From a virus, in IMG/VR virus record IMGVR_UViG_3300025876_000005, positions 1-64,000 of that record: DNA of 64,000 bases. One strand, given 5' to 3'. The notes below the pieces were generated by a model that saw only the letters and a program-made list of their open reading frames with translations, did no database searches and was not told where the DNA came from. Both the position numbers and the translations under genes were made by a program. This document shows positions 1-64,000 of the stretch, in pieces (position 1 is the first letter of the stretch; every line of letters starts with the position of its first letter).

Positions 1-2
1 AT

Positions 3-179
3 CCATCTGCTGAAATTGTAATGGGACTAGACGGAACCAAGCTATTAATTAAAAACGGATTTGCCGGAGCTATCTATTCCGATTACGACCCTCGAGACTT
101 TCAAGAAGATCTTGATGCTCTTATTATCTTTAATGCTAAGAAGAGTGTAAAATCATGGAAGCTTGAAAAATCACAATAA
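3..179 (+). CDS. 3' end of a hypothetical protein (truncated by window edge)
   Basis: Frame 3 is open from the window start to TAA at 177-179 (PSAEIVMGLDG...KSQ*), directly before the ATG at 182. Confidence 0.7.
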   Translation, partial: PSAEIVMGLDGTKLLIKNGFAGAIYSDYDPRDFQEDLDALIIFNAKKSVKSWKLEKSQ

Positions 180-181
180 CT

Positions 182-439
182 ATGAAACATATAAAACTAT
201 TTGAAGAATTTATTAATGAGGAAGTAATTTCAGGAGGAATATCTGGGAATATGTCATTAGAGGATATTGCTAAAAAACATGAAGTAGATCTAGACGAACT
301 AGATACTGAGTATGAAAAAGGAATCTCAGTTGAGATGGAACATACTAATGATAAAAAAGTAGCGATGGAAATAGCAAGAGATCACCTTTTTGAGGATCCT
401 AAATATTATACAAAACTCGCAACTATAGAAAACGATTAA
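182..439 (+). CDS. Small phage protein (DUF5661-like) with N-terminal capsid-targeting-like peptide
   Basis: MKHIKLFEEFINE leader; KGISVEMEHT...EIARDHL.EDPKYYTKL motif typical of DUF5661-like phage proteins. Confidence 0.65.
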   Translation: MKHIKLFEEFINEEVISGGISGNMSLEDIAKKHEVDLDELDTEYEKGISVEMEHTNDKKVAMEIARDHLFEDPKYYTKLATIEND

Positions 440-443
440 AGAT

Positions 444-1106
444 ATGAAATACATAAAACTCTTTGAACAATTTGTTGCCGAAAAAATTAAAGCATCTGAA
501 GCCTACGATACAATGGAAGGCGTTCAGACTGTGATTGACGGTAAAAGAGAACTTGCATTTATTTCAACAATGGATGCTCCGATTTATCGACCTAATAACG
601 AGAGTGAACTAGAGGCAATGCAACATGGTCTAGATAATGGACTTAAAGCAATTGAAGTTAAAGGTAAACCTGATGGTAGGGCTTGGGTAATGTACAAGAA
701 CAACAAGAAGGCTGCTCAGAAACTTGCAGACTATGCAGAGAAGAAGGGTGGGTATTTAAGTGATGATACGCCAGAAGAGGCAAGATACGTTGGTGATCTG
801 CTTGGCTACGACAAGAAGGACATCAATGCATTTATCAAGAGAGTCTATAAAGTAGATGAAACCGAAGCCAGAGCAGACCTTAAAGATGAAGACGATAGAC
901 TGATGAAGATCAGACATTTCCAAGGCTCAATCCAAGACCTTGACGACTGGCTTAGAAGCAGGATCGGTGAAACAAATCCACATAAGGATGTTATAATGAT
1001 AAATGGGCCACAACAAGGCCAGAAAGATAAGTCATTACCATACCAAGACTTTCAAAACGGAGACTCAGATCTAATAAAGAATAGACATGGAAGAAAAGAC
1101 AGCTAA
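444..1106 (+). CDS. Hypothetical protein with capsid-targeting-like leader (putative internal head protein)
   Basis: MKYIKLFEQFVAE leader; 220-aa ORF. Confidence 0.6.
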   Translation: MKYIKLFEQFVAEKIKASEAYDTMEGVQTVIDGKRELAFISTMDAPIYRPNNESELEAMQHGLDNGLKAIEVKGKPDGRAWVMYKNNKKAAQKLADYAEKKGGYLSDDTPEEARYVGDLLGYDKKDINAFIKRVYKVDETEARADLKDEDDRLMKIRHFQGSIQDLDDWLRSRIGETNPHKDVIMINGPQQGQKDKSLPYQDFQNGDSDLIKNRHGRKDS

Positions 1107-1299
1107 AGATATAGCAGCTCAACTTAAACGCATTGCAGATGCTCTTGATAAACAAAATGTAATTGAAGAGAAGAAGCTTAAGCGTGACGAGAAAGTTAGT
1201 AAGCTACAGGAAAAGAAACTACGCAGCGATCTTCGTGAAGACATGCCGATTAACGAAGACAAGGTAATAAAAGTTAGACCAAACTTTAAAAGCCAGTGA
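1087..1299 (+). CDS. Hypothetical coiled-coil protein
   Basis: 70-aa charged helical ORF overlapping both neighbours in operon fashion. Confidence 0.6.
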   Translation: MEEKTAKDIAAQLKRIADALDKQNVIEEKKLKRDEKVSKLQEKKLRSDLREDMPINEDKVIKVRPNFKSQ

Positions 1300-2105
1300 G
1301 CTACTACGATACATTAGGTGTTAGCGAGAATGCAACACAGGATGAAATCAAGAAGGCTTATCGTAAACTAAGCAAGGAATATCACCCGGATATTAGTGGT
1401 GGCGATGATGTAAAATTTAAAGAGATCGCCGAAGCATACGGAGCTATTGGTGACGAAAATAAGCGAGCAAATTATGATAATCAACGAAGGCAACAAGACT
1501 TCTTTGCGCGGCATAACCAACAGGATCGTTACAGCATGTCCGACATGTTCGATCAGGTCTTTGGCAATGCGTTCAACAACCAACAGAGAAGACAAAAAGG
1601 ACAAGACATTAGAGTCCAGATCCATGTTTCATTTGATGAAGCATTTCATGGCACAACTAAAACTTTTGACGTTAACGGGCAGAGCATCCGAATGACGTTT
1701 AAACCTGGTCTAAAAACAGGCCAGCGTTTCAGAATAGCCGGCAAAGGCTATCCACATCAACTTAACACAAGCCTACCGAACGGAGACCTTGTAGTCGAGA
1801 TCCATGTTATCTCAGACAGTAGGTTTATTATGCAAGGCAACGACATCTGGCTAGAGAAAACCCTACCATGGTATGATATTATGTTAGGCTGTTCAATTCC
1901 ACTAGAAACACCAGAAGGCTTGATCAGCCTAAAGATACCAAGAGGTACTTACCCAGAAAAGACATTAAGACTTAAAGAGAAAGGCTACCCAGTTTACGGC
2001 ACAGAACAAAGGGGATCTCTCTTAGTAAAAATACATGCTTCTTACCCAGAATTAAACGAAGAGCAGTTAGAATATATAGAAAAGATAAAACAAAACAATG
2101 GATGA
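1296..2105 (+). CDS. dnaJ: DnaJ/CbpA-type co-chaperone (J domain plus C-terminal domain, no zinc finger)
   Basis: YYDTLGV...IKKAYRKLSKEYHPD J-domain with HPD; C-terminal GDLVVEI/LRLKEKG motifs; GTG start. Confidence 0.92.
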   Translation: MSYYDTLGVSENATQDEIKKAYRKLSKEYHPDISGGDDVKFKEIAEAYGAIGDENKRANYDNQRRQQDFFARHNQQDRYSMSDMFDQVFGNAFNNQQRRQKGQDIRVQIHVSFDEAFHGTTKTFDVNGQSIRMTFKPGLKTGQRFRIAGKGYPHQLNTSLPNGDLVVEIHVISDSRFIMQGNDIWLEKTLPWYDIMLGCSIPLETPEGLISLKIPRGTYPEKTLRLKEKGYPVYGTEQRGSLLVKIHASYPELNEEQLEYIEKIKQNNG

Positions 2106-2385
2106 TTCAGAAATGTTTATGAACTTTTACGATCCACATCGTGGCTCACCATTCTACGGAATGATGGCCAGTCTAATCTTTACACATAGAGATCAGTTCT
2201 ATCAAGCACTTTATGAAGCCATTTCAAAACATCCAAGTTACGTTGTTCTTTCAGATCTAGAATCAGAGAAAAAGTTAAAAGTCTTAGATGGTATGATTCA
2301 ATACTACGAGGCTAAAGAGTCCTACGAAAAATGTGCCACACTGTTAAACATTAAAAAAGAAATCGAAGAATATGTTGAAAATTGA
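2098..2385 (+). CDS. Hypothetical protein with C-terminal UVR-like motif
   Basis: YYEAKESYEKCATLLNIK resembles the UvrB/UvrC coiled-coil motif. Confidence 0.55.
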   Translation: MDDSEMFMNFYDPHRGSPFYGMMASLIFTHRDQFYQALYEAISKHPSYVVLSDLESEKKLKVLDGMIQYYEAKESYEKCATLLNIKKEIEEYVEN

Positions 2386-2563
2386 AGTCGGTAAAGGTGG
2401 CATTGAAAAAGCCCTTAAGCTATATAAATCTAAAGTAATACGTACAAGACAGCTCAAAGAACTACGCGAGCGCCAACAACATGTTAAGCCATCTGCTAAG
2501 AAGAGAAAGCAGAAAATGAAGGCTAAGTATGTAGAAAGCAAGTTTAGATCGAATCAAGACTAA
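2372..2563 (+). CDS. rpsU: Ribosomal protein bS21 (phage-encoded)
   Basis: IEKALKLYKSK...LRERQQHVKPSAKKR...KAKY matches the bS21 pattern, Bacteroidota-like. Confidence 0.88.
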   Translation: MLKIEVGKGGIEKALKLYKSKVIRTRQLKELRERQQHVKPSAKKRKQKMKAKYVESKFRSNQD

Positions 2564-2614
2564 ACTTATACCATAAAGATATACTACTATTTTTAATCTT
2601 AATTTCTAGTTAGG

Positions 2615-2959
2615 ATGTATGCCAGCAAAAATATATATGATGTGCGGTACAATAAACGTACTCGCAGATCATATATGAAAAAAGAAGGCAATACGATAAT
2701 GAGCGGATTTATTTCAAACTCGGACAAGGATAGTCTGATGAGAGCATCTTATTACCAACTCACACGTAACTTTACTAAGACGGTGAACCGCTTCATAGTA
2801 TTCAAGGACGATGATAGGTTAATAGAGATACCTCATGGCATAAGTCAGAGGTCTAAATTTATAGATCTAATGGTTAGATACTTCGAGGAGATCGAAGAGT
2901 ATGAAAAATGTGAACGACTAATGAAGCTAAAGGAGCTAGTCATAATGGCTGGGGATTAA
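2615..2959 (+). CDS. Hypothetical protein with C-terminal UVR-like motif (true start probably 2675 or 2699)
   Basis: YFEEIEEYEKCERLMKLK; same motif as 2098..2385. Confidence 0.55.
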   Translation: MYASKNIYDVRYNKRTRRSYMKKEGNTIMSGFISNSDKDSLMRASYYQLTRNFTKTVNRFIVFKDDDRLIEIPHGISQRSKFIDLMVRYFEEIEEYEKCERLMKLKELVIMAGD

Positions 2960-2973
2960 ACACAATAAATTGA

Positions 2974-3654
2974 ATGACAAAACGAACCAACACAGGAGAT
3001 AATAACGAACTGCTAAAGAGAGTACAATTAAGGCAGTCACAACAAAAATATTTAAACCAAATTGAAAACAATGAAATAACATTTTGCTACGGGCCAGCCG
3101 GAACTTCGAAAACGTTTACGGCTTGTTTCGCAGCACTTAAACTCTTAAAGGAGAAGAAGATCAAACAGATCATCTTATGTAAGCCAATCCAGGAAGCTGG
3201 TGAGAAGTTGGGCTTTCTACCAGGTGGTAAAGATGAGAAGGTAGATCCTTACATGAAATCTTACAAGTCTAACATCGAGAAGATTATTGGACATGAAGAG
3301 ACTAAGATCTTATTCGACAAGAATATTATTAAGTTTGAACCTTTAGCATATATGCGAGGCGATACGTTTGACGACTCACTTATGATTCTCGACGAAGCCC
3401 AGAACGCAACCTTTAAGCAGCTAATGTTATTTGTAACTCGAATGGGAAGAGACTCAAAGGTTATTGTAACCGGAGACGTAAGTCAACATGACATTGCAGC
3501 ATCTAGAGTTTCATTACCTAATTTCATCGAGTTAATCGGAAATGTAAAAGGTGTCGGCACTCACATCTTCAACGATAGAGATATAGTGAGAGCTAAGATT
3601 TTACAAGACATCGTGAAAAGGTATGACCAATGGAGACACAAGAACGAAAAATAA
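2974..3654 (+). CDS. phoH: PhoH family ATPase
   Basis: GPAGTSKT Walker A variant, LGFLPG, PLAYMRGDTF, ILDEAQN, TGDVSQHD, DIVR. Confidence 0.95.
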   Translation: MTKRTNTGDNNELLKRVQLRQSQQKYLNQIENNEITFCYGPAGTSKTFTACFAALKLLKEKKIKQIILCKPIQEAGEKLGFLPGGKDEKVDPYMKSYKSNIEKIIGHEETKILFDKNIIKFEPLAYMRGDTFDDSLMILDEAQNATFKQLMLFVTRMGRDSKVIVTGDVSQHDIAASRVSLPNFIELIGNVKGVGTHIFNDRDIVRAKILQDIVKRYDQWRHKNEK

Positions 3655-4076
3655 CAATCGAAGACGCGGGCTATAATGATCTAGACAGAATCTGCCAGAT
3701 CTATAGCTCCGCATTCGGCTTTACAGAACCAGCACCAGTTCAATGGTGGAAAATAATAAGTGACAATAGCATTACATATCGCGTCATTAAAGTTGACGGC
3801 GAAATTGCTGGAGTTGCTTCTCTAATTACAGTCAATAAAATTATCAGATCAGGTAATAGAATTGCCCTGATCGAAGACGTTGCTGTAGCTGAAGAATACC
3901 GAGGCTTAGGCTTAGGTAAAATGCTGATTGAAGATCTACTTAAACTTTCAGTAGAGAAGAATTGTTACAAGACAATCCTAAACTGTTCAGACGAGAACGT
4001 AGAGTTCTACGAAAAGTGTGGTATGTACAGAGCTGAGAACCAGATGCGATGGGATCGACCTAAGAAAGAGTCCTAA
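3630..4076 (+). CDS. GNAT acetyltransferase, glucosamine-6-phosphate N-acetyltransferase (GNA1)-like
   Basis: IEDVAV.EEYRGLGLGK.LI, CYKTILNC...NVEFYEKCG. Confidence 0.8.
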   Translation: METQERKITIEDAGYNDLDRICQIYSSAFGFTEPAPVQWWKIISDNSITYRVIKVDGEIAGVASLITVNKIIRSGNRIALIEDVAVAEEYRGLGLGKMLIEDLLKLSVEKNCYKTILNCSDENVEFYEKCGMYRAENQMRWDRPKKES

Positions 4077-4100
4077 ACAATTCTAGAGCTTCACATATAA
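4075..4100 (+). promoter_or_regulatory. Putative phage promoter AAAC-N16-ATATAA
   Basis: Same bipartite pattern and spacing recurs at 23219-23244; both precede nucleic-acid metabolism genes. Confidence 0.35.
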
Positions 4101-4118
4101 CTCTAAATAAGTTTATAA

Positions 4119-4751
4119 ATGAAGCAGATCCTACTAAAATCAAGCCATATGAACGACCTCGACATAACAGAGGTTGGCCTCGACGAGGCTGGCAGAGGCG
4201 CACTTGCAGGCCCAGTTACCGTTGCTGCGTGTATTATGCCACATGGTTTTCAACATGAGTTGATTAAAGACTCAAAGTTACTTTCTGAAGGACAGAAGGT
4301 AGAAGCTCGTAGGCTAGTTCTGGACAACGCACTTGCATATTCAATAGTTCATATTCCAGTAGAGGAAATCGAGTCCACAAACATACTGAAAGCGACTCTG
4401 AACGGTATGAAGCAATGCCTTGATAAAATAGCCGAAGAAAACGAGTTCCAGTTCATTCTGGTTGATGGGGATCAGTTCCATGGGTACAATGGTATACCTT
4501 TCGGAACCATCGTTGGCGGAGACAACATATACGTTAGTATTGCAGCAGCTTCGATTCTAGCAAAGACCGAACGTGATAATTACATGCGAGATTTGAGCCA
4601 GATGGAGGAGTATGCAGCATTTGGCTGGGGTAGTAATAAAGGCTACGGTACCAAACAACACAGAGACGCAATCGTTAACGAGGGCGCTACACCAATGCAC
4701 AGACATTCATTCATCAGTCACATGTTGACTAAAACAACTAATCTGTTTTGA
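4119..4751 (+). CDS. rnhB: Ribonuclease HII
   Basis: GLDEAGRGALAGPV, DSKLL, VDG, SIAAASILAK, NKGYGT..H, HRHSF. Confidence 0.95.
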   Translation: MKQILLKSSHMNDLDITEVGLDEAGRGALAGPVTVAACIMPHGFQHELIKDSKLLSEGQKVEARRLVLDNALAYSIVHIPVEEIESTNILKATLNGMKQCLDKIAEENEFQFILVDGDQFHGYNGIPFGTIVGGDNIYVSIAAASILAKTERDNYMRDLSQMEEYAAFGWGSNKGYGTKQHRDAIVNEGATPMHRHSFISHMLTKTTNLF

Positions 4752-5089
4752 ATCTGCTCTTAGGCTTCCTGCTCTTCTTCTTAGGCCAGGGCTTGATTTG
4801 GGTACAGACGAATGGTCAATTTGTATGGCCATGGTTTAAGAAGAACCCATGGCTAGTTTCTTTTGCTTTTGGTGGTATTATCAGTTACATCTTAATTCAG
4901 GCAACCCGACTAGTAGTTGAACATTTCGATGGAATGCTTTGGCCTGGCCGTTTTATTGGCTTTGCCAGTGGAATCCTGATCTTTACAGTAATGACATATA
5001 TTTTCATGGGTGAAGGTATAACTGCAAAAACAGGAGTTTCTCTCGCACTATCGGTTGGCCTAATCGCTATTCAATTATTTTGGAAATGA
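4748..5089 (+). CDS. Small multi-pass membrane protein
   Basis: Four hydrophobic segments; TTG start overlapping the rnhB stop. Confidence 0.6.
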   Translation: MNLLLGFLLFFLGQGLIWVQTNGQFVWPWFKKNPWLVSFAFGGIISYILIQATRLVVEHFDGMLWPGRFIGFASGILIFTVMTYIFMGEGITAKTGVSLALSVGLIAIQLFWK

Positions 5090-5337
5090 AACTAAAAGAC
5101 TTAGACAAGATAGAATTTAAGAAGCCACCAACAGTCGCAGTTTACCGTAAGACTAAAACAGGCAAAAAACACTACATGTTAGTCACTCTTAAAAGTGTTG
5201 ACATTGTGAATAATGCTCGAGCTCAGAAGCCCCTGATCGATCACAAATATGAGATTATAGATCTAGGTGTTGGTGAAGGTTTCATTGGGCGCTGGATGGA
5301 CAAACATAAGATTAAGACATTTGACTTTGTTGAGTAA
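5086..5337 (+). CDS. Hypothetical protein
   Basis: ORF overlapping the upstream stop (ATGA). Confidence 0.6.
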   Translation: MKLKDLDKIEFKKPPTVAVYRKTKTGKKHYMLVTLKSVDIVNNARAQKPLIDHKYEIIDLGVGEGFIGRWMDKHKIKTFDFVE

Positions 5338-5340
5338 ATC

Positions 5341-5408
5341 TGCAAAATAATTGCAAAAAAGTTTTCTAGTGTCAATCTTTTTTATTATATTAGTACTGTA
5401 ATTAAAAA
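5341..5408 (+). promoter_or_regulatory. Early promoter cassette (Bacteroidota sigma-A-like -7 element TATATTAG at 5386-5393)
   Basis: 32-nt identity with 16829-16860 and 31-nt identity with 11702-11732; intergenic, upstream of small genes. Confidence 0.7.
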
Positions 5409-5417
5409 CATACATAA

Positions 5418-5642
5418 ATGAACAAACTATTAGAAATTATCGGACTCTTCTTTATCGGGTTAACTGCTATCTCTTTAATAGCATTGCTAATGGCATTTCC
5501 AACCATGTGGTTGTGGAATACATGTCTAGAACCTGCAGTCGATGGAGTCAACTCAATCGGCTTCTGGCAAGCACTTGGATTGAACTTCTTATTCTCAATC
5601 CTATTTAAGTCAAACGTAAAAAGCAACAGCAAGAATGGATAA
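5418..5642 (+). CDS. Small membrane protein
   Basis: Two hydrophobic helices; follows the promoter cassette. Confidence 0.65.
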   Translation: MNKLLEIIGLFFIGLTAISLIALLMAFPTMWLWNTCLEPAVDGVNSIGFWQALGLNFLFSILFKSNVKSNSKNG

Positions 5643-6096
5643 GAAAGTAGTTTACATAGACATGGATGGCGTTCTCGTCGATCTAGTCGGTGCAGTCTAC
5701 GAAAAATATATCCATGCACTCGGTGAAGACGGTTTTGACGTTGGCGCGATTATCGACCAAGATGTAGAACCATTCTACAAAGCAGCGCCAATGCCAGGTG
5801 CGGTAGAAGCATTCAAGCAACTCAGTAACGACCCAAGATTTGACGTTTACATCTTATCAACAGCACCTTGGGCTAATCCAGAGTCTCTAACTGCAAAACG
5901 AGTTTGGGCAGAGCAACACCTTGGTAATGAGGTTAACCGAAGACTTATTTTCACACACAACAAGAACTTAATGATCGGTGACTATCTGATCGACGACCGA
6001 CCAAACAATGGTGCTGCAGAGTTCAAAGGTCAAGTAATTAAGTTTGGCTCGGAAGAATGCCCAGACTGGAAAACAGTATTGCAAATCTTAAACTAG
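5635..6096 (+). CDS. 5'(3')-deoxyribonucleotidase (NT5C-like HAD)
   Basis: YIDMDGVLVD, PMPGAVEA, ILSTAPW, K..W, GDYLIDDR. Confidence 0.88.
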   Translation: MDKKVVYIDMDGVLVDLVGAVYEKYIHALGEDGFDVGAIIDQDVEPFYKAAPMPGAVEAFKQLSNDPRFDVYILSTAPWANPESLTAKRVWAEQHLGNEVNRRLIFTHNKNLMIGDYLIDDRPNNGAAEFKGQVIKFGSEECPDWKTVLQILN

Positions 6097-6101
6097 AAAC
6101 A

Positions 6102-6302
6102 ATGGACGCTAGAGTTAGAGCTATTTACGACAAATGCACTGATGTAATATCATCATGTAAGAATGAAAGTCAAATGAATGCTGCAGCTAACTACAAAGAG
6201 CTTGCGATCAAACGCATTCGAGAACTGAGTAACATCCAGGCAATAGAGACTATAGTGGACAATATTAACTTTCACTATCGGATTAAGAGTAGACATTTAT
6301 AA
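6102..6302 (+). CDS. Hypothetical protein
   Basis: ORF; ATG 6102 follows the upstream stop. Confidence 0.55.
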   Translation: MDARVRAIYDKCTDVISSCKNESQMNAAANYKELAIKRIRELSNIQAIETIVDNINFHYRIKSRHL

Positions 6303-6347
6303 CAATGAATAAAAACAATTTAATCAAATAATCATAATCAAATAATC

Positions 6348-6572
6348 ATGAAACAGTTAGTATGTGGTTTTATAGGGTTCGTTACATTTTTAACGGCCTG
6401 TGTTTTGTTTTCTTCTTGTGAGAAAACGTGTATGCAATGGAGTTGTAATACTCATAAAGTAGATAAGAATGGTGAACAAATTTGGGTTCGAACATCAGCA
6501 TCCAATGGCCACATCTACGGAGAAAAGAATTGCATTTGTATTGATGAAGTAAACAGATATACCGGTAAATAA
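6348..6572 (+). CDS. Putative Cys-rich lipoprotein
   Basis: Hydrophobic N-terminus ending LFSSC (Bacteroidota-type lipobox); additional Cys residues. Confidence 0.5.
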   Translation: MKQLVCGFIGFVTFLTACVLFSSCEKTCMQWSCNTHKVDKNGEQIWVRTSASNGHIYGEKNCICIDEVNRYTGK

Positions 6573-6574
6573 AG

Positions 6575-6907
6575 ATGAAAAAGTTATTAGTAATAGCGGC
6601 AATGTTTGTTGGAGCAACTGCATTCGCACAAGAAGTCCATATTCCAAACGCATTCACCCCTGATGGTGATATGATGAATGATTATTGGAAACCTATATTT
6701 GATGATACATTGACGGTTTCAGATTACCTGTTAGAAGTTTATACACGTAATGGTCAACTTATATTTGAAACAAGAGATACCAATCAATATTGGGATGGCA
6801 CATGGTGGGGTTCTAATGTTAGTGAATCAACGTTCGTATATCGATTGGTAATGCGTGTTGAATCCAACGATATTAATAAAGTTGGATTTGTAGAAGTTTT
6901 GAGATAA
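6575..6907 (+). CDS. Signal peptide plus T9SS type-B sorting domain (gliding motility-associated C-terminal, CHU_C) protein
   Basis: MKKLLVIAAMFVGATAFA|Q signal peptide; IPNAFTPDGD..ND.W, L.VY.R.GQLIFET, WDGT, TFVY, GFVEVLR. Confidence 0.85.
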   Translation: MKKLLVIAAMFVGATAFAQEVHIPNAFTPDGDMMNDYWKPIFDDTLTVSDYLLEVYTRNGQLIFETRDTNQYWDGTWWGSNVSESTFVYRLVMRVESNDINKVGFVEVLR

Positions 6908-6911
6908 GTAC

Positions 6912-6985
6912 TCAAAAATAATTGCAAAAAAGATGGCCTGAGATTTTTTAGTCTCGGGCTTTTTTATTATATTTACACTGTAAAA
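6912..6985 (+). promoter_or_regulatory. Terminator-like stem-loop fused to an early promoter
   Basis: GGCCTGAGAT/GTCTCGGGCT hairpin (6935-6960) plus T-run, then TATATTTA-CACTGTAA. Confidence 0.7.
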
Positions 6986-6994
6986 CAAAACAAG

Positions 6995-7450
6995 ATGAAA
7001 CAACAAACAGTAATATTCGATTTGGACGGTACTTTGGCCTTGATCGATAAGAGACGTGTTTTGGCAGCTAAGCCAAATGGTAAAATTAACTGGAAGACTT
7101 TCTTTGCACCAGAGAATATCTCTTTGGATGAGCCAAACTTGCCAGTGATTGCAAGCTTTAAAGCAATGAAGGCTGCTGGCTTTCGGGTTGGTATCTTTAG
7201 TGGTCGAGACTCTATTAGTCGTCAACAGACTGAAGATTGGTTAGCACAGCACGGCATTCAACCAGACTTCTTGTTCATGAGAATGCAGGGTTCTTTCACG
7301 CCAGATGACGTGTTGAAGAAAGAGTGGTTAGATCAAGAAATGGCAGCAGGCCACGAGATCATGTGTGTCTTTGATGACCGAGATAAAGTAGTAAAAATGT
7401 GGAGAGAGAATGGTATCAGCTGTTTTCAAGTAGCTCCAGGTAACTTTTAA
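6995..7450 (+). CDS. HAD phosphatase, polynucleotide 3'-phosphatase (T4 PseT C-terminal domain)-like
   Basis: FDLDGTLA, FSGR, LFMR..G...PD.VLK, FDDR..VV.MWR..GI.CFQV. Confidence 0.85.
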   Translation: MKQQTVIFDLDGTLALIDKRRVLAAKPNGKINWKTFFAPENISLDEPNLPVIASFKAMKAAGFRVGIFSGRDSISRQQTEDWLAQHGIQPDFLFMRMQGSFTPDDVLKKEWLDQEMAAGHEIMCVFDDRDKVVKMWRENGISCFQVAPGNF

Positions 7451-7473
7451 AAATATAAACAAAAATTTAAAAT

Positions 7474-7833
7474 ATGAAACCAGAAGCAGGAAGTATTTAT
7501 AGAATACCATCACATGGTATCGTAATCATTAATGGAGTTAGAACCGTTAAAACCACTTCAGAGGAATATGAAGTAGTAGACTGGATTTCATTTACTATGA
7601 GAAATTCAAGAGGTACTATACGAATGAAGAATTGGTATATGAGTGTAGATTGTGGTTGTACTTATAATGATACTTACGGAGATAATAGCAATCCAACTGA
7701 ATCAGATTGTAGAGTTTGTAATGGTAGTGGTTTACAACAAATTGTAGAATCTGGTTTTGAAAAATCTACATTTTTAGCATATAGCTGTAAAGACTATATT
7801 GTGAAAACTTTAACTAAACCATTTAATTTTTAA
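7474..7833 (+). CDS. Hypothetical protein with possible zinc-ribbon
   Basis: CGC...CRVCNGSG. Confidence 0.55.
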   Translation: MKPEAGSIYRIPSHGIVIINGVRTVKTTSEEYEVVDWISFTMRNSRGTIRMKNWYMSVDCGCTYNDTYGDNSNPTESDCRVCNGSGLQQIVESGFEKSTFLAYSCKDYIVKTLTKPFNF

Positions 7834-7837
7834 GATT

Positions 7838-8236
7838 ATGAAGATATTATATTTACTTAGAGGTTTACCAGGATGTGGTAAATCATCATTAGCAAAATCA
7901 TTAATGAATGCACAGACAGGTCATGTAGAGGCCGATATGTTCTTTATGAAAAATGGAGAATACAACTTCGATGCTTCTAAATTAAAGGAAGCACATGAAT
8001 GGTGTCAAAAACAGACAGATGTTTATATGCAACCTTACGGCTATAATACAGTTATCGTTTCTAACACATTCACACAAGAATGGGAAATGAAACCTTACTA
8101 TGAATTGGCTGAAAAGTATGACTTTGCAGTATTCTCACTAATTGTTGAGAACCGTCACGGTGGAATCAATGAGCATGGAGTTCCTGATGAGACTTTAGAA
8201 AAAATGGAAAACAGATTTCAAGTAAAACTTAGATAA
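7838..8236 (+). CDS. P-loop kinase (AAA_33 / polynucleotide 5'-kinase-like)
   Basis: LLRGLPGCGKS Walker A, EADMFF, AHEWC, VIVSNTF, HGVP..TLEKM. Confidence 0.82.
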   Translation: MKILYLLRGLPGCGKSSLAKSLMNAQTGHVEADMFFMKNGEYNFDASKLKEAHEWCQKQTDVYMQPYGYNTVIVSNTFTQEWEMKPYYELAEKYDFAVFSLIVENRHGGINEHGVPDETLEKMENRFQVKLR

Positions 8237-8237
8237 A

Positions 8238-8507
8238 ATGGAACGAATTAAATTCAACATCAACCACGATGTTAAAGTAAAAGTAACCGAATATGGTTAT
8301 GAAGTATGGTTAGCTCATGAGAATAAGTTTGTACATTTTTCAGGTACCATTAAACCGGTTACTATTGAAGAATTAAAGACAAGGCAAGATGAAGACGGTT
8401 ATACTGAATTTCAAATGTGGGATATGATGTCAATCTTTGGACCTAAAATGCAAATGGGTTTTAAGAATCCAATTGATACTAACATTATCCTTTTACCAGA
8501 AAATTAA
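8238..8507 (+). CDS. Hypothetical phage protein
   Basis: FNINHDVKVK...GYTEFQMWDMMSIFG; typical small phage ORF. Confidence 0.6.
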   Translation: MERIKFNINHDVKVKVTEYGYEVWLAHENKFVHFSGTIKPVTIEELKTRQDEDGYTEFQMWDMMSIFGPKMQMGFKNPIDTNIILLPEN

Positions 8508-8531
8508 CAAAATAAATCTAATAAATAGGAC

Positions 8532-16083: not shown

Positions 16084-16770
16084 ATGGCAGGAGATAGTCT
16101 TAAATTTAGATCAGAGAATAGCGTGTTGAGTAAGATTAACGGCACGCCTGATCCTACAGTATCTCAAGATCTCACAAGTACAACATCCGATGCGAGTAAT
16201 AACGGTAGCTCTAAGATTACCGACAATCAGAGCGAACTCTCTGCAAAAGAGGGCCAAGGTTTAAATAAGGTCAATAACGCTGAAGATCCAGCTAAAGGCT
16301 CAGACGGTTTAAGCGTAAATGACATGAAAAATAAGTCTAGCGCTAAATCCTCAGAAAAATCAGACTTAGCTCCTATTAATGAAACGAAAGTGGATGCAAA
16401 GAGTGATGCTGATGGTAATATAGTTTCAAATATTTATAACTCTGGTAAATCTTATGTTAGCGACTGGTTAAAGACTAGAAAAGAAGAAGCTATTAATAAG
16501 CTAAGAGAATATGCCATTGAAAGTGTTAGTAATATAACAAACCCTAAAAGTGATGACGGGCCTGATTCTAATGAAAATACACGTTCTACGCCTAAGTCAA
16601 GTATGGGCAGAGTACCGGCTTTAGATGCTCAACGACCATCACCTGAAATACCGAACACAACAGGCCAAAAGGAAATACCAAGTCCTAAGATGCCGCCTCG
16701 AACTCCGGCAAATGCAATGCCAAAGATGAACATGCCGAAGGTATCTGTTCCTAAGATGAGATTTAGATAA
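16084..16770 (+). CDS. Low-complexity, probably disordered protein
   Basis: S/N/D/K-rich with a Pro-rich MPK-repeat tail; has its own promoter-like motif and terminator. Confidence 0.6.
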   Translation: MAGDSLKFRSENSVLSKINGTPDPTVSQDLTSTTSDASNNGSSKITDNQSELSAKEGQGLNKVNNAEDPAKGSDGLSVNDMKNKSSAKSSEKSDLAPINETKVDAKSDADGNIVSNIYNSGKSYVSDWLKTRKEEAINKLREYAIESVSNITNPKSDDGPDSNENTRSTPKSSMGRVPALDAQRPSPEIPNTTGQKEIPSPKMPPRTPANAMPKMNMPKVSVPKMRFR

Positions 16771-16794
16771 TTTAGATTGAACAAGATAGATCTT

Positions 16795-16819
16795 GGGCCC
16801 CATTGGGGCCCTTTTTTTT
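16795..16819 (+). terminator. Intrinsic terminator
   Basis: GGGCCCC-ATT-GGGGCCC followed by T8. Confidence 0.85.
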
Positions 16820-16886
16820 GCAAAAAAGTTGCAAAAAAGTTTTCTAGTGTCAATCTTTTTGTTTATATTTACACTGTAATTAAAAC
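16820..16886 (+). promoter_or_regulatory. Early promoter cassette
   Basis: 32-nt identity to 5351-5382; TATATTTA-CACTGTAATTAAAA. Confidence 0.7.
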
Positions 16887-16895
16887 AAAGCAATT

Positions 16896-17159
16896 ATGAC
16901 ACCATTTTGGAACGATAACGGAACAATGCAATTCTTCGAGGTTGGACAATTCGACTGGCAAAAGGATAACAAGGCGTTTGTACAAGAAGCAAGTATGCTT
17001 GGCATTGGAACTCCAGCAACGACCCTGATAATTAAGAACCCTAAGACTGGTAATCTCAAGAGTTTTAAGATGTGTGGTATCGATCGCGATGCTGAAGAAA
17101 TCTACGGCTGGCGATATAAAACTAACGATGGTCTCAAAGCGCTTATTATTAACGACTAA
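16896..17159 (+). CDS. Hypothetical protein
   Basis: ORF directly after the early promoter cassette. Confidence 0.6.
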   Translation: MTPFWNDNGTMQFFEVGQFDWQKDNKAFVQEASMLGIGTPATTLIIKNPKTGNLKSFKMCGIDRDAEEIYGWRYKTNDGLKALIIND

Positions 17160-17163
17160 AATT

Positions 17164-17574
17164 ATGAACATGGAATATACATTTAACGCAAACGAAGTCC
17201 ACTGTAATGGTGTTGGTGGATATGGTTACCAAGCAGCTCTAAAATCAAAAGATCTAATCGAGTCTACCATCTTAAAGGTCCGCTTAGATCTTGGTCTTAA
17301 TGAAATCTGGAGTAGAATTATTGCAGCAGACCCTAACGGTGACTATCACCAAGGCAGTCGCTTTAACCATCTTGATAATATAGTTTCTCGACTAACAACA
17401 GGTCTTGGCAATTGGGCCTGGAATAAGTTTGAGAACGAAGAGCTTGTTGAGATGAATATTAAGCACATTCTTGAAACTATCACTAAAGAAGATGCTATAA
17501 CTATCGTGGTCGACGCGCATCGTGATTGCGCTGGTGCAGACCACTGGTACACATTCGAAAAAGACTGGGGCTAA
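17164..17574 (+). CDS. Hypothetical protein (start 17164 or 17170)
   Basis: In-frame ATGs just after the upstream stop. Confidence 0.6.
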   Translation: MNMEYTFNANEVHCNGVGGYGYQAALKSKDLIESTILKVRLDLGLNEIWSRIIAADPNGDYHQGSRFNHLDNIVSRLTTGLGNWAWNKFENEELVEMNIKHILETITKEDAITIVVDAHRDCAGADHWYTFEKDWG

Positions 17575-17575
17575 G

Positions 17576-17776
17576 ATGCAACACATTATTTACTACTTAC
17601 TTGGAGGAATCCTGTTCAACTTTATCTACGACTTGCTTGTAGATAAGTTGGGCAATAAGGCTCTACGCTTTACAATGAAAGAGCGGATTGCAGTCGGTCT
17701 AATCTGGCCAATCTATACTATTATGTTTATACGAAACCTTTTCATACACCTCTTTAAAAATAACCAAGATGACTAA
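17576..17776 (+). CDS. Small membrane protein
   Basis: Two hydrophobic segments, LIWP motif. Confidence 0.55.
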   Translation: MQHIIYYLLGGILFNFIYDLLVDKLGNKALRFTMKERIAVGLIWPIYTIMFIRNLFIHLFKNNQDD

Positions 17777-18686
17777 TTTAGGCTACTGCTGTATCAATAT
17801 TGAACTACGCAAAGACAAGATCACTACCAATCGTGGTATGATTAAACGCACCTTTCAAGAAAAGGGCATTGCATACGCATCAGAACTAACCTTAAACAAC
17901 ATCCGAGATCTAATTGAGATCATCAAGTGGAACCATAAGAACGGCATTACGCTTTACCGTATGTCCAGCGACATCTTTCCATGGATGAGTGAATACGAAC
18001 TCAAAGACTTACCAGACTATAAGAAGATCTCAATCCTACTCAACGGTGTGGGTCATCTGGCAAAGAAATACGGTCAACGCCTGACCTTTCACCCTGGTCA
18101 TTTCAACGTGCTTGCTAGCACAAATCAGGCTGTAGTTGACAAGACTATTAGAGAATTAGACCAACATGCTGAGATCATGGATCTTATGGGTTTACCAGAG
18201 ACTCATTACGCTGCAATCAACATTCATGTTAATACAACTCAAGGTGGCAAGCAAGAATGTCTGGCTAGATTCAGACAGAACTTTAAATTGCTTAAACCGA
18301 CTACACAAGCACGTCTTGTTGTAGAGAACGACGACAAGCGGTCTCAGTACGCAGTAGAGGACCTCTATGACGGTCTTTACACTCACCTTAATATACCAAT
18401 CACTTTTGACTATCATCATCACTGGTGCCATCCAGGCCATTTAGATCAAGAAGCAGCGCTCCGACTTGCTAGTAAGACTTGGCACAGATCAATCAAACAA
18501 CTTTGCCATTACTCTTCAGCTAAATGCGTTTACGAAGATGAAAGTGTAATGAACCGCGCACATGCCGATTACATCTATGATCCGATTGACGACTACGGCC
18601 TAGACCTTGACATTGAGATAGAAGCCAAGGCTAAAGAGAAGGCAGTGCAACGTTATCTGAAACAATACACATTAGAACTCGTATAA
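17769..18686 (+). CDS. uvsE: UV-damage endonuclease UvsE/UVDE
   Basis: LGYCCIN, LYRMSSDIFP, RLTFHPGHF.VLAS, INIHV, RLVVENDDK, FDYHHH, HAD, EAKAKE. Confidence 0.93.
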   Translation: MTNLGYCCINIELRKDKITTNRGMIKRTFQEKGIAYASELTLNNIRDLIEIIKWNHKNGITLYRMSSDIFPWMSEYELKDLPDYKKISILLNGVGHLAKKYGQRLTFHPGHFNVLASTNQAVVDKTIRELDQHAEIMDLMGLPETHYAAINIHVNTTQGGKQECLARFRQNFKLLKPTTQARLVVENDDKRSQYAVEDLYDGLYTHLNIPITFDYHHHWCHPGHLDQEAALRLASKTWHRSIKQLCHYSSAKCVYEDESVMNRAHADYIYDPIDDYGLDLDIEIEAKAKEKAVQRYLKQYTLELV

Positions 18687-18700
18687 GCATTAAAATATTT

Positions 18701-18928
18701 ATGAAAAACATTTTATCTAAATTGGCTAGTGGTTTTAGAGCATTCCTTAGAATCTGCTCTAAATACCAAATGTCTATTCAGTCAACTATCTTTTGGATTG
18801 TTGCTATCATGAACATTGGTTCTGATAGATTTTGGTTATTTGCTATTCCAGCTATTATTTTTAGCGGACTAGGAGAGATTATTGGAGAACTACGTAAATC
18901 AAATACAGAGCAAAATGGCAAATCTTAA
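18701..18928 (+). CDS. Small membrane protein
   Basis: Hydrophobic hairpin. Confidence 0.5.
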   Translation: MKNILSKLASGFRAFLRICSKYQMSIQSTIFWIVAIMNIGSDRFWLFAIPAIIFSGLGEIIGELRKSNTEQNGKS

Positions 18929-19157
18929 ATTACAAGCACTTAAAGCGCGCTATCAAGCTAGAAAGCTTGAAGCATTAGCTGAACTAGAAAACTATATGTC
19001 AAATTCGGCTGGGATCGGGGAGCACCCGCACATTGTTGACGAAATGGACAAATTGGTATCTGCAATCGCAGATGCAGATGGTTGCATGCAGGTTCTAGAT
19101 GAGGTATTCACATCGTCACCTGAAGGCAACACCCAGACAAATGCCGTGAATAGTTGA
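18915..19157 (+). CDS. Conserved T4-like phage hypothetical protein
   Basis: Y..NSAGIGEHP.IVDEMDKL motif seen in T4-like phage small proteins. Confidence 0.6.
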   Translation: MANLKLQALKARYQARKLEALAELENYMSNSAGIGEHPHIVDEMDKLVSAIADADGCMQVLDEVFTSSPEGNTQTNAVNS

Positions 19158-19180
19158 TTAGGCCTTAGTTTAGCTTTAGC

Positions 19181-19210
19181 AGAGGAGTCACGTTGTGGCT
19201 CCTCTTTTTT
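19181..19210 (+). terminator. Intrinsic terminator, followed by GATATATA (19213-19220)
   Basis: AGAGGAGTCAC-GTT-GTGGCTCCTCT followed by a T-run. Confidence 0.85.
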
Positions 19211-19224
19211 ATGATATATAAACC

Positions 19225-19947
19225 ATGAGGCATATAGAGACTTATAATGATTTTATCAACGAAGGCAGAAGCAAGTACGATGGCTTAGCCAATAAACTCG
19301 TGAGCCAAAACTTTAAGAAGTGGATTAAAGACTGGAAGAGTGGCAAGAAGCTATCGACCTTTATGCTAAGCGTTGAAGAGCGTGGACTAATCTTTGATCT
19401 TACTTCAACGATCTACTTTGGTGACGTTGAAGGTCAGCAGATAAAAGGCTTTGAAGTCTTAGATTCAACTGGCGCTGACGGTAGAGATGAGTATTACGAT
19501 GATGAAGGCGATCTAGTGGATCAGGATCCTTATATCTTAATTGACTTTGCAATCAACGATGAGTGGCTGCCTGGCGAATGGCAAACGGTCTATATGCACC
19601 TTGCCGACGTAATGCGCCACGAGATGGAACATATTACCCAAGACGGTAAAAGTGTCGGAAACTACAGAATGGGCAAACCAGATGAAGATGACTCTGAAAT
19701 GCGAGCCTTGATTAAAATGGGCTTCTTACCAAAGTATCATTACTTGATGCTACCAAAAGAAGTAGATGCTAATCTACAAGGCTTAAGGTATGAGGCTAAG
19801 AAACGTAAAGAGTCGATTGCAGATGCTATTAACAGATATTTAGACGTTCAACAAGAACAAGATGTGATAGATAATGAAACAAGAGCTGAAGTTTTAGACC
19901 TTTGGCGCAGAAGAGCACAAAAAATAGGTGGCATTGGTAAATTCTAA
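19225..19947 (+). CDS. HExxH (zincin-like) protein with capsid-targeting-like leader
   Basis: MRHIETYNDFINE leader; RHEMEHITQ followed by Y...PKEVDA (third ligand-like Glu). Confidence 0.6.
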   Translation: MRHIETYNDFINEGRSKYDGLANKLVSQNFKKWIKDWKSGKKLSTFMLSVEERGLIFDLTSTIYFGDVEGQQIKGFEVLDSTGADGRDEYYDDEGDLVDQDPYILIDFAINDEWLPGEWQTVYMHLADVMRHEMEHITQDGKSVGNYRMGKPDEDDSEMRALIKMGFLPKYHYLMLPKEVDANLQGLRYEAKKRKESIADAINRYLDVQQEQDVIDNETRAEVLDLWRRRAQKIGGIGKF

Positions 19948-20867
19948 TGAAGATCAATACAACATATAATGATTTCTTAAACGAGAAGAAGAACAAGAAG
20001 AATTCAATTAAGTCTAAGGTCAAGAAGATTGACAAGAAGATTAAGAAGACTGTTGGCAAACAAGAAGATTTAGTTAAAACAGCCAAAGAGCTTGCTGATT
20101 CTCCGGAACCTTCTGATAAGATGAAGGCTTCACTAGCTAAGGTGCAACTACGTCAGTCTTCAGCAAAGGCACAAGAATTGGTTATGCGCAAAGAGGCTGA
20201 AATCTTAAAGAATAAAATTAAGGCTGCTAAGAAAAAAGAAAGAGCAACCAACGAAGATATGAAATTTGTAAAGCTCTTTGAAGAATTTGTTACCGAGAAG
20301 AAGCCGAAAGGCGCACCGGACTTTCATCACTCAGATGCACCGGATGCTGAAGGTCGCTTCAGAGATCTTTCTATTAAGGATCTAGCTGCTTGGCTAATTA
20401 AGACTCGCAAGAAGGATGTTAAGAAGATTAGTGGTTCATTAACTCAACAATACGTCTTTAATCGCAACGACGATCCAGACTACGCTGAGAAGATGCAGAA
20501 GACTCGCAAAGAGGTTTATAAGCAACTTGGTAGAGAAGATCTAATTGACAAGATGGATGAGTCTTTAAATGAGTCAAATTATTATCCAGGTTTTGATGGT
20601 GTTAAGATTACCGGCTACGTTGAAGGCGATAAGGCTAAGTTAAACCACATTGAAGTTAAAGCTGCACAAAGAGGTGGTGGAATTGGCTCAAAGGCGGTTG
20701 CTGACTTTGAAAGATGGGCTAAAGAACAAGGTGCTAAATATGTAGAGATTGATGCATATAAGAAATCAATCAAGTTTTGGGAGAAGATGGGCTATGAACT
20801 AGAGAAAGAGTTTCCAGTGATGTATGGACATAAACAAGATTACAAAACTGGAATAAAAGAACTATGA
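19947..20867 (+). CDS. Multi-module protein with two targeting-like peptides and a C-terminal GNAT domain
   Basis: MKINTTYNDFLNE; internal MKFVKLFEEFVTE; ESLNES linker; HIEV..AQRGGGIGS..V, A..SIKFWEKMGY. Confidence 0.65.
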   Translation: MKINTTYNDFLNEKKNKKNSIKSKVKKIDKKIKKTVGKQEDLVKTAKELADSPEPSDKMKASLAKVQLRQSSAKAQELVMRKEAEILKNKIKAAKKKERATNEDMKFVKLFEEFVTEKKPKGAPDFHHSDAPDAEGRFRDLSIKDLAAWLIKTRKKDVKKISGSLTQQYVFNRNDDPDYAEKMQKTRKEVYKQLGREDLIDKMDESLNESNYYPGFDGVKITGYVEGDKAKLNHIEVKAAQRGGGIGSKAVADFERWAKEQGAKYVEIDAYKKSIKFWEKMGYELEKEFPVMYGHKQDYKTGIKEL

Positions 20868-21403
20868 AATTTATAAAGACATTTGAGGATTGGAATAATG
20901 TATCGCCAGAACTAAAGGCTCACATCGATGAGGACCTTGACTTAACCAATTCATTCTTTAGACTGGGCAGTGAGGCCTATGCTAAACTTTTTGAAGAGGT
21001 AAAAGAGTACTGGGATAAAGGCAACATCATTCTTAAAGGTCCAAGCGGTTGGATGGCTAAAAACCTTGAAGTTGGTAAGCCAGCAGTCTATAAAGAACGT
21101 GGCGGTAAGGCCAAGAAGGTTAAACTGGATTCACCAGAACGTGGTGGCAATAAGAAGTTTATTGTCTATCGTAACACTGGTCGAACTGATGAAGACGGTA
21201 ATATTCTAGCTAAGAAGATTGAATGGGGAGACCCGAAACTTGCAGTTAAGAATGATGACCCTGGGGCAGCGGCTTCATTCTGGGCAAGACATAAATGTGA
21301 CACTAAAGCTAAACAAGATCCTAATAAAGCCGGCTTCTGGGCTTGTTATGGGCCAACACTTTTTGGCAAACAACTAGGGCTTAAATCAGATCAACCATGG
21401 TAA
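20864..21403 (+). CDS. Hypothetical protein with capsid-targeting-like leader
   Basis: MKFIKTFEDW leader; KKF.VY...WGDP...SFWARHKC...AGFWAC phage motif. Confidence 0.6.
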   Translation: MKFIKTFEDWNNVSPELKAHIDEDLDLTNSFFRLGSEAYAKLFEEVKEYWDKGNIILKGPSGWMAKNLEVGKPAVYKERGGKAKKVKLDSPERGGNKKFIVYRNTGRTDEDGNILAKKIEWGDPKLAVKNDDPGAAASFWARHKCDTKAKQDPNKAGFWACYGPTLFGKQLGLKSDQPW

Positions 21404-21702
21404 CGCACGAAGAAATGATAGAGATGATTGAAGACCAGCGTAAACCCTTTACTGAAGAGCGCTACGATGGTTATATCATGCGTCATTTTGATTCAAGCTA
21501 CCCGGAACACTTATTCAAATGGCACTGGGATGAAGAGGACCGAACAATAGAGGTTCTTGAAGACAATGACTGGCGCTTTCAGTATGACAATGAAATGCCA
21601 ATTCCAATGCTAACAGGTGTGGATATTAATATCCCAGCTGGAACTATCCACAGAGTAATCAAAGGCACAGCTGTGTTAAGCGTAAAAATATTATTTGATT
21701 AG
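21397..21702 (+). CDS. Cupin-like protein
   Basis: WHWDEEDR...W.FQ.DN..P...IPAGTIHRVIKG. Confidence 0.6.
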   Translation: MVTHEEMIEMIEDQRKPFTEERYDGYIMRHFDSSYPEHLFKWHWDEEDRTIEVLEDNDWRFQYDNEMPIPMLTGVDINIPAGTIHRVIKGTAVLSVKILFD

Positions 21703-21744
21703 CAAGATATATAAAACCTAAGCACAAAAATAAAACTAAAGAAA

Positions 21745-22329
21745 ATGGCTAGAAAAATTTTATCATTTGAGGAGTACTCAAAGAAAGTAAACGCACCAGA
21801 CGTTAGTGAAGAAGAAACTGACGAGGTGGCAACTGAAGACAGAGCTGAAGAGATCGAGGACGATGGCATAGAGACGGCTAACGAAGAAGATGAAGACGAG
21901 TCTGAAGAACTAGAAGGCGAAGAGTCTGATGAGGACGAGGATGAAGACGAGGATGAAGACGACGACGATGATGAGGACGAGGATGAAGACGAGGATGAGG
22001 ATGAAGACTCTGAAGAGGAGTCTGAAGAAGTTAAGTTAGCATCTGAAATGTTAAAAGAAGTCTACGAATCTGCGTGTAACGAAGCTAAAGCATATGAAGG
22101 TGATGATTACCAAGAACATACCGTAGAATCTTACATGAAAGAGATGGCAGCTCTTAATGCTGGCATGATGGCTGAAATGTATGAGTCTGCGTGTGAAGGT
22201 GTTAAAGAAGGTGAAATGACTGTTGAAATGTACGAAGCATCATGTAACGAGATGAAAGAAGCCTATGCTAAGAAGATGGATGAAATGATGGAAGCGTGGT
22301 CGGCTGATGCACCTGCTACTGAAGACTAA
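21745..22329 (+). CDS. Highly acidic protein (possible head core/scaffold-type)
   Basis: KILSFEEY leader; long D/E tract; three YE(S/A)(A/S)C repeats; GATATATA at 21706. Confidence 0.6.
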   Translation: MARKILSFEEYSKKVNAPDVSEEETDEVATEDRAEEIEDDGIETANEEDEDESEELEGEESDEDEDEDEDEDDDDDEDEDEDEDEDEDSEEESEEVKLASEMLKEVYESACNEAKAYEGDDYQEHTVESYMKEMAALNAGMMAEMYESACEGVKEGEMTVEMYEASCNEMKEAYAKKMDEMMEAWSADAPATED

Positions 22330-22351
22330 ACTAAATAAAAATAAATTAAGA

Positions 22352-23110
22352 ATGGCTAAAATATTTTACGTAACAGAAAGAACGCCAGATTATGCTCAGG
22401 TGAATTTCTTTAAGACAGAAAAAGAGGCTTTGGAATATGGTATCTCTGAATTACCACAATTCGACATGTATGACGAACCAACGAACGATGAAGAGGCTGA
22501 TGGTGAAGAATGGTACCAAGGAGACTCTCTAACATTTAAAAAAGGAATCTTATTTTCATTTGAAGGTGGCGAGGTCTACGTTCAAGCAATGGAAGAAGAC
22601 GCAGCTAGAGAATATGTTGAAGAGCTTGGTGAAGAAGGTGGAGCTATTTTCTTTGATGGCTTTAGCAGAGGAATGTATGGTTATCTAGGCACAGCAGCTG
22701 ACGGTAAAGGTTTCAAATGGGACTGGGATGGCTACGATCTTAATGAGTCAAAAAATGAAATACATAAAATGAAATACACAAAAACATTTGAATCATTTGT
22801 AAATGGTTCTACAAAAGAGCTTAACGAAAAAGTAAACGCATCAGGTTACATTAAAGCTGGTAAATTAGGTTATAACGATCAATTCCTAGGAAGACAATCA
22901 CTTTCTAAAACATTATCATTAGATTTAGGTTTTGATAAAAAGAACGAATTTGGTGGTGGAGATTGGATTGGATTCGATCACGTATCAATGTACGCTTCTG
23001 GTAAAAAGGGTGGAACTATAATAGATGACGCACTAACCGGTAAATATACATATGATGAGTTAAAGGCAGCAGCTGCTAAACACTTTGGCATTAGCGAATC
23101 AGGTAGTTAA
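22352..23110 (+). CDS. Two-module hypothetical protein with internal targeting-like peptide
   Basis: Start reassigned to ATG 22352; internal LNES...MKYTKTFESFVN (ATG 22769). Confidence 0.6.
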   Translation: MAKIFYVTERTPDYAQVNFFKTEKEALEYGISELPQFDMYDEPTNDEEADGEEWYQGDSLTFKKGILFSFEGGEVYVQAMEEDAAREYVEELGEEGGAIFFDGFSRGMYGYLGTAADGKGFKWDWDGYDLNESKNEIHKMKYTKTFESFVNGSTKELNEKVNASGYIKAGKLGYNDQFLGRQSLSKTLSLDLGFDKKNEFGGGDWIGFDHVSMYASGKKGGTIIDDALTGKYTYDELKAAAAKHFGISESGS

Positions 23111-23204
23111 CGAAGGTCTTACTAAAAAAGATCTTAAAGATGTTTAAAAGCGTGGATATGGCGCAACATTAGATGACGGTGTTATTGAAAAGCCTGAGTA
23201 CTAA
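23103..23204 (+). pseudogene. Decayed C-terminal module of the upstream gene
   Basis: The +1 frame reads (ES)VVNEGLTKKDLKDV*KRGYGATLDDGVIEKPEY*. Confidence 0.4.
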
Positions 23205-23227
23205 GAACTACATACTATAAACTTTAT

Positions 23228-23259
23228 AAAGGTCATGCATATAATGCATGACCTTTTTT
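23228..23259 (+). terminator. Intrinsic terminator overlapping a putative promoter
   Basis: 13-bp perfect stem AAAGGTCATGCAT/ATGCATGACCTTT followed by a T-run. Confidence 0.8.
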
Positions 23260-23271
23260 ATTTAAAGAAAT

Positions 23272-23784
23272 ATGCCAAGAATCGCAATTGAAAAAATATA
23301 CATGCAGACAGCATACCAGTTTGCAAAGCTAAGCTATGCTAAAAGACGCAAGGTTGGCTGTGTAATTGTTAAGAACCAACAATTAATCTCATTTGGCTAT
23401 AATGGTATGCCGTATGGTTTTGATAACCAATGCGAGGATGACCATACTTTATACTATGAGGATCCAGAAGGTACTTTAGATCTAATCGAAAAAGGATATG
23501 AATGTAGTGATGGCTGCTGTACTAAAGAAGATGCTGTAACCAAGCGTGAGGTTCTACACGCAGAATCAAATGCTATTATGAAGGTTGCTAAGTCAACTAT
23601 GAATTGCGATGGTGCTGAACTTTATACTACAACTTGCCCGTGTTTTGATTGTGCAAAATTGATTATTCAAGCCGGTATCTCAAAAGTCTACTACTCAGAA
23701 GACTATCGTGATATGAGTGGTGTAGAACTACTAAAGAAAGCTAATATTGACGTTGAAGAAGTTATCTGTTGGAACGACCTATAA
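23272..23784 (+). CDS. dCMP deaminase
   Basis: KVGCVIV, GYNG.P, HAESNAI, PCFDCAKLIIQAGI. Confidence 0.93.
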   Translation: MPRIAIEKIYMQTAYQFAKLSYAKRRKVGCVIVKNQQLISFGYNGMPYGFDNQCEDDHTLYYEDPEGTLDLIEKGYECSDGCCTKEDAVTKREVLHAESNAIMKVAKSTMNCDGAELYTTTCPCFDCAKLIIQAGISKVYYSEDYRDMSGVELLKKANIDVEEVICWNDL

Positions 23785-25499
23785 AAGACATAATAGACCA
23801 TGCACTAGAAACTAAAGTTTTTGGTGAGGACTTCTCTTTCAGGAGAGGTCAGCGTGAAGTGATTGAGCAGATTGTGACTGCTTATCAAGAAGATCCAGAA
23901 TCTACAGTGGTGATTGATGCACCAACTGGAACTGGTAAGTCACTCATTGCTATGTGGAGCTCATATATCCTAAAGGAGATGGGCAAGCGTGGCTATCTAG
24001 TGACTTCAGATCTAGCACTACAAGACCAGTATGAGAAAGACTTTAAGCGCCTTAGCCTAAACTGGCCAAGTATTCGAGGTGTTGATAACTATGAGTGCTT
24101 TGTCAACAGCTTACCATTTAGTCTGGGTGACTGTAAGATGAAAGGCATGAGCTATGAACAAGCTGAACAACTCTCTTGTTATGGTCACTGTGGCTACCTA
24201 CAAAACAGAAGGCGTGCGATTGAACAACCAGTTGCTCTCTTAAACTACAGCTTCTGGCTAATCCAACGTAACTACGTTCAGGCTAGAATGGATGAACAAG
24301 AGCGTGATGCTCCGTTCAAGAAGCGTGACTTTGTCTTCTTTGATGAGGCACATAAAGTAGATGAGATTGTACAGAACCATTTTAGCGCACGTATCGACGA
24401 GTCTATTATTGACCGAGTAGTTTACCTTAACCGGTTTATTAGTCGCCATAATATACCAGCTGAAACACAAACCAAGAATAGATTACAGGCAGTTGTACAT
24501 GATCTAATGACAACTAAAGGTCGCGAGCCACTCTTTAAAGCTATTCAAGAGTTTAGAGGTATTGCTATTACATACAGAGCTGCACAAGATATTGCTAAGA
24601 AGACCGCCAAGAAGAGGTTTGGTCAGAAAACAATACCAAGTGATTGGGCATCCGCATTCACCGCTTTCGACCGCCTGAAAGACGTCTACTGTAAGTTTGA
24701 TGACTACAGTGACTTAATCAAAGATGTTGGCTTAGAAGCCATGGTAATTGACCAGCGAGAAGATGAGGCTAGATTCACATGTGTAGAAGAGTCTAAGATG
24801 ATTCAAAAGTACTTACACGAACAAGCTGGCTTTAAAGTTTTCATGTCAGCTACAATTGGTGACCCAAGAGCATATGCAAGAATCATGGGCATTAAAGGCG
24901 CTCGCTTTATTCGTATGGACAATTCATTTAGCTTTGAAAAGTCACCAATAATTTTTGTCAACCGACATAAGCTAACCTATAGAGAGCGTGAAGCCTCACT
25001 GCCAAAGGTGGTTAAGATCCTGGATCAGATTATAAAGAAACATAAAGGCCAGCGTGGTATTATTCACTCGGGCTCATATCAGTTTACAAACTATATCAAA
25101 CAGCATTCAATGCATACCTTTAGGCTAATGGACTATGAAGGTTCAAAGGAGAAGGCTGAGATGCTTGAACTCTTTGAGCAGAAAGAAGACTCTATTATCA
25201 TGGGCCCTTCACTCTTAGAAGGCCTTGACCTTAAGGATGGTATGAGCAGATTCCAGATCTTTTTTAAAGTACCTTATCCTAGCTTAGCAGATCCACTGAT
25301 TAAAGCTAAGCTCAACATATCAAACGACTGGTACAACTGGAAGACTGGTGTTTCAATTCAACAGGGTGTTGGCCGAAGCGTAAGAAGCGTAGATGACTGG
25401 GCAATTACATACGTGATTGACGCTAGTTTTATGAGTCTGATAAATAAACCAGACTTCTTCCCGCCTTCATTTAAAGAACGTATTAAGATAGTAAAATAA
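23769..25499 (+). CDS. DinG/YoaA-like SF2 helicase
   Basis: R.GQ Q-motif, DAPTGTGKS, LQDQY, Cys cluster, DEAH, MSAT, EGLD, KVPYP, QGVGRSVRS.DD. Confidence 0.88.
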   Translation: MERPIKDIIDHALETKVFGEDFSFRRGQREVIEQIVTAYQEDPESTVVIDAPTGTGKSLIAMWSSYILKEMGKRGYLVTSDLALQDQYEKDFKRLSLNWPSIRGVDNYECFVNSLPFSLGDCKMKGMSYEQAEQLSCYGHCGYLQNRRRAIEQPVALLNYSFWLIQRNYVQARMDEQERDAPFKKRDFVFFDEAHKVDEIVQNHFSARIDESIIDRVVYLNRFISRHNIPAETQTKNRLQAVVHDLMTTKGREPLFKAIQEFRGIAITYRAAQDIAKKTAKKRFGQKTIPSDWASAFTAFDRLKDVYCKFDDYSDLIKDVGLEAMVIDQREDEARFTCVEESKMIQKYLHEQAGFKVFMSATIGDPRAYARIMGIKGARFIRMDNSFSFEKSPIIFVNRHKLTYREREASLPKVVKILDQIIKKHKGQRGIIHSGSYQFTNYIKQHSMHTFRLMDYEGSKEKAEMLELFEQKEDSIIMGPSLLEGLDLKDGMSRFQIFFKVPYPSLADPLIKAKLNISNDWYNWKTGVSIQQGVGRSVRSVDDWAITYVIDASFMSLINKPDFFPPSFKERIKIVK

Positions 25500-25506
25500 T
25501 ATAATT

Positions 25507-25716
25507 ATGGGATTTAACAAATTATGGGTGCCGGCAATCGAGGACCTAGAAGAGAGTAAGTGTAAGATGGGTGAACATGAGTTCGGTATGCATTGGCATA
25601 AGAGGCTGATGAAGACTGATGCAATCATTGGAGATAGCTCGTCTGTTGAGATGATTAAACAATTTGCAGAAAAGGCATATAATGTTCAGAAAGATAATCA
25701 AAAAGATAAAGAATAG
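25507..25716 (+). CDS. Hypothetical protein
   Basis: ORF in tightly packed operon. Confidence 0.55.
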   Translation: MGFNKLWVPAIEDLEESKCKMGEHEFGMHWHKRLMKTDAIIGDSSSVEMIKQFAEKAYNVQKDNQKDKE

Positions 25717-25717
25717 T

Positions 25718-26344
25718 ATGTCTACACAAGTTAAAGACAAGCAACAAGAAATCTGGTACGTTTGGGCTAAATCCGAACGTGTTGGTGATATTGTACAGCC
25801 TGCTGAAGTACAAGATGATGCTAAATGGCTTAAGTTTACAGATGGTACTCAGATCAACAAGAGTATCGTTAAAGAATTCTTAATGTCGGCTAAATCTGAG
25901 CAAGAGGCTAAGGTTTATTCACTAGACTTAAACCCAATTGGCTCGAGTGTTAATAGCGCTGCTAAACCTGTTGCGGTAAAACAAGAGGCACCAAAGCAAG
26001 AGCGTAGAATTACAGACGGTAAGTCAGCACCAACTCCAGAAGTTAACGTAATGATGGAGATGTTGAAGAAGATCAGCAAGAAGAACAAGGCTGCAATGCT
26101 AGTTGAGGTTAATATCCCAGCAAAAGAGGTCTATGAAATGCTACAGGATCAAATGGACATGGAAGCAACAGAACTGAATGAACAGATAGGACTGCTTGTA
26201 GAAAGCCAGATAGATAACCTAAGAGAACAACTTAAAGAACAAATCGAAACTTTTATTTCTAATTATTATACAAATGAGCCAAGAAACAACAAACGAGCAA
26301 AATCAAACTCAAGCAACGCCACAGGCACAGATGCCTCTGAATAG
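25718..26344 (+). CDS. Hypothetical protein (start probably 25718)
   Basis: In-frame ATG just after the upstream stop. Confidence 0.6.
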   Translation: MSTQVKDKQQEIWYVWAKSERVGDIVQPAEVQDDAKWLKFTDGTQINKSIVKEFLMSAKSEQEAKVYSLDLNPIGSSVNSAAKPVAVKQEAPKQERRITDGKSAPTPEVNVMMEMLKKISKKNKAAMLVEVNIPAKEVYEMLQDQMDMEATELNEQIGLLVESQIDNLREQLKEQIETFISNYYTNEPRNNKRAKSNSSNATGTDASE

Positions 26345-26705
26345 ACGTCAGAGAAGACTTATGATGAAGCAGAATGGAATGCTTAAGTATTTAAGCAAGC
26401 TAAGCTTTTTCCACCCGACAAGAGCTGCAATTAGACGGCAGAACATGGAGAATGGGCGTAAAATTCAGGAGGCTAGACTAGATGCTGCTGAAAAAGCTCA
26501 AGCCGAAAGACTTGAAGCTGCATTAGAAAGAATGAAAGAGACTTGGTCTAACATTGGCTACAACAAAGAAGAAATGACAATGCTAGAAGAAGCTTGGGCT
26601 TTGACTGCAATCAAAGACAGAGAAACTTACCGAGCTGATGTGAAGCGGTCTAGAAAATTGATGAAAGAGGCTGCAGCTTCATTGGCGGCTAGAAACAAAA
26701 AGTAA
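26274..26705 (+). CDS. Hypothetical basic helical protein
   Basis: NRRQRR motif; 143 aa. Confidence 0.6.
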   Translation: MSQETTNEQNQTQATPQAQMPLNRRQRRLMMKQNGMLKYLSKLSFFHPTRAAIRRQNMENGRKIQEARLDAAEKAQAERLEAALERMKETWSNIGYNKEEMTMLEEAWALTAIKDRETYRADVKRSRKLMKEAAASLAARNKK

Positions 26706-26708
26706 GAT

Positions 26709-27029
26709 ATGATTACAGTTAGCATTGAACCTGCTGATAACGGGGTCATCAAGTATGTAGTTGATGATAACGTTAACGGTGGCGGAGAAGAACATGTGTC
26801 TCGAGTTGTCTATGATTTAGACAACGACGAAGAAAGAATAAACCTAGTCAACCTGGTCCAAGACATTATCTTGGATCTAGGGCTAGAAACAGGAACTGAA
26901 ATCGACAAGCATATGTTCAGTGCTAAAACTGAATGGGGTGCTAAATACAACCCGTCGATCAAAGAAACAAAGGAGAGAATCAAGCAGCTAGAAGCTGAAA
27001 TTGATAGACTCTCTACGCAATTAAAGTAA
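26709..27029 (+). CDS. Hypothetical protein
   Basis: ORF in operon. Confidence 0.6.
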   Translation: MITVSIEPADNGVIKYVVDDNVNGGGEEHVSRVVYDLDNDEERINLVNLVQDIILDLGLETGTEIDKHMFSAKTEWGAKYNPSIKETKERIKQLEAEIDRLSTQLK

Positions 27030-27436
27030 TGAATTTTAGGATAGAATGCGTTTGGTGTAAAACTAGAACGGAGTTTGATAAATTGTATAGGTCTAATGGT
27101 CATGACTTAGCAATATCTTATTCCGATATTTTTAATAGACTGATGAAGAGTGATCCGTATAACGAGGAGCCTTCTGATGTTATCATTACGCTTTATATCC
27201 GTAAAATGATTATGAGAGCACTCAACTCTAAAATAGAGAGTGAGTCTGATGACTTTTCTATAGCCTATATGTTTAACAACTTAGATCAAGATTCAGTCAC
27301 CGGTGTTCATGATTTTATGTCTGGGCTCTTTGATTCTGAGATAGAGCTTAATCTAACTGTGATTAACAGATCTGATTACCCAAAGCAGGGCGTCTTAAGT
27401 AAATTTAACAATGTAAAATTCATTGACAATGATTAA
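27029..27436 (+). CDS. Hypothetical protein
   Basis: ORF in operon (TAATG coupling). Confidence 0.6.
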   Translation: MNFRIECVWCKTRTEFDKLYRSNGHDLAISYSDIFNRLMKSDPYNEEPSDVIITLYIRKMIMRALNSKIESESDDFSIAYMFNNLDQDSVTGVHDFMSGLFDSEIELNLTVINRSDYPKQGVLSKFNNVKFIDND

Positions 27437-28028
27437 GCACAAACTTTTTGCAAAAGGTGAAAAGATACATGCGCTAATCTCAACTACACAAAAACCAAAC
27501 GTACTTTTCCCAGTCAGAGCTATCATTTATGACGTCAAGTTCGACGACATCAATCCACAGTATCAGATTAAAGTACTTAAGTTCTACGATCAAATCTACT
27601 TTTTAAAGCAGAATCTGTTTGGTGGCCGATTCATTAGAGACTTTGAAGGCCACGACACAAAGATCAACCTTAAACGTGAAAACTATTCTAAAGTAAAGAT
27701 CTTAGAAGATGAGGTCTTTGGTGGCCAGAACTGGCAAAAATACATGATTGTTGTTGACTCTGTCTTTTGCACAAGGACTAGAGCAGAACAAGAAGAGCTC
27801 TTCAATAATATCCAATCCTTTCATATTGAGTTAAAACTGAAAGAACTCTATGAACTAGTTAATCGTACGGTCTATTCTAAAGGCCCATACTATTTCCATA
27901 CTCGAGGTGAATACATTAAAGCACTAGAGAAGTTTTTAGGAGATAGATACCCTAAGCAAAAAGACTGGGTAGACGAATTGCTTTACCGCCCAGATACATC
28001 TGAGATGGACAACTCTGAGTGGGTTTAA
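27429..28028 (+). CDS. Hypothetical protein
   Basis: ORF in operon. Confidence 0.6.
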   Translation: MIKHKLFAKGEKIHALISTTQKPNVLFPVRAIIYDVKFDDINPQYQIKVLKFYDQIYFLKQNLFGGRFIRDFEGHDTKINLKRENYSKVKILEDEVFGGQNWQKYMIVVDSVFCTRTRAEQEELFNNIQSFHIELKLKELYELVNRTVYSKGPYYFHTRGEYIKALEKFLGDRYPKQKDWVDELLYRPDTSEMDNSEWV

Positions 28029-28066
28029 GTAGAGCTGGATATATATAAAAAAAGAATAGTGATTTA

Positions 28067-29833
28067 ATGGCTTACCAATATCTAGGGAAACTCGGACCTA
28101 AAATACAATTTGAAGTTATAGAGACTGGTGTGCAAGAGGAAACTTTTGCTTCTCCGCCATTTAAAGGCGCGGATGACCAGTGGTATCTTTTTCAAGAAAC
28201 ACCTGAAAATATATTATATGGTTATACTGAGCCAGAGCCAGAGCCAGAGCCAGTAACTCAGGGTAATACTACTGTTGAAGAAGAACCAACACCTACAGAA
28301 TATACTAGTGTTTATGGTAAAACATTAGTCCAGAGTAGAAAGTATAAAGCACCGGAAGGTGATAGCAGAACTGAGGGTATTCATGAAGGTGAAGCTGTTA
28401 GATCACACTTTAATAAATGGACTCTTTTTAAGTACAAGAACATAAGTGGTTTAAGTGAAAACTCACAAGGTTCTGAAGTTTCTGACAAGTATAGCACGGT
28501 TGTTAACTCAACTTCACCATATATTGCACCTACTGCTAACAATATTGTACAATATTCTAATAATATTGATTCTTTAGCTTTTAAGTATAGCTTGACTGAC
28601 TTTATACAATGTGAACACTATGGTCAAATTTCTAATAATTACATGGTGACTCTAAGACGTTTTGGTTATCCAATTGCTGATGACCTCATTGCGCCTAGGC
28701 AAATGGGGCCTGACGGCGAACCCATTGATGTTACTCAGCCGGATATAGCACGTGCGATTACTTGGTTGAGTCCTGCATTGGGTAACGATCTAAAAGAAAT
28801 CCTTAAGTTTAACGTTGGTATACCATGGAAAGAAGAAGAATCTGCAGTTCAAACTATTCAGGCTGGTAAGAAGAATAGAGGTGCTGTTGGTGCAATGATT
28901 GATGGTAGCCCTATTTTCCAGGCTATTGAAAATGGTATAAACGGTTACAATGCAGATCAAACACAACGTGCAAACGCACAAGGTGGTGGATTTGACCCAC
29001 TTAAGGAGACATATCCAAACACTGTTTATGGTCCTCTTAATGTAATTAAAAACATTATGGCTAGAGAGCAGGGTTTAAAATTTGAACAAGAGTTTAAATT
29101 AACTTTTCACTATGATTTACGTGGTTATGGTAACACAAGTCCTAAGGTTGCTTTTATGGACAGTATGGCAAACTTACTAGCGTTGACATACAATAATGCT
29201 CCTTTCTGGGGTGGTGCTGTTAGGTATACTGGTAGTGGTTCTCTTGGTAAACCATTTGGTGACTATGAACTACTAAGATCTGGTGATTATGAGGGCTTCT
29301 TAAAAGGCCTAGGTAGTCAACTGAGCAATGCTGTTTCTACAGGTTTTGCTGATATATCTAAAGCATTTGAAACAGGTAATCTTGGAGACTCTAAGATCTT
29401 AAATAACGTTATTGGTGGTGGTCTTATGAAATTATTTAATGGGCCACAGGGTGGCGCGATTGTTAACTCACTTTTAACCGGAGACCCTACTGGGCAGTGG
29501 CATTTAACTATCGGTAATCCACTGAACCCGATTATGATGGTTGGTAATCTTGCGTGTACTGATTCTAGCTTCTCATTTGAAGGGCCGTTTGGTTATGAAG
29601 ATTTTCCTTCTAAACTAAAGGTTGAAATTACACTTAAACCTGCTAGAATGCGCGATAAGGGTGAGATTGAGAGTATGTTTAATGCTGGAAAAGGTAGAAT
29701 GTATCTACAGCCAGAATATGGTGGAGACATAGACAATCTTGTAAATGTATCTGCATATGGAAATAAAGATAGACTAGCTCAAGGCTTTAGCGAAGACGCT
29801 ATACAAAAATTGTCTGACATGTCAGCTGGATAA
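28067..29833 (+). CDS. Putative baseplate/tail-tube-associated structural protein
   Basis: First gene after GATATATA (28038); C-terminal beta-rich segment (SFSFEGP...FPSKLKVEITLK) reminiscent of tube-fold baseplate proteins; gene context. Confidence 0.45.
   Translation: MAYQYLGKLGPKIQFEVIETGVQEETFASPPFKGADDQWYLFQETPENILYGYTEPEPEPEPVTQGNTTVEEEPTPTEYTSVYGKTLVQSRKYKAPEGDSRTEGIHEGEAVRSHFNKWTLFKYKNISGLSENSQGSEVSDKYSTVVNSTSPYIAPTANNIVQYSNNIDSLAFKYSLTDFIQCEHYGQISNNYMVTLRRFGYPIADDLIAPRQMGPDGEPIDVTQPDIARAITWLSPALGNDLKEILKFNVGIPWKEEESAVQTIQAGKKNRGAVGAMIDGSPIFQAIENGINGYNADQTQRANAQGGGFDPLKETYPNTVYGPLNVIKNIMAREQGLKFEQEFKLTFHYDLRGYGNTSPKVAFMDSMANLLALTYNNAPFWGGAVRYTGSGSLGKPFGDYELLRSGDYEGFLKGLGSQLSNAVSTGFADISKAFETGNLGDSKILNNVIGGGLMKLFNGPQGGAIVNSLLTGDPTGQWHLTIGNPLNPIMMVGNLACTDSSFSFEGPFGYEDFPSKLKVEITLKPARMRDKGEIESMFNAGKGRMYLQPEYGGDIDNLVNVSAYGNKDRLAQGFSEDAIQKLSDMSAG
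28229..28252 (+). repeat. (GAGCCA)x4 coding microsatellite (EP repeat)
   Basis: Direct reading. Confidence 0.9.
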
Positions 29834-29835
29834 TT

Positions 29836-30840
29836 ATGAATTTAAAGACATTTATAAATAAAACATCTGATGGTATTAGGTATATCCTAACACAACCAAC
29901 TATGATCTTTGCTAACAAGGAAAACATTACACTGCTTAATCCAGAGCATGTTGTTAATGCTGATCAAGCTGCAAGGCCAGATCTAATTGCATTGAAGTAT
30001 TATGGAAATCAGAGTAAGCTTGATATGATCTTAAAATGGAACTCTATTTCAGATCCATTTTCAATTAACGAAGGTGATGTCTTAGAAATTCCACATGCAA
30101 ACGCTCCCTTCTACAAGCTAGAAAGACCGAAAGAATTTGATGCTACAAATAATCCTGTTAAACTACAGTTTATTTCAGGTAAACGCTTGAGCAAAAAGGA
30201 CCAGCGTAGACTTGATGCTTTAAAGAAGAAATATGGTAAAGATAATCTGTTGCCACCGAATGTAATACCGGTTGGTAAAAAGAATTATGAATATGTGGGC
30301 TCTCAGATTAGAATGGGTGCTCAAGCACAAACCGATGCTGTAGTTGATGCTATTAATAGAAATCTTGATGCAGATTCAGGTGATGAGATTAACACAGATC
30401 TTCTAGGAGATACAATTACAATTGGCGGTGAAAACACAGGCTCTCAATTTGAGAAGATTCCAGGTGGAGTATGGAGCTGGACTGGTGGCTCTTGGGTTGC
30501 TGTTAACCCGGATGTTGCACAAGAAGTTGCAGGCTCACTCTACGGTGAATATGGAGATCCGAACGGTTCTATACAAGGTAGCTTTGAAAGTCAGCTCTAT
30601 TTTGATAAATTAAGAAATGGTGGCGATGGAAATGGCACTGGTGGCGGAAATGGCACTGGTGGCGGAAATGGCACTAGCGGCACTGGTGGCGGAAATGGCA
30701 CTGGTGGCGGAAATGGCACTAGCGGTACTTCAGCAGACGAGTATGGAGATAACCAAAACGATGGCGGAAATGGCACTAGCGGCACTGGTGGCGGAAATGG
30801 CACTAGCGGCACTGGTAGTACAGCTCCATGTGGTCAATAA
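29836..30840 (+). CDS. Baseplate wedge gp53/LysM-like protein with Gly-rich repeat tail
   Basis: RPDLIALKYYG....DMILKWNSISDPFSINEGDVLEIP. Confidence 0.7.
   Translation: MNLKTFINKTSDGIRYILTQPTMIFANKENITLLNPEHVVNADQAARPDLIALKYYGNQSKLDMILKWNSISDPFSINEGDVLEIPHANAPFYKLERPKEFDATNNPVKLQFISGKRLSKKDQRRLDALKKKYGKDNLLPPNVIPVGKKNYEYVGSQIRMGAQAQTDAVVDAINRNLDADSGDEINTDLLGDTITIGGENTGSQFEKIPGGVWSWTGGSWVAVNPDVAQEVAGSLYGEYGDPNGSIQGSFESQLYFDKLRNGGDGNGTGGGNGTGGGNGTSGTGGGNGTGGGNGTSGTSADEYGDNQNDGGNGTSGTGGGNGTSGTGSTAPCGQ
30628..30816 (+). repeat. Coding tandem repeat, 7 copies of GGAAATGGCACT (GNGT) in 18/27-nt units
   Basis: Direct reading; the 12-nt core is identical in all copies. Confidence 0.9.
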
Positions 30841-30846
30841 TAAATT

Positions 30847-32367
30847 ATGAATCTAGACAATAACATATTAGCGGTCGTTGAACCGGCAATTATGCCTACT
30901 GCAATTGAGATTGAGGGGCTAGGTGAGGCTGAAGAAGATGGTGGTGCAGATCGCCAGACTAAAGCTATTGGTGTTGATTTACCATTTGTGCTCCTAAATA
31001 ATTATCAATTCATGCAGAAAGACATACAGAGTTTCTCATTAGATAACTCTGGATTTTTGCCTGAGATGAGGATCCGCTTAGTTGACAGAAAAAATACATT
31101 TGGTGTTGATTCATTTCCAAGAGATGGCGATGTGATTACAATATTGTTAACTAGTAAAAACTCTTCTACGTTTAAGAGTATTCACATGGATTTTGACATT
31201 ACGAGCATTACTAGTAAACAGGCCAGTGAAGGTGATTTTAATGCAATTACCGTAGTTGGGACAGCTAAAGTACCAAGGCTTTACAGCGAAGAGTGTAGAA
31301 GTTTTGATGCTGCAGGTTCGTTAGATCATCTAGAAGAAGTTGCTAGAGATTTACAGCTAGGCTTAGCTACAAACATCGAAAACACTGACGATGCTCAAAT
31401 TAGAATACAAGCATATACATCTACTCTAGATTTTATTAAAGAAACAGTAGACACCTCTTATATTTCAGACGACTCATTTCAAAGGTTTTATATAGATCAA
31501 TACTATTATTTAACCTATGTTGATGTGAATAGGGTTTTTAATTCTCCTAATCCACCGATAGATGATTTACAGGCCTCTTTTGCATCAGCAATATACAGCA
31601 CGGCAGAGGATAAAGAAACACCTGAAGAAAGTGATGATATTGAAGCACCTTTAATACTTACAAACCACAGAAACAGTAAAGGTACAAATATGTTTATCGG
31701 TGCTTTTAATCTAGTAAATAATGCTAATGATATAAGTACAGCATATGGTTATACTAGAGACGTTGTTATTTATGATGATAACTCAGAAGCCGGTGAAAGA
31801 TTTCAAGAATTTACAATAGAAGCCTTGAACTCAGAGGAAATGATGGACTATGAAGAGCCTCTAAAAGGCAGGCGTAACGAGGATAGATATGACACTCATA
31901 AGAAGCATAAATATATTGGTAGACAGGATGTTGGAGAAGGTGATATTGGTAACGTACATCCAAGCTTAAATTTTGCTAAATTACACCAGGCGCAAAACTT
32001 AGCTGAGATAGAAAAGGTTAAACTTAAAGTCTCTCTAGAATCTTTTAACCCATCGATCTATAAGTACCAGAAGATTCCAATTCTTATTTACGAATACAAT
32101 AAAGAGCGTGTTGCGGCAATGCTCAAGTACAATAAGTTTTTAGATGAACAAGGTTTTTCTGATAAGTTTTTGGATATAGATCCGGGTGTTGCTGAAGAAG
32201 ATAATGAAGATTCTAAACCAGACCAGGTAGTTAACAGATTCTTAAGCGGTTTTTACGTAATTGAGAATATTAACTATAAATACAACATTGATAAAGGTGG
32301 AATAGTACAAGAGGTTACTCTTATTAGAAGAGAATGGCCAGGTGGTTTTACTAACTACGCAGAATAA
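30847..32367 (+). CDS. Putative baseplate hub protein (gp27-like)
   Basis: Position between gp53-like and gp5-like genes; C-terminal LSGFYVIENI.Y...QEVTLIRREW typical of hub proteins. Confidence 0.5.
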   Translation: MNLDNNILAVVEPAIMPTAIEIEGLGEAEEDGGADRQTKAIGVDLPFVLLNNYQFMQKDIQSFSLDNSGFLPEMRIRLVDRKNTFGVDSFPRDGDVITILLTSKNSSTFKSIHMDFDITSITSKQASEGDFNAITVVGTAKVPRLYSEECRSFDAAGSLDHLEEVARDLQLGLATNIENTDDAQIRIQAYTSTLDFIKETVDTSYISDDSFQRFYIDQYYYLTYVDVNRVFNSPNPPIDDLQASFASAIYSTAEDKETPEESDDIEAPLILTNHRNSKGTNMFIGAFNLVNNANDISTAYGYTRDVVIYDDNSEAGERFQEFTIEALNSEEMMDYEEPLKGRRNEDRYDTHKKHKYIGRQDVGEGDIGNVHPSLNFAKLHQAQNLAEIEKVKLKVSLESFNPSIYKYQKIPILIYEYNKERVAAMLKYNKFLDEQGFSDKFLDIDPGVAEEDNEDSKPDQVVNRFLSGFYVIENINYKYNIDKGGIVQEVTLIRREWPGGFTNYAE

Positions 32368-32380
32368 GAATATATAGTAC

Positions 32381-33685
32381 ATGGCAGACTTTGGTAAGAT
32401 AAACGAATTTAGAAAGACAACTCAATTAAGGAAGATCAATGAGGATCCGACTTACTTGAGCTTCTTCCTTTTGTTTGATACTTCTCGAGAAAATTCACCA
32501 TTACTATCAGGTGTTGCCGAGGAATATTTAAGAAATGTAGTTAAAGATACTGAAAGAGCTGATCTATTAGCTCGTTTTGTTAAACTTTTAAAGAAGGTTA
32601 ATACAGAACTGCCTTGGTTTTGGCAAAGCGTATCCGGACTTGAGAATACTAGAAAGTACAATAAGATGGAAGATCCATGGCGAGGTGCTGAGTCGCCATC
32701 GCTGGAAATTGAGTGTCTAGAGAATATTGAACTTACTGCTGCTACTCTGATTGATTTATACAAAAGAGCTGCATTTGATTTTAACAGATGGGTTGAAGTA
32801 ATACCTAAGAATTTACGCCATTTTCAGTTGGACGTGTGGGTAACTGAAGTTAGAGGCTTTCAACAAACAACTGTCGCAGGACTTTTAAATTCAAAAAATA
32901 AAGATACTTCAAGGACTGAGATTAGAAATCCAGACGAAACTAACCCCGATAACGCTACTAACGCTGAGATGGCCGTTGACGCTAAACCTCTTTTTGTAAC
33001 TAGATTAGGCCACTGTGAATTCGATATAGAATCTACTAGTGATATGTTTGCCAGTCTGAGTAAATCGCCAGAAATGGCAAAGTCTAAGATTATTATACAC
33101 TGGAATACCGCTGAACAGCAGTCGCAAAGGTATGGTGCAAACTTAAACGCTAACCAAGAAAACAGTATAGCGTTCCAAAGAGATCCTGATCCTAGATTAG
33201 AGGCATATAATCCATTTGACCCTATTAACCCTATTGATAAGCTTAAAGATAGGGCAAAAGATCAATTAGATGGTGCTATTGCTGGTGTAACAAATATACT
33301 AGGTGGACTTCCAGGTGATAGAGGTGCTTTAGGTAATGCACATGGTTCTCTGTTAACAGGGCAACTTGGGCAACTCGCTAACTCTGTAGTTGAAGGTGCA
33401 CTTGCGCGTCTTCTACTTGGTAATGTACACGGGATTAACGCAGGATCTACAATCCAAGATGCAATAAACGCAGCTAGTTTAAACGGTATAGCCAACGCAG
33501 CTGGACAATTATTTAATCAGTTTAACCAGCCTTCAGGTGGAAACGGTAACGATGTAATAACTCCAAAAAAGATCTATCCAGAAAATGCGATAGATAGTTC
33601 ACAAGGACCAATTAACGAAAGAATATACGAGCCAGGAGTAGACAGTAGTCCAGATGGCAACTTAAACCAGAACGTACATGAATAA
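32381..33685 (+). CDS. Putative tail/baseplate structural protein
   Basis: Context; PWFWQSVSGL motif; Gly/Asn/Ala-rich C-terminus. Confidence 0.45.
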   Translation: MADFGKINEFRKTTQLRKINEDPTYLSFFLLFDTSRENSPLLSGVAEEYLRNVVKDTERADLLARFVKLLKKVNTELPWFWQSVSGLENTRKYNKMEDPWRGAESPSLEIECLENIELTAATLIDLYKRAAFDFNRWVEVIPKNLRHFQLDVWVTEVRGFQQTTVAGLLNSKNKDTSRTEIRNPDETNPDNATNAEMAVDAKPLFVTRLGHCEFDIESTSDMFASLSKSPEMAKSKIIIHWNTAEQQSQRYGANLNANQENSIAFQRDPDPRLEAYNPFDPINPIDKLKDRAKDQLDGAIAGVTNILGGLPGDRGALGNAHGSLLTGQLGQLANSVVEGALARLLLGNVHGINAGSTIQDAINAASLNGIANAAGQLFNQFNQPSGGNGNDVITPKKIYPENAIDSSQGPINERIYEPGVDSSPDGNLNQNVHE

Positions 33686-34394
33686 CAATGAACTTTATAG
33701 AGATAATCTTAGAGATGCGCATTGGCTTGGTGAAGTTGTGGTTAACGAAGACCCACTTCTAAAAGGCAGGTGCCGTGTCAAAGTCTTTGGTAAATTTGAT
33801 CAGTTAACAGACGATGCTATCCCATGGGCAACACCAATGAACAGAGATGCTGTAGGTTCACATCACGTACCTAGAGTTGGTGATATTGTTGCAGTTCGTT
33901 TTGATAATGGTAACATCTATCACCCAGAATACTGGTTTCAAGTAGATCAGAATGATGACCTTAAGACTGATGTTCTTGAGGCCTCAGACGCACCACAAGA
34001 TGTTATAAGCCTAGTCTACGACGCTGAAAGAAATTTAAGGATATATCACTCACCGGAAGATGGTCTTGTGATTACGCGTGGCTCTGGAGCCAAAGAGAGG
34101 CCGATGATTCAGATCGACGAAGAGGGTTTTATTAAGATCTCAACTGATGCTAAGATGTTCTTAGACTGTGGTGACATTTTTATCTCAAATGAAGGTGAAG
34201 GTGGAGCAGATGAGACTGAACCTGCGGTGCGTGGTCAATCCTTACAAGACTGGTTACAAAAACTATTGGATGACTATAATACACACATCCACCCAACTGG
34301 AGTTGGTCCTAGCGGCCCACCAATGCCGCCAACACCAGTTACCGTTGGAGAACTTACAGCTACTCATATTAACTATCAACAAAAGAATAAGTAA
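33678..34394 (+). CDS. Baseplate central spike (gp5/gpV-like OB domain, HxH tip)
   Basis: GEVVVNEDPL.KGRCRVKVFG...IPWA.P, VPRVGDIVAVRF; C-terminal HIHPTGVGPSGPP. Confidence 0.8.
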   Translation: MNNNELYRDNLRDAHWLGEVVVNEDPLLKGRCRVKVFGKFDQLTDDAIPWATPMNRDAVGSHHVPRVGDIVAVRFDNGNIYHPEYWFQVDQNDDLKTDVLEASDAPQDVISLVYDAERNLRIYHSPEDGLVITRGSGAKERPMIQIDEEGFIKISTDAKMFLDCGDIFISNEGEGGADETEPAVRGQSLQDWLQKLLDDYNTHIHPTGVGPSGPPMPPTPVTVGELTATHINYQQKNK

Positions 34395-36220
34395 TGCCAG
34401 CACTATGGCCTAAATTCATAACAGACGTTAGTAGTTACATTGCAAACGGCGATGCAAATGCTGGTGGACCAGGAGTTCTGAAAGGTCAAGATAGACCAGG
34501 CGCTGAGATTAACGCTAACTTTAACGTTAAAACATATGTACCACTTGTAACACCAAGTGGCCGCAGGAATTTTGGTGAAGCCTTAGCTGGCTTCTATTTA
34601 GATGCACTTAAGACTGCACAAACTCCATTTGGTGCAACACACACTCAATCACCAGCAGCACAAATCTTTATTAAAGCCTACGGTGAAATCTTTGAGCAGA
34701 TCTTTAGAAATGGTGAACCTTATTTAGTAGATCAAAAAGACGCAGACGGCAATGTTACAGAACAGGGCAAAGAATCTCTTGAGCCTTATGATGAAATGTC
34801 AACTGAGATTCCAGACCCACCGACTGAAGAAGAACTAGAAGCCGAACGCGAGAAGAAGTTCTGTCAGTTCTTAGAAGAAGAAGGGTCAAGGCTCTACACT
34901 TTCTCTTATTTCGAGTTTCACTGTATTGAGCCCAGCGACACACGGGCTCAGATTGAAGATATGTTTGCGAACAGGCTCTTACAACAGTTTGAGAAAATAA
35001 GCAGTCCAAACGAACGCTGGAGTTTCTTTGAATGGGTTTCATCTTTAGGTAAAATAGAATACCTAGGCTATAACTTTAGCGGGGTTAATTTAGGCAGTGG
35101 CTTTAGTGCACCTTATATTAACGTACATAACAATGTTAAAACAGGAATTGCAGCTGCTGGTTATAACTGGCAAACGTTGATTGATAACGTTTCAAACAAA
35201 GTAAGAAATGCTATTATGGCGGCACATCCTGTTGATATTTCTAGCTGGTATAGTGCTTTTGCTAATGTTGTAAATATCGATACTATCGACTCTGCAATTA
35301 AAAGACCTGCTGTTAATCCAATTCAAAAACCATGGCCCTTTGGAAATGATAGGCCAGAAAAGGAATTGAACCCAAAACGTATCCAAGTTTCTTATAATAG
35401 AGAATCTCCTAGTGAAAGGCCTAAAATATTGACAGATGCTGTTGTTGCCTTCTTTTCATGGAGACCAGATGTAAGAGTTTACTTACCATCTACCTTTACA
35501 GCTGGTAGTATTGATGCTTCTTCATTTACAGAGACATTAGCCGATGGTACACAAAGAATCCTAAGTAGATGGCAGAAAACACCGCTACATGTAGTATCAA
35601 CATATGTGGTTACTGAATATAAAAATAACTGGGTTAGAACACCAGATCCACAGTTAAGGGCTTTTAACTCAAGTAGCACATTTGCAGACTTTAAAGCTCT
35701 TAGCGGTGGTACTCTATTTGAGTTTGTTAAATGGCAAGGTGAACAGGCTGAAAATAATGCTGCTGCTTGTGAAGAAGCGCCTGTAGATCTACCGTTTGAC
35801 TACAGGTGCTATTCAGGTCTATCTATGGACAACGGTCTATTTAATACCGAGGATGGTACAGATCCATGGAAGCAACTTGCTTTAGCTACAATTGCTTATT
35901 GGTATAGTACATTAGTACAGCCTTTTAAGGTTTCGCCATCCGCTCTACCAGCTCTTATTCCAGCTCCACTTGGTGGTCTATACATTCCAATTTATTATGG
36001 TAGTGTAGATCGACTGGCAAATAACTTGAGAAGAGCTATGCACATGGGGCAGACTTTTTCACAAATACCGGCAACGCAGCCGCCGGCCATAGCTGTCGCT
36101 TCTGCACTTGCAGCTACATATGCTCTACATTTATTAGAGTTTAAATTACTCTACCTTGGTGGTATACCAACACCAATTGGTCCAGTGCCAATGCCAGGTT
36201 TTGTGCCCGTGGTTTTTTAA
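34394..36220 (+). CDS. Hypothetical structural protein
   Basis: 608-aa ORF translationally coupled to the spike gene. Confidence 0.5.
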   Translation: MPALWPKFITDVSSYIANGDANAGGPGVLKGQDRPGAEINANFNVKTYVPLVTPSGRRNFGEALAGFYLDALKTAQTPFGATHTQSPAAQIFIKAYGEIFEQIFRNGEPYLVDQKDADGNVTEQGKESLEPYDEMSTEIPDPPTEEELEAEREKKFCQFLEEEGSRLYTFSYFEFHCIEPSDTRAQIEDMFANRLLQQFEKISSPNERWSFFEWVSSLGKIEYLGYNFSGVNLGSGFSAPYINVHNNVKTGIAAAGYNWQTLIDNVSNKVRNAIMAAHPVDISSWYSAFANVVNIDTIDSAIKRPAVNPIQKPWPFGNDRPEKELNPKRIQVSYNRESPSERPKILTDAVVAFFSWRPDVRVYLPSTFTAGSIDASSFTETLADGTQRILSRWQKTPLHVVSTYVVTEYKNNWVRTPDPQLRAFNSSSTFADFKALSGGTLFEFVKWQGEQAENNAAACEEAPVDLPFDYRCYSGLSMDNGLFNTEDGTDPWKQLALATIAYWYSTLVQPFKVSPSALPALIPAPLGGLYIPIYYGSVDRLANNLRRAMHMGQTFSQIPATQPPAIAVASALAATYALHLLEFKLLYLGGIPTPIGPVPMPGFVPVVF

Positions 36221-36268
36221 GAAAATTAAACGGATATATAATATGTTACACCTTTAATATAAAAATAA

Positions 36269-37552
36269 ATGTCAAAAGAAAACAAAAGGACTAGAATCGG
36301 ATCGGCAACCGATAGTCAAAAATTAGGTCAAACACCTGAACAAAACGTCGAATCAAACAACATTTCAGAGGAGCCAAAAAATGAGCATAGTGAATTCTAT
36401 GATTCAGATGGTAATTTTATATGGGAAGCATATGAAGCTACTTGTGTTTCACACACAAGAAAACCTAACCCTCACATTAAAACACAAAAAGGTGACAAAG
36501 TTTACTCTCGAGAAGATTATGCTCAAGAGATGTACGACATGTTGCAGAACTCTGAAATCAACAGATCGATTAAATCTAGTGTTAAAATAGGTGAAATCCA
36601 CGAGGGTATTGTTTATGCAGTAACCCAAGATACAATTACAGTTGACATTGGTTACAGAGAATTAATCTATGTGAAAGCCGATAAAGAACCACAGAGTGTC
36701 AAAGAACTTACACCAGGTGAAGAAACTGCAGTTTTAATTACTAACACTGATAATGCCTTTATCTCAGGTTCTGTTTCAGGCGGTATTAAACAGAAAGTCT
36801 TTATGGATCTTAGAGACGGTGTTGAATCAGGCAATACTGCTTGGGTAGGTCTTGTTAAGAACATGATTGAAAACGGTGGTTACATTGTTGAAGTACAAGG
36901 TATTGAATGTTTCATGCCAGGTTCACTTGCGGGTATCAACAAGCTTGCAGACTTTGAGTCTATTGTTGGTGAAGAACTCTATGTGGTACCAGTATCTTTC
37001 TCTGCGACTAGAGGCACAATAGTTGTTTCACACAGAAAATACTTACAGGCATTAATCCCACAGGAGATTGAGAATATTAAAGAGAATGCCGGTGAAGAAA
37101 TCACAGGTAACGTAACAGGAACTGCTAAATACGGAGTCTTCGTTGAATTTAACAGATGTTTGACAGGTATGATTCACAAGAATGATCTAGACCCAGAAAC
37201 ATTCGAGAAGTTTAAGAAGCGTGAAATTATGCCGGCGGATGAAGTTACCTTTAAAGTAAAGGATGTTATCTCGAACACTAAGATTACTCTAACACAGATC
37301 GATAATGTACAAACTAGCCCATGGGATGATATTACTACAAGGTATAAAATTCCAGCTGTTGTTAAGGCTCAAGTAAAAGCCAAGAAAGACTATGGCCTTT
37401 TTGTTACAATCGAGGATGGTGTTACTGGACTGCTACACGTCAGTGAACTAGGCGAAGATATAATGAAAGTCTTTAACCCAGGTGATGACATTACAGTCAA
37501 GATTACTCGAATTGAAGAGGAGACCCAGAAGGTCTTTCTTAAATTACCATAA
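36269..37552 (+). CDS. Ribosomal protein bS1-like protein (four S1 domains)
   Basis: GEIHEGIV..VDIG; GGYIVEVQGIECFMPGS; YGVFVEF...GMIH; PWDDI...Y; DYGLFVTIEDGVTGLLHVSEL. Confidence 0.82.
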   Translation: MSKENKRTRIGSATDSQKLGQTPEQNVESNNISEEPKNEHSEFYDSDGNFIWEAYEATCVSHTRKPNPHIKTQKGDKVYSREDYAQEMYDMLQNSEINRSIKSSVKIGEIHEGIVYAVTQDTITVDIGYRELIYVKADKEPQSVKELTPGEETAVLITNTDNAFISGSVSGGIKQKVFMDLRDGVESGNTAWVGLVKNMIENGGYIVEVQGIECFMPGSLAGINKLADFESIVGEELYVVPVSFSATRGTIVVSHRKYLQALIPQEIENIKENAGEEITGNVTGTAKYGVFVEFNRCLTGMIHKNDLDPETFEKFKKREIMPADEVTFKVKDVISNTKITLTQIDNVQTSPWDDITTRYKIPAVVKAQVKAKKDYGLFVTIEDGVTGLLHVSELGEDIMKVFNPGDDITVKITRIEEETQKVFLKLP

Positions 37553-37602
37553 GCTACATATTTGAGCCGGATATATATCCAAACAAGAATATATCGAGCT
37601 CG

Positions 37603-38913
37603 ATGAATAAACTAAGTAGACAGTCTACAAGAGAGTCAATACTCAATGCCGCCTTAATGGGCATTGAATTTGAATTCTATTCAAAAAAGAACCTAGAAGA
37701 AACTCAAAAAATGCTTGAGGATCTTCTAGGTTTACCTATTAGTCTAGAAGAAAAGGCACACTCTGACTTTCAACCAACAGACAAACACTTTAAGATGGAG
37801 CCTGATATGTCAGGTGGTTCAGGCTTAATTGAGCTTGTGACTGGTGCGATGCCTTACCGTAATGCTAGAATTGTTATCATTAAGATGTTGGGTTGGATTA
37901 GAGAGCATGGTTATACAACAGATAGAGCTTCAATCCACTTAAACATGTCATTTGACAAGAAGTATCTTGAAGATCCGATGATGGTATCAAAGATGAACAC
38001 TCTTAAGTTTATCTTGGCCTTTAATGAAAAGCAGGTCTATAAATTCTTTCCAAATAGAGAGAACTCGGTTTACGCAAAGTCGATTAAGTTTGTGATGCCA
38101 AAGCATGAAGCGGCACACTTTAGCGCCGAGCACGTTAATCCAATGAACTTTGTATTTCCGGACACTAAATACTATGGCGTTAACTTCTTAAAGAAAGAGA
38201 AGAACTACCTAGAGTTTAGGTATATTGGTGGTAAAGATTATGAAGAGAGACAAGACGATATTCTTTACATGGCTGATAGATTTATTCTACAGCTCTTTAA
38301 GGCATGTTCTCAGACTGAATTTACAGCTGAAGATAAAATTGAGCTTAAGTATATCTTGAATAAGAACTTGCCAATTCTTGAGGCTTTAAAAGACCACAGG
38401 AACTTAAATAAGCACTGGCCCAAGATTAACCTCTTAGTCGATCTGCAAGATGACTACCAGATTATTAAAGTACATTGGGATAGAATTAAGAGAAGAGTAT
38501 TGGACTTAATTATCCATGGCTCTTTAGAAGAAGGTACTATCAACTACGACTCTGACTTTTCTTCAATTCAAGTTAAAGACGGTAAGATGTCGACTTGTTT
38601 CTTGGCTGAAAATTACGAGTTTATCACATCTGAAATTAGAGGTAATCTAATTAACTGTAATTTTTATGCGTGTAAGATAGAGGGTTCAGATCTACAGTAC
38701 TGTAATTTTTATCAGTCAACTGAGGTTAAAGAGTCCAAAATACAGTCTTCATATGTACATGGAAGCTGTAGTGCTGTTAACTGTTACGTTTTCGGTAGGG
38801 ATGGTATCTTTAAAGGCAGGATGGTCGGTGGTATATTTAGAGAGGGTAACGTTGGCCCGTATGCTAGATTTGACGATACGGAAATCGTAGTAAGTAAAAA
38901 AATAAATTCATAA
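37603..38913 (+). CDS. Putative amidoligase (COOH-NH2 ligase, Amidoligase_2-like) with C-terminal beta-helix-like repeats
   Basis: GIEFEF, IELVT, SIHLNMS, KYYGVNF, LEFRYIGG; C-terminal NCNFY/YCNFY/NCYVF repeats. Confidence 0.6.
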   Translation: MNKLSRQSTRESILNAALMGIEFEFYSKKNLEETQKMLEDLLGLPISLEEKAHSDFQPTDKHFKMEPDMSGGSGLIELVTGAMPYRNARIVIIKMLGWIREHGYTTDRASIHLNMSFDKKYLEDPMMVSKMNTLKFILAFNEKQVYKFFPNRENSVYAKSIKFVMPKHEAAHFSAEHVNPMNFVFPDTKYYGVNFLKKEKNYLEFRYIGGKDYEERQDDILYMADRFILQLFKACSQTEFTAEDKIELKYILNKNLPILEALKDHRNLNKHWPKINLLVDLQDDYQIIKVHWDRIKRRVLDLIIHGSLEEGTINYDSDFSSIQVKDGKMSTCFLAENYEFITSEIRGNLINCNFYACKIEGSDLQYCNFYQSTEVKESKIQSSYVHGSCSAVNCYVFGRDGIFKGRMVGGIFREGNVGPYARFDDTEIVVSKKINS

Positions 38914-38914
38914 A

Positions 38915-39754
38915 ATGAGTGAAATTAGAAGTGGTAATGAAAATGGTTTAACAACCCCTAGAGATTTTAGTGACGATTGTTTAAACGAGTTTCTAGATGA
39001 GATCGGTGATGAGATTACTGGTGCTTGTATGGTACCAGTTAATCTGCCTAAAAAGGAGATCATCAACATTATCAAGAGAGCTAAGAAATGGTTCTACAAG
39101 AAATATGAGGACTCTGTAAAGGAGAACTATTATCATATCCCGAAAGAGATTTTTGAGACTGAATATTTTAAGAAGCACAGATGTTTGACTCTGCCAGATG
39201 CTGCGGCTGACGGTGCGGGTAAAGTTTATGCTGTTTACGGTGTATATGATCTTGCAAGTGGTTGGAATAACATGGGCGGATCTGATTTAAGATTCCAGTC
39301 TGGTGCTGACTTCTCAATCGATAAGATGTTATTTAGAAGAATGTATGATGGTTCAGGACCTGCACAAGCAGCTGAAGAGTTACAATACTATGTACTTAAT
39401 GCTTCACTTGCCGATCTGTCAAGGCAGATTCTTGAGAATCCGATCTCTTTCCAGTACTCAAGATTAACTGGTGATTTAAAGTTCATGGGTGATACACCAA
39501 AAGGTGATATTATTCTAGAGGTTTATGAGACAATTCCAGACTGCGCTCTGTATGATGATGAGATCTTCTTTAGATATATTAGCGCAAAGATCAAACAATC
39601 ACTTGGTGCCAAATTGGGTATCTTCAAATTTGCTTTACCTGGTAATGTAGACTTTGATTATGATGCAATTAAATCAATGGGTGATGATGAACTTTCTGCT
39701 ATTGAAGAAGAAATCAAGGGTGATGAAGGTGTGGACTGGATGTTCCATAGCTAA
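38915..39754 (+). CDS. Neck/head-completion protein (T4 gp13-like)
   Basis: I.RAKKWFY, then LG.KLGIF...LPGNV.FDY..I...G..EL..IEEEI C-terminal pattern. Confidence 0.6.
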   Translation: MSEIRSGNENGLTTPRDFSDDCLNEFLDEIGDEITGACMVPVNLPKKEIINIIKRAKKWFYKKYEDSVKENYYHIPKEIFETEYFKKHRCLTLPDAAADGAGKVYAVYGVYDLASGWNNMGGSDLRFQSGADFSIDKMLFRRMYDGSGPAQAAEELQYYVLNASLADLSRQILENPISFQYSRLTGDLKFMGDTPKGDIILEVYETIPDCALYDDEIFFRYISAKIKQSLGAKLGIFKFALPGNVDFDYDAIKSMGDDELSAIEEEIKGDEGVDWMFHS

Positions 39755-39771
39755 AAGAGATACATATAAAG

Positions 39772-40128
39772 ATGGAATTGTACATTAAATATATAGGAGA
39801 TCCTAACTATGATCCAAATCAAGTTCATATTGAGAATGAAGTACAACAACTTATAACTCAAATTGAAACTACTCTTTTTACTGATAAAGGAGAAGTTTTA
39901 GGCGCTCCTGGTTTTGGCTGTAATTTAGAAGATTTGATATATTCATTACAGTACAATGAACAGCAATTGAAATCAACAATAGAAGGTCAGATAAACGCGT
40001 ATTGTCCACTGGCTAAAAAATATAACGTGAAAACCGAAATTAGCTTTTTACGAGGTACTGTGAGAGATGTTGCTTATATTGACATCACAGTTGATAATAG
40101 TTATCTTGTGCAGGTTTACGTAAATTAA
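39772..40128 (+). CDS. Baseplate wedge protein gp25-like
   Basis: LFTDKGEVLGAPGFGCNLEDLIY...QINAYCP. Confidence 0.75.
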   Translation: MELYIKYIGDPNYDPNQVHIENEVQQLITQIETTLFTDKGEVLGAPGFGCNLEDLIYSLQYNEQQLKSTIEGQINAYCPLAKKYNVKTEISFLRGTVRDVAYIDITVDNSYLVQVYVN

Positions 40129-40141
40129 ATAAATAAAACGG

Positions 40142-41968
40142 ATGGCAGATCTTAAATTTTTAAATAAGCTTAGAGTAACAGGTGCTCAGATTAAACAGGA
40201 TGCAAGAACATATATTTCTCGTATCTATAATCGTGCAGGTACCTTGTTCACTGAGGCCTCTCCTTTCGCACAGCTCTTAAATGTAATGAGTGAGATGAGT
40301 GAATTGATTATGTTCTACGTAGAAGATTCTTTAGTGGAACAGAATATTTACACGGCTCAACAGGCCGAGTCAATTTACGGTATGTCAAGACTAACTGGAC
40401 ATGATGCAACTAGAGGCTATGCTGCTTTTGGTGAAATTGAGTTTAGGTGGAAGCCGGGCGCTGATTTTGTTAAAATTGCAGGTACTGGTCTAACATTTGA
40501 TGGTAGAGCTGTTATTAAGTTCGACTCAAATGGTCTAAAGTACACTGTTCAAACACCAAGAGAAAGATTTAGAGTTGAGAAGAGTAATAAGAATAAATTT
40601 ACATGTGAAATTATACAAGGTGAATATGAATCACAAACTGTAACTGGGACTGGAGAGAATCTTCAGTCTTACAATATAAACGTTAGAGGATTAACTGACC
40701 ATAACAAAATTACAGTCTACGTAAACGGCGAAGTATGGACTAAACATGTTTCACTCTATGACATGAACGCTAATGAAAAAGCTTATATGGTTAAGACTGG
40801 AATTAGCGGCGGATTAGACCTTTACTTTGGTAACGGTTCTTTCGGTATGCCACCGGCAAATGGTGCCACAATCGAGATTGAGTATATTAAACACGGTGGC
40901 TCTAAAGGTAATTTGCCTGATGGTTCAGATCTAACTGTAAAATGGGAAACGGAAGGTGAGGATTCAATTGGAGAACTACATGACCTAAATGAATTCTTTG
41001 ATATAACAGTAACATCTTCTCCGAAGATGGGAGCAGATCGTGAATCAACTGATTTTACAAGGATTCTAACACCACTTGCAAGTAAGTCGTATGTGTTAGC
41101 CACTCCAGACAACTATGAGTACTTCTTATCTAAGTACAACCAGTTTTCATATATTGATGCTTACAACCGCACAGACGACCAGTATTTAGACGACGATAAC
41201 GTAGTTTACATCTTTGCAATGCCAGACTTTAAGAGAAAGTTAACTGCAGGTATGGATTATTTCTCTCTACCGCAACAAGAGATGTTCTTTACACAAAGCG
41301 AATATGATGCAATGTATCAGGTGTTGCAAAACTCAGGCCAGATGATGATGGCTGCTGAAGTTAAATTCGTAGAACCAATTGTCAAGAAGTATAGTATGGA
41401 TGTTGCAATCAGATACTTTGATGGCTTTAGTAAACAAGAGATTGCAAACGACGTAAGAGCAGCTATCTCAAATTATATGCTTAACATTACGAGAAGAGAT
41501 AAGCTGCCTAAGTCAGACATTGTCTATATTCTTGAAGAGATTGAAGGTATTGATTCGGTTAACGTAAGATTCATTAGCCAGAAAGAAGAAGATGCACTTA
41601 GATTGGGTTACTATGAGACTGTAACTACAACTATTCAGCCACAAGAACCAGTTACTCTTGAAAATATCGGTAACGGTAAACAAAAATATGTATTCTTCCA
41701 GAAGATTGAGGAGTCTAATCTAGTTAGAATTAACCCAGGAGATTCTATCCCAGACTCAGTTAGAGGCTTAGATCAATGGGGTGATATTATAATGGGCAAA
41801 GATGAAGTTGCTATCTTTAGAGGTGGTTGGTTAGACCGCGATGACGATCTTGTCGATGATGATGTAAAATTAAATGAAGAGGCTGCACTAAGTATAAACT
41901 TTGATGAAGCTCCTGTGCCTAGAACAATTTACACTAGAGTGCAAGCTGGAAATAGAAAAGCGTTATAA
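40142..41968 (+). CDS. Baseplate wedge protein gp6/baseplate-J-like
   Basis: EQNIYTAQ..ESIYG, IIQGE, VYVNGE.W, LYFGNGSFGMPP..GA.IEIEY, G.D.ES, LATPDNY. Confidence 0.78.
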   Translation: MADLKFLNKLRVTGAQIKQDARTYISRIYNRAGTLFTEASPFAQLLNVMSEMSELIMFYVEDSLVEQNIYTAQQAESIYGMSRLTGHDATRGYAAFGEIEFRWKPGADFVKIAGTGLTFDGRAVIKFDSNGLKYTVQTPRERFRVEKSNKNKFTCEIIQGEYESQTVTGTGENLQSYNINVRGLTDHNKITVYVNGEVWTKHVSLYDMNANEKAYMVKTGISGGLDLYFGNGSFGMPPANGATIEIEYIKHGGSKGNLPDGSDLTVKWETEGEDSIGELHDLNEFFDITVTSSPKMGADRESTDFTRILTPLASKSYVLATPDNYEYFLSKYNQFSYIDAYNRTDDQYLDDDNVVYIFAMPDFKRKLTAGMDYFSLPQQEMFFTQSEYDAMYQVLQNSGQMMMAAEVKFVEPIVKKYSMDVAIRYFDGFSKQEIANDVRAAISNYMLNITRRDKLPKSDIVYILEEIEGIDSVNVRFISQKEEDALRLGYYETVTTTIQPQEPVTLENIGNGKQKYVFFQKIEESNLVRINPGDSIPDSVRGLDQWGDIIMGKDEVAIFRGGWLDRDDDLVDDDVKLNEEAALSINFDEAPVPRTIYTRVQAGNRKAL

Positions 41969-42240
41969 TGGAAGCACCCTTTAAAGACTTATTAAGGTAT
42001 AAACGTAGAAAGATTTATGATGTTGCAAAGCACCGTAAAGACTCTAGACTTAATACTGGTTACGATTATAAGGACAATCTTTTTAATCTGATGACCTCGA
42101 AACACATTCGTAGAAATCAGATTATTAAAGAGTTTATGCTCTTTCTTAATGATTATTTTTATAATATTATTAAGGGCGTTAAGCACCTAAAAACGTTTAA
42201 AAATTACACAGTAGAAAAAGACGATACTAATGTACGATAA
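41968..42240 (+). CDS. Hypothetical protein
   Basis: ORF coupled to both neighbours. Confidence 0.55.
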   Translation: MEAPFKDLLRYKRRKIYDVAKHRKDSRLNTGYDYKDNLFNLMTSKHIRRNQIIKEFMLFLNDYFYNIIKGVKHLKTFKNYTVEKDDTNVR

Positions 42241-45007
42241 ACTAAGATTTTTTAACGGATTTGACTATGACATGAACATGGTCAAAGATGCTGATGGTAT
42301 CTGGCAAGGTAACGTCTATCTAGATGAAGTATCTGTTGGTCTCTACGAAACGGCTAACATTTTCTTATTAGAGGAGACTGGCTACTACTATGCGGGTCAG
42401 ACTACATCTGCTACAATGCCAGGTTTGATTCAGCCGATTGAAAATTCAGTTGGTTCAAAACTAGTTTGTAAATGGATTGATGAAAAAGGAACGTCTAGTG
42501 ATATTTTTATCTACGGTGCGGAAATGAAGAATGGCCAGCCCGTTATTACACACCATAAAGAGTTAACATTAGAGCCGCAGCTACAGTCGGTTGCACCTTA
42601 TAATGTTGTTGATGGTGTTAAGTATTATGAGAAGCTGGACTTTAAAAAATTGAGCAACCAAGCACTGCAGTTAAATGTAGCTTTAAGATCTAATGCTGAC
42701 GGACCACACAGGCGCGTCTTAGGTATTTATGATGTAGTTAATGGAATTGAGACACAAGTCGCTCAGATTGCATTCTATGGCGAAGTGGTTGCCGAAGACG
42801 AAAGACTTAGAACTTTACTACAAAATTTCGGCGCAACTCTAGATGAAGGAGACTTCCTACTCTTTAAAGAGCACGACATCTCGGAACAAAGCCCAGACTA
42901 TAAACTCTTAAACAGAAAGCGTAAAGAGCTCTTACTAGAGCTACATAATATTAAACCCTTCGTTGGTACTTACAAGGCAATCTTAAATGCGATTGACTTC
43001 TTTGGTTATAGCAATATAACACTAAAAGAATACTGGATGAACGTTGACAAGAGCAAACCTTCTTTTGGTAAACTCTTTGCGATTCCTGTCCCTAATTCTT
43101 CGGTGCGCGGTGAGATGTTGCGTAAGAAGTTGACGGTACAGATCCCTTCAAGTACAATGAAGAAGACTAGTCGTTTTAGCCTAGTCTACAGATTAAACGA
43201 GCCGAACGGTGGTGTTGACCAGTGGGATATTCCAACCGTTGATGAGATATTTGAGTATACACCGGATGAAATCTTAATCAAGCTCTATGGTTTAAAGCAG
43301 AAATTACAGCGTGAATATCTGCCATTAAATACTAAGATTGTAGATATTACAGCAGAAGGTGACTACTTTACTCAGAGAAACTTAAATGTATGGAACGTTC
43401 AGAATGAGATTGGTTTTATAAGTGAGGGTCATGATATTAAATTTAAGGTTGCGCCAGAAGGTAGAACTCTCTTTATTGAGGATTTGGGTCTAGTGCTAGA
43501 GACAACTTTAGATAAGAATAGTGCTGACTATCAAACATACTTAGGTTTTACACCAGCTGATTTTGCAATAGCAACTACATCTCAACTACAAGAACTCGAA
43601 GATATTTACAATGAGTTCTACGAGTACTACATTGAAAGAGACTTAAGGACGTTTAACCAGGATATTCCAGTTGGCTGTCCGGTTATCTTAGACGGTAGTG
43701 AAACTTTTAGGGACACTTGGTTCGACGGTGGTTTTACATGGGACGATGCTATTGACCCGAACTCACAGCTCTTAGTAACTTGGGATAACTGGTGGAAACG
43801 CTGGGTTTATGAAGTTGAATGGCTTGTAACTGGACCTAATGGTTTTAGCTTTGAAGTTCGCGGTGATATTGACAACTATCTAACAATGCCAATTATAGTA
43901 CCTTACGAAGGCAGCTATACGGTTGAGATGAGAGTTTATGACCTTTTTGGCCATCGATCACACTATAGAGAAAGAGATCTTTTTCAAGTTGAACTAAAAG
44001 ACGTTGAACTCTATGGAGTCTATAAGTGGTTAGACCCAGTAAGATGGAATGATAAAGGCTTAACTTGGAATAAGTCAGGTGGCTATTGGGATAACGCTCA
44101 AGACAGTAGTGTAACTGTAGACCAGGCAATTGCAAGTCTATCCAATACGCTAGACAGGGCTAATTATTTACACGATGAAAGCCAAGGTATTAGGTTTTCA
44201 ATGGTAAGAAGGTATAATGACACGTTAACTGAAACTGGTTTTTCAGAGACTACTGGGCCGTACCAATTTGATGAATCTAGGTTTAGATGGAGAGACACTG
44301 AACATCTTTCTTGGAATGCAACTAGGGTTGGTAGTGATTTGTCTGCATCTTTTAAAGTTTACGATATAGAGAATGGCGATGAAATTGCGATTGACTTTAA
44401 AGATCCAAATACTGAAGTTATTACAACAGGTTCACATGTGATTACAAGCAATACGGCAAGCTCGCCGGTTAACACAGCTCAATATGAAGCTGAATGGGAA
44501 GCAATTAGAGATGAATTAAATAACTCAACCAATCCAATCATTCAGAAGTTTAACTGGAACGCAGTTTTTCACGATACTAATGGTGACGGCTATGCTGATA
44601 CATTTTTGTATATGCTGGCTGTAGGTAAAGAGTACTCTAAGAATTATGACTTTGAGAGTGTTACCGTAACGCCAAATGGCGCAAGTGCTATTTTAGCCGA
44701 TGGAGAATTACACGTGGTTCACTATAATCCAGGTTTTGATGATACTAAGATTTTTAGAGAATATACTGAGGTTGAAAGATCAACTCACGTTACAATTGCA
44801 GCTGATGCTACTAACATGCCGGGTATTAAAAACCCAAAGTGGGGCATTGTAAACAGAAGCAACCCTGAAATAAATGATATATACTATGATAGTATGTGGT
44901 TAACCTACATATTCCAAGACCCAGGTACTTATGAGATTACACTTGAGGTTGAAGATACCAATGGTAACCACAACGTCGTCAAACGTAATATGATAAATGT
45001 AAAATAA
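42230..45007 (+). CDS. Large baseplate wedge protein (gp7-like position) with Ig/PKD-like segments
   Basis: GTYKAILNAIDFFGY pattern; GSYTVEMRVYD and PGTYEITLEVEDTNGN. Confidence 0.5.
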   Translation: MYDKLRFFNGFDYDMNMVKDADGIWQGNVYLDEVSVGLYETANIFLLEETGYYYAGQTTSATMPGLIQPIENSVGSKLVCKWIDEKGTSSDIFIYGAEMKNGQPVITHHKELTLEPQLQSVAPYNVVDGVKYYEKLDFKKLSNQALQLNVALRSNADGPHRRVLGIYDVVNGIETQVAQIAFYGEVVAEDERLRTLLQNFGATLDEGDFLLFKEHDISEQSPDYKLLNRKRKELLLELHNIKPFVGTYKAILNAIDFFGYSNITLKEYWMNVDKSKPSFGKLFAIPVPNSSVRGEMLRKKLTVQIPSSTMKKTSRFSLVYRLNEPNGGVDQWDIPTVDEIFEYTPDEILIKLYGLKQKLQREYLPLNTKIVDITAEGDYFTQRNLNVWNVQNEIGFISEGHDIKFKVAPEGRTLFIEDLGLVLETTLDKNSADYQTYLGFTPADFAIATTSQLQELEDIYNEFYEYYIERDLRTFNQDIPVGCPVILDGSETFRDTWFDGGFTWDDAIDPNSQLLVTWDNWWKRWVYEVEWLVTGPNGFSFEVRGDIDNYLTMPIIVPYEGSYTVEMRVYDLFGHRSHYRERDLFQVELKDVELYGVYKWLDPVRWNDKGLTWNKSGGYWDNAQDSSVTVDQAIASLSNTLDRANYLHDESQGIRFSMVRRYNDTLTETGFSETTGPYQFDESRFRWRDTEHLSWNATRVGSDLSASFKVYDIENGDEIAIDFKDPNTEVITTGSHVITSNTASSPVNTAQYEAEWEAIRDELNNSTNPIIQKFNWNAVFHDTNGDGYADTFLYMLAVGKEYSKNYDFESVTVTPNGASAILADGELHVVHYNPGFDDTKIFREYTEVERSTHVTIAADATNMPGIKNPKWGIVNRSNPEINDIYYDSMWLTYIFQDPGTYEITLEVEDTNGNHNVVKRNMINVK

Positions 45008-45020
45008 TAAACAAACAAAA

Positions 45021-45587
45021 ATGGCAAACATTACACAAATCTTAGGAACAGATTCTATCTCATCTTCTAGGCCAGTTATTAATAGTAACTTCCAGCTGGT
45101 GAATGATGATATTGCTGATCTACAGGCACTTCTAGATCCTACAAATGCTACTATTCAGAATATTTCATCTGCAACAGTACAAAGCTTGACAGTACTTAAC
45201 GGTACAACAAACATTGCTACATTTACAGCATCCGGTATTGATTTAGACGTTGATGTTGAATTTGCTGCAAGAACTACGATGGCCGGTGAAATTGTAAAGC
45301 CTGGTGTTGAAGGTAGCGCTGTAGTTCCAACTGCAACAACGTCTCCGGGCTCTTTAGCCGAGTCAGCTTATTTTGTAAATACGGCATTCTTGTTACCGGC
45401 AGGTATCGAGGGTCAAGAAGTAACCATTATCAACGTTAATACTAGTGCTGTTACAGTTGGTGTTCAAGCAGGATCAACTTTAGGAGCAACTTCTATTAGC
45501 TTAGATGGACAGAACTCAACAGTAACATTAAGATACATCGGTACAGTTTGGTATGTGATCTCATCACACGCTGCAACTATATCGTAA
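45021..45587 (+). CDS. Putative virion structural protein
   Basis: I.GTDSISSSR.VINSNF N-terminal motif typical of fibre/baseplate attachment; T/S/A-rich. Confidence 0.5.
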   Translation: MANITQILGTDSISSSRPVINSNFQLVNDDIADLQALLDPTNATIQNISSATVQSLTVLNGTTNIATFTASGIDLDVDVEFAARTTMAGEIVKPGVEGSAVVPTATTSPGSLAESAYFVNTAFLLPAGIEGQEVTIINVNTSAVTVGVQAGSTLGATSISLDGQNSTVTLRYIGTVWYVISSHAATIS

Positions 45588-45609
45588 GCAATAAATTAAA
45601 AGAATATAA

Positions 45610-47544
45610 ATGGCAACTCCGTTAGTTAGAATACCTCAACCAAGAGGCGGCACGATGTACGCTTTTGCGTCTTCTGCTAGAGATATGACTAGGGCGTTCA
45701 ATAACCCTGACCTGAACTTTGAGTTCAGCCGTTATGCGTTATTGGATTTACCTGACTTTACACAATCCACAAATGGTGCAAATACAATTGACTTTAGTTT
45801 AAACCTGGTTAATGCATCTGGAAGTGCTTATTCTGCCGGCGCGCCAAACATTGATTTTGCACAGACTTTTCAGAATTATACATTAAATGCTGAAGAGCTC
45901 TTATTACAAGATGACGATTACGATCCAATAATTCTACAGTCAGATGCTGAAAAATTATTCTTTAAATGGTTAAGCAATCTAGGTGCGATTAGATTTAGAA
46001 CTGCTGATTCAAACGAGGCTACAATCGGCGCTCTAACCGAAGAGAACAATTCAATTCAGACTGGTGCTGTTTATGATCGAGTAGTTAAGTACATTGGTAC
46101 AATTGACGCTGAGAACGATATTGCATATAAAGGTAATGCATATCATGAAGTTTACATTAACGTGCCAACTTCAGTAGGTTCAACGCCAACTGTTCTTTTC
46201 CAGCCTAGACAATATAACACAACAGCAACCAAACTCTATGCTGATAATGTAATTGAAGGCAGATCGGGTCAAAACCACCCAGATCCAAACATCAACTTAT
46301 TATCAGTTGTAGATACTTACGACGTAGGCACAGGTGAGGCCTATTACAATATTAATCCAAATGCAACCGATAGCGTACAAATTGTTTTTAACGATACCTC
46401 ATATGCTCAGATTACAAATGTATCTGATGTTGAGAATTTATTAGACTTTGCTAAAACAGGCCAGCAGTTTACTTTCAATGCCATTTTGGTTTACTATGAC
46501 TTATATAGCGCTTCTAATCCTTCACAAAGGGCGACTAACTTATATGGTATTCTAATCTTAGATGAAATTCAGTCCACTGGCGGAACTGGTTCTAAGATTC
46601 ACGAGCAGATTAAATTTAAACCGAATGAAGTAACAGGACTTAACGGTAATGCCTTCTCTTTGAAGCTTAACCTTAAGTTTAACTCTTCTCTAGATAACGT
46701 TGGTGTTGAGACTTCAGTAAATGACTTTACTACATTCTCAATGGATCTGTTTATGGATACGACGACTGCTCTTGAGAATGCAACTGAGTTATTAATTGAA
46801 GCTAACAGAAGATATGGTTATCTAGCAGAGAGGCTGGATAGCGTAGAGAATCTAGTAGTTGGTAGTCAAGAGAATGATGAACTAGTTGCTAGAATAGCTG
46901 AGGTTGAAGAGCAGATGCAGAATGCATCTCTACAGCTACAAGACTCAGATTCTCTGTTACAACTTATTACTAAAGCACACGACCGTATCAATTCAATGAT
47001 TGACGGTACTATCCCAACTGAGATCCAATATAATACTGACGTAATCTTTGCTGGTGCAGGTACAAGAATTGATAAGTCTAATCCTGAAAAGATTAAGATT
47101 ATAAATGATGTAAACGGATACTCTATCACACCTGCATTTACATGGGATCAAGTTGGTACTCCGACCTTGATTACTACTAGCAGTCCGTTTGACGTTGGTG
47201 CATCAGGCCAAGGCGCTCAAGCTTTTGGTATTTATGCTAAATTAGCAAACTATACAAATAGGCTAAGTTTACAGAACTTATTAACCAATGACCCTAATGA
47301 TGATCTAGATATATACATTGACGATGGTTCATTTGCATGGAAAGCTGGTCAATTATTTAAGATCTCTTTCGATACAATAAACATGGGTGGTAACTCAATT
47401 AACATATATACGGGCCGCGCTACTGGGTACGATAAGACAATTGCAACTCTACAGCCGGTACAGCTTATTAGTGATAAGCCATATATTGAGGTTGTGTGTA
47501 TCGACCCTATAAACTACATTTTTGAAGTGGATATATTAAGATAA
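45610..47544 (+). CDS. Putative virion structural protein
   Basis: 644 aa, central coiled coil, tail-module context. Confidence 0.5.
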   Translation: MATPLVRIPQPRGGTMYAFASSARDMTRAFNNPDLNFEFSRYALLDLPDFTQSTNGANTIDFSLNLVNASGSAYSAGAPNIDFAQTFQNYTLNAEELLLQDDDYDPIILQSDAEKLFFKWLSNLGAIRFRTADSNEATIGALTEENNSIQTGAVYDRVVKYIGTIDAENDIAYKGNAYHEVYINVPTSVGSTPTVLFQPRQYNTTATKLYADNVIEGRSGQNHPDPNINLLSVVDTYDVGTGEAYYNINPNATDSVQIVFNDTSYAQITNVSDVENLLDFAKTGQQFTFNAILVYYDLYSASNPSQRATNLYGILILDEIQSTGGTGSKIHEQIKFKPNEVTGLNGNAFSLKLNLKFNSSLDNVGVETSVNDFTTFSMDLFMDTTTALENATELLIEANRRYGYLAERLDSVENLVVGSQENDELVARIAEVEEQMQNASLQLQDSDSLLQLITKAHDRINSMIDGTIPTEIQYNTDVIFAGAGTRIDKSNPEKIKIINDVNGYSITPAFTWDQVGTPTLITTSSPFDVGASGQGAQAFGIYAKLANYTNRLSLQNLLTNDPNDDLDIYIDDGSFAWKAGQLFKISFDTINMGGNSINIYTGRATGYDKTIATLQPVQLISDKPYIEVVCIDPINYIFEVDILR

Positions 47545-47545
47545 G

Positions 47546-50500
47546 ATGAATACAAATAACTCAATTTCTAGCACGGTTAAGAAACTTCTCGAGATCAATA
47601 CTAACTCGTTGAAGACCTTCGAACGTATAAACGAAGCGATTACAACACAAGAGAAGAACGTGCCACTTGAAATCTTAAACGGTGAAGGTGGGACAACAAC
47701 TGTTTATGTGCCTTCTTTTGGCTACATGAAACGTGAACTTGAGCGTTTAGATACTAATCTTAAAGCCCTAAGCGGTCTTGGTAAAGGCAATACTAAAGTA
47801 AGGCTTTCAGATGGTACTTACCAAAATGTAATTACATCTAGACTTAAGAGCCCTGCAAACGATATTAGAACTTTTACAAAGCCGGATCAATTTAAGGTAA
47901 AGTCTAACTACTTTTTTGAAGACTTTTTGAACCCGCTTTTATCAGTTTCATTTAATGTTACAAATCAAATTCCAAGCGATACCGAGCGAGTTCTTGTAAA
48001 AAGAATTCTTTTTGACAATACTAGCCAGGCTGCTGTTGACTTCTTTAACGAGAACTTCTTAAACCAAGAAGAAATTGACCATGCACAGGCAATTAGAGAT
48101 ATTGCTAACAATAACATTTCATATCAAGTTGACGAAGAATTAAGAGACATGCCTTATCAGAGTGTTCTCTACTTTGGTTCTTTCGACGTTTTAGCAATAA
48201 ATGACTCTAAGAGAACAGTAACTATTGACGGTCAGACTAAAAGAAAGGCAGTTAAAAGATACCGCCTAGACAAGCTAACATATACAGATTCTAACAAAGA
48301 CGTTAAAGATACCGAGGTCTTAAAAGAAGGTGATGAACTTATCGTTAATACTGGTAAGATGACCACTAAATATAAGGCTACTAGAGTAGACAGTTCGACA
48401 AGAGAGGTTGAACTAGAGCTTGTAGAAGGCTTTGAGGCTATTAGGATTGGCGCTAACGCACTTAAAATTTATAAGAATACAAACATTCAGCTGAATGTAG
48501 AAATCAACGTAGGGTTCAACGAACGCGTCCTAGTGTTTGTTAAAGCAATTGACCCGGATTCTAAAATTCTAGCTGAGAACTGGTCACCTGGTGTTGGCTT
48601 TTATACTAATGACCTGAGTAGAGTTGATGAGGACGGAAACGTTATAACTCTTGCAAATTATTACAAAGAAGAAGTTGCTGACTTTGGTCAATTTATCAGA
48701 GCACTAAAAGAGGACTCAATACCACCTTCAACTGAGGGTATTACGCCAGATGCTCCAACAATTGACGCTGCAAACTTTAGTGTTGTACAAATTAACAGAC
48801 ACTTAACTGATAATGATGCTGCTAACAAGATTAAGCAGTTGTCAAGAGATAAAGTTGCAGTAGAGGAGGCAATCAAGAAATTAGACGATACAATCGTTAA
48901 GAAGAGATCTGAAATCGCGACTAAAAAATACACGTCGCAGATTGAGTCTGATAAAGACAGAAACCAGTTAGCGAGCTTAGTTGAGCAGCGAACTTCTGAA
49001 ACTAGACTCTACGGTTCTATTGTAAACCAGGTTCAAAGCCTTTCTTCAGATACTAATGTTACTAACGTAACTCCTAAATTTAGAATTAGAGGTTTCTGGT
49101 CTATTCCAGCCGATAAAAAGGTTGCTTCAACCACAGATCAAAGAGTTGTACAATTTGTTATTCAGTACAGATACCTTTCAACTAGCGGTAAAGCACCTGA
49201 AGTTTCTCAGTTGACCTTTACCGAAGATGCTAGAGAGAAAACAGCAGTCTTCTCAAACTGGAATGAAGTTAAAACACCAGTTAGAGAAAGAGCTAAAGAT
49301 CCAGTAAGTGGAAAGTTTGTATGGCAAGACTCTTTAATAGAGGACGGTCAGAAAGTTAACTTTAACCAGCTTGACATTCCTATTCAACAAGGTGAAATCG
49401 TTGAGTTTAGAATCAAGTCTGTTTCTGAAGCTGGCTTCCCAGCTAATCCAATCATGTCAGACTGGTCAGCTCCGATTACAATTGCGTTCCCAGATGCTGA
49501 GTTAGACACGACTGATCTACAAGATATTGTTGATCTAAACAAAACAGAGTTAACAAGTGTCAGACTAGCAGAAGAGCTAGACTCTAAAGGAGTTTACACA
49601 CATGTTGGCGACTCATTTACTGCTAACGAGAGCTACTATGCGCACGTTGCAACTAATCTGGCTTCGGGCTTTTTATCACCTGAACAAAAGCCAATTTCAG
49701 TTTACGATAAACTGGCTGAACTACAGCAGAAAATTGAAGCGCTACAACAACAAATTGAAAATGCCAAAGGTGAACTTCTAGTTAAACTTATTGCTGAAGA
49801 CGGTACAGTAACTATTATTAACAAGAATACTAATAATAAGATCTTTGCTGGCTATTACGTAGATGAGGTTGCTGAAATTTCAATTAAGAAAGGCCACATT
49901 GTAACTAAGACATTTAAACTCCTACTTGAGAATACTAAAGCAACTCAACTTGAATTAATTTCGAGAATTGCCGGTGAAAGAACAAAACCAGCTTACAGAT
50001 CTTCTGCAAGTGGTTCTGTTGCAGGTATACATAGCTTTGGTAACGTAAGTAACGACCAGGGTACTAATGATGTTGATGATAAGATAGTATCAGACATTTA
50101 TTACACAAGCAAAGGTAAATATGATCTTGCGCCTATTCTTTACCAAAACTTAACAGGTACCGAATTAACAAGATATGATCTATTACAACCAGCGCCATAT
50201 CAGTCTGCTCAGAGAAGAGGTCAATTCATTTACTCAAGGTATATGGATATTGCTAACGTTGAGCCTCTGTATGCAGTGAATGCGGTGACAAACCAGCAAA
50301 TTTCAAGCACTAACTTTAGATACTATGAACATACGTTAAGTTACGGTACGTTTGAGGGTAGTGATGCTAACTTCTTAACGCCTGATGGCGATGCTGATTC
50401 AACTAATTATATTTGGGCAGGTTCTTTCGGTAGATACTGGTCTTCATCACAGCAGACCCCACCACTGATTCAATTCCAAGAATGGGGCGGTTACGACCCG

Positions 50501-51301
50501 GAAGCAGTTGACTGTACTGCAATTACAAGTATTAATACCACTACATACAACAATGGTATCTTTATGCATAAGGACCATCCAGATATTGAAACTTTCTTTG
50601 GGTCAACATATCCACAGGCCAATTCAGATCCATCAGATTTAAAGGATAGCGAACAGGTGCAAGCGCTACAAGCTATTGTAGACAGTGGTATCTACACAAT
50701 GCCGATTACAGCTAATATACCGAACGGTGCTCTAACCAGTACGCATTTAGGTTTAACAGGTTATGCTCTAAAACAATTAGGCTTTAGAGATACTAACAAC
50801 ATGATTACGGCTGACAGAAGAACGTTTAAAATGTCTTTCGATGCCAATGATCAGTATCTACTAGGAGGTCGCTCTTGTGGTGCTTTCTTATACATGTCGC
50901 CAATTAACTTATTCTCACTTTCAATTGATGGTGATAATGATCTTTCTAGAAAACACTTAAATCAGGGTGATGCTAATGCTATTGCAGTTGATATTGTATT
51001 CCAGTACAGAATGACTGATTACGCCGGTAACGATACTACGACCGATATTGGTAACATTGCAGGTTTAAGAGGTTCTAGTGTTTCTAACGTTACGTATTCT
51101 AAGAAAATTGGATTAGATATATTCGACGAAGGTGACGATCAATTCTCATTTGACTTAGAAGTATTTGCTAAATACTCAGCAAAAGGTAGCAATATTAACT
51201 CGATTAAGGCTGCTCAGCTAGTTGCAAATACGGCTGTTGGTAATGATGTTTCGGCTGCATCTCCAATCTCACCACTAGGCTTTACTCTTTACTCTAGTTA
51301 A
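47546..51301 (+). CDS. Large putative virion structural protein (coiled coils, beta-sandwich segments)
   Basis: 1251-aa ORF; EFRIKSVSEAG.P.NP..SDWS FN3-like segment. Confidence 0.5.
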   Translation: MNTNNSISSTVKKLLEINTNSLKTFERINEAITTQEKNVPLEILNGEGGTTTVYVPSFGYMKRELERLDTNLKALSGLGKGNTKVRLSDGTYQNVITSRLKSPANDIRTFTKPDQFKVKSNYFFEDFLNPLLSVSFNVTNQIPSDTERVLVKRILFDNTSQAAVDFFNENFLNQEEIDHAQAIRDIANNNISYQVDEELRDMPYQSVLYFGSFDVLAINDSKRTVTIDGQTKRKAVKRYRLDKLTYTDSNKDVKDTEVLKEGDELIVNTGKMTTKYKATRVDSSTREVELELVEGFEAIRIGANALKIYKNTNIQLNVEINVGFNERVLVFVKAIDPDSKILAENWSPGVGFYTNDLSRVDEDGNVITLANYYKEEVADFGQFIRALKEDSIPPSTEGITPDAPTIDAANFSVVQINRHLTDNDAANKIKQLSRDKVAVEEAIKKLDDTIVKKRSEIATKKYTSQIESDKDRNQLASLVEQRTSETRLYGSIVNQVQSLSSDTNVTNVTPKFRIRGFWSIPADKKVASTTDQRVVQFVIQYRYLSTSGKAPEVSQLTFTEDAREKTAVFSNWNEVKTPVRERAKDPVSGKFVWQDSLIEDGQKVNFNQLDIPIQQGEIVEFRIKSVSEAGFPANPIMSDWSAPITIAFPDAELDTTDLQDIVDLNKTELTSVRLAEELDSKGVYTHVGDSFTANESYYAHVATNLASGFLSPEQKPISVYDKLAELQQKIEALQQQIENAKGELLVKLIAEDGTVTIINKNTNNKIFAGYYVDEVAEISIKKGHIVTKTFKLLLENTKATQLELISRIAGERTKPAYRSSASGSVAGIHSFGNVSNDQGTNDVDDKIVSDIYYTSKGKYDLAPILYQNLTGTELTRYDLLQPAPYQSAQRRGQFIYSRYMDIANVEPLYAVNAVTNQQISSTNFRYYEHTLSYGTFEGSDANFLTPDGDADSTNYIWAGSFGRYWSSSQQTPPLIQFQEWGGYDPEAVDCTAITSINTTTYNNGIFMHKDHPDIETFFGSTYPQANSDPSDLKDSEQVQALQAIVDSGIYTMPITANIPNGALTSTHLGLTGYALKQLGFRDTNNMITADRRTFKMSFDANDQYLLGGRSCGAFLYMSPINLFSLSIDGDNDLSRKHLNQGDANAIAVDIVFQYRMTDYAGNDTTTDIGNIAGLRGSSVSNVTYSKKIGLDIFDEGDDQFSFDLEVFAKYSAKGSNINSIKAAQLVANTAVGNDVSAASPISPLGFTLYSS

Positions 51302-51370
51302 ACTTGTTTATCTCAAGTTTCAGTCTATGATATATAGATTGCAGAAGCTATATAAAAAAGAAGGCAATAG

Positions 51371-54300
51371 ATGGCATTACAATCAATTAACTTATATTCT
51401 AAAACTGGAATAACTAATCCATGTACTGGTGGTGGTCAGGGTACATTAGGCGTTTTCTATTGGGATGACGATGATGGCTCCAGCGGTAGTCTAACACCGA
51501 ACTCTTTAGACACTATTGTAAGTAATAGTAAGGAGATCTATAATGATAGCTTATTTCAAAGTTTAGCACAGGATGGTTGGTATGCTGAGTCTCTCTTTCC
51601 TGGTCAAAATCAAGTTGATGTGTATCAGTTTCAGAGTGGTAGCTGGGGGAGTTATACGCAATGTCAACCTTCTGCTACAGCTTCAATTACAGTTTATTAT
51701 AAAGACCCTAATCAATTAGACCCTAGTGTAGGTCCTGATGACACTAATCCTTGTGACCCTAATGTCAGCGCATCCCAGGAAACAATCTACTATGACTCTA
51801 CTGCCCAAGGTGGAGTAGGCTTTGGTTTAACTCTAGCACAGGCTATTCAGTACAACGTAGGCGTTTTTTATGATTTTAGTCTGAGTCAACAACTAGATGA
51901 CGGTTGGTACGCTGACGATGATTTTCCAGATTCTGTAAATGATGTAAACGTTTATCTTTTTTTAGGAGGCGCTCATTATTCAAATCTAAATACTAACGGT
52001 TATATTATATGCCAATCAACGGGAGGGACCTCTACAACTAGTGGAACTAGTGGAACTAGTGGAACTAGTGGAAGTTCTGGGACTGCAGGTGCTTTTTCAT
52101 TAAGAGTAACCGCAGCAGAAGCAGCGCCTTTTTTATGCCAAGATGTCACAGATGATGATCCCGATTCAACAATTCCTTTCTATACTATACACTATTGGAC
52201 ATCTAGTGGTCCTTTAACACTAGCTCAAGTAGCTGATGCAAATATACCTATTTTCTCAGATGAGAATAGTGCTGTTGACTACGGCCTTCGTGTTCAGAGT
52301 GGAGTTACACCAACGTACAGTGGTATTATTAAGTTTAGTGGTTACTTTAGAGAATTTAAGCAGAGAGGTATATTCTATTGGGAATTTAATGACTCTAATC
52401 CGGCGAATTCTAAGTGGAGGAGCGAGTTACAAGATGATTGTCCGCCTATTCCAGAACCACAAGCATGGCCTATAACACTTTACCATGATAACACTTTGTC
52501 TAATCCAGATAGTATTTCAGAATACTGCTGTAGCAATAATTCAACTTCAGCAGTGTGGTATTACTGGAGTGTAAATCCTTATCCAAATCTATTAACTTTA
52601 GCTAATGCTGGTATTTTACTCTACAATACTGCAAATGCAGCTGAAATTTCTTTATTTCCTGAACTTATCCCATTTGGTATATGGGGAGATGACACTGGCA
52701 TTGGCACTGATAAACTGCTTAAATTTAGACCTAATGATGATCTTCAACCAACATGGTTCGGCCTAGACGATAGTGATACGGAGACAGAGAGCCCTAACAT
52801 CACACAATATTTTAACTGTGGTTATTTTACTCAGCCTGCTGGTAGCCCGAATACCAACATACAGAGTACAAGTCCTTTTGCGAACAAAGTATTTTATGCT
52901 TTTCATTCATGTGATCCAACAGCGGGCGAACATATTTTACATGTAGTCGACGGGCAGCATTTTGCTAACGTTGACAACTTTATGAGTGACTTTATAGAAA
53001 CTCTAGTAAGAACTAACCCTAAGTTGACAACTATTGAAACTGGCGTTATTGGCTGTCAAACTTACAAGCATAAAGTTATTGCAGAGAGCATCGAAGAAGC
53101 AGTGCAGCTTTTAAAAGCGGAAAAATTGAACGGTGTCAAATATTATGATGCTGTACAAGAGTCTGAGTTAAGTGATTTAGGTATTGGTGACTTTGTAACT
53201 CTTAGTATTTACGCAGACTGCTGTGATTGTATACAAAGATTAAACGATAGTAGGTATCAGTTTGGTGAAACTGGTGTTGTTCAACCAGCTGGCCTAGGGC
53301 CTAACTTTGCAGTAGAGAGAAATGCAAAGCTGGATAACGTTGCTAAACCTCTTTTAAGAACTAATCCTAAACTAACAACTAATGTTAAACTTGTTGTTAA
53401 CTCAAGAGATGAACTATATCTTGATTCGATCAGTGCAACTGATGATTTAGCATCTGCTAATTACAAGAAGTTCCCGGTTAATCCAAGAGGATCGTATGCG
53501 TATGATCTGACTAGATTCTACACTAAGAATAAAACACCGCTTGAAATAGTTTACACAACTAAGAGGCGAGATTCTGACTTCTCTGTTTTCTCTGAGTATG
53601 AGAAACAGATCGAAGAAGATTACCATTACGGTACGGCAATGAACTACTCTAAGTTATATGACGAGGAGTTTAGAATGTTTGCTCCGATCTATGTTGATCT
53701 AAATATGCCTAAGAAGTTTGTAATCTACAGGATAAACGACCCTAAGGATAGTACTTCTTTTACAGATAGTGCTCTTGGCAACGAAGCTAGAATTAAAAAG
53801 TTAATTGAGAAATCTGAGATTGTTAAGGTTTTTGATCTGACTAAAAATAGTAATATCGGTAAGTATTTAAGAAATTACGTACAGGATCAAGCCTTTCCAA
53901 AGGCTCCGATTACATTCTCATTCGAAGAGAATGAAAAGACTACATATAATGGTATTGATTTAATTAAAGGTGGTTTTACTAAGAAGGCTGAGTATATGCA
54001 TAACGATTTTATACTTAAAGATAAGCCTTTAGTAGCCGCTAATGATTTTGTTACAGATGGCTTTAGAAGAAACCATATTGCGGCTGCAAACATCATCAAC
54101 ATGGAATTCTTGTTCGATGACCCACATGCAAGTACTTATTCAGTTAACAGATATATTGGTCTTTACGTAGATGATATTGAGACTGGTTCTGGTCGAGTTT
54201 CTTCGATTAGAAATGGTAGTATTATCTTTAAGAACGTGAACTCTAACATGAGCTCTACGTTTGACTATGCGGCAATACCTTCTTATAAGATGTTAACTGA

Positions 54301-57300
54301 AATGCCAATTTTAGCATATGCTAGAACTGGCGAAAATTACTATAAGCTAGATAATACAAAGAGCTATGACCATAGTAGACTGGAGCTTAGAGTTCAGGAC
54401 TCTAGAAATGAGATCCCAACACAGCTGGGTATACAGTACAAAGGTCAAACAATTGACATAAAGGCTAATCCTAACAGGGGGTTTGACTTTATCAAAGTTA
54501 AAGTTGTCGATATTCCAAACCACAACGATAAAATTGCACTGGCTACAGTAAAGAATGAGTCTTATAGATTTACTTTTGTTAAATTTGTAGCTAATGTTAA
54601 CGTTCAGATTGATGATTCAGTTGGTAATACAATAACTTTTAACACTGGTGCTGATATTACTACAGCTCTTTCTAACGTACAAACCGCATATACAGCTCCA
54701 TTTGCTGATGTTTACAACCTTGAAATTTTAGACAATGGCTTTATCTTAACCGAGAAGTTAGCCAATCTACTTAATCTAGCACCAGAAGTTACCACATCGA
54801 ATGGTAACGTCTTTAATAGAAAGGAGATCTATACAAACGTTGAGATACCAAACAGATCTTATTATGCCGCAGATCCAAATACTGCAAGCCCGAATTACTT
54901 AACCAAAGGAACTTTCAGCGGACAATACTTTTCTGCTGCTGGTAATACTAGAGATGTCGCTATTGCTTTAACTAAGTTAATTAGAGAAAGAGGAGACTTT
55001 GATGCATTTAACATTGGTGATGAGATTTATATAAGTGTTAAGATACCGGGTTATAAAATTATGCAGCAAGCATTCTTAGTTAACAGGAATAATACACTAC
55101 CGTTCTTGGAGTTTGATGCTATTAACGTAGACTCTGATAACGAATTAGAGCTAGGAGATTTAGCTATCGGTACTTCTGGCAACTGGGATGCGTATTTCTT
55201 TAAAGGTGGTAATTTAGAGAATAAGAGTATTTTAGTGACTAAAGAAACTGCTCCAATTATAAGTGTAGGTGAGTATTTACCAACTGCATATAAGGGGCGT
55301 TATAATAGAGTCGTAGATATTGTTCAAGATATTACAGACCCTGCCGGTGATTACTTAAAGGTTATATTATCTTTGGAGAACTCAGTTAAGGATGGTGAGG
55401 TTAGAGTTTTTGTAGATAGAGACTTAACGATGGGTCTATTCTCAGCATACTCAATTTACGATATGGACTTTGACTTCCACGATACAGCTAATTCTAATCT
55501 TAAAGAATTGAATCACGAGACAATAGACCAGATAGTTTATGAACCTTATAGTGGGGTTAGTCAAAATACTAGTCCAGGAGCAGGTGACCTAATAAAAACC
55601 GATGTTCTAGATGCAGCTTACGAAATTTCACCAGATTTATATTTTGCTAATCTACAGCCTATTCTTGGCAACGAAGATATTGATGATGTTGACTTAGAAT
55701 CAATCGGAAGTGAGTACGATAGGCTTTCTGAAAATGAAATCAAAGAGTTTGCAATAGGGTCAAGAGTTGTGCCTAATATTAACAAGTGGGTTCTAAGAAA
55801 TGGAAATACTGTAAGAGAAGAGCCTTATCACTTAAACGCTAATAGTGCTTTTGGTAGAACAAACTTTGCACCGGACCTTGAAGTTACAGAACGTGATATA
55901 AAAGCATTTACTCATGAATGGTTCTATATTGAAAACTTACCAGATTATTTAAGGTTCTGGCAGATTAACAATACTTTTAGTTACATTAACTTTATTAAAG
56001 GGTTTGATCTAACTAAAGACCTATTTAAGAGAGTTGACTACGACTACTTCGATATGTTCATGGTCGGCGAAGGTCACGAAATTGATCTTTATAATGATGA
56101 TCCACTTGAACGAGATTCAAGTCTTTTCAATATTAACAGTTATGTAAAATCTAATCTACGTAAGAAATACACTATCATTGACAATGGTTCTTCTGAAACT
56201 TTTGCAAATACTATATTTAAGGGCTTAAATGTGACTCTTAAATCTAGAAAAGAGTTTGTTAATAGCGTAGCTTCAGAATTTGTAAAGAATACCGAGTTCA
56301 ACGGTTATAAGTTTAGTATAATGGTTAAGGTTAACAATCAAGCTTCTAACAATTCAATTGATTTTGAGGTTATTCAGAATAAGAAGTTTAAATTTGTAAT
56401 CTTCTATATTACGTTGAATACGGGTGATGTTTGGGCATCAGATCTAAACAGAAAGCTATTCTATGAACTTAAACACCAACTTAACTATAACACAGTTACT
56501 AATAAATACGTTTATGCTGATATAAACATTTCCGGCGCATTAGACTTAAAGGCTATTAATTTTAACGGTTTAAGTCCTTATCGAGTTTATGGTATTGACC
56601 ATGCGGATGGATCAGTTTCTAATTTTGATTCTCAAATATCTAAGAATACTTCAGGTACTTATAATAATATTGTAATTGACTTAGGTGCTATTGGTGAATA
56701 TCAAGTACAAGTCTTCTCAGTAGAATCTGATAGTGAACTTTTCATACAAGGTAGACCAACTAAAGTCGGAGGGTCTGTTAGCGACCCAGATTATTATTTA
56801 GATACAGTTGCTTTAAATATTGCTGATCTTAAGAACGCAACATATACTTATATTGGCGGTGGTTTTAACGCACAGCAATTGATACTTAATGAATTAACTG
56901 CCGGTAATGTCTCTAAAGTACTTAACAACAACGATGACAGAGTTACTTATACAACTATCGAGAGTGATGGAACTGTAAATAATAATAGGTTTACTATTAA
57001 CTTTAATGATGGTAAAGAGTTTGTTAAGAAGGTAGATCTAACCACAGTTGAAGACGTTGATAAACCGAAGAGCTATAAATTATTAAGCACTGGTGTTACA
57101 GCAAAGTTGACTATAAGCGATCCGGTCGCTGCTAAAGAGAAGTATTATGATGATTATAATAAGTCTAAGAAAACAATAGGCTATAACATCGTAGCTACTA
57201 ATCCATACTATGCATTCATGGTAAGACACTCAGGTGATTATACTATAGATCTAGAACCTGTAGTTACCTTTACGGACATTTATACACACTTTAAAACAAA

Positions 57301-58306
57301 TAGAAAGCACTCTACTCTAGATTTACGTGAACAACTATTTGAGACGCCTCTATATAAACACAGTCTGACTAGTTCAGCTGAGATTAACGTTGCTAGATCT
57401 TACTATAATAAATTCAATAGATGTGGTGTTGCTTTTAACGTTGGTTTTATTAAAGACTCAAACGTGATGAAGGTGGTTCAAGGTGAAGCTATTGTGCCTC
57501 AGGCGTCAACACATGATTTAGGTTGGGGTAAAATTAAGAACCATTACTATCATAAGGTTAATGAGATTAATCCGAACGGTGTGTTGAAACTGACTAAAGG
57601 TGGAGACTTTTTACCTGTTTACCCGGTGATTGATGAGATAGCAATTGACTACAAAGATGTTAATGTCTTTAAGTCTTCTTGGGAAGATGGATATTACACA
57701 AGGTCTCTGGCAGGTGGTAATAAGGTTAACGTTGCGGGTACTTTTGATACTGCAGAAGAAAGATCTTATCTGGGTTCTACGGTCATGAAACTACAAGATG
57801 CTTATTTCTTAACAGAGTTTACAGTTCAGTTTGCAGGCTCGGAAGAAGAGCTAGACGATATTTTAAGAACTAATAATAATGAGAATGATGTTGTAATCTA
57901 CGAAGACGATCAGACACTAATTGCTGACTTCTACATGAATGACGTGGTCTATCAAAAATTAAGTGATCTCGGTGCTTTAAATACGCTTTCTCAGTTTATT
58001 GACCCGGTAAAGTCAATTGGTGATAAGACTACGCTGAGTGATGATATGCAGGACTACGTAAACAAGAACTTGATTCAAGCGTTTACAATTGACCAGATTG
58101 ACCTTTGGGTAAGTAGATTTAAAGGTGCTCAGTCTAATATATTAAGCACTTCAAGTCTTGAGGGTCTAGATGACGGCGGCTTTACTAGAGATCAGAGCTT
58201 TACTTATAGCTTACATGGTGATACACCGCTAAACTTCAGGTTGATATATAACAAAAGACTAGGCTATTCTTACAATATTAGACCTATGATAAAAATACAG
58301 TCCTAA
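51371..58306 (+). CDS. Very large putative tail/adsorption protein
   Basis: 2311-aa ORF after GATATATA (51329); Cys-rich repeated N-terminal modules. Confidence 0.55.
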   Translation: MALQSINLYSKTGITNPCTGGGQGTLGVFYWDDDDGSSGSLTPNSLDTIVSNSKEIYNDSLFQSLAQDGWYAESLFPGQNQVDVYQFQSGSWGSYTQCQPSATASITVYYKDPNQLDPSVGPDDTNPCDPNVSASQETIYYDSTAQGGVGFGLTLAQAIQYNVGVFYDFSLSQQLDDGWYADDDFPDSVNDVNVYLFLGGAHYSNLNTNGYIICQSTGGTSTTSGTSGTSGTSGSSGTAGAFSLRVTAAEAAPFLCQDVTDDDPDSTIPFYTIHYWTSSGPLTLAQVADANIPIFSDENSAVDYGLRVQSGVTPTYSGIIKFSGYFREFKQRGIFYWEFNDSNPANSKWRSELQDDCPPIPEPQAWPITLYHDNTLSNPDSISEYCCSNNSTSAVWYYWSVNPYPNLLTLANAGILLYNTANAAEISLFPELIPFGIWGDDTGIGTDKLLKFRPNDDLQPTWFGLDDSDTETESPNITQYFNCGYFTQPAGSPNTNIQSTSPFANKVFYAFHSCDPTAGEHILHVVDGQHFANVDNFMSDFIETLVRTNPKLTTIETGVIGCQTYKHKVIAESIEEAVQLLKAEKLNGVKYYDAVQESELSDLGIGDFVTLSIYADCCDCIQRLNDSRYQFGETGVVQPAGLGPNFAVERNAKLDNVAKPLLRTNPKLTTNVKLVVNSRDELYLDSISATDDLASANYKKFPVNPRGSYAYDLTRFYTKNKTPLEIVYTTKRRDSDFSVFSEYEKQIEEDYHYGTAMNYSKLYDEEFRMFAPIYVDLNMPKKFVIYRINDPKDSTSFTDSALGNEARIKKLIEKSEIVKVFDLTKNSNIGKYLRNYVQDQAFPKAPITFSFEENEKTTYNGIDLIKGGFTKKAEYMHNDFILKDKPLVAANDFVTDGFRRNHIAAANIINMEFLFDDPHASTYSVNRYIGLYVDDIETGSGRVSSIRNGSIIFKNVNSNMSSTFDYAAIPSYKMLTEMPILAYARTGENYYKLDNTKSYDHSRLELRVQDSRNEIPTQLGIQYKGQTIDIKANPNRGFDFIKVKVVDIPNHNDKIALATVKNESYRFTFVKFVANVNVQIDDSVGNTITFNTGADITTALSNVQTAYTAPFADVYNLEILDNGFILTEKLANLLNLAPEVTTSNGNVFNRKEIYTNVEIPNRSYYAADPNTASPNYLTKGTFSGQYFSAAGNTRDVAIALTKLIRERGDFDAFNIGDEIYISVKIPGYKIMQQAFLVNRNNTLPFLEFDAINVDSDNELELGDLAIGTSGNWDAYFFKGGNLENKSILVTKETAPIISVGEYLPTAYKGRYNRVVDIVQDITDPAGDYLKVILSLENSVKDGEVRVFVDRDLTMGLFSAYSIYDMDFDFHDTANSNLKELNHETIDQIVYEPYSGVSQNTSPGAGDLIKTDVLDAAYEISPDLYFANLQPILGNEDIDDVDLESIGSEYDRLSENEIKEFAIGSRVVPNINKWVLRNGNTVREEPYHLNANSAFGRTNFAPDLEVTERDIKAFTHEWFYIENLPDYLRFWQINNTFSYINFIKGFDLTKDLFKRVDYDYFDMFMVGEGHEIDLYNDDPLERDSSLFNINSYVKSNLRKKYTIIDNGSSETFANTIFKGLNVTLKSRKEFVNSVASEFVKNTEFNGYKFSIMVKVNNQASNNSIDFEVIQNKKFKFVIFYITLNTGDVWASDLNRKLFYELKHQLNYNTVTNKYVYADINISGALDLKAINFNGLSPYRVYGIDHADGSVSNFDSQISKNTSGTYNNIVIDLGAIGEYQVQVFSVESDSELFIQGRPTKVGGSVSDPDYYLDTVALNIADLKNATYTYIGGGFNAQQLILNELTAGNVSKVLNNNDDRVTYTTIESDGTVNNNRFTINFNDGKEFVKKVDLTTVEDVDKPKSYKLLSTGVTAKLTISDPVAAKEKYYDDYNKSKKTIGYNIVATNPYYAFMVRHSGDYTIDLEPVVTFTDIYTHFKTNRKHSTLDLREQLFETPLYKHSLTSSAEINVARSYYNKFNRCGVAFNVGFIKDSNVMKVVQGEAIVPQASTHDLGWGKIKNHYYHKVNEINPNGVLKLTKGGDFLPVYPVIDEIAIDYKDVNVFKSSWEDGYYTRSLAGGNKVNVAGTFDTAEERSYLGSTVMKLQDAYFLTEFTVQFAGSEEELDDILRTNNNENDVVIYEDDQTLIADFYMNDVVYQKLSDLGALNTLSQFIDPVKSIGDKTTLSDDMQDYVNKNLIQAFTIDQIDLWVSRFKGAQSNILSTSSLEGLDDGGFTRDQSFTYSLHGDTPLNFRLIYNKRLGYSYNIRPMIKIQS
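52037..52072 (+). repeat. (ACTAGTGGA)x4 coding repeat (TSG linker)
   Basis: Direct reading. Confidence 0.9.
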
Positions 58307-58307
58307 A

Positions 58308-60299
58308 ATGGCAATCAACATAAAAGAAATATTAACTAATGATAGCGATGTAATTAAAGTTGACAAGACTAATTACAACTTTGATCAGCTTGTTGCTAAC
58401 GGCGGTGGACCGATCGGGATCAAGGGCCAGAAAGGCGAACTTGGAGGTGTCGGTACAACAGGAGCAAAGGGTGAAAATGGTGATGAAGGAGCAAAAGGAG
58501 CAAAAGGAGATACTGGCGCTGATGTTAACAACTGGGGTAGAATAAGCTACGACAGCGCTACAGACGCTGATATATTAAAACCGAAGAGAGGTGGTACTAC
58601 TGATGAGCCTGTTTCTATTATTCTAGGCGATGAAGCCTATGTATACGGTGTAACAGATGGTATTGACAATCCAACTGCGTGGTTAAATATAGTTTTACCT
58701 GATAGTCCAAAATACAGTAATTATGCTAGTTTTTTAAACAGCACTTCTTCTGTTTTAAATCTTACAAGTTCAACCCAGTCAAGCGTTGATACTTACCAGA
58801 TTAGCCATGGAACTTCTACAAATAGTGTAGACTTTAAGATAGACATTAAGAATAGTTTATACTTAAATGCACCTGATTTAGTGCAGATTACATCTAATAC
58901 TGCGATTAAGCTTAATGCTGCTAACAACAATATTACATTAGGGCCAGATACTGGTACTTCTTCAGGTCTAATTGACTTAAGAGCAGATAGTGTTATTGCT
59001 AGAGGTAATTTGACAGTTGAAGGTACTACTACTGGTTATATTAAAGTGCCAAATGGTACTACGGCTAATAGACCAACCGGTGCTTATGGTATGATCCGCT
59101 ACAATACTAATTTAGATGTTGGTCATAGCAGTGATAAAGGTAGTTTAGAGACTTTTGTTCAGCACCCAGAAGGAGATTACTGGAAGCCTTTGGGTAATAT
59201 GGTAGACGCAGACGGCGATACTTTTATTACAGTAGACTATGCTGAAAACGATGGAACTGATAATGTGATTAGACTTAATGTTGGTTATCTTAGCGGTAGT
59301 TCTTACTTAACAGAAGTTGTTGGTACTTTTGGTGAAACTGTAAGTGATGGAACAACAGATATTGATAGAGTATTTAAGTATAACAACGTTATTTATGCAG
59401 CTGATGATATTTTAGTGGCAAATGATTCTGGTTTAAGGATTAAGGAAAATGGAGCAACACCGGGCGGTAGTCAAGTTGCTGCACAGAATAGCGGTGCTGC
59501 AGCTGCTAATAGAACTTTAGCAGATTACTTTTATAGAGAAAGTGCATTACAATATGACGTTGATGCATTTACTGACGGTACTCCATTTACTAATACGGTC
59601 ACTGCTTCTACATCTAGCTACAGAAGAACAAATCAGGTTATAAAGGCTCTTGGTTGGGATCCGTCTGTTGGAAGTACTCTATCAAGCGCAAACGTAGCTA
59701 TTATCATTGACCACAATAAAACAAAAATGTCTTATGTTAAAGTTGGGCATATGGTAACGGTTTGGGGAAGAATCGATTATTTCCCTTATTCAATAGCCAG
59801 TACTAACTTAAGTACAGAAACACCAGATATTAATTTTGATGGCACAAGCGGATCATCTGGTATTACTACACCTTCTAGAAGAGCTGCATTTGCAATAGGT
59901 AAACCAGCTACTTTCCCATATACTTCTGGTCTTACAGATACTAGAGTTGTATTCCCAATATCTGTTAGTTTAACAGCACAAGACGGTACAGCTGCTAGTG
60001 TTGGTTTTAGATATTTTGGAGTTATTGAACCAGGTATGAATGTGTTTACAATTATACAAGTAGATGATAGTACTGGTTTTATACCTGACGAAGCGTCAGA
60101 ATCAGCCGATTCACACCACGCTAAGCATTTAGATATTGATGATTTAAAAGTAACATCAGCTACACCAGGTGAAGTTATTACATTAGAGTATAACTTTAGC
60201 ATGCCTACTGATATAAACTCATATGATCTTAGTTCTAATTCTCTTGCTATTTACACTGAAGCTGAACTTACACAAAACCAAAACCAAAACCAAAACTAG
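58308..60299 (+). CDS. Tail fibre-like protein with collagen-like segment
   Basis: K.NYNFDQLVANGGGP then about 12 G-X-Y triplets; VPNGTTANRP...GMIRYNT; YVKVGHMVTV. Confidence 0.72.
   Translation: MAINIKEILTNDSDVIKVDKTNYNFDQLVANGGGPIGIKGQKGELGGVGTTGAKGENGDEGAKGAKGDTGADVNNWGRISYDSATDADILKPKRGGTTDEPVSIILGDEAYVYGVTDGIDNPTAWLNIVLPDSPKYSNYASFLNSTSSVLNLTSSTQSSVDTYQISHGTSTNSVDFKIDIKNSLYLNAPDLVQITSNTAIKLNAANNNITLGPDTGTSSGLIDLRADSVIARGNLTVEGTTTGYIKVPNGTTANRPTGAYGMIRYNTNLDVGHSSDKGSLETFVQHPEGDYWKPLGNMVDADGDTFITVDYAENDGTDNVIRLNVGYLSGSSYLTEVVGTFGETVSDGTTDIDRVFKYNNVIYAADDILVANDSGLRIKENGATPGGSQVAAQNSGAAAANRTLADYFYRESALQYDVDAFTDGTPFTNTVTASTSSYRRTNQVIKALGWDPSVGSTLSSANVAIIIDHNKTKMSYVKVGHMVTVWGRIDYFPYSIASTNLSTETPDINFDGTSGSSGITTPSRRAAFAIGKPATFPYTSGLTDTRVVFPISVSLTAQDGTAASVGFRYFGVIEPGMNVFTIIQVDDSTGFIPDEASESADSHHAKHLDIDDLKVTSATPGEVITLEYNFSMPTDINSYDLSSNSLAIYTEAELTQNQNQNQN
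60273..60296 (+). repeat. (CAAAAC)x4 coding microsatellite (QN tail)
   Basis: Direct reading. Confidence 0.85.
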
Positions 60300-60301
60300 G
60301 G

Positions 60302-61132
60302 ATGATAACATTAACGTACGTGTTAGATAAATTAAAAGCTATTTGGCAGAATAAGCAACTCAGGAACTTCTTGATAATTGTTCTTGTTGCTCTATTATTC
60401 TTAAAACAATGTAATCAAATCTCTAATCTAAAAAGAGAAGTCGATCAAGTTGAAGAAACTGCAAATAGAAACTTTAATAATTACAAGGCAGCTCAAGATA
60501 CAGTTAGACTTTTAGAACTTAAAAATGGTAAGCAAGCTGCTACGATTAAGAGTTATGAGTTTGATATTGCTAACCTAGAAGAAGAACAACATGGTTTAAT
60601 AGCTAAGTACCGGGGTGTTTTAGATATTAATAAGGACTTGAACAAGGTTAACACTCTTCTTTCGGCAGATATTAAGATTAAAGATAGTTTGCTAGCTGCT
60701 ATTTCTGTAGAAAGAATAGACTCAATTACTGATAAAGTAACGTTTGATAGATTTGATGACTTTGGTCATGGCAATACTAGGAATTTAGCCGGTAGTATGT
60801 TTGTTTATAGGGATGGAGATAATCTACTGTACAGGGACGCTATCTTTTCAATTCAACAGGAAATGAGCCTTTATGCTGCGATTGAAGATGCTGATGGAGA
60901 TAGCCAAGATGAGATTAAGATTACAACGGACTATCCTGGCCTTATAATAACTGACATTGAAAATATAAACCTGATAAATAGTAAGTTGAACCAGAAGTAT
61001 GAGAAGAAATCTGGCTGGTCTATAGGCTTAGGCGTTGGGTATGGAGTAAATTTAAACAATAACCAAGTAATTAGCTATGGACCTAGTCTAGGCATAGGTC
61101 TTTTCTGGTCACCTAAATGGTTAAGATTTTAA
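60302..61132 (+). CDS. Membrane-anchored coiled-coil protein with C-terminal amphipathic beta-hairpin (spanin-like candidate)
   Basis: N-terminal TM segment ending LFLKQC, coiled coil, C-terminal WSIGLGVGYG...GPSLGIGLFW. Confidence 0.5.
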   Translation: MITLTYVLDKLKAIWQNKQLRNFLIIVLVALLFLKQCNQISNLKREVDQVEETANRNFNNYKAAQDTVRLLELKNGKQAATIKSYEFDIANLEEEQHGLIAKYRGVLDINKDLNKVNTLLSADIKIKDSLLAAISVERIDSITDKVTFDRFDDFGHGNTRNLAGSMFVYRDGDNLLYRDAIFSIQQEMSLYAAIEDADGDSQDEIKITTDYPGLIITDIENINLINSKLNQKYEKKSGWSIGLGVGYGVNLNNNQVISYGPSLGIGLFWSPKWLRF

Positions 61133-61133
61133 T

Positions 61134-63200
61134 ATGGCACAATCATCAAGATATTTTAGAATAGACGACGACGTACTTTTAGAGTTCATCTATCACGATC
61201 AATCTAACCCAAACGCGTATGAGATTGACGTAGACGATAATGGCTCTGAAGTTATGTTCTTGGACACGGACCAAGGCAATCCATTTGCTCAAAGACACCT
61301 GATCTCTGAATTAGGTGGCGACGTTGTCAACTTCGATGTAACTGATGATGGAGCCTACATTGCAGTTGAAGGATTTGCCGCTAGAACTCTACTATTACAG
61401 AACGGTAAGACTTATAAATTTAACGTAAGCGCTCTTGCAGTACCTACAGACTTTGATATTGAAGGTACATTAGGTATAAAGAGTTACGATGTGGTTGCCG
61501 GAGTTTTAACGTTTGTGCCGAATACAGACGGCCAAACTAGTTATACTTATCCAAATAGAGTTGGTGGTAAAATTACAGTTGACCGTAGAGCTAATCCACT
61601 GTTCTCAAACCCAGATGAAGATACTGGCAATGACGTTAACCAGACATTAGGTCGCTTTCATGCGGTACAACATCTAGATGATAAAACAAAGTATGCTCTG
61701 ATTGGTTATGACTCAACTGGAGTCTACGCTAAGTATAATTACATAAACAACTCAACGGATTGGCAAGGATCAAACTCAGGCGATCTGGTGACCAACCAGG
61801 CGGCGAATACACTTGCTATCAACTATATCAAGTACGATACAATTAGACTACATTTAAGAAGTGGCTATTCTTTCGCTGCTCGAGGCTATGAGGGTTTCTT
61901 GTTTGAAGTAACTGCCGATAGAACTTCTGGCGTGAAGAACTATCTAACACAGTTAGTCTACTTGAATCAGAGTAACTACGAGTACGCTAATCCAAAGCCT
62001 TTTATTCTAGGTGAGACTCTCTACTCTAAGTTTATTGAAGTAAAGGTACCAACTCTAGTACAGCAGAATCAAGAGTTCTTAGATAGGTTCTATGGTGACG
62101 GTACTCAATTCTCATCTGACGTTTCACAGACTTCAAACTACGGTATTAGTTTTAAGCTAATCGATACTCTTTCAGCTGAAGCTGGATTTGACTATATTTA
62201 CACAGGTGAAGAGAATAAGTTTACGGTTTCAAGAGAGGATGAATTCCAGGACTTTACGGTTGTAGTTGAAGACGCTGATGATGGAGATTACTTTAAGATC
62301 TACGGTGAAAAAGATAATTCAGCTTCTAATTTTGAGGGCTATATCCTGAATAGAATTCAGACTAGCCAAGATGATATTACAGTCTTCTTTGACATCGAAG
62401 TATTTGAACAAGTTGGTGTTTCTAATATTAAGACGGCAACTGCAGGCTTTACACAATATGAAGATTTTGATACTCCAGTTGTATATCGACCAGTTATTCA
62501 AAATGCAAATACAGCGGTTAATTTCTCAATTGACGTAACGATGAGAATTTACAACCAGACTGATAATACTCAAATCGTAAAGAGAGCGAGTTTAACAGTA
62601 CCTCAGGCTGCGAAATACGGTAAGACTTTACAGAAGGTTACAATTAGCTCAGCTAACAAATTATCTGAGATTTATAATGTGTTGCCAAATACAGTTCCGA
62701 ATAGAGTTATTCAAGATGTATTGACAAATGCACTACCGAGAAGTACAAAACAGGTAATTGCACTTGTTGAAAGACATAATGTTGTAACAGCTTCTGCTCC
62801 AGTACAAGCGGTACCTAGTCTTTCGGATCCAAATACAATTGAAATCGAAGACGTAGAAGAAGTAAGCTATGTTAGTAATAAGCAAACAGTAATAATAATA
62901 CCACCTTTTACAACTTATATTAAATTTAAGTTTGCTAAAAAGAAAGGCGATGATCTGGAATATATCTCACTAAATAATATTGAAAACGTTGTCCTAACTG
63001 TTGGTAGAGGTGAAAAGGCTCTTAAGTTTAACCACTATCCACATAAAGACATTGAGATGATCGACGGTGAAGTTCTATTTAAGATTGATGAAGGAAATGC
63101 TAAGATCATTAATGGCCGTAACAGAGGTAGATTCTACATATCTCTGGATAACGGTAACGAAGAAACTATGTTAACAACAGGAAGATATAGAGCAGGCTAA
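61134..63200 (+). CDS. Putative virion structural protein
   Basis: 688-aa beta-rich ORF in the tail module. Confidence 0.5.
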   Translation: MAQSSRYFRIDDDVLLEFIYHDQSNPNAYEIDVDDNGSEVMFLDTDQGNPFAQRHLISELGGDVVNFDVTDDGAYIAVEGFAARTLLLQNGKTYKFNVSALAVPTDFDIEGTLGIKSYDVVAGVLTFVPNTDGQTSYTYPNRVGGKITVDRRANPLFSNPDEDTGNDVNQTLGRFHAVQHLDDKTKYALIGYDSTGVYAKYNYINNSTDWQGSNSGDLVTNQAANTLAINYIKYDTIRLHLRSGYSFAARGYEGFLFEVTADRTSGVKNYLTQLVYLNQSNYEYANPKPFILGETLYSKFIEVKVPTLVQQNQEFLDRFYGDGTQFSSDVSQTSNYGISFKLIDTLSAEAGFDYIYTGEENKFTVSREDEFQDFTVVVEDADDGDYFKIYGEKDNSASNFEGYILNRIQTSQDDITVFFDIEVFEQVGVSNIKTATAGFTQYEDFDTPVVYRPVIQNANTAVNFSIDVTMRIYNQTDNTQIVKRASLTVPQAAKYGKTLQKVTISSANKLSEIYNVLPNTVPNRVIQDVLTNALPRSTKQVIALVERHNVVTASAPVQAVPSLSDPNTIEIEDVEEVSYVSNKQTVIIIPPFTTYIKFKFAKKKGDDLEYISLNNIENVVLTVGRGEKALKFNHYPHKDIEMIDGEVLFKIDEGNAKIINGRNRGRFYISLDNGNEETMLTTGRYRAG

Positions 63201-63751
63201 TGATATTAAACAGTAGAAATAACTTATTTGACTTTCGTTTTCCAAGAAAGTTTGTTCCAGAAGAAGTTGCTGAAAAGTATAAGCCTTATCTGAATAAAAT
63301 TCCAGGTGGTCTTTTGGCAGAGCCAGTAGACTTTGTGAACTATTCAATCCAGGGTTTAAATATTCCTGGAATTAGTTTTGATCCAACGACTCAAGCTGAT
63401 AATGATGGAACAACAAGATACCACAGAGGTGCTATTCCGATCCAAAATACAATTGATCGTCAGTTTACAGTGACCTTTCAGTTATTGGATGGATATATAA
63501 ACTACTGGATTATGATGGACACCTTGCTCTATTATTATGCAAGAACCACAAAAGAGCCTTATATTCAAGGATTGACATTAAGGATCTTAGATTCAGAAGG
63601 AAGCAGTGTTGCTTATATGCAGTTTGAAAGAGTTATTATGAACTCAATTAACGAACTAAGTTTAAGCATGGCAGACAACGTGGCGGAATTTAGCACATTT
63701 GAGGTTACATTCTTCTACAATAAATTAAACTTAAGGCTAGAAATAGAATAA
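63200..63751 (+). CDS. Tail tube-fold protein, T4 gp3-like (tail completion)
   Basis: SIQGLNIPGI, FTVTFQL.DGYINY, LTLRILD, ELSL, FEVTF.YN. Confidence 0.6.
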   Translation: MILNSRNNLFDFRFPRKFVPEEVAEKYKPYLNKIPGGLLAEPVDFVNYSIQGLNIPGISFDPTTQADNDGTTRYHRGAIPIQNTIDRQFTVTFQLLDGYINYWIMMDTLLYYYARTTKEPYIQGLTLRILDSEGSSVAYMQFERVIMNSINELSLSMADNVAEFSTFEVTFFYNKLNLRLEIE

Positions 63752-63758
63752 AGATAAA

Positions 63759-64000
63759 ATGAAGACATTTAATAAATACTTAGTTGAAGAACATGTGACA
63801 GAAACCGACATGGAACTAATCAAAGAGGGTTTACAGGAAGAATGGACTCCGGAATTAGAAGCTAAGGTTGATGCTGCTATCGATGAATTCATGAAGCAAT
63901 ACGCAGATGCTGATGGAAACTTAAGTATTGAAAGGCTTAATGAAGAGATGACTAATGAAGGTTTTCTAGGTTCTATCTTAGGTGGTTTAACAGGATACGC
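63759..64000 (+). CDS. 5' part of a protein with capsid-targeting-like leader (truncated by window edge)
   Basis: MKTFNKYLVEE...RLNEEMTNEGFLGSILGGL; open to the end of the window. Confidence 0.65.
   Translation, partial: MKTFNKYLVEEHVTETDMELIKEGLQEEWTPELEAKVDAAIDEFMKQYADADGNLSIERLNEEMTNEGFLGSILGGLTGY

Follow-up and report, generated by a model that had tools for sequence, protein, structure and literature searches.

Why do otherwise unrelated proteins of one phage begin with nearly the same short peptide? The question is raised by the window analysed here, which covers the initial 64 kb of an IMG/VR phage record of 176 kb (IMGVR_UViG_3300025876_000005; 59% complete). A preliminary description of this stretch had quoted ten such N-termini and proposed that they load a varied set of proteins into the head. 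Each of the ten was found at its position as the start of a + strand ORF, and the shared leader proved to be real and to belong to a larger set of 12 N-terminal and three internal copies. The source is an uncultured marine phage related to T4, which probably infects a member of the marine Bacteroidota.

The leader peptide and its copies

The consensus M-K-x-h-x-x-[F/Y]-[E/N/Q]-x-F-[I/L/V]-N-E starts 12 proteins of the record. Three further copies, each directly preceded by Met, lie within ORFs (20259-20300, 22769-22804 and 77481-77522), and weaker variants are present at about seven more N-termini. Among the ten N-termini quoted earlier, those of genes 182, 444, 10759, 19225 and 19947 are strong matches and those of 8532, 10511, 20864, 21745 and 63759 are weaker variants. 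Further copies are located beyond the window (70945, 76651, 77945, 78363, 104357, 116376 and 123750), along with probable variants at 97508 and 108732.

A leader-profile scan, which had been suggested as a check, was carried out on the record. The leader HMM, made without the initial Met and applied at a threshold of 10 bits to the 224 called proteins, recovered the 12 N-termini and two internal sites (the internal copy at 20259-20300 scored 8-10 bits), and gave no match in 20 shuffled proteomes. When the whole record was scanned in six frames, 14 of the 14 matches of at least 10 bits were on the + strand and in the coding frame. The bodies past residue 16, compared by BLASTP, showed no mutual match at E <= 0.01. 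The leader codons are synonymous variants (TTT/TTC, GAA/GAG, AAT/AAC, six codons for I/L/V), so that what is conserved is the peptide and not the DNA. In an AlphaFold model the leader appeared as a helix at low confidence only.

Head genes and the T4 signal

The record has genes for a portal, a prohead protease and a major capsid protein, all of T4 type. They form a T4-like head module (Portal_T4 portal, Peptidase_S77 protease, Gp23 capsid protein), in which the portal and Gp23 capsid genes adjoin the S77 protease gene. The protease scores 46-49 bits against PF03420 (Peptidase_S77), over the cut-off, is alignable to T4 gp21 and also matches PDB 5jbl. It has GELDHP and SSR where gp21 has GELNHP and VSSRG, and the His and Ser, which we take to be the catalytic residues of gp21, are retained. 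The capsid protein is about 24% identical to gp23 in the aligned N-terminal part.

The ipII/ipIII tag of T4 has been experimentally shown to be a capsid-targeting signal, in which residues 4 and 7 serve chiefly for targeting and residues 8 and 10 for processing, and gp21 cleavage follows L/I-x-E (PMC9026906). A profile of 12 leaders (A1), run over the entire T4 genome in six frames, matched at two places only, where ipII and ipIII begin (MKTYQEFIAE in each; E = 5e-4), and the conserved F/Y7, F10, I/L/V11 and E13 correspond to the four mapped functional positions of the T4 tag. Moreover, 64 related loci were compared for the gene in the prohead-core position, in the portal-protease interval, and each of its 40 distinct versions listed is tagged. 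Some of these versions have extra residues between F-x-x-F and the h-x-E site, a spacing variation that fits a two-part signal. In an alignment of gene 70945 with its 120 closest homologs (121 sequences), the bodies share at least 75% identity, conservation at F10 and E13 is 98%, and a hypervariable stretch covers residues 14-22, a pattern that fits a propeptide with a linker behind it. The profile matches to ipII and ipIII only, the gp21-family protease and the tagged core-position gene support, at the level of sequence, the T4-type capsid-targeting identity first suggested for the tag. The shared N-terminal peptide is thus likely to be this lineage's counterpart of the T4 capsid-targeting sequence.

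Tagged genes, their timing and their exchange

The tagged genes of the window all lie on the + strand. Gene 182 (182..439) encodes a DUF5661 protein of 85 aa with leader MKHIKLFEEFINE and its domain at residues 27-84. The tagged 220-aa protein of gene 444 (444..1106; leader MKYIKLFEQFVAE) comprises two modules joined at KVDE (~residue 139), each of which has its own leader in the relative G002, one as a stand-alone gene and the other inside a longer ORF. A CCA-adding/PolyA_pol enzyme of 384 aa (8532..9686) bears the variant leader MQLKTFTEFQMVNE before the enzyme domain, the Pfam match beginning at residue 41, and the sole ortholog found retains the leader (MQLKTFTEFQMITE); the enzyme is graded as a probable member of the tagged set only, because it lies in an early-promoter unit. 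This unit contains, besides 8532, a second weak tag on a coiled-coil-like 83-aa protein (10511..10762; leader MKHVKSFELFEKATKAE) and one strong tag on a 292-aa protein with a GTG start (10759..11637; leader (V)KKVGLYEQFVNE). Gene 10759, alone among the strong tags in lying in an early unit, has a late-like GATATAAATA about 35 nt upstream.

The tagged 240-aa protein of gene 19225 (19225..19947; leader MRHIETYNDFINE) has a HEMEH motif at residue 132, despite which no family was matched, and its G002 ortholog, 61% identical, is leader-bearing too. Gene 19947 (19947..20867) encodes a two-leader protein of 306 aa, in which leader MKINTTYNDFLNE is followed by a basic module rich in Lys, then by another leader in frame, MKFVKLFEEFVTE (20259-20300), and finally by a GNAT acetyltransferase module. 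The late unit of 19225 and 19947 also includes a 179-aa protein with the weak leader MKFIKTFEDW (20864..21403). A hyper-acidic 194-aa protein (21745..22329) starts with the weak leader MARKILSFEEY, retained as MAKPILSFEEY in the G002 ortholog, and has an Asp/Glu run similar to that of the T4 prohead-core protein gp67. Together with the likewise acidic 104357 it looks more like a prohead-core part than an effector, so that at least two such members are present. The ORF at 22307..23110 carries the internal in-frame leader MKYTKTFESFVNG at 22769-22804, and the module behind it is a separate gene with a leader in G002. At the end of the window, gene 63759 (63759..64000, the ORF ending at 64127, past the window) encodes the start of a 122-aa protein with leader MKTFNKYLVE, whose length and spacing are exactly those of the T4 tag. 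This gene, which has a glycine-zipper membrane-like segment and a G002 ortholog of 76% identity, is located in a late unit downstream of the tail genes. The cargo labels given earlier (DUF5661 for 182, PolyA_pol/CCA-type for 8532, a C-terminal GNAT in 19947, HEMEH in 19225) hold.

The late promoter motif GATATATA has 32 copies on the + strand and a single one on the - strand (mean of 10 in shuffles), and it stands upstream of the portal, protease and capsid genes. One box lies 12 nt before gene 19225 (19213..19220, + strand), with a terminator hairpin preceding it, and another 39 nt before gene 21745 (21706..21713, + strand). Among the assignable strong tags, 11 of 12 fall into GATATATA late units and one into an early/middle unit, as against 74 late and 84 early/middle among 158 other genes (Fisher p = 0.0024, a crude test because each gene was assigned by promoter motifs only, to the nearest upstream one, and terminators were ignored). 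Genes 182 and 444, at the contig start, have no assignable promoter and stand outside this test. An equal frequency of the motif on early proteins, which had been named beforehand as speaking against head targeting, is not what these counts indicate.

A search of IMG/VR with the back-translated tag pattern gave at least 168 tag copies, and an upstream stop lies within 10 codons in 128 of the 168 matches listed. The bodies of the 136 unique tagged proteins among the matches listed sort into 94 unrelated clusters, which, together with the swapping of modules at tags, bears out the portability claimed for the tag. Related records carry 3 to 38 tags each, on differing bodies, and three complete genomes carry 38, 22 and 6; judged from these copies, the tag is a lineage-wide trait. 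An S77 protease is present in nine of the ten largest tag-bearing contigs, a count that has no proper negative set and concerns large marine phage contigs, which may mostly be T4-like anyway. No cultured member of the tagged lineage was found, and this leader is absent from the cultured relative Tenacibaculum phage PTm1. Between relatives, the tags are the exact points at which modules have been exchanged or fused. For example, the module at residues 484-810 of gene 74103 is encoded in G002 as a tagged gene of its own, and IIESFSKFVESLNE still stands at the 74103 joint. Turnover is high, many tagged genes being exclusive to G000 or to G002.

Alternative readings, proposed mechanism and known systems

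The tag might target the prohead and yet mark core or scaffold accessories like T4 gp67 and gp68, which would be degraded and expelled at maturation, with no effector delivery. We regard this as unlikely for the set as a whole, although it would suit gene 104357, which has the gp67/gp68 position and an acidic tail, the hyper-acidic 21745, the Y-[I/L]-x-E sites that are abundant throughout the protease-scaffold fusion, and gene 70945, whose conservation over its closest homologs is that of a core-like rather than an arms-race gene. Most of the bodies, however, are enzymes or folded domains for which a scaffold role is implausible (GNAT, DUF5661, HExxH, KxDG ligase-like, CCA), and the tagged genes turn over strongly between relatives. 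Moreover, most tagged proteins have one clear cleavage motif only, at the leader, so that they would survive the protease, like the T4 internal proteins.

That the peptide is instead recognized by a machine other than the capsid, such as a modifying enzyme, a chaperone or a degradation adaptor, is very improbable, since the profile retrieves exactly the two T4 proteins with a proven capsid-targeting tag (PMC9026906), the last residues of the tag are the cleavage motif of the head protease that this genome itself encodes, the core-position gene in the head cluster is tagged, and the tagged genes are mostly late; nor was a radical-SAM gene found in the 59%-complete record. A functionless peptide, its similarity arising from translation-start constraints (A-rich, unstructured first codons) or from a DNA recombination cassette, is scarcely credible. 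MK and A-rich codons do open many phage genes, and modules do recombine at the tags, but what is conserved is F/Y-x-x-F-h-x-E, over residues 7-13, and not the first codons. Synonymous variation at the conserved residues leaves DNA identity low, the motif never arises in shuffled proteomes, and the pattern is retained in orthologs whose adjoining linker is hypervariable.

On the preferred reading, a head address of the T4 type, we infer core binding, cleavage, retention, ejection and cargo function along the following lines. Tagged proteins would mostly be made late in infection. During prohead assembly, the two aromatics three apart ([F/Y]-x-x-F) may attach them to the scaffolding core, and the gp21-family prohead protease is predicted to cleave after the Glu of [I/L/V]-x-E. 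Cleavage would release the mature protein within the head, where it would be retained alongside the DNA. Part of the cargo would probably enter the host with the DNA, like T4 Ip1-3, and the acidic 104357 and 21745 would more likely be prohead-core parts, later degraded. Intra-ORF copies and degenerate hydrophobic-x-Glu joints would chain unrelated modules, to be separated by the same protease. Since a close copy of the T4 head-loading peptide stands on at least 15 unrelated proteins, a varied, exchangeable protein cargo is probably packed into the virion; from the T4 analogy we infer its injection and effector roles. The broadest reading, to which we give somewhat less than even weight, is that the T4 peptide is an ancient general virion-loading signal, shared across the T4 superfamily rather than peculiar to T-even phages. 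Jumbo phages of marine Bacteroidota would have expanded it into a plug-in system with 15 to 38 cargo genes in each genome. Such a system would deliver, together with the DNA, membrane-active proteins and ready-made enzymes (RNA-ligase-like, CCA-adding, acetyltransferase, metalloprotease-like), some of them as chains cut by the head protease at tag-derived joints.

Virion-carried proteins act in the cell ahead of any phage gene expression, and in T4 all three internal proteins inhibit host restriction systems, Ip1-3 inhibiting distinct GmrSD enzymes (PMC12373910). In uncultured marine phages the tag would point directly to candidate proteins for first-strike counter-defence and takeover. A tag that marks such proteins there would also mean that the loading mechanism is far older and wider in use than the T-even examples imply. 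If the broadest reading is true, sequence alone would suffice to list the proteins that uncultured phages inject. The in-frame tags and protease-type joints suggest a simple route to add, drop and recombine cargo, and the tag may help to load foreign proteins into the capsids of non-E. coli phages.

In T-even phages it is established that a single tag can serve a diversity of cargo (PMC3012670, PMC9026906, PMC12373910). Like the gp21-removed tag of T4 IPII and IPIII (and IPI), the leader is a putative N-terminal propeptide with aromatics three apart and I/L/V-x-E, on unrelated bodies, in a genome with a gp21-family protease within a T4-type head gene cluster. However, the usual tag here has 13 residues, three more at the N-terminus than the 10 of T4 (T4 propeptides comprise 10-19 residues at the extreme N-terminus). 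T4 has three copies; this 59%-complete record has at least 15, and a complete relative has 38. The T4 cargo consists of small basic proteins, whereas enzyme domains, membrane-like small proteins and acidic proteins are tagged here as well, and the T4 tag is used N-terminally, whereas intra-ORF copies would serve here as joints too. The variable ip loci of T-even phages, found via the shared signal sequence and comprising at least 10 Ips according to work cited in PMC12373910, likewise combine a conserved leader with fast-changing unrelated proteins in gene islands whose content varies between close relatives. They belong to Tequatrovirus of enterobacteria and encode small inhibitors, whereas the present phage probably infects a marine Bacteroidota bacterium and several of its cargoes are enzymes.

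The giant phages phiKZ, 201phi2-1 and SPN3US have head ejection proteins processed by a diverged gp21-like protease (PMC9026906, PMC5694885, PMC10052503), and they are alike in their many head-internal proteins, propeptides cut after Glu and large, diverse cargo. The phiKZ cleavage motif is S/A-x-E (PMC9026906). Propeptides of the phiKZ/SPN3US type were considered and rejected for the present leaders, since the residue three before the predicted cut (P3) is I, L or V in 12 of 12 strong leaders, as in T4. A short shared N-terminal address peptide is not described for the giant phages, in contrast to the defined 13-residue tag found here.

Polyvalent proteins of phages and conjugative elements, reportedly described by Iyer, Burroughs, Anand, de Souza and Aravind in 2017, are said to combine unrelated conflict-type domains in a single polypeptide, which would enter the cell with the DNA. 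A family-level link to them was not obtained, an Atlas lead to LPD23 (0.86) being at chance level. Gene 74103 and the two-leader ORFs resemble them as chains of unrelated modules, but differ in their short modules, in their protease-type joints and in a T4-type leader as the putative head address.

A common leader on otherwise unrelated proteins

The IMG/VR virus record that contains the window, G000, is 176,489 bp long and carries nearly all of its genes on the plus strand; genes are named here by their start coordinates in this record, so that numbers above 64000 lie outside the window. A profile HMM of the leader, trained on eleven clear cases (residues 2-14, without the Met), matched 12 N-termini and 2 internal sites at 10 bits or more among the 224 called proteins, with a third internal copy at 8-10 bits, and gave no match in 20 shuffled proteomes. 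Scanned in six frames over its full length, G000 yielded 14 matches, all on the plus strand and in the coding frame. Strong leaders begin genes 182, 444, 10759, 19225, 19947, 70945, 76651, 77945, 78363, 104357, 116376, and 123750, and the internal copies, each directly after a Met, are located at 20259-20300 (in ORF 19947), 22769-22804 (in ORF 22307), and 77481-77522 (in ORF 77169). Weaker variants were found at 8532, 10511, 20864, 21745, 63759, 97508, and 108732, three of which are backed by orthologs. The variant at 63759, MKTFNKYLVE, has the exact length and spacing of the T4 capsid-targeting sequence and is conserved in G002, a relative used for comparison, while the ortholog of 108732 begins MKLKSKLKLYEQFVNE and that of 21745 begins MAKPILSFEEY. 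The 97508 gene (97508-98860) encodes a 450-aa protein of PHROG 1250 with weak HTH_7 and AAA_16 matches, which begins MHFLDFNSFLNEA; this leader has one residue less than the usual form.

The preliminary description had reported the same peptide at the start of otherwise unrelated ORFs. All ten N-termini that it quoted are present, and BLASTP among 21 proteins beyond residue 16 revealed no mutual match at E ≤ 0.01; the observation stands, and it reaches well past the coordinates from which it was first made. Since the codons at the conserved leader residues vary synonymously, selection acts on the peptide and not on the DNA.

Conservation of the leader could be followed in the product of gene 70945 (427 aa), which has 1768 database homologs, the best 120 of the 1768 sharing 75% identity or more with it across the body. 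In the alignment of the query with these 120 closest sequences (121 in total), conservation is 98% at F10 and at E13, the leader retains its aromatic and hydrophobic positions, and residues 14-22, which follow, are hypervariable. As judged from this alignment, this is the conservation pattern of a functional tag and a flexible linker behind it.

Likeness to the T4 capsid-targeting sequence and the head gene cluster

By its predicted portal (Portal_T4, 102738-104342), prohead protease (Peptidase_S77, 104769-106973), and major capsid protein (Gp23 family, 107109-108623), G000 is a T4-like phage. The nearest database relatives of the capsid protein belong to uncultured huge phages, Prevotella Lak phages, and Tenacibaculum phage PTm1, the last being the nearest cultured phage (34% identity); a megablast of the phage collection for near-identical DNA returned no match. 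The protease is 28% identical to T4 gp21 (E = 9e-12), also aligns to PDB 5jbl, and keeps GELDHP and SSR opposite GELNHP and VSSRG of gp21, with the His and Ser being presumably the catalytic residues.

A profile of 12 aligned leaders (A1), compared with the complete T4 genome in six frames, gave two matches, both at E = 5e-4, and these are the first codons of ipII and ipIII, each beginning MKTYQEFIAE. The first 10 residues of IPIII are sufficient for head incorporation, residues 4 and 7 of the T4 tag chiefly govern targeting, residues 8 and 10 govern processing, and gp21 cleaves after L/I-x-E (PMC9026906). The positions conserved here, F/Y7, F10, I/L/V11, and E13, are those that line up with T4 positions 4, 7, 8, and 10. 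The A1 matches, the conservation of the functional positions, and the presence of a gp21-related protease argue for the capsid-targeting reading that had been proposed from the sequence, and the leader is thus probably a T4-type capsid-targeting propeptide removed by the protease, a reading that is well supported at the sequence level. A rival reading of the tag involves a radical-SAM gene, and none was found in the G000 record, which is 59% complete according to CheckV. Injection and an effector function, also part of the preliminary description, would follow from the capsid-targeting reading by analogy with T4, and neither is likely for the acidic, core-like members.

The tag principle is already established for T-even phages (PMC3012670, PMC9026906, PMC12373910). 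We found no paper that describes the tag in this lineage or prints this leader, and none that connects cyanophages or marine phages with a capsid-targeting sequence. PTm1 was considered as a cultured test case with a known proteome; it shares the protease-scaffold fusion but lacks a leader of this kind, and its data are therefore uninformative on the tag.

The protease was used to collect 80 related IMG/VR loci, in 64 of which the gene separating portal from protease was readable, and the leader is present in all 40 distinct versions listed from these. In T4 this place is occupied by gp67/gp68. Several versions at this core position carry extra residues between the aromatic pair and the cutting motif, e.g., TFEDFISAKVQE|A and TFESFVKKVNE|D, as would be tolerated by a two-part signal that is bound and then cut.

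In the 734-aa protease protein, the protease domain (residues 1-200) continues into a long scaffold-like tail, and the fusion contains many Y-[I/L]-x-E sites. The tail of ~530 aa includes a long acidic stretch and IQY[S/T]EHVAEK repeats in tandem. The fusion has also been annotated in PTm1, and it occurs in frames of 600-720 aa in 9 other large contigs; an S77 protease in such a frame is found in 9 of the 10 largest tag-bearing contigs. Over its first 80 residues, the 814-aa product of 74103-76547 shares 53% identity (E = 2e-15) with residues 392-469 of the fusion, both segments end with EYIEES, and the 74103 product has repeated ES-x-V-x-E joints. Its scaffold-like N-terminus may represent a second, scaffold-derived route into the prohead.

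The true start of the capsid protein, MANL[I/L]NE, and two more hydrophobic-x-Glu motifs in its first 27 residues are conserved in 32 distinct relatives. MANLINE|AEIRN was considered as a counterpart of the T4 gp23 cleavage site FLTE|AEIGG; since the alignment places this segment opposite the extreme N-terminus of gp23 (residues 5-22), we limit the claim to three conserved hydrophobic-x-Glu motifs in residues 1-27.

Varied cargo and exchange of modules

Pfam and PHROGs were blank for most of the cargo, i.e., the protein bodies behind the leader. Those with recognizable features comprise a DUF5661 protein (182), an HEMEH-motif protein (19225, for which the Atlas search gave nothing usable), a Lys-rich basic module with GNAT (19947), hyper-acidic proteins (21745, 104357), small proteins with membrane-like or glycine-zipper segments (63759, 108732, 116376, 123750), a KxDG ligase-like protein (70945), and a CCA-type enzyme (8532) with ~20 extra N-terminal residues carrying a variant leader, which is kept in its one ortholog; most other cargo has no family match. 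The inter-leader module of 19947-20867 (residues 14-103) is very Lys-rich and basic and recalls the DNA-associated internal proteins of T4, which are basic. The body of the 70945 product has an invariant TEKTDG motif, and this motif offers a lead that the protein could be RNA-ligase-like. Its AlphaFold model is poor (pLDDT 61), Foldseek with this model gave nothing significant, with RNA ligases in the top ranks at E = 0.06-0.3, a PDB profile search gave no match, and the Atlas search returned DUF6267. Within the late cargo cluster 69312-78881, the 614-aa protein of 72239-74083 has a C-terminal cytidylyltransferase-like (NMNAT-type) domain and no recognizable leader.

The 150-kb relative G002, whose protease is ~85% identical to that of G000, has 16 leaders; 5 of the proteins so tagged lack a homolog in G000, and conversely G002 lacks homologs of many G000 cargo proteins. 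Gene 444 of G000 consists of two modules joined at KVDE, each of which has its own leader in G002, one as a stand-alone gene and the other after an internal leader. Residues 484-810 of the 74103 product correspond in G002 to a separate tagged gene, and IIESFSKFVESLNE can still be read at the joint in G000; the C-terminal module of ORF 22307 is likewise a tagged gene of its own in G002. The order DUF3008, in-frame leader, variable C-terminal module is present in both genomes. These comparisons indicate that modules move at tags.

A scan of IMG/VR with a back-translated leader pattern, whose chance expectation we estimate at far below one, revealed at least 168 copies in at least 118 stretches. 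Among the 168 matches listed, 153 stand at the start of a complete ORF (median 145 aa), and in 128 a stop lies at most 10 codons upstream; the 136 unique proteins among them form 94 body clusters. Together with the exchange and fusion of modules at tags, this diversity of at least 94 clusters bears out the earlier idea of a portable tag on varied cargo. Complete genomes of 482, 256, and 430 kb contain 38, 22, and 6 copies, respectively, partly in islands. In other uncultured phages, about 15 leader-tagged small genes lie within 7 kb at 193-200 kb of G006, a complete 256-kb genome, and a dense array of such genes spans ~5 kb at 7508-12107 of IMGVR_UViG_3300031566_000207 (nine copies counted, eight given by position).

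Promoter classes and timing

The motif GATATATA occurs 32 times on the plus strand and once on the minus strand (shuffle mean 10), and 24 of the 32 copies are found within 70 nt before a start codon. Since it precedes portal, protease, capsid, and other virion genes, it is a putative late promoter. Early (TTATATT..TACTGTAATT) and middle (ATATACTA) classes are also recognizable; the promoter box of 97508, GATATATACTA, overlaps the late and middle motifs. When genes were assigned to the nearest upstream promoter motif, a crude procedure that ignores terminators, 11 of the 12 assignable strong tags fell in late units, compared with 74 of 158 other genes (Fisher one-sided p = 0.0024). Genes 182 and 444, at the contig start, are outside this assignment. 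No convincing tag is present in either of the large early blocks (131-135 kb and 143-158 kb), with 131120 giving only a partial match (MKKVTSFNR, 7.8 bits). Exceptions to the late placement are 10759, with a strong leader, and 8532 and 10511, with weak ones, all three in the early unit starting at 6967.

A near-identical early promoter element of ~50 nt (TTGCAAAAAAG ... TTATATT.GTACTGTAATT) recurs in at least 13 copies, in the window at 5385, 6967, 11710, 13166, and 16863, and in the rest of G000 at 78942, 131074, 134843, 143955, 144341, 146403, 146981, and 150394. This element gives rise to spurious ORF calls, such as 11615-11902.
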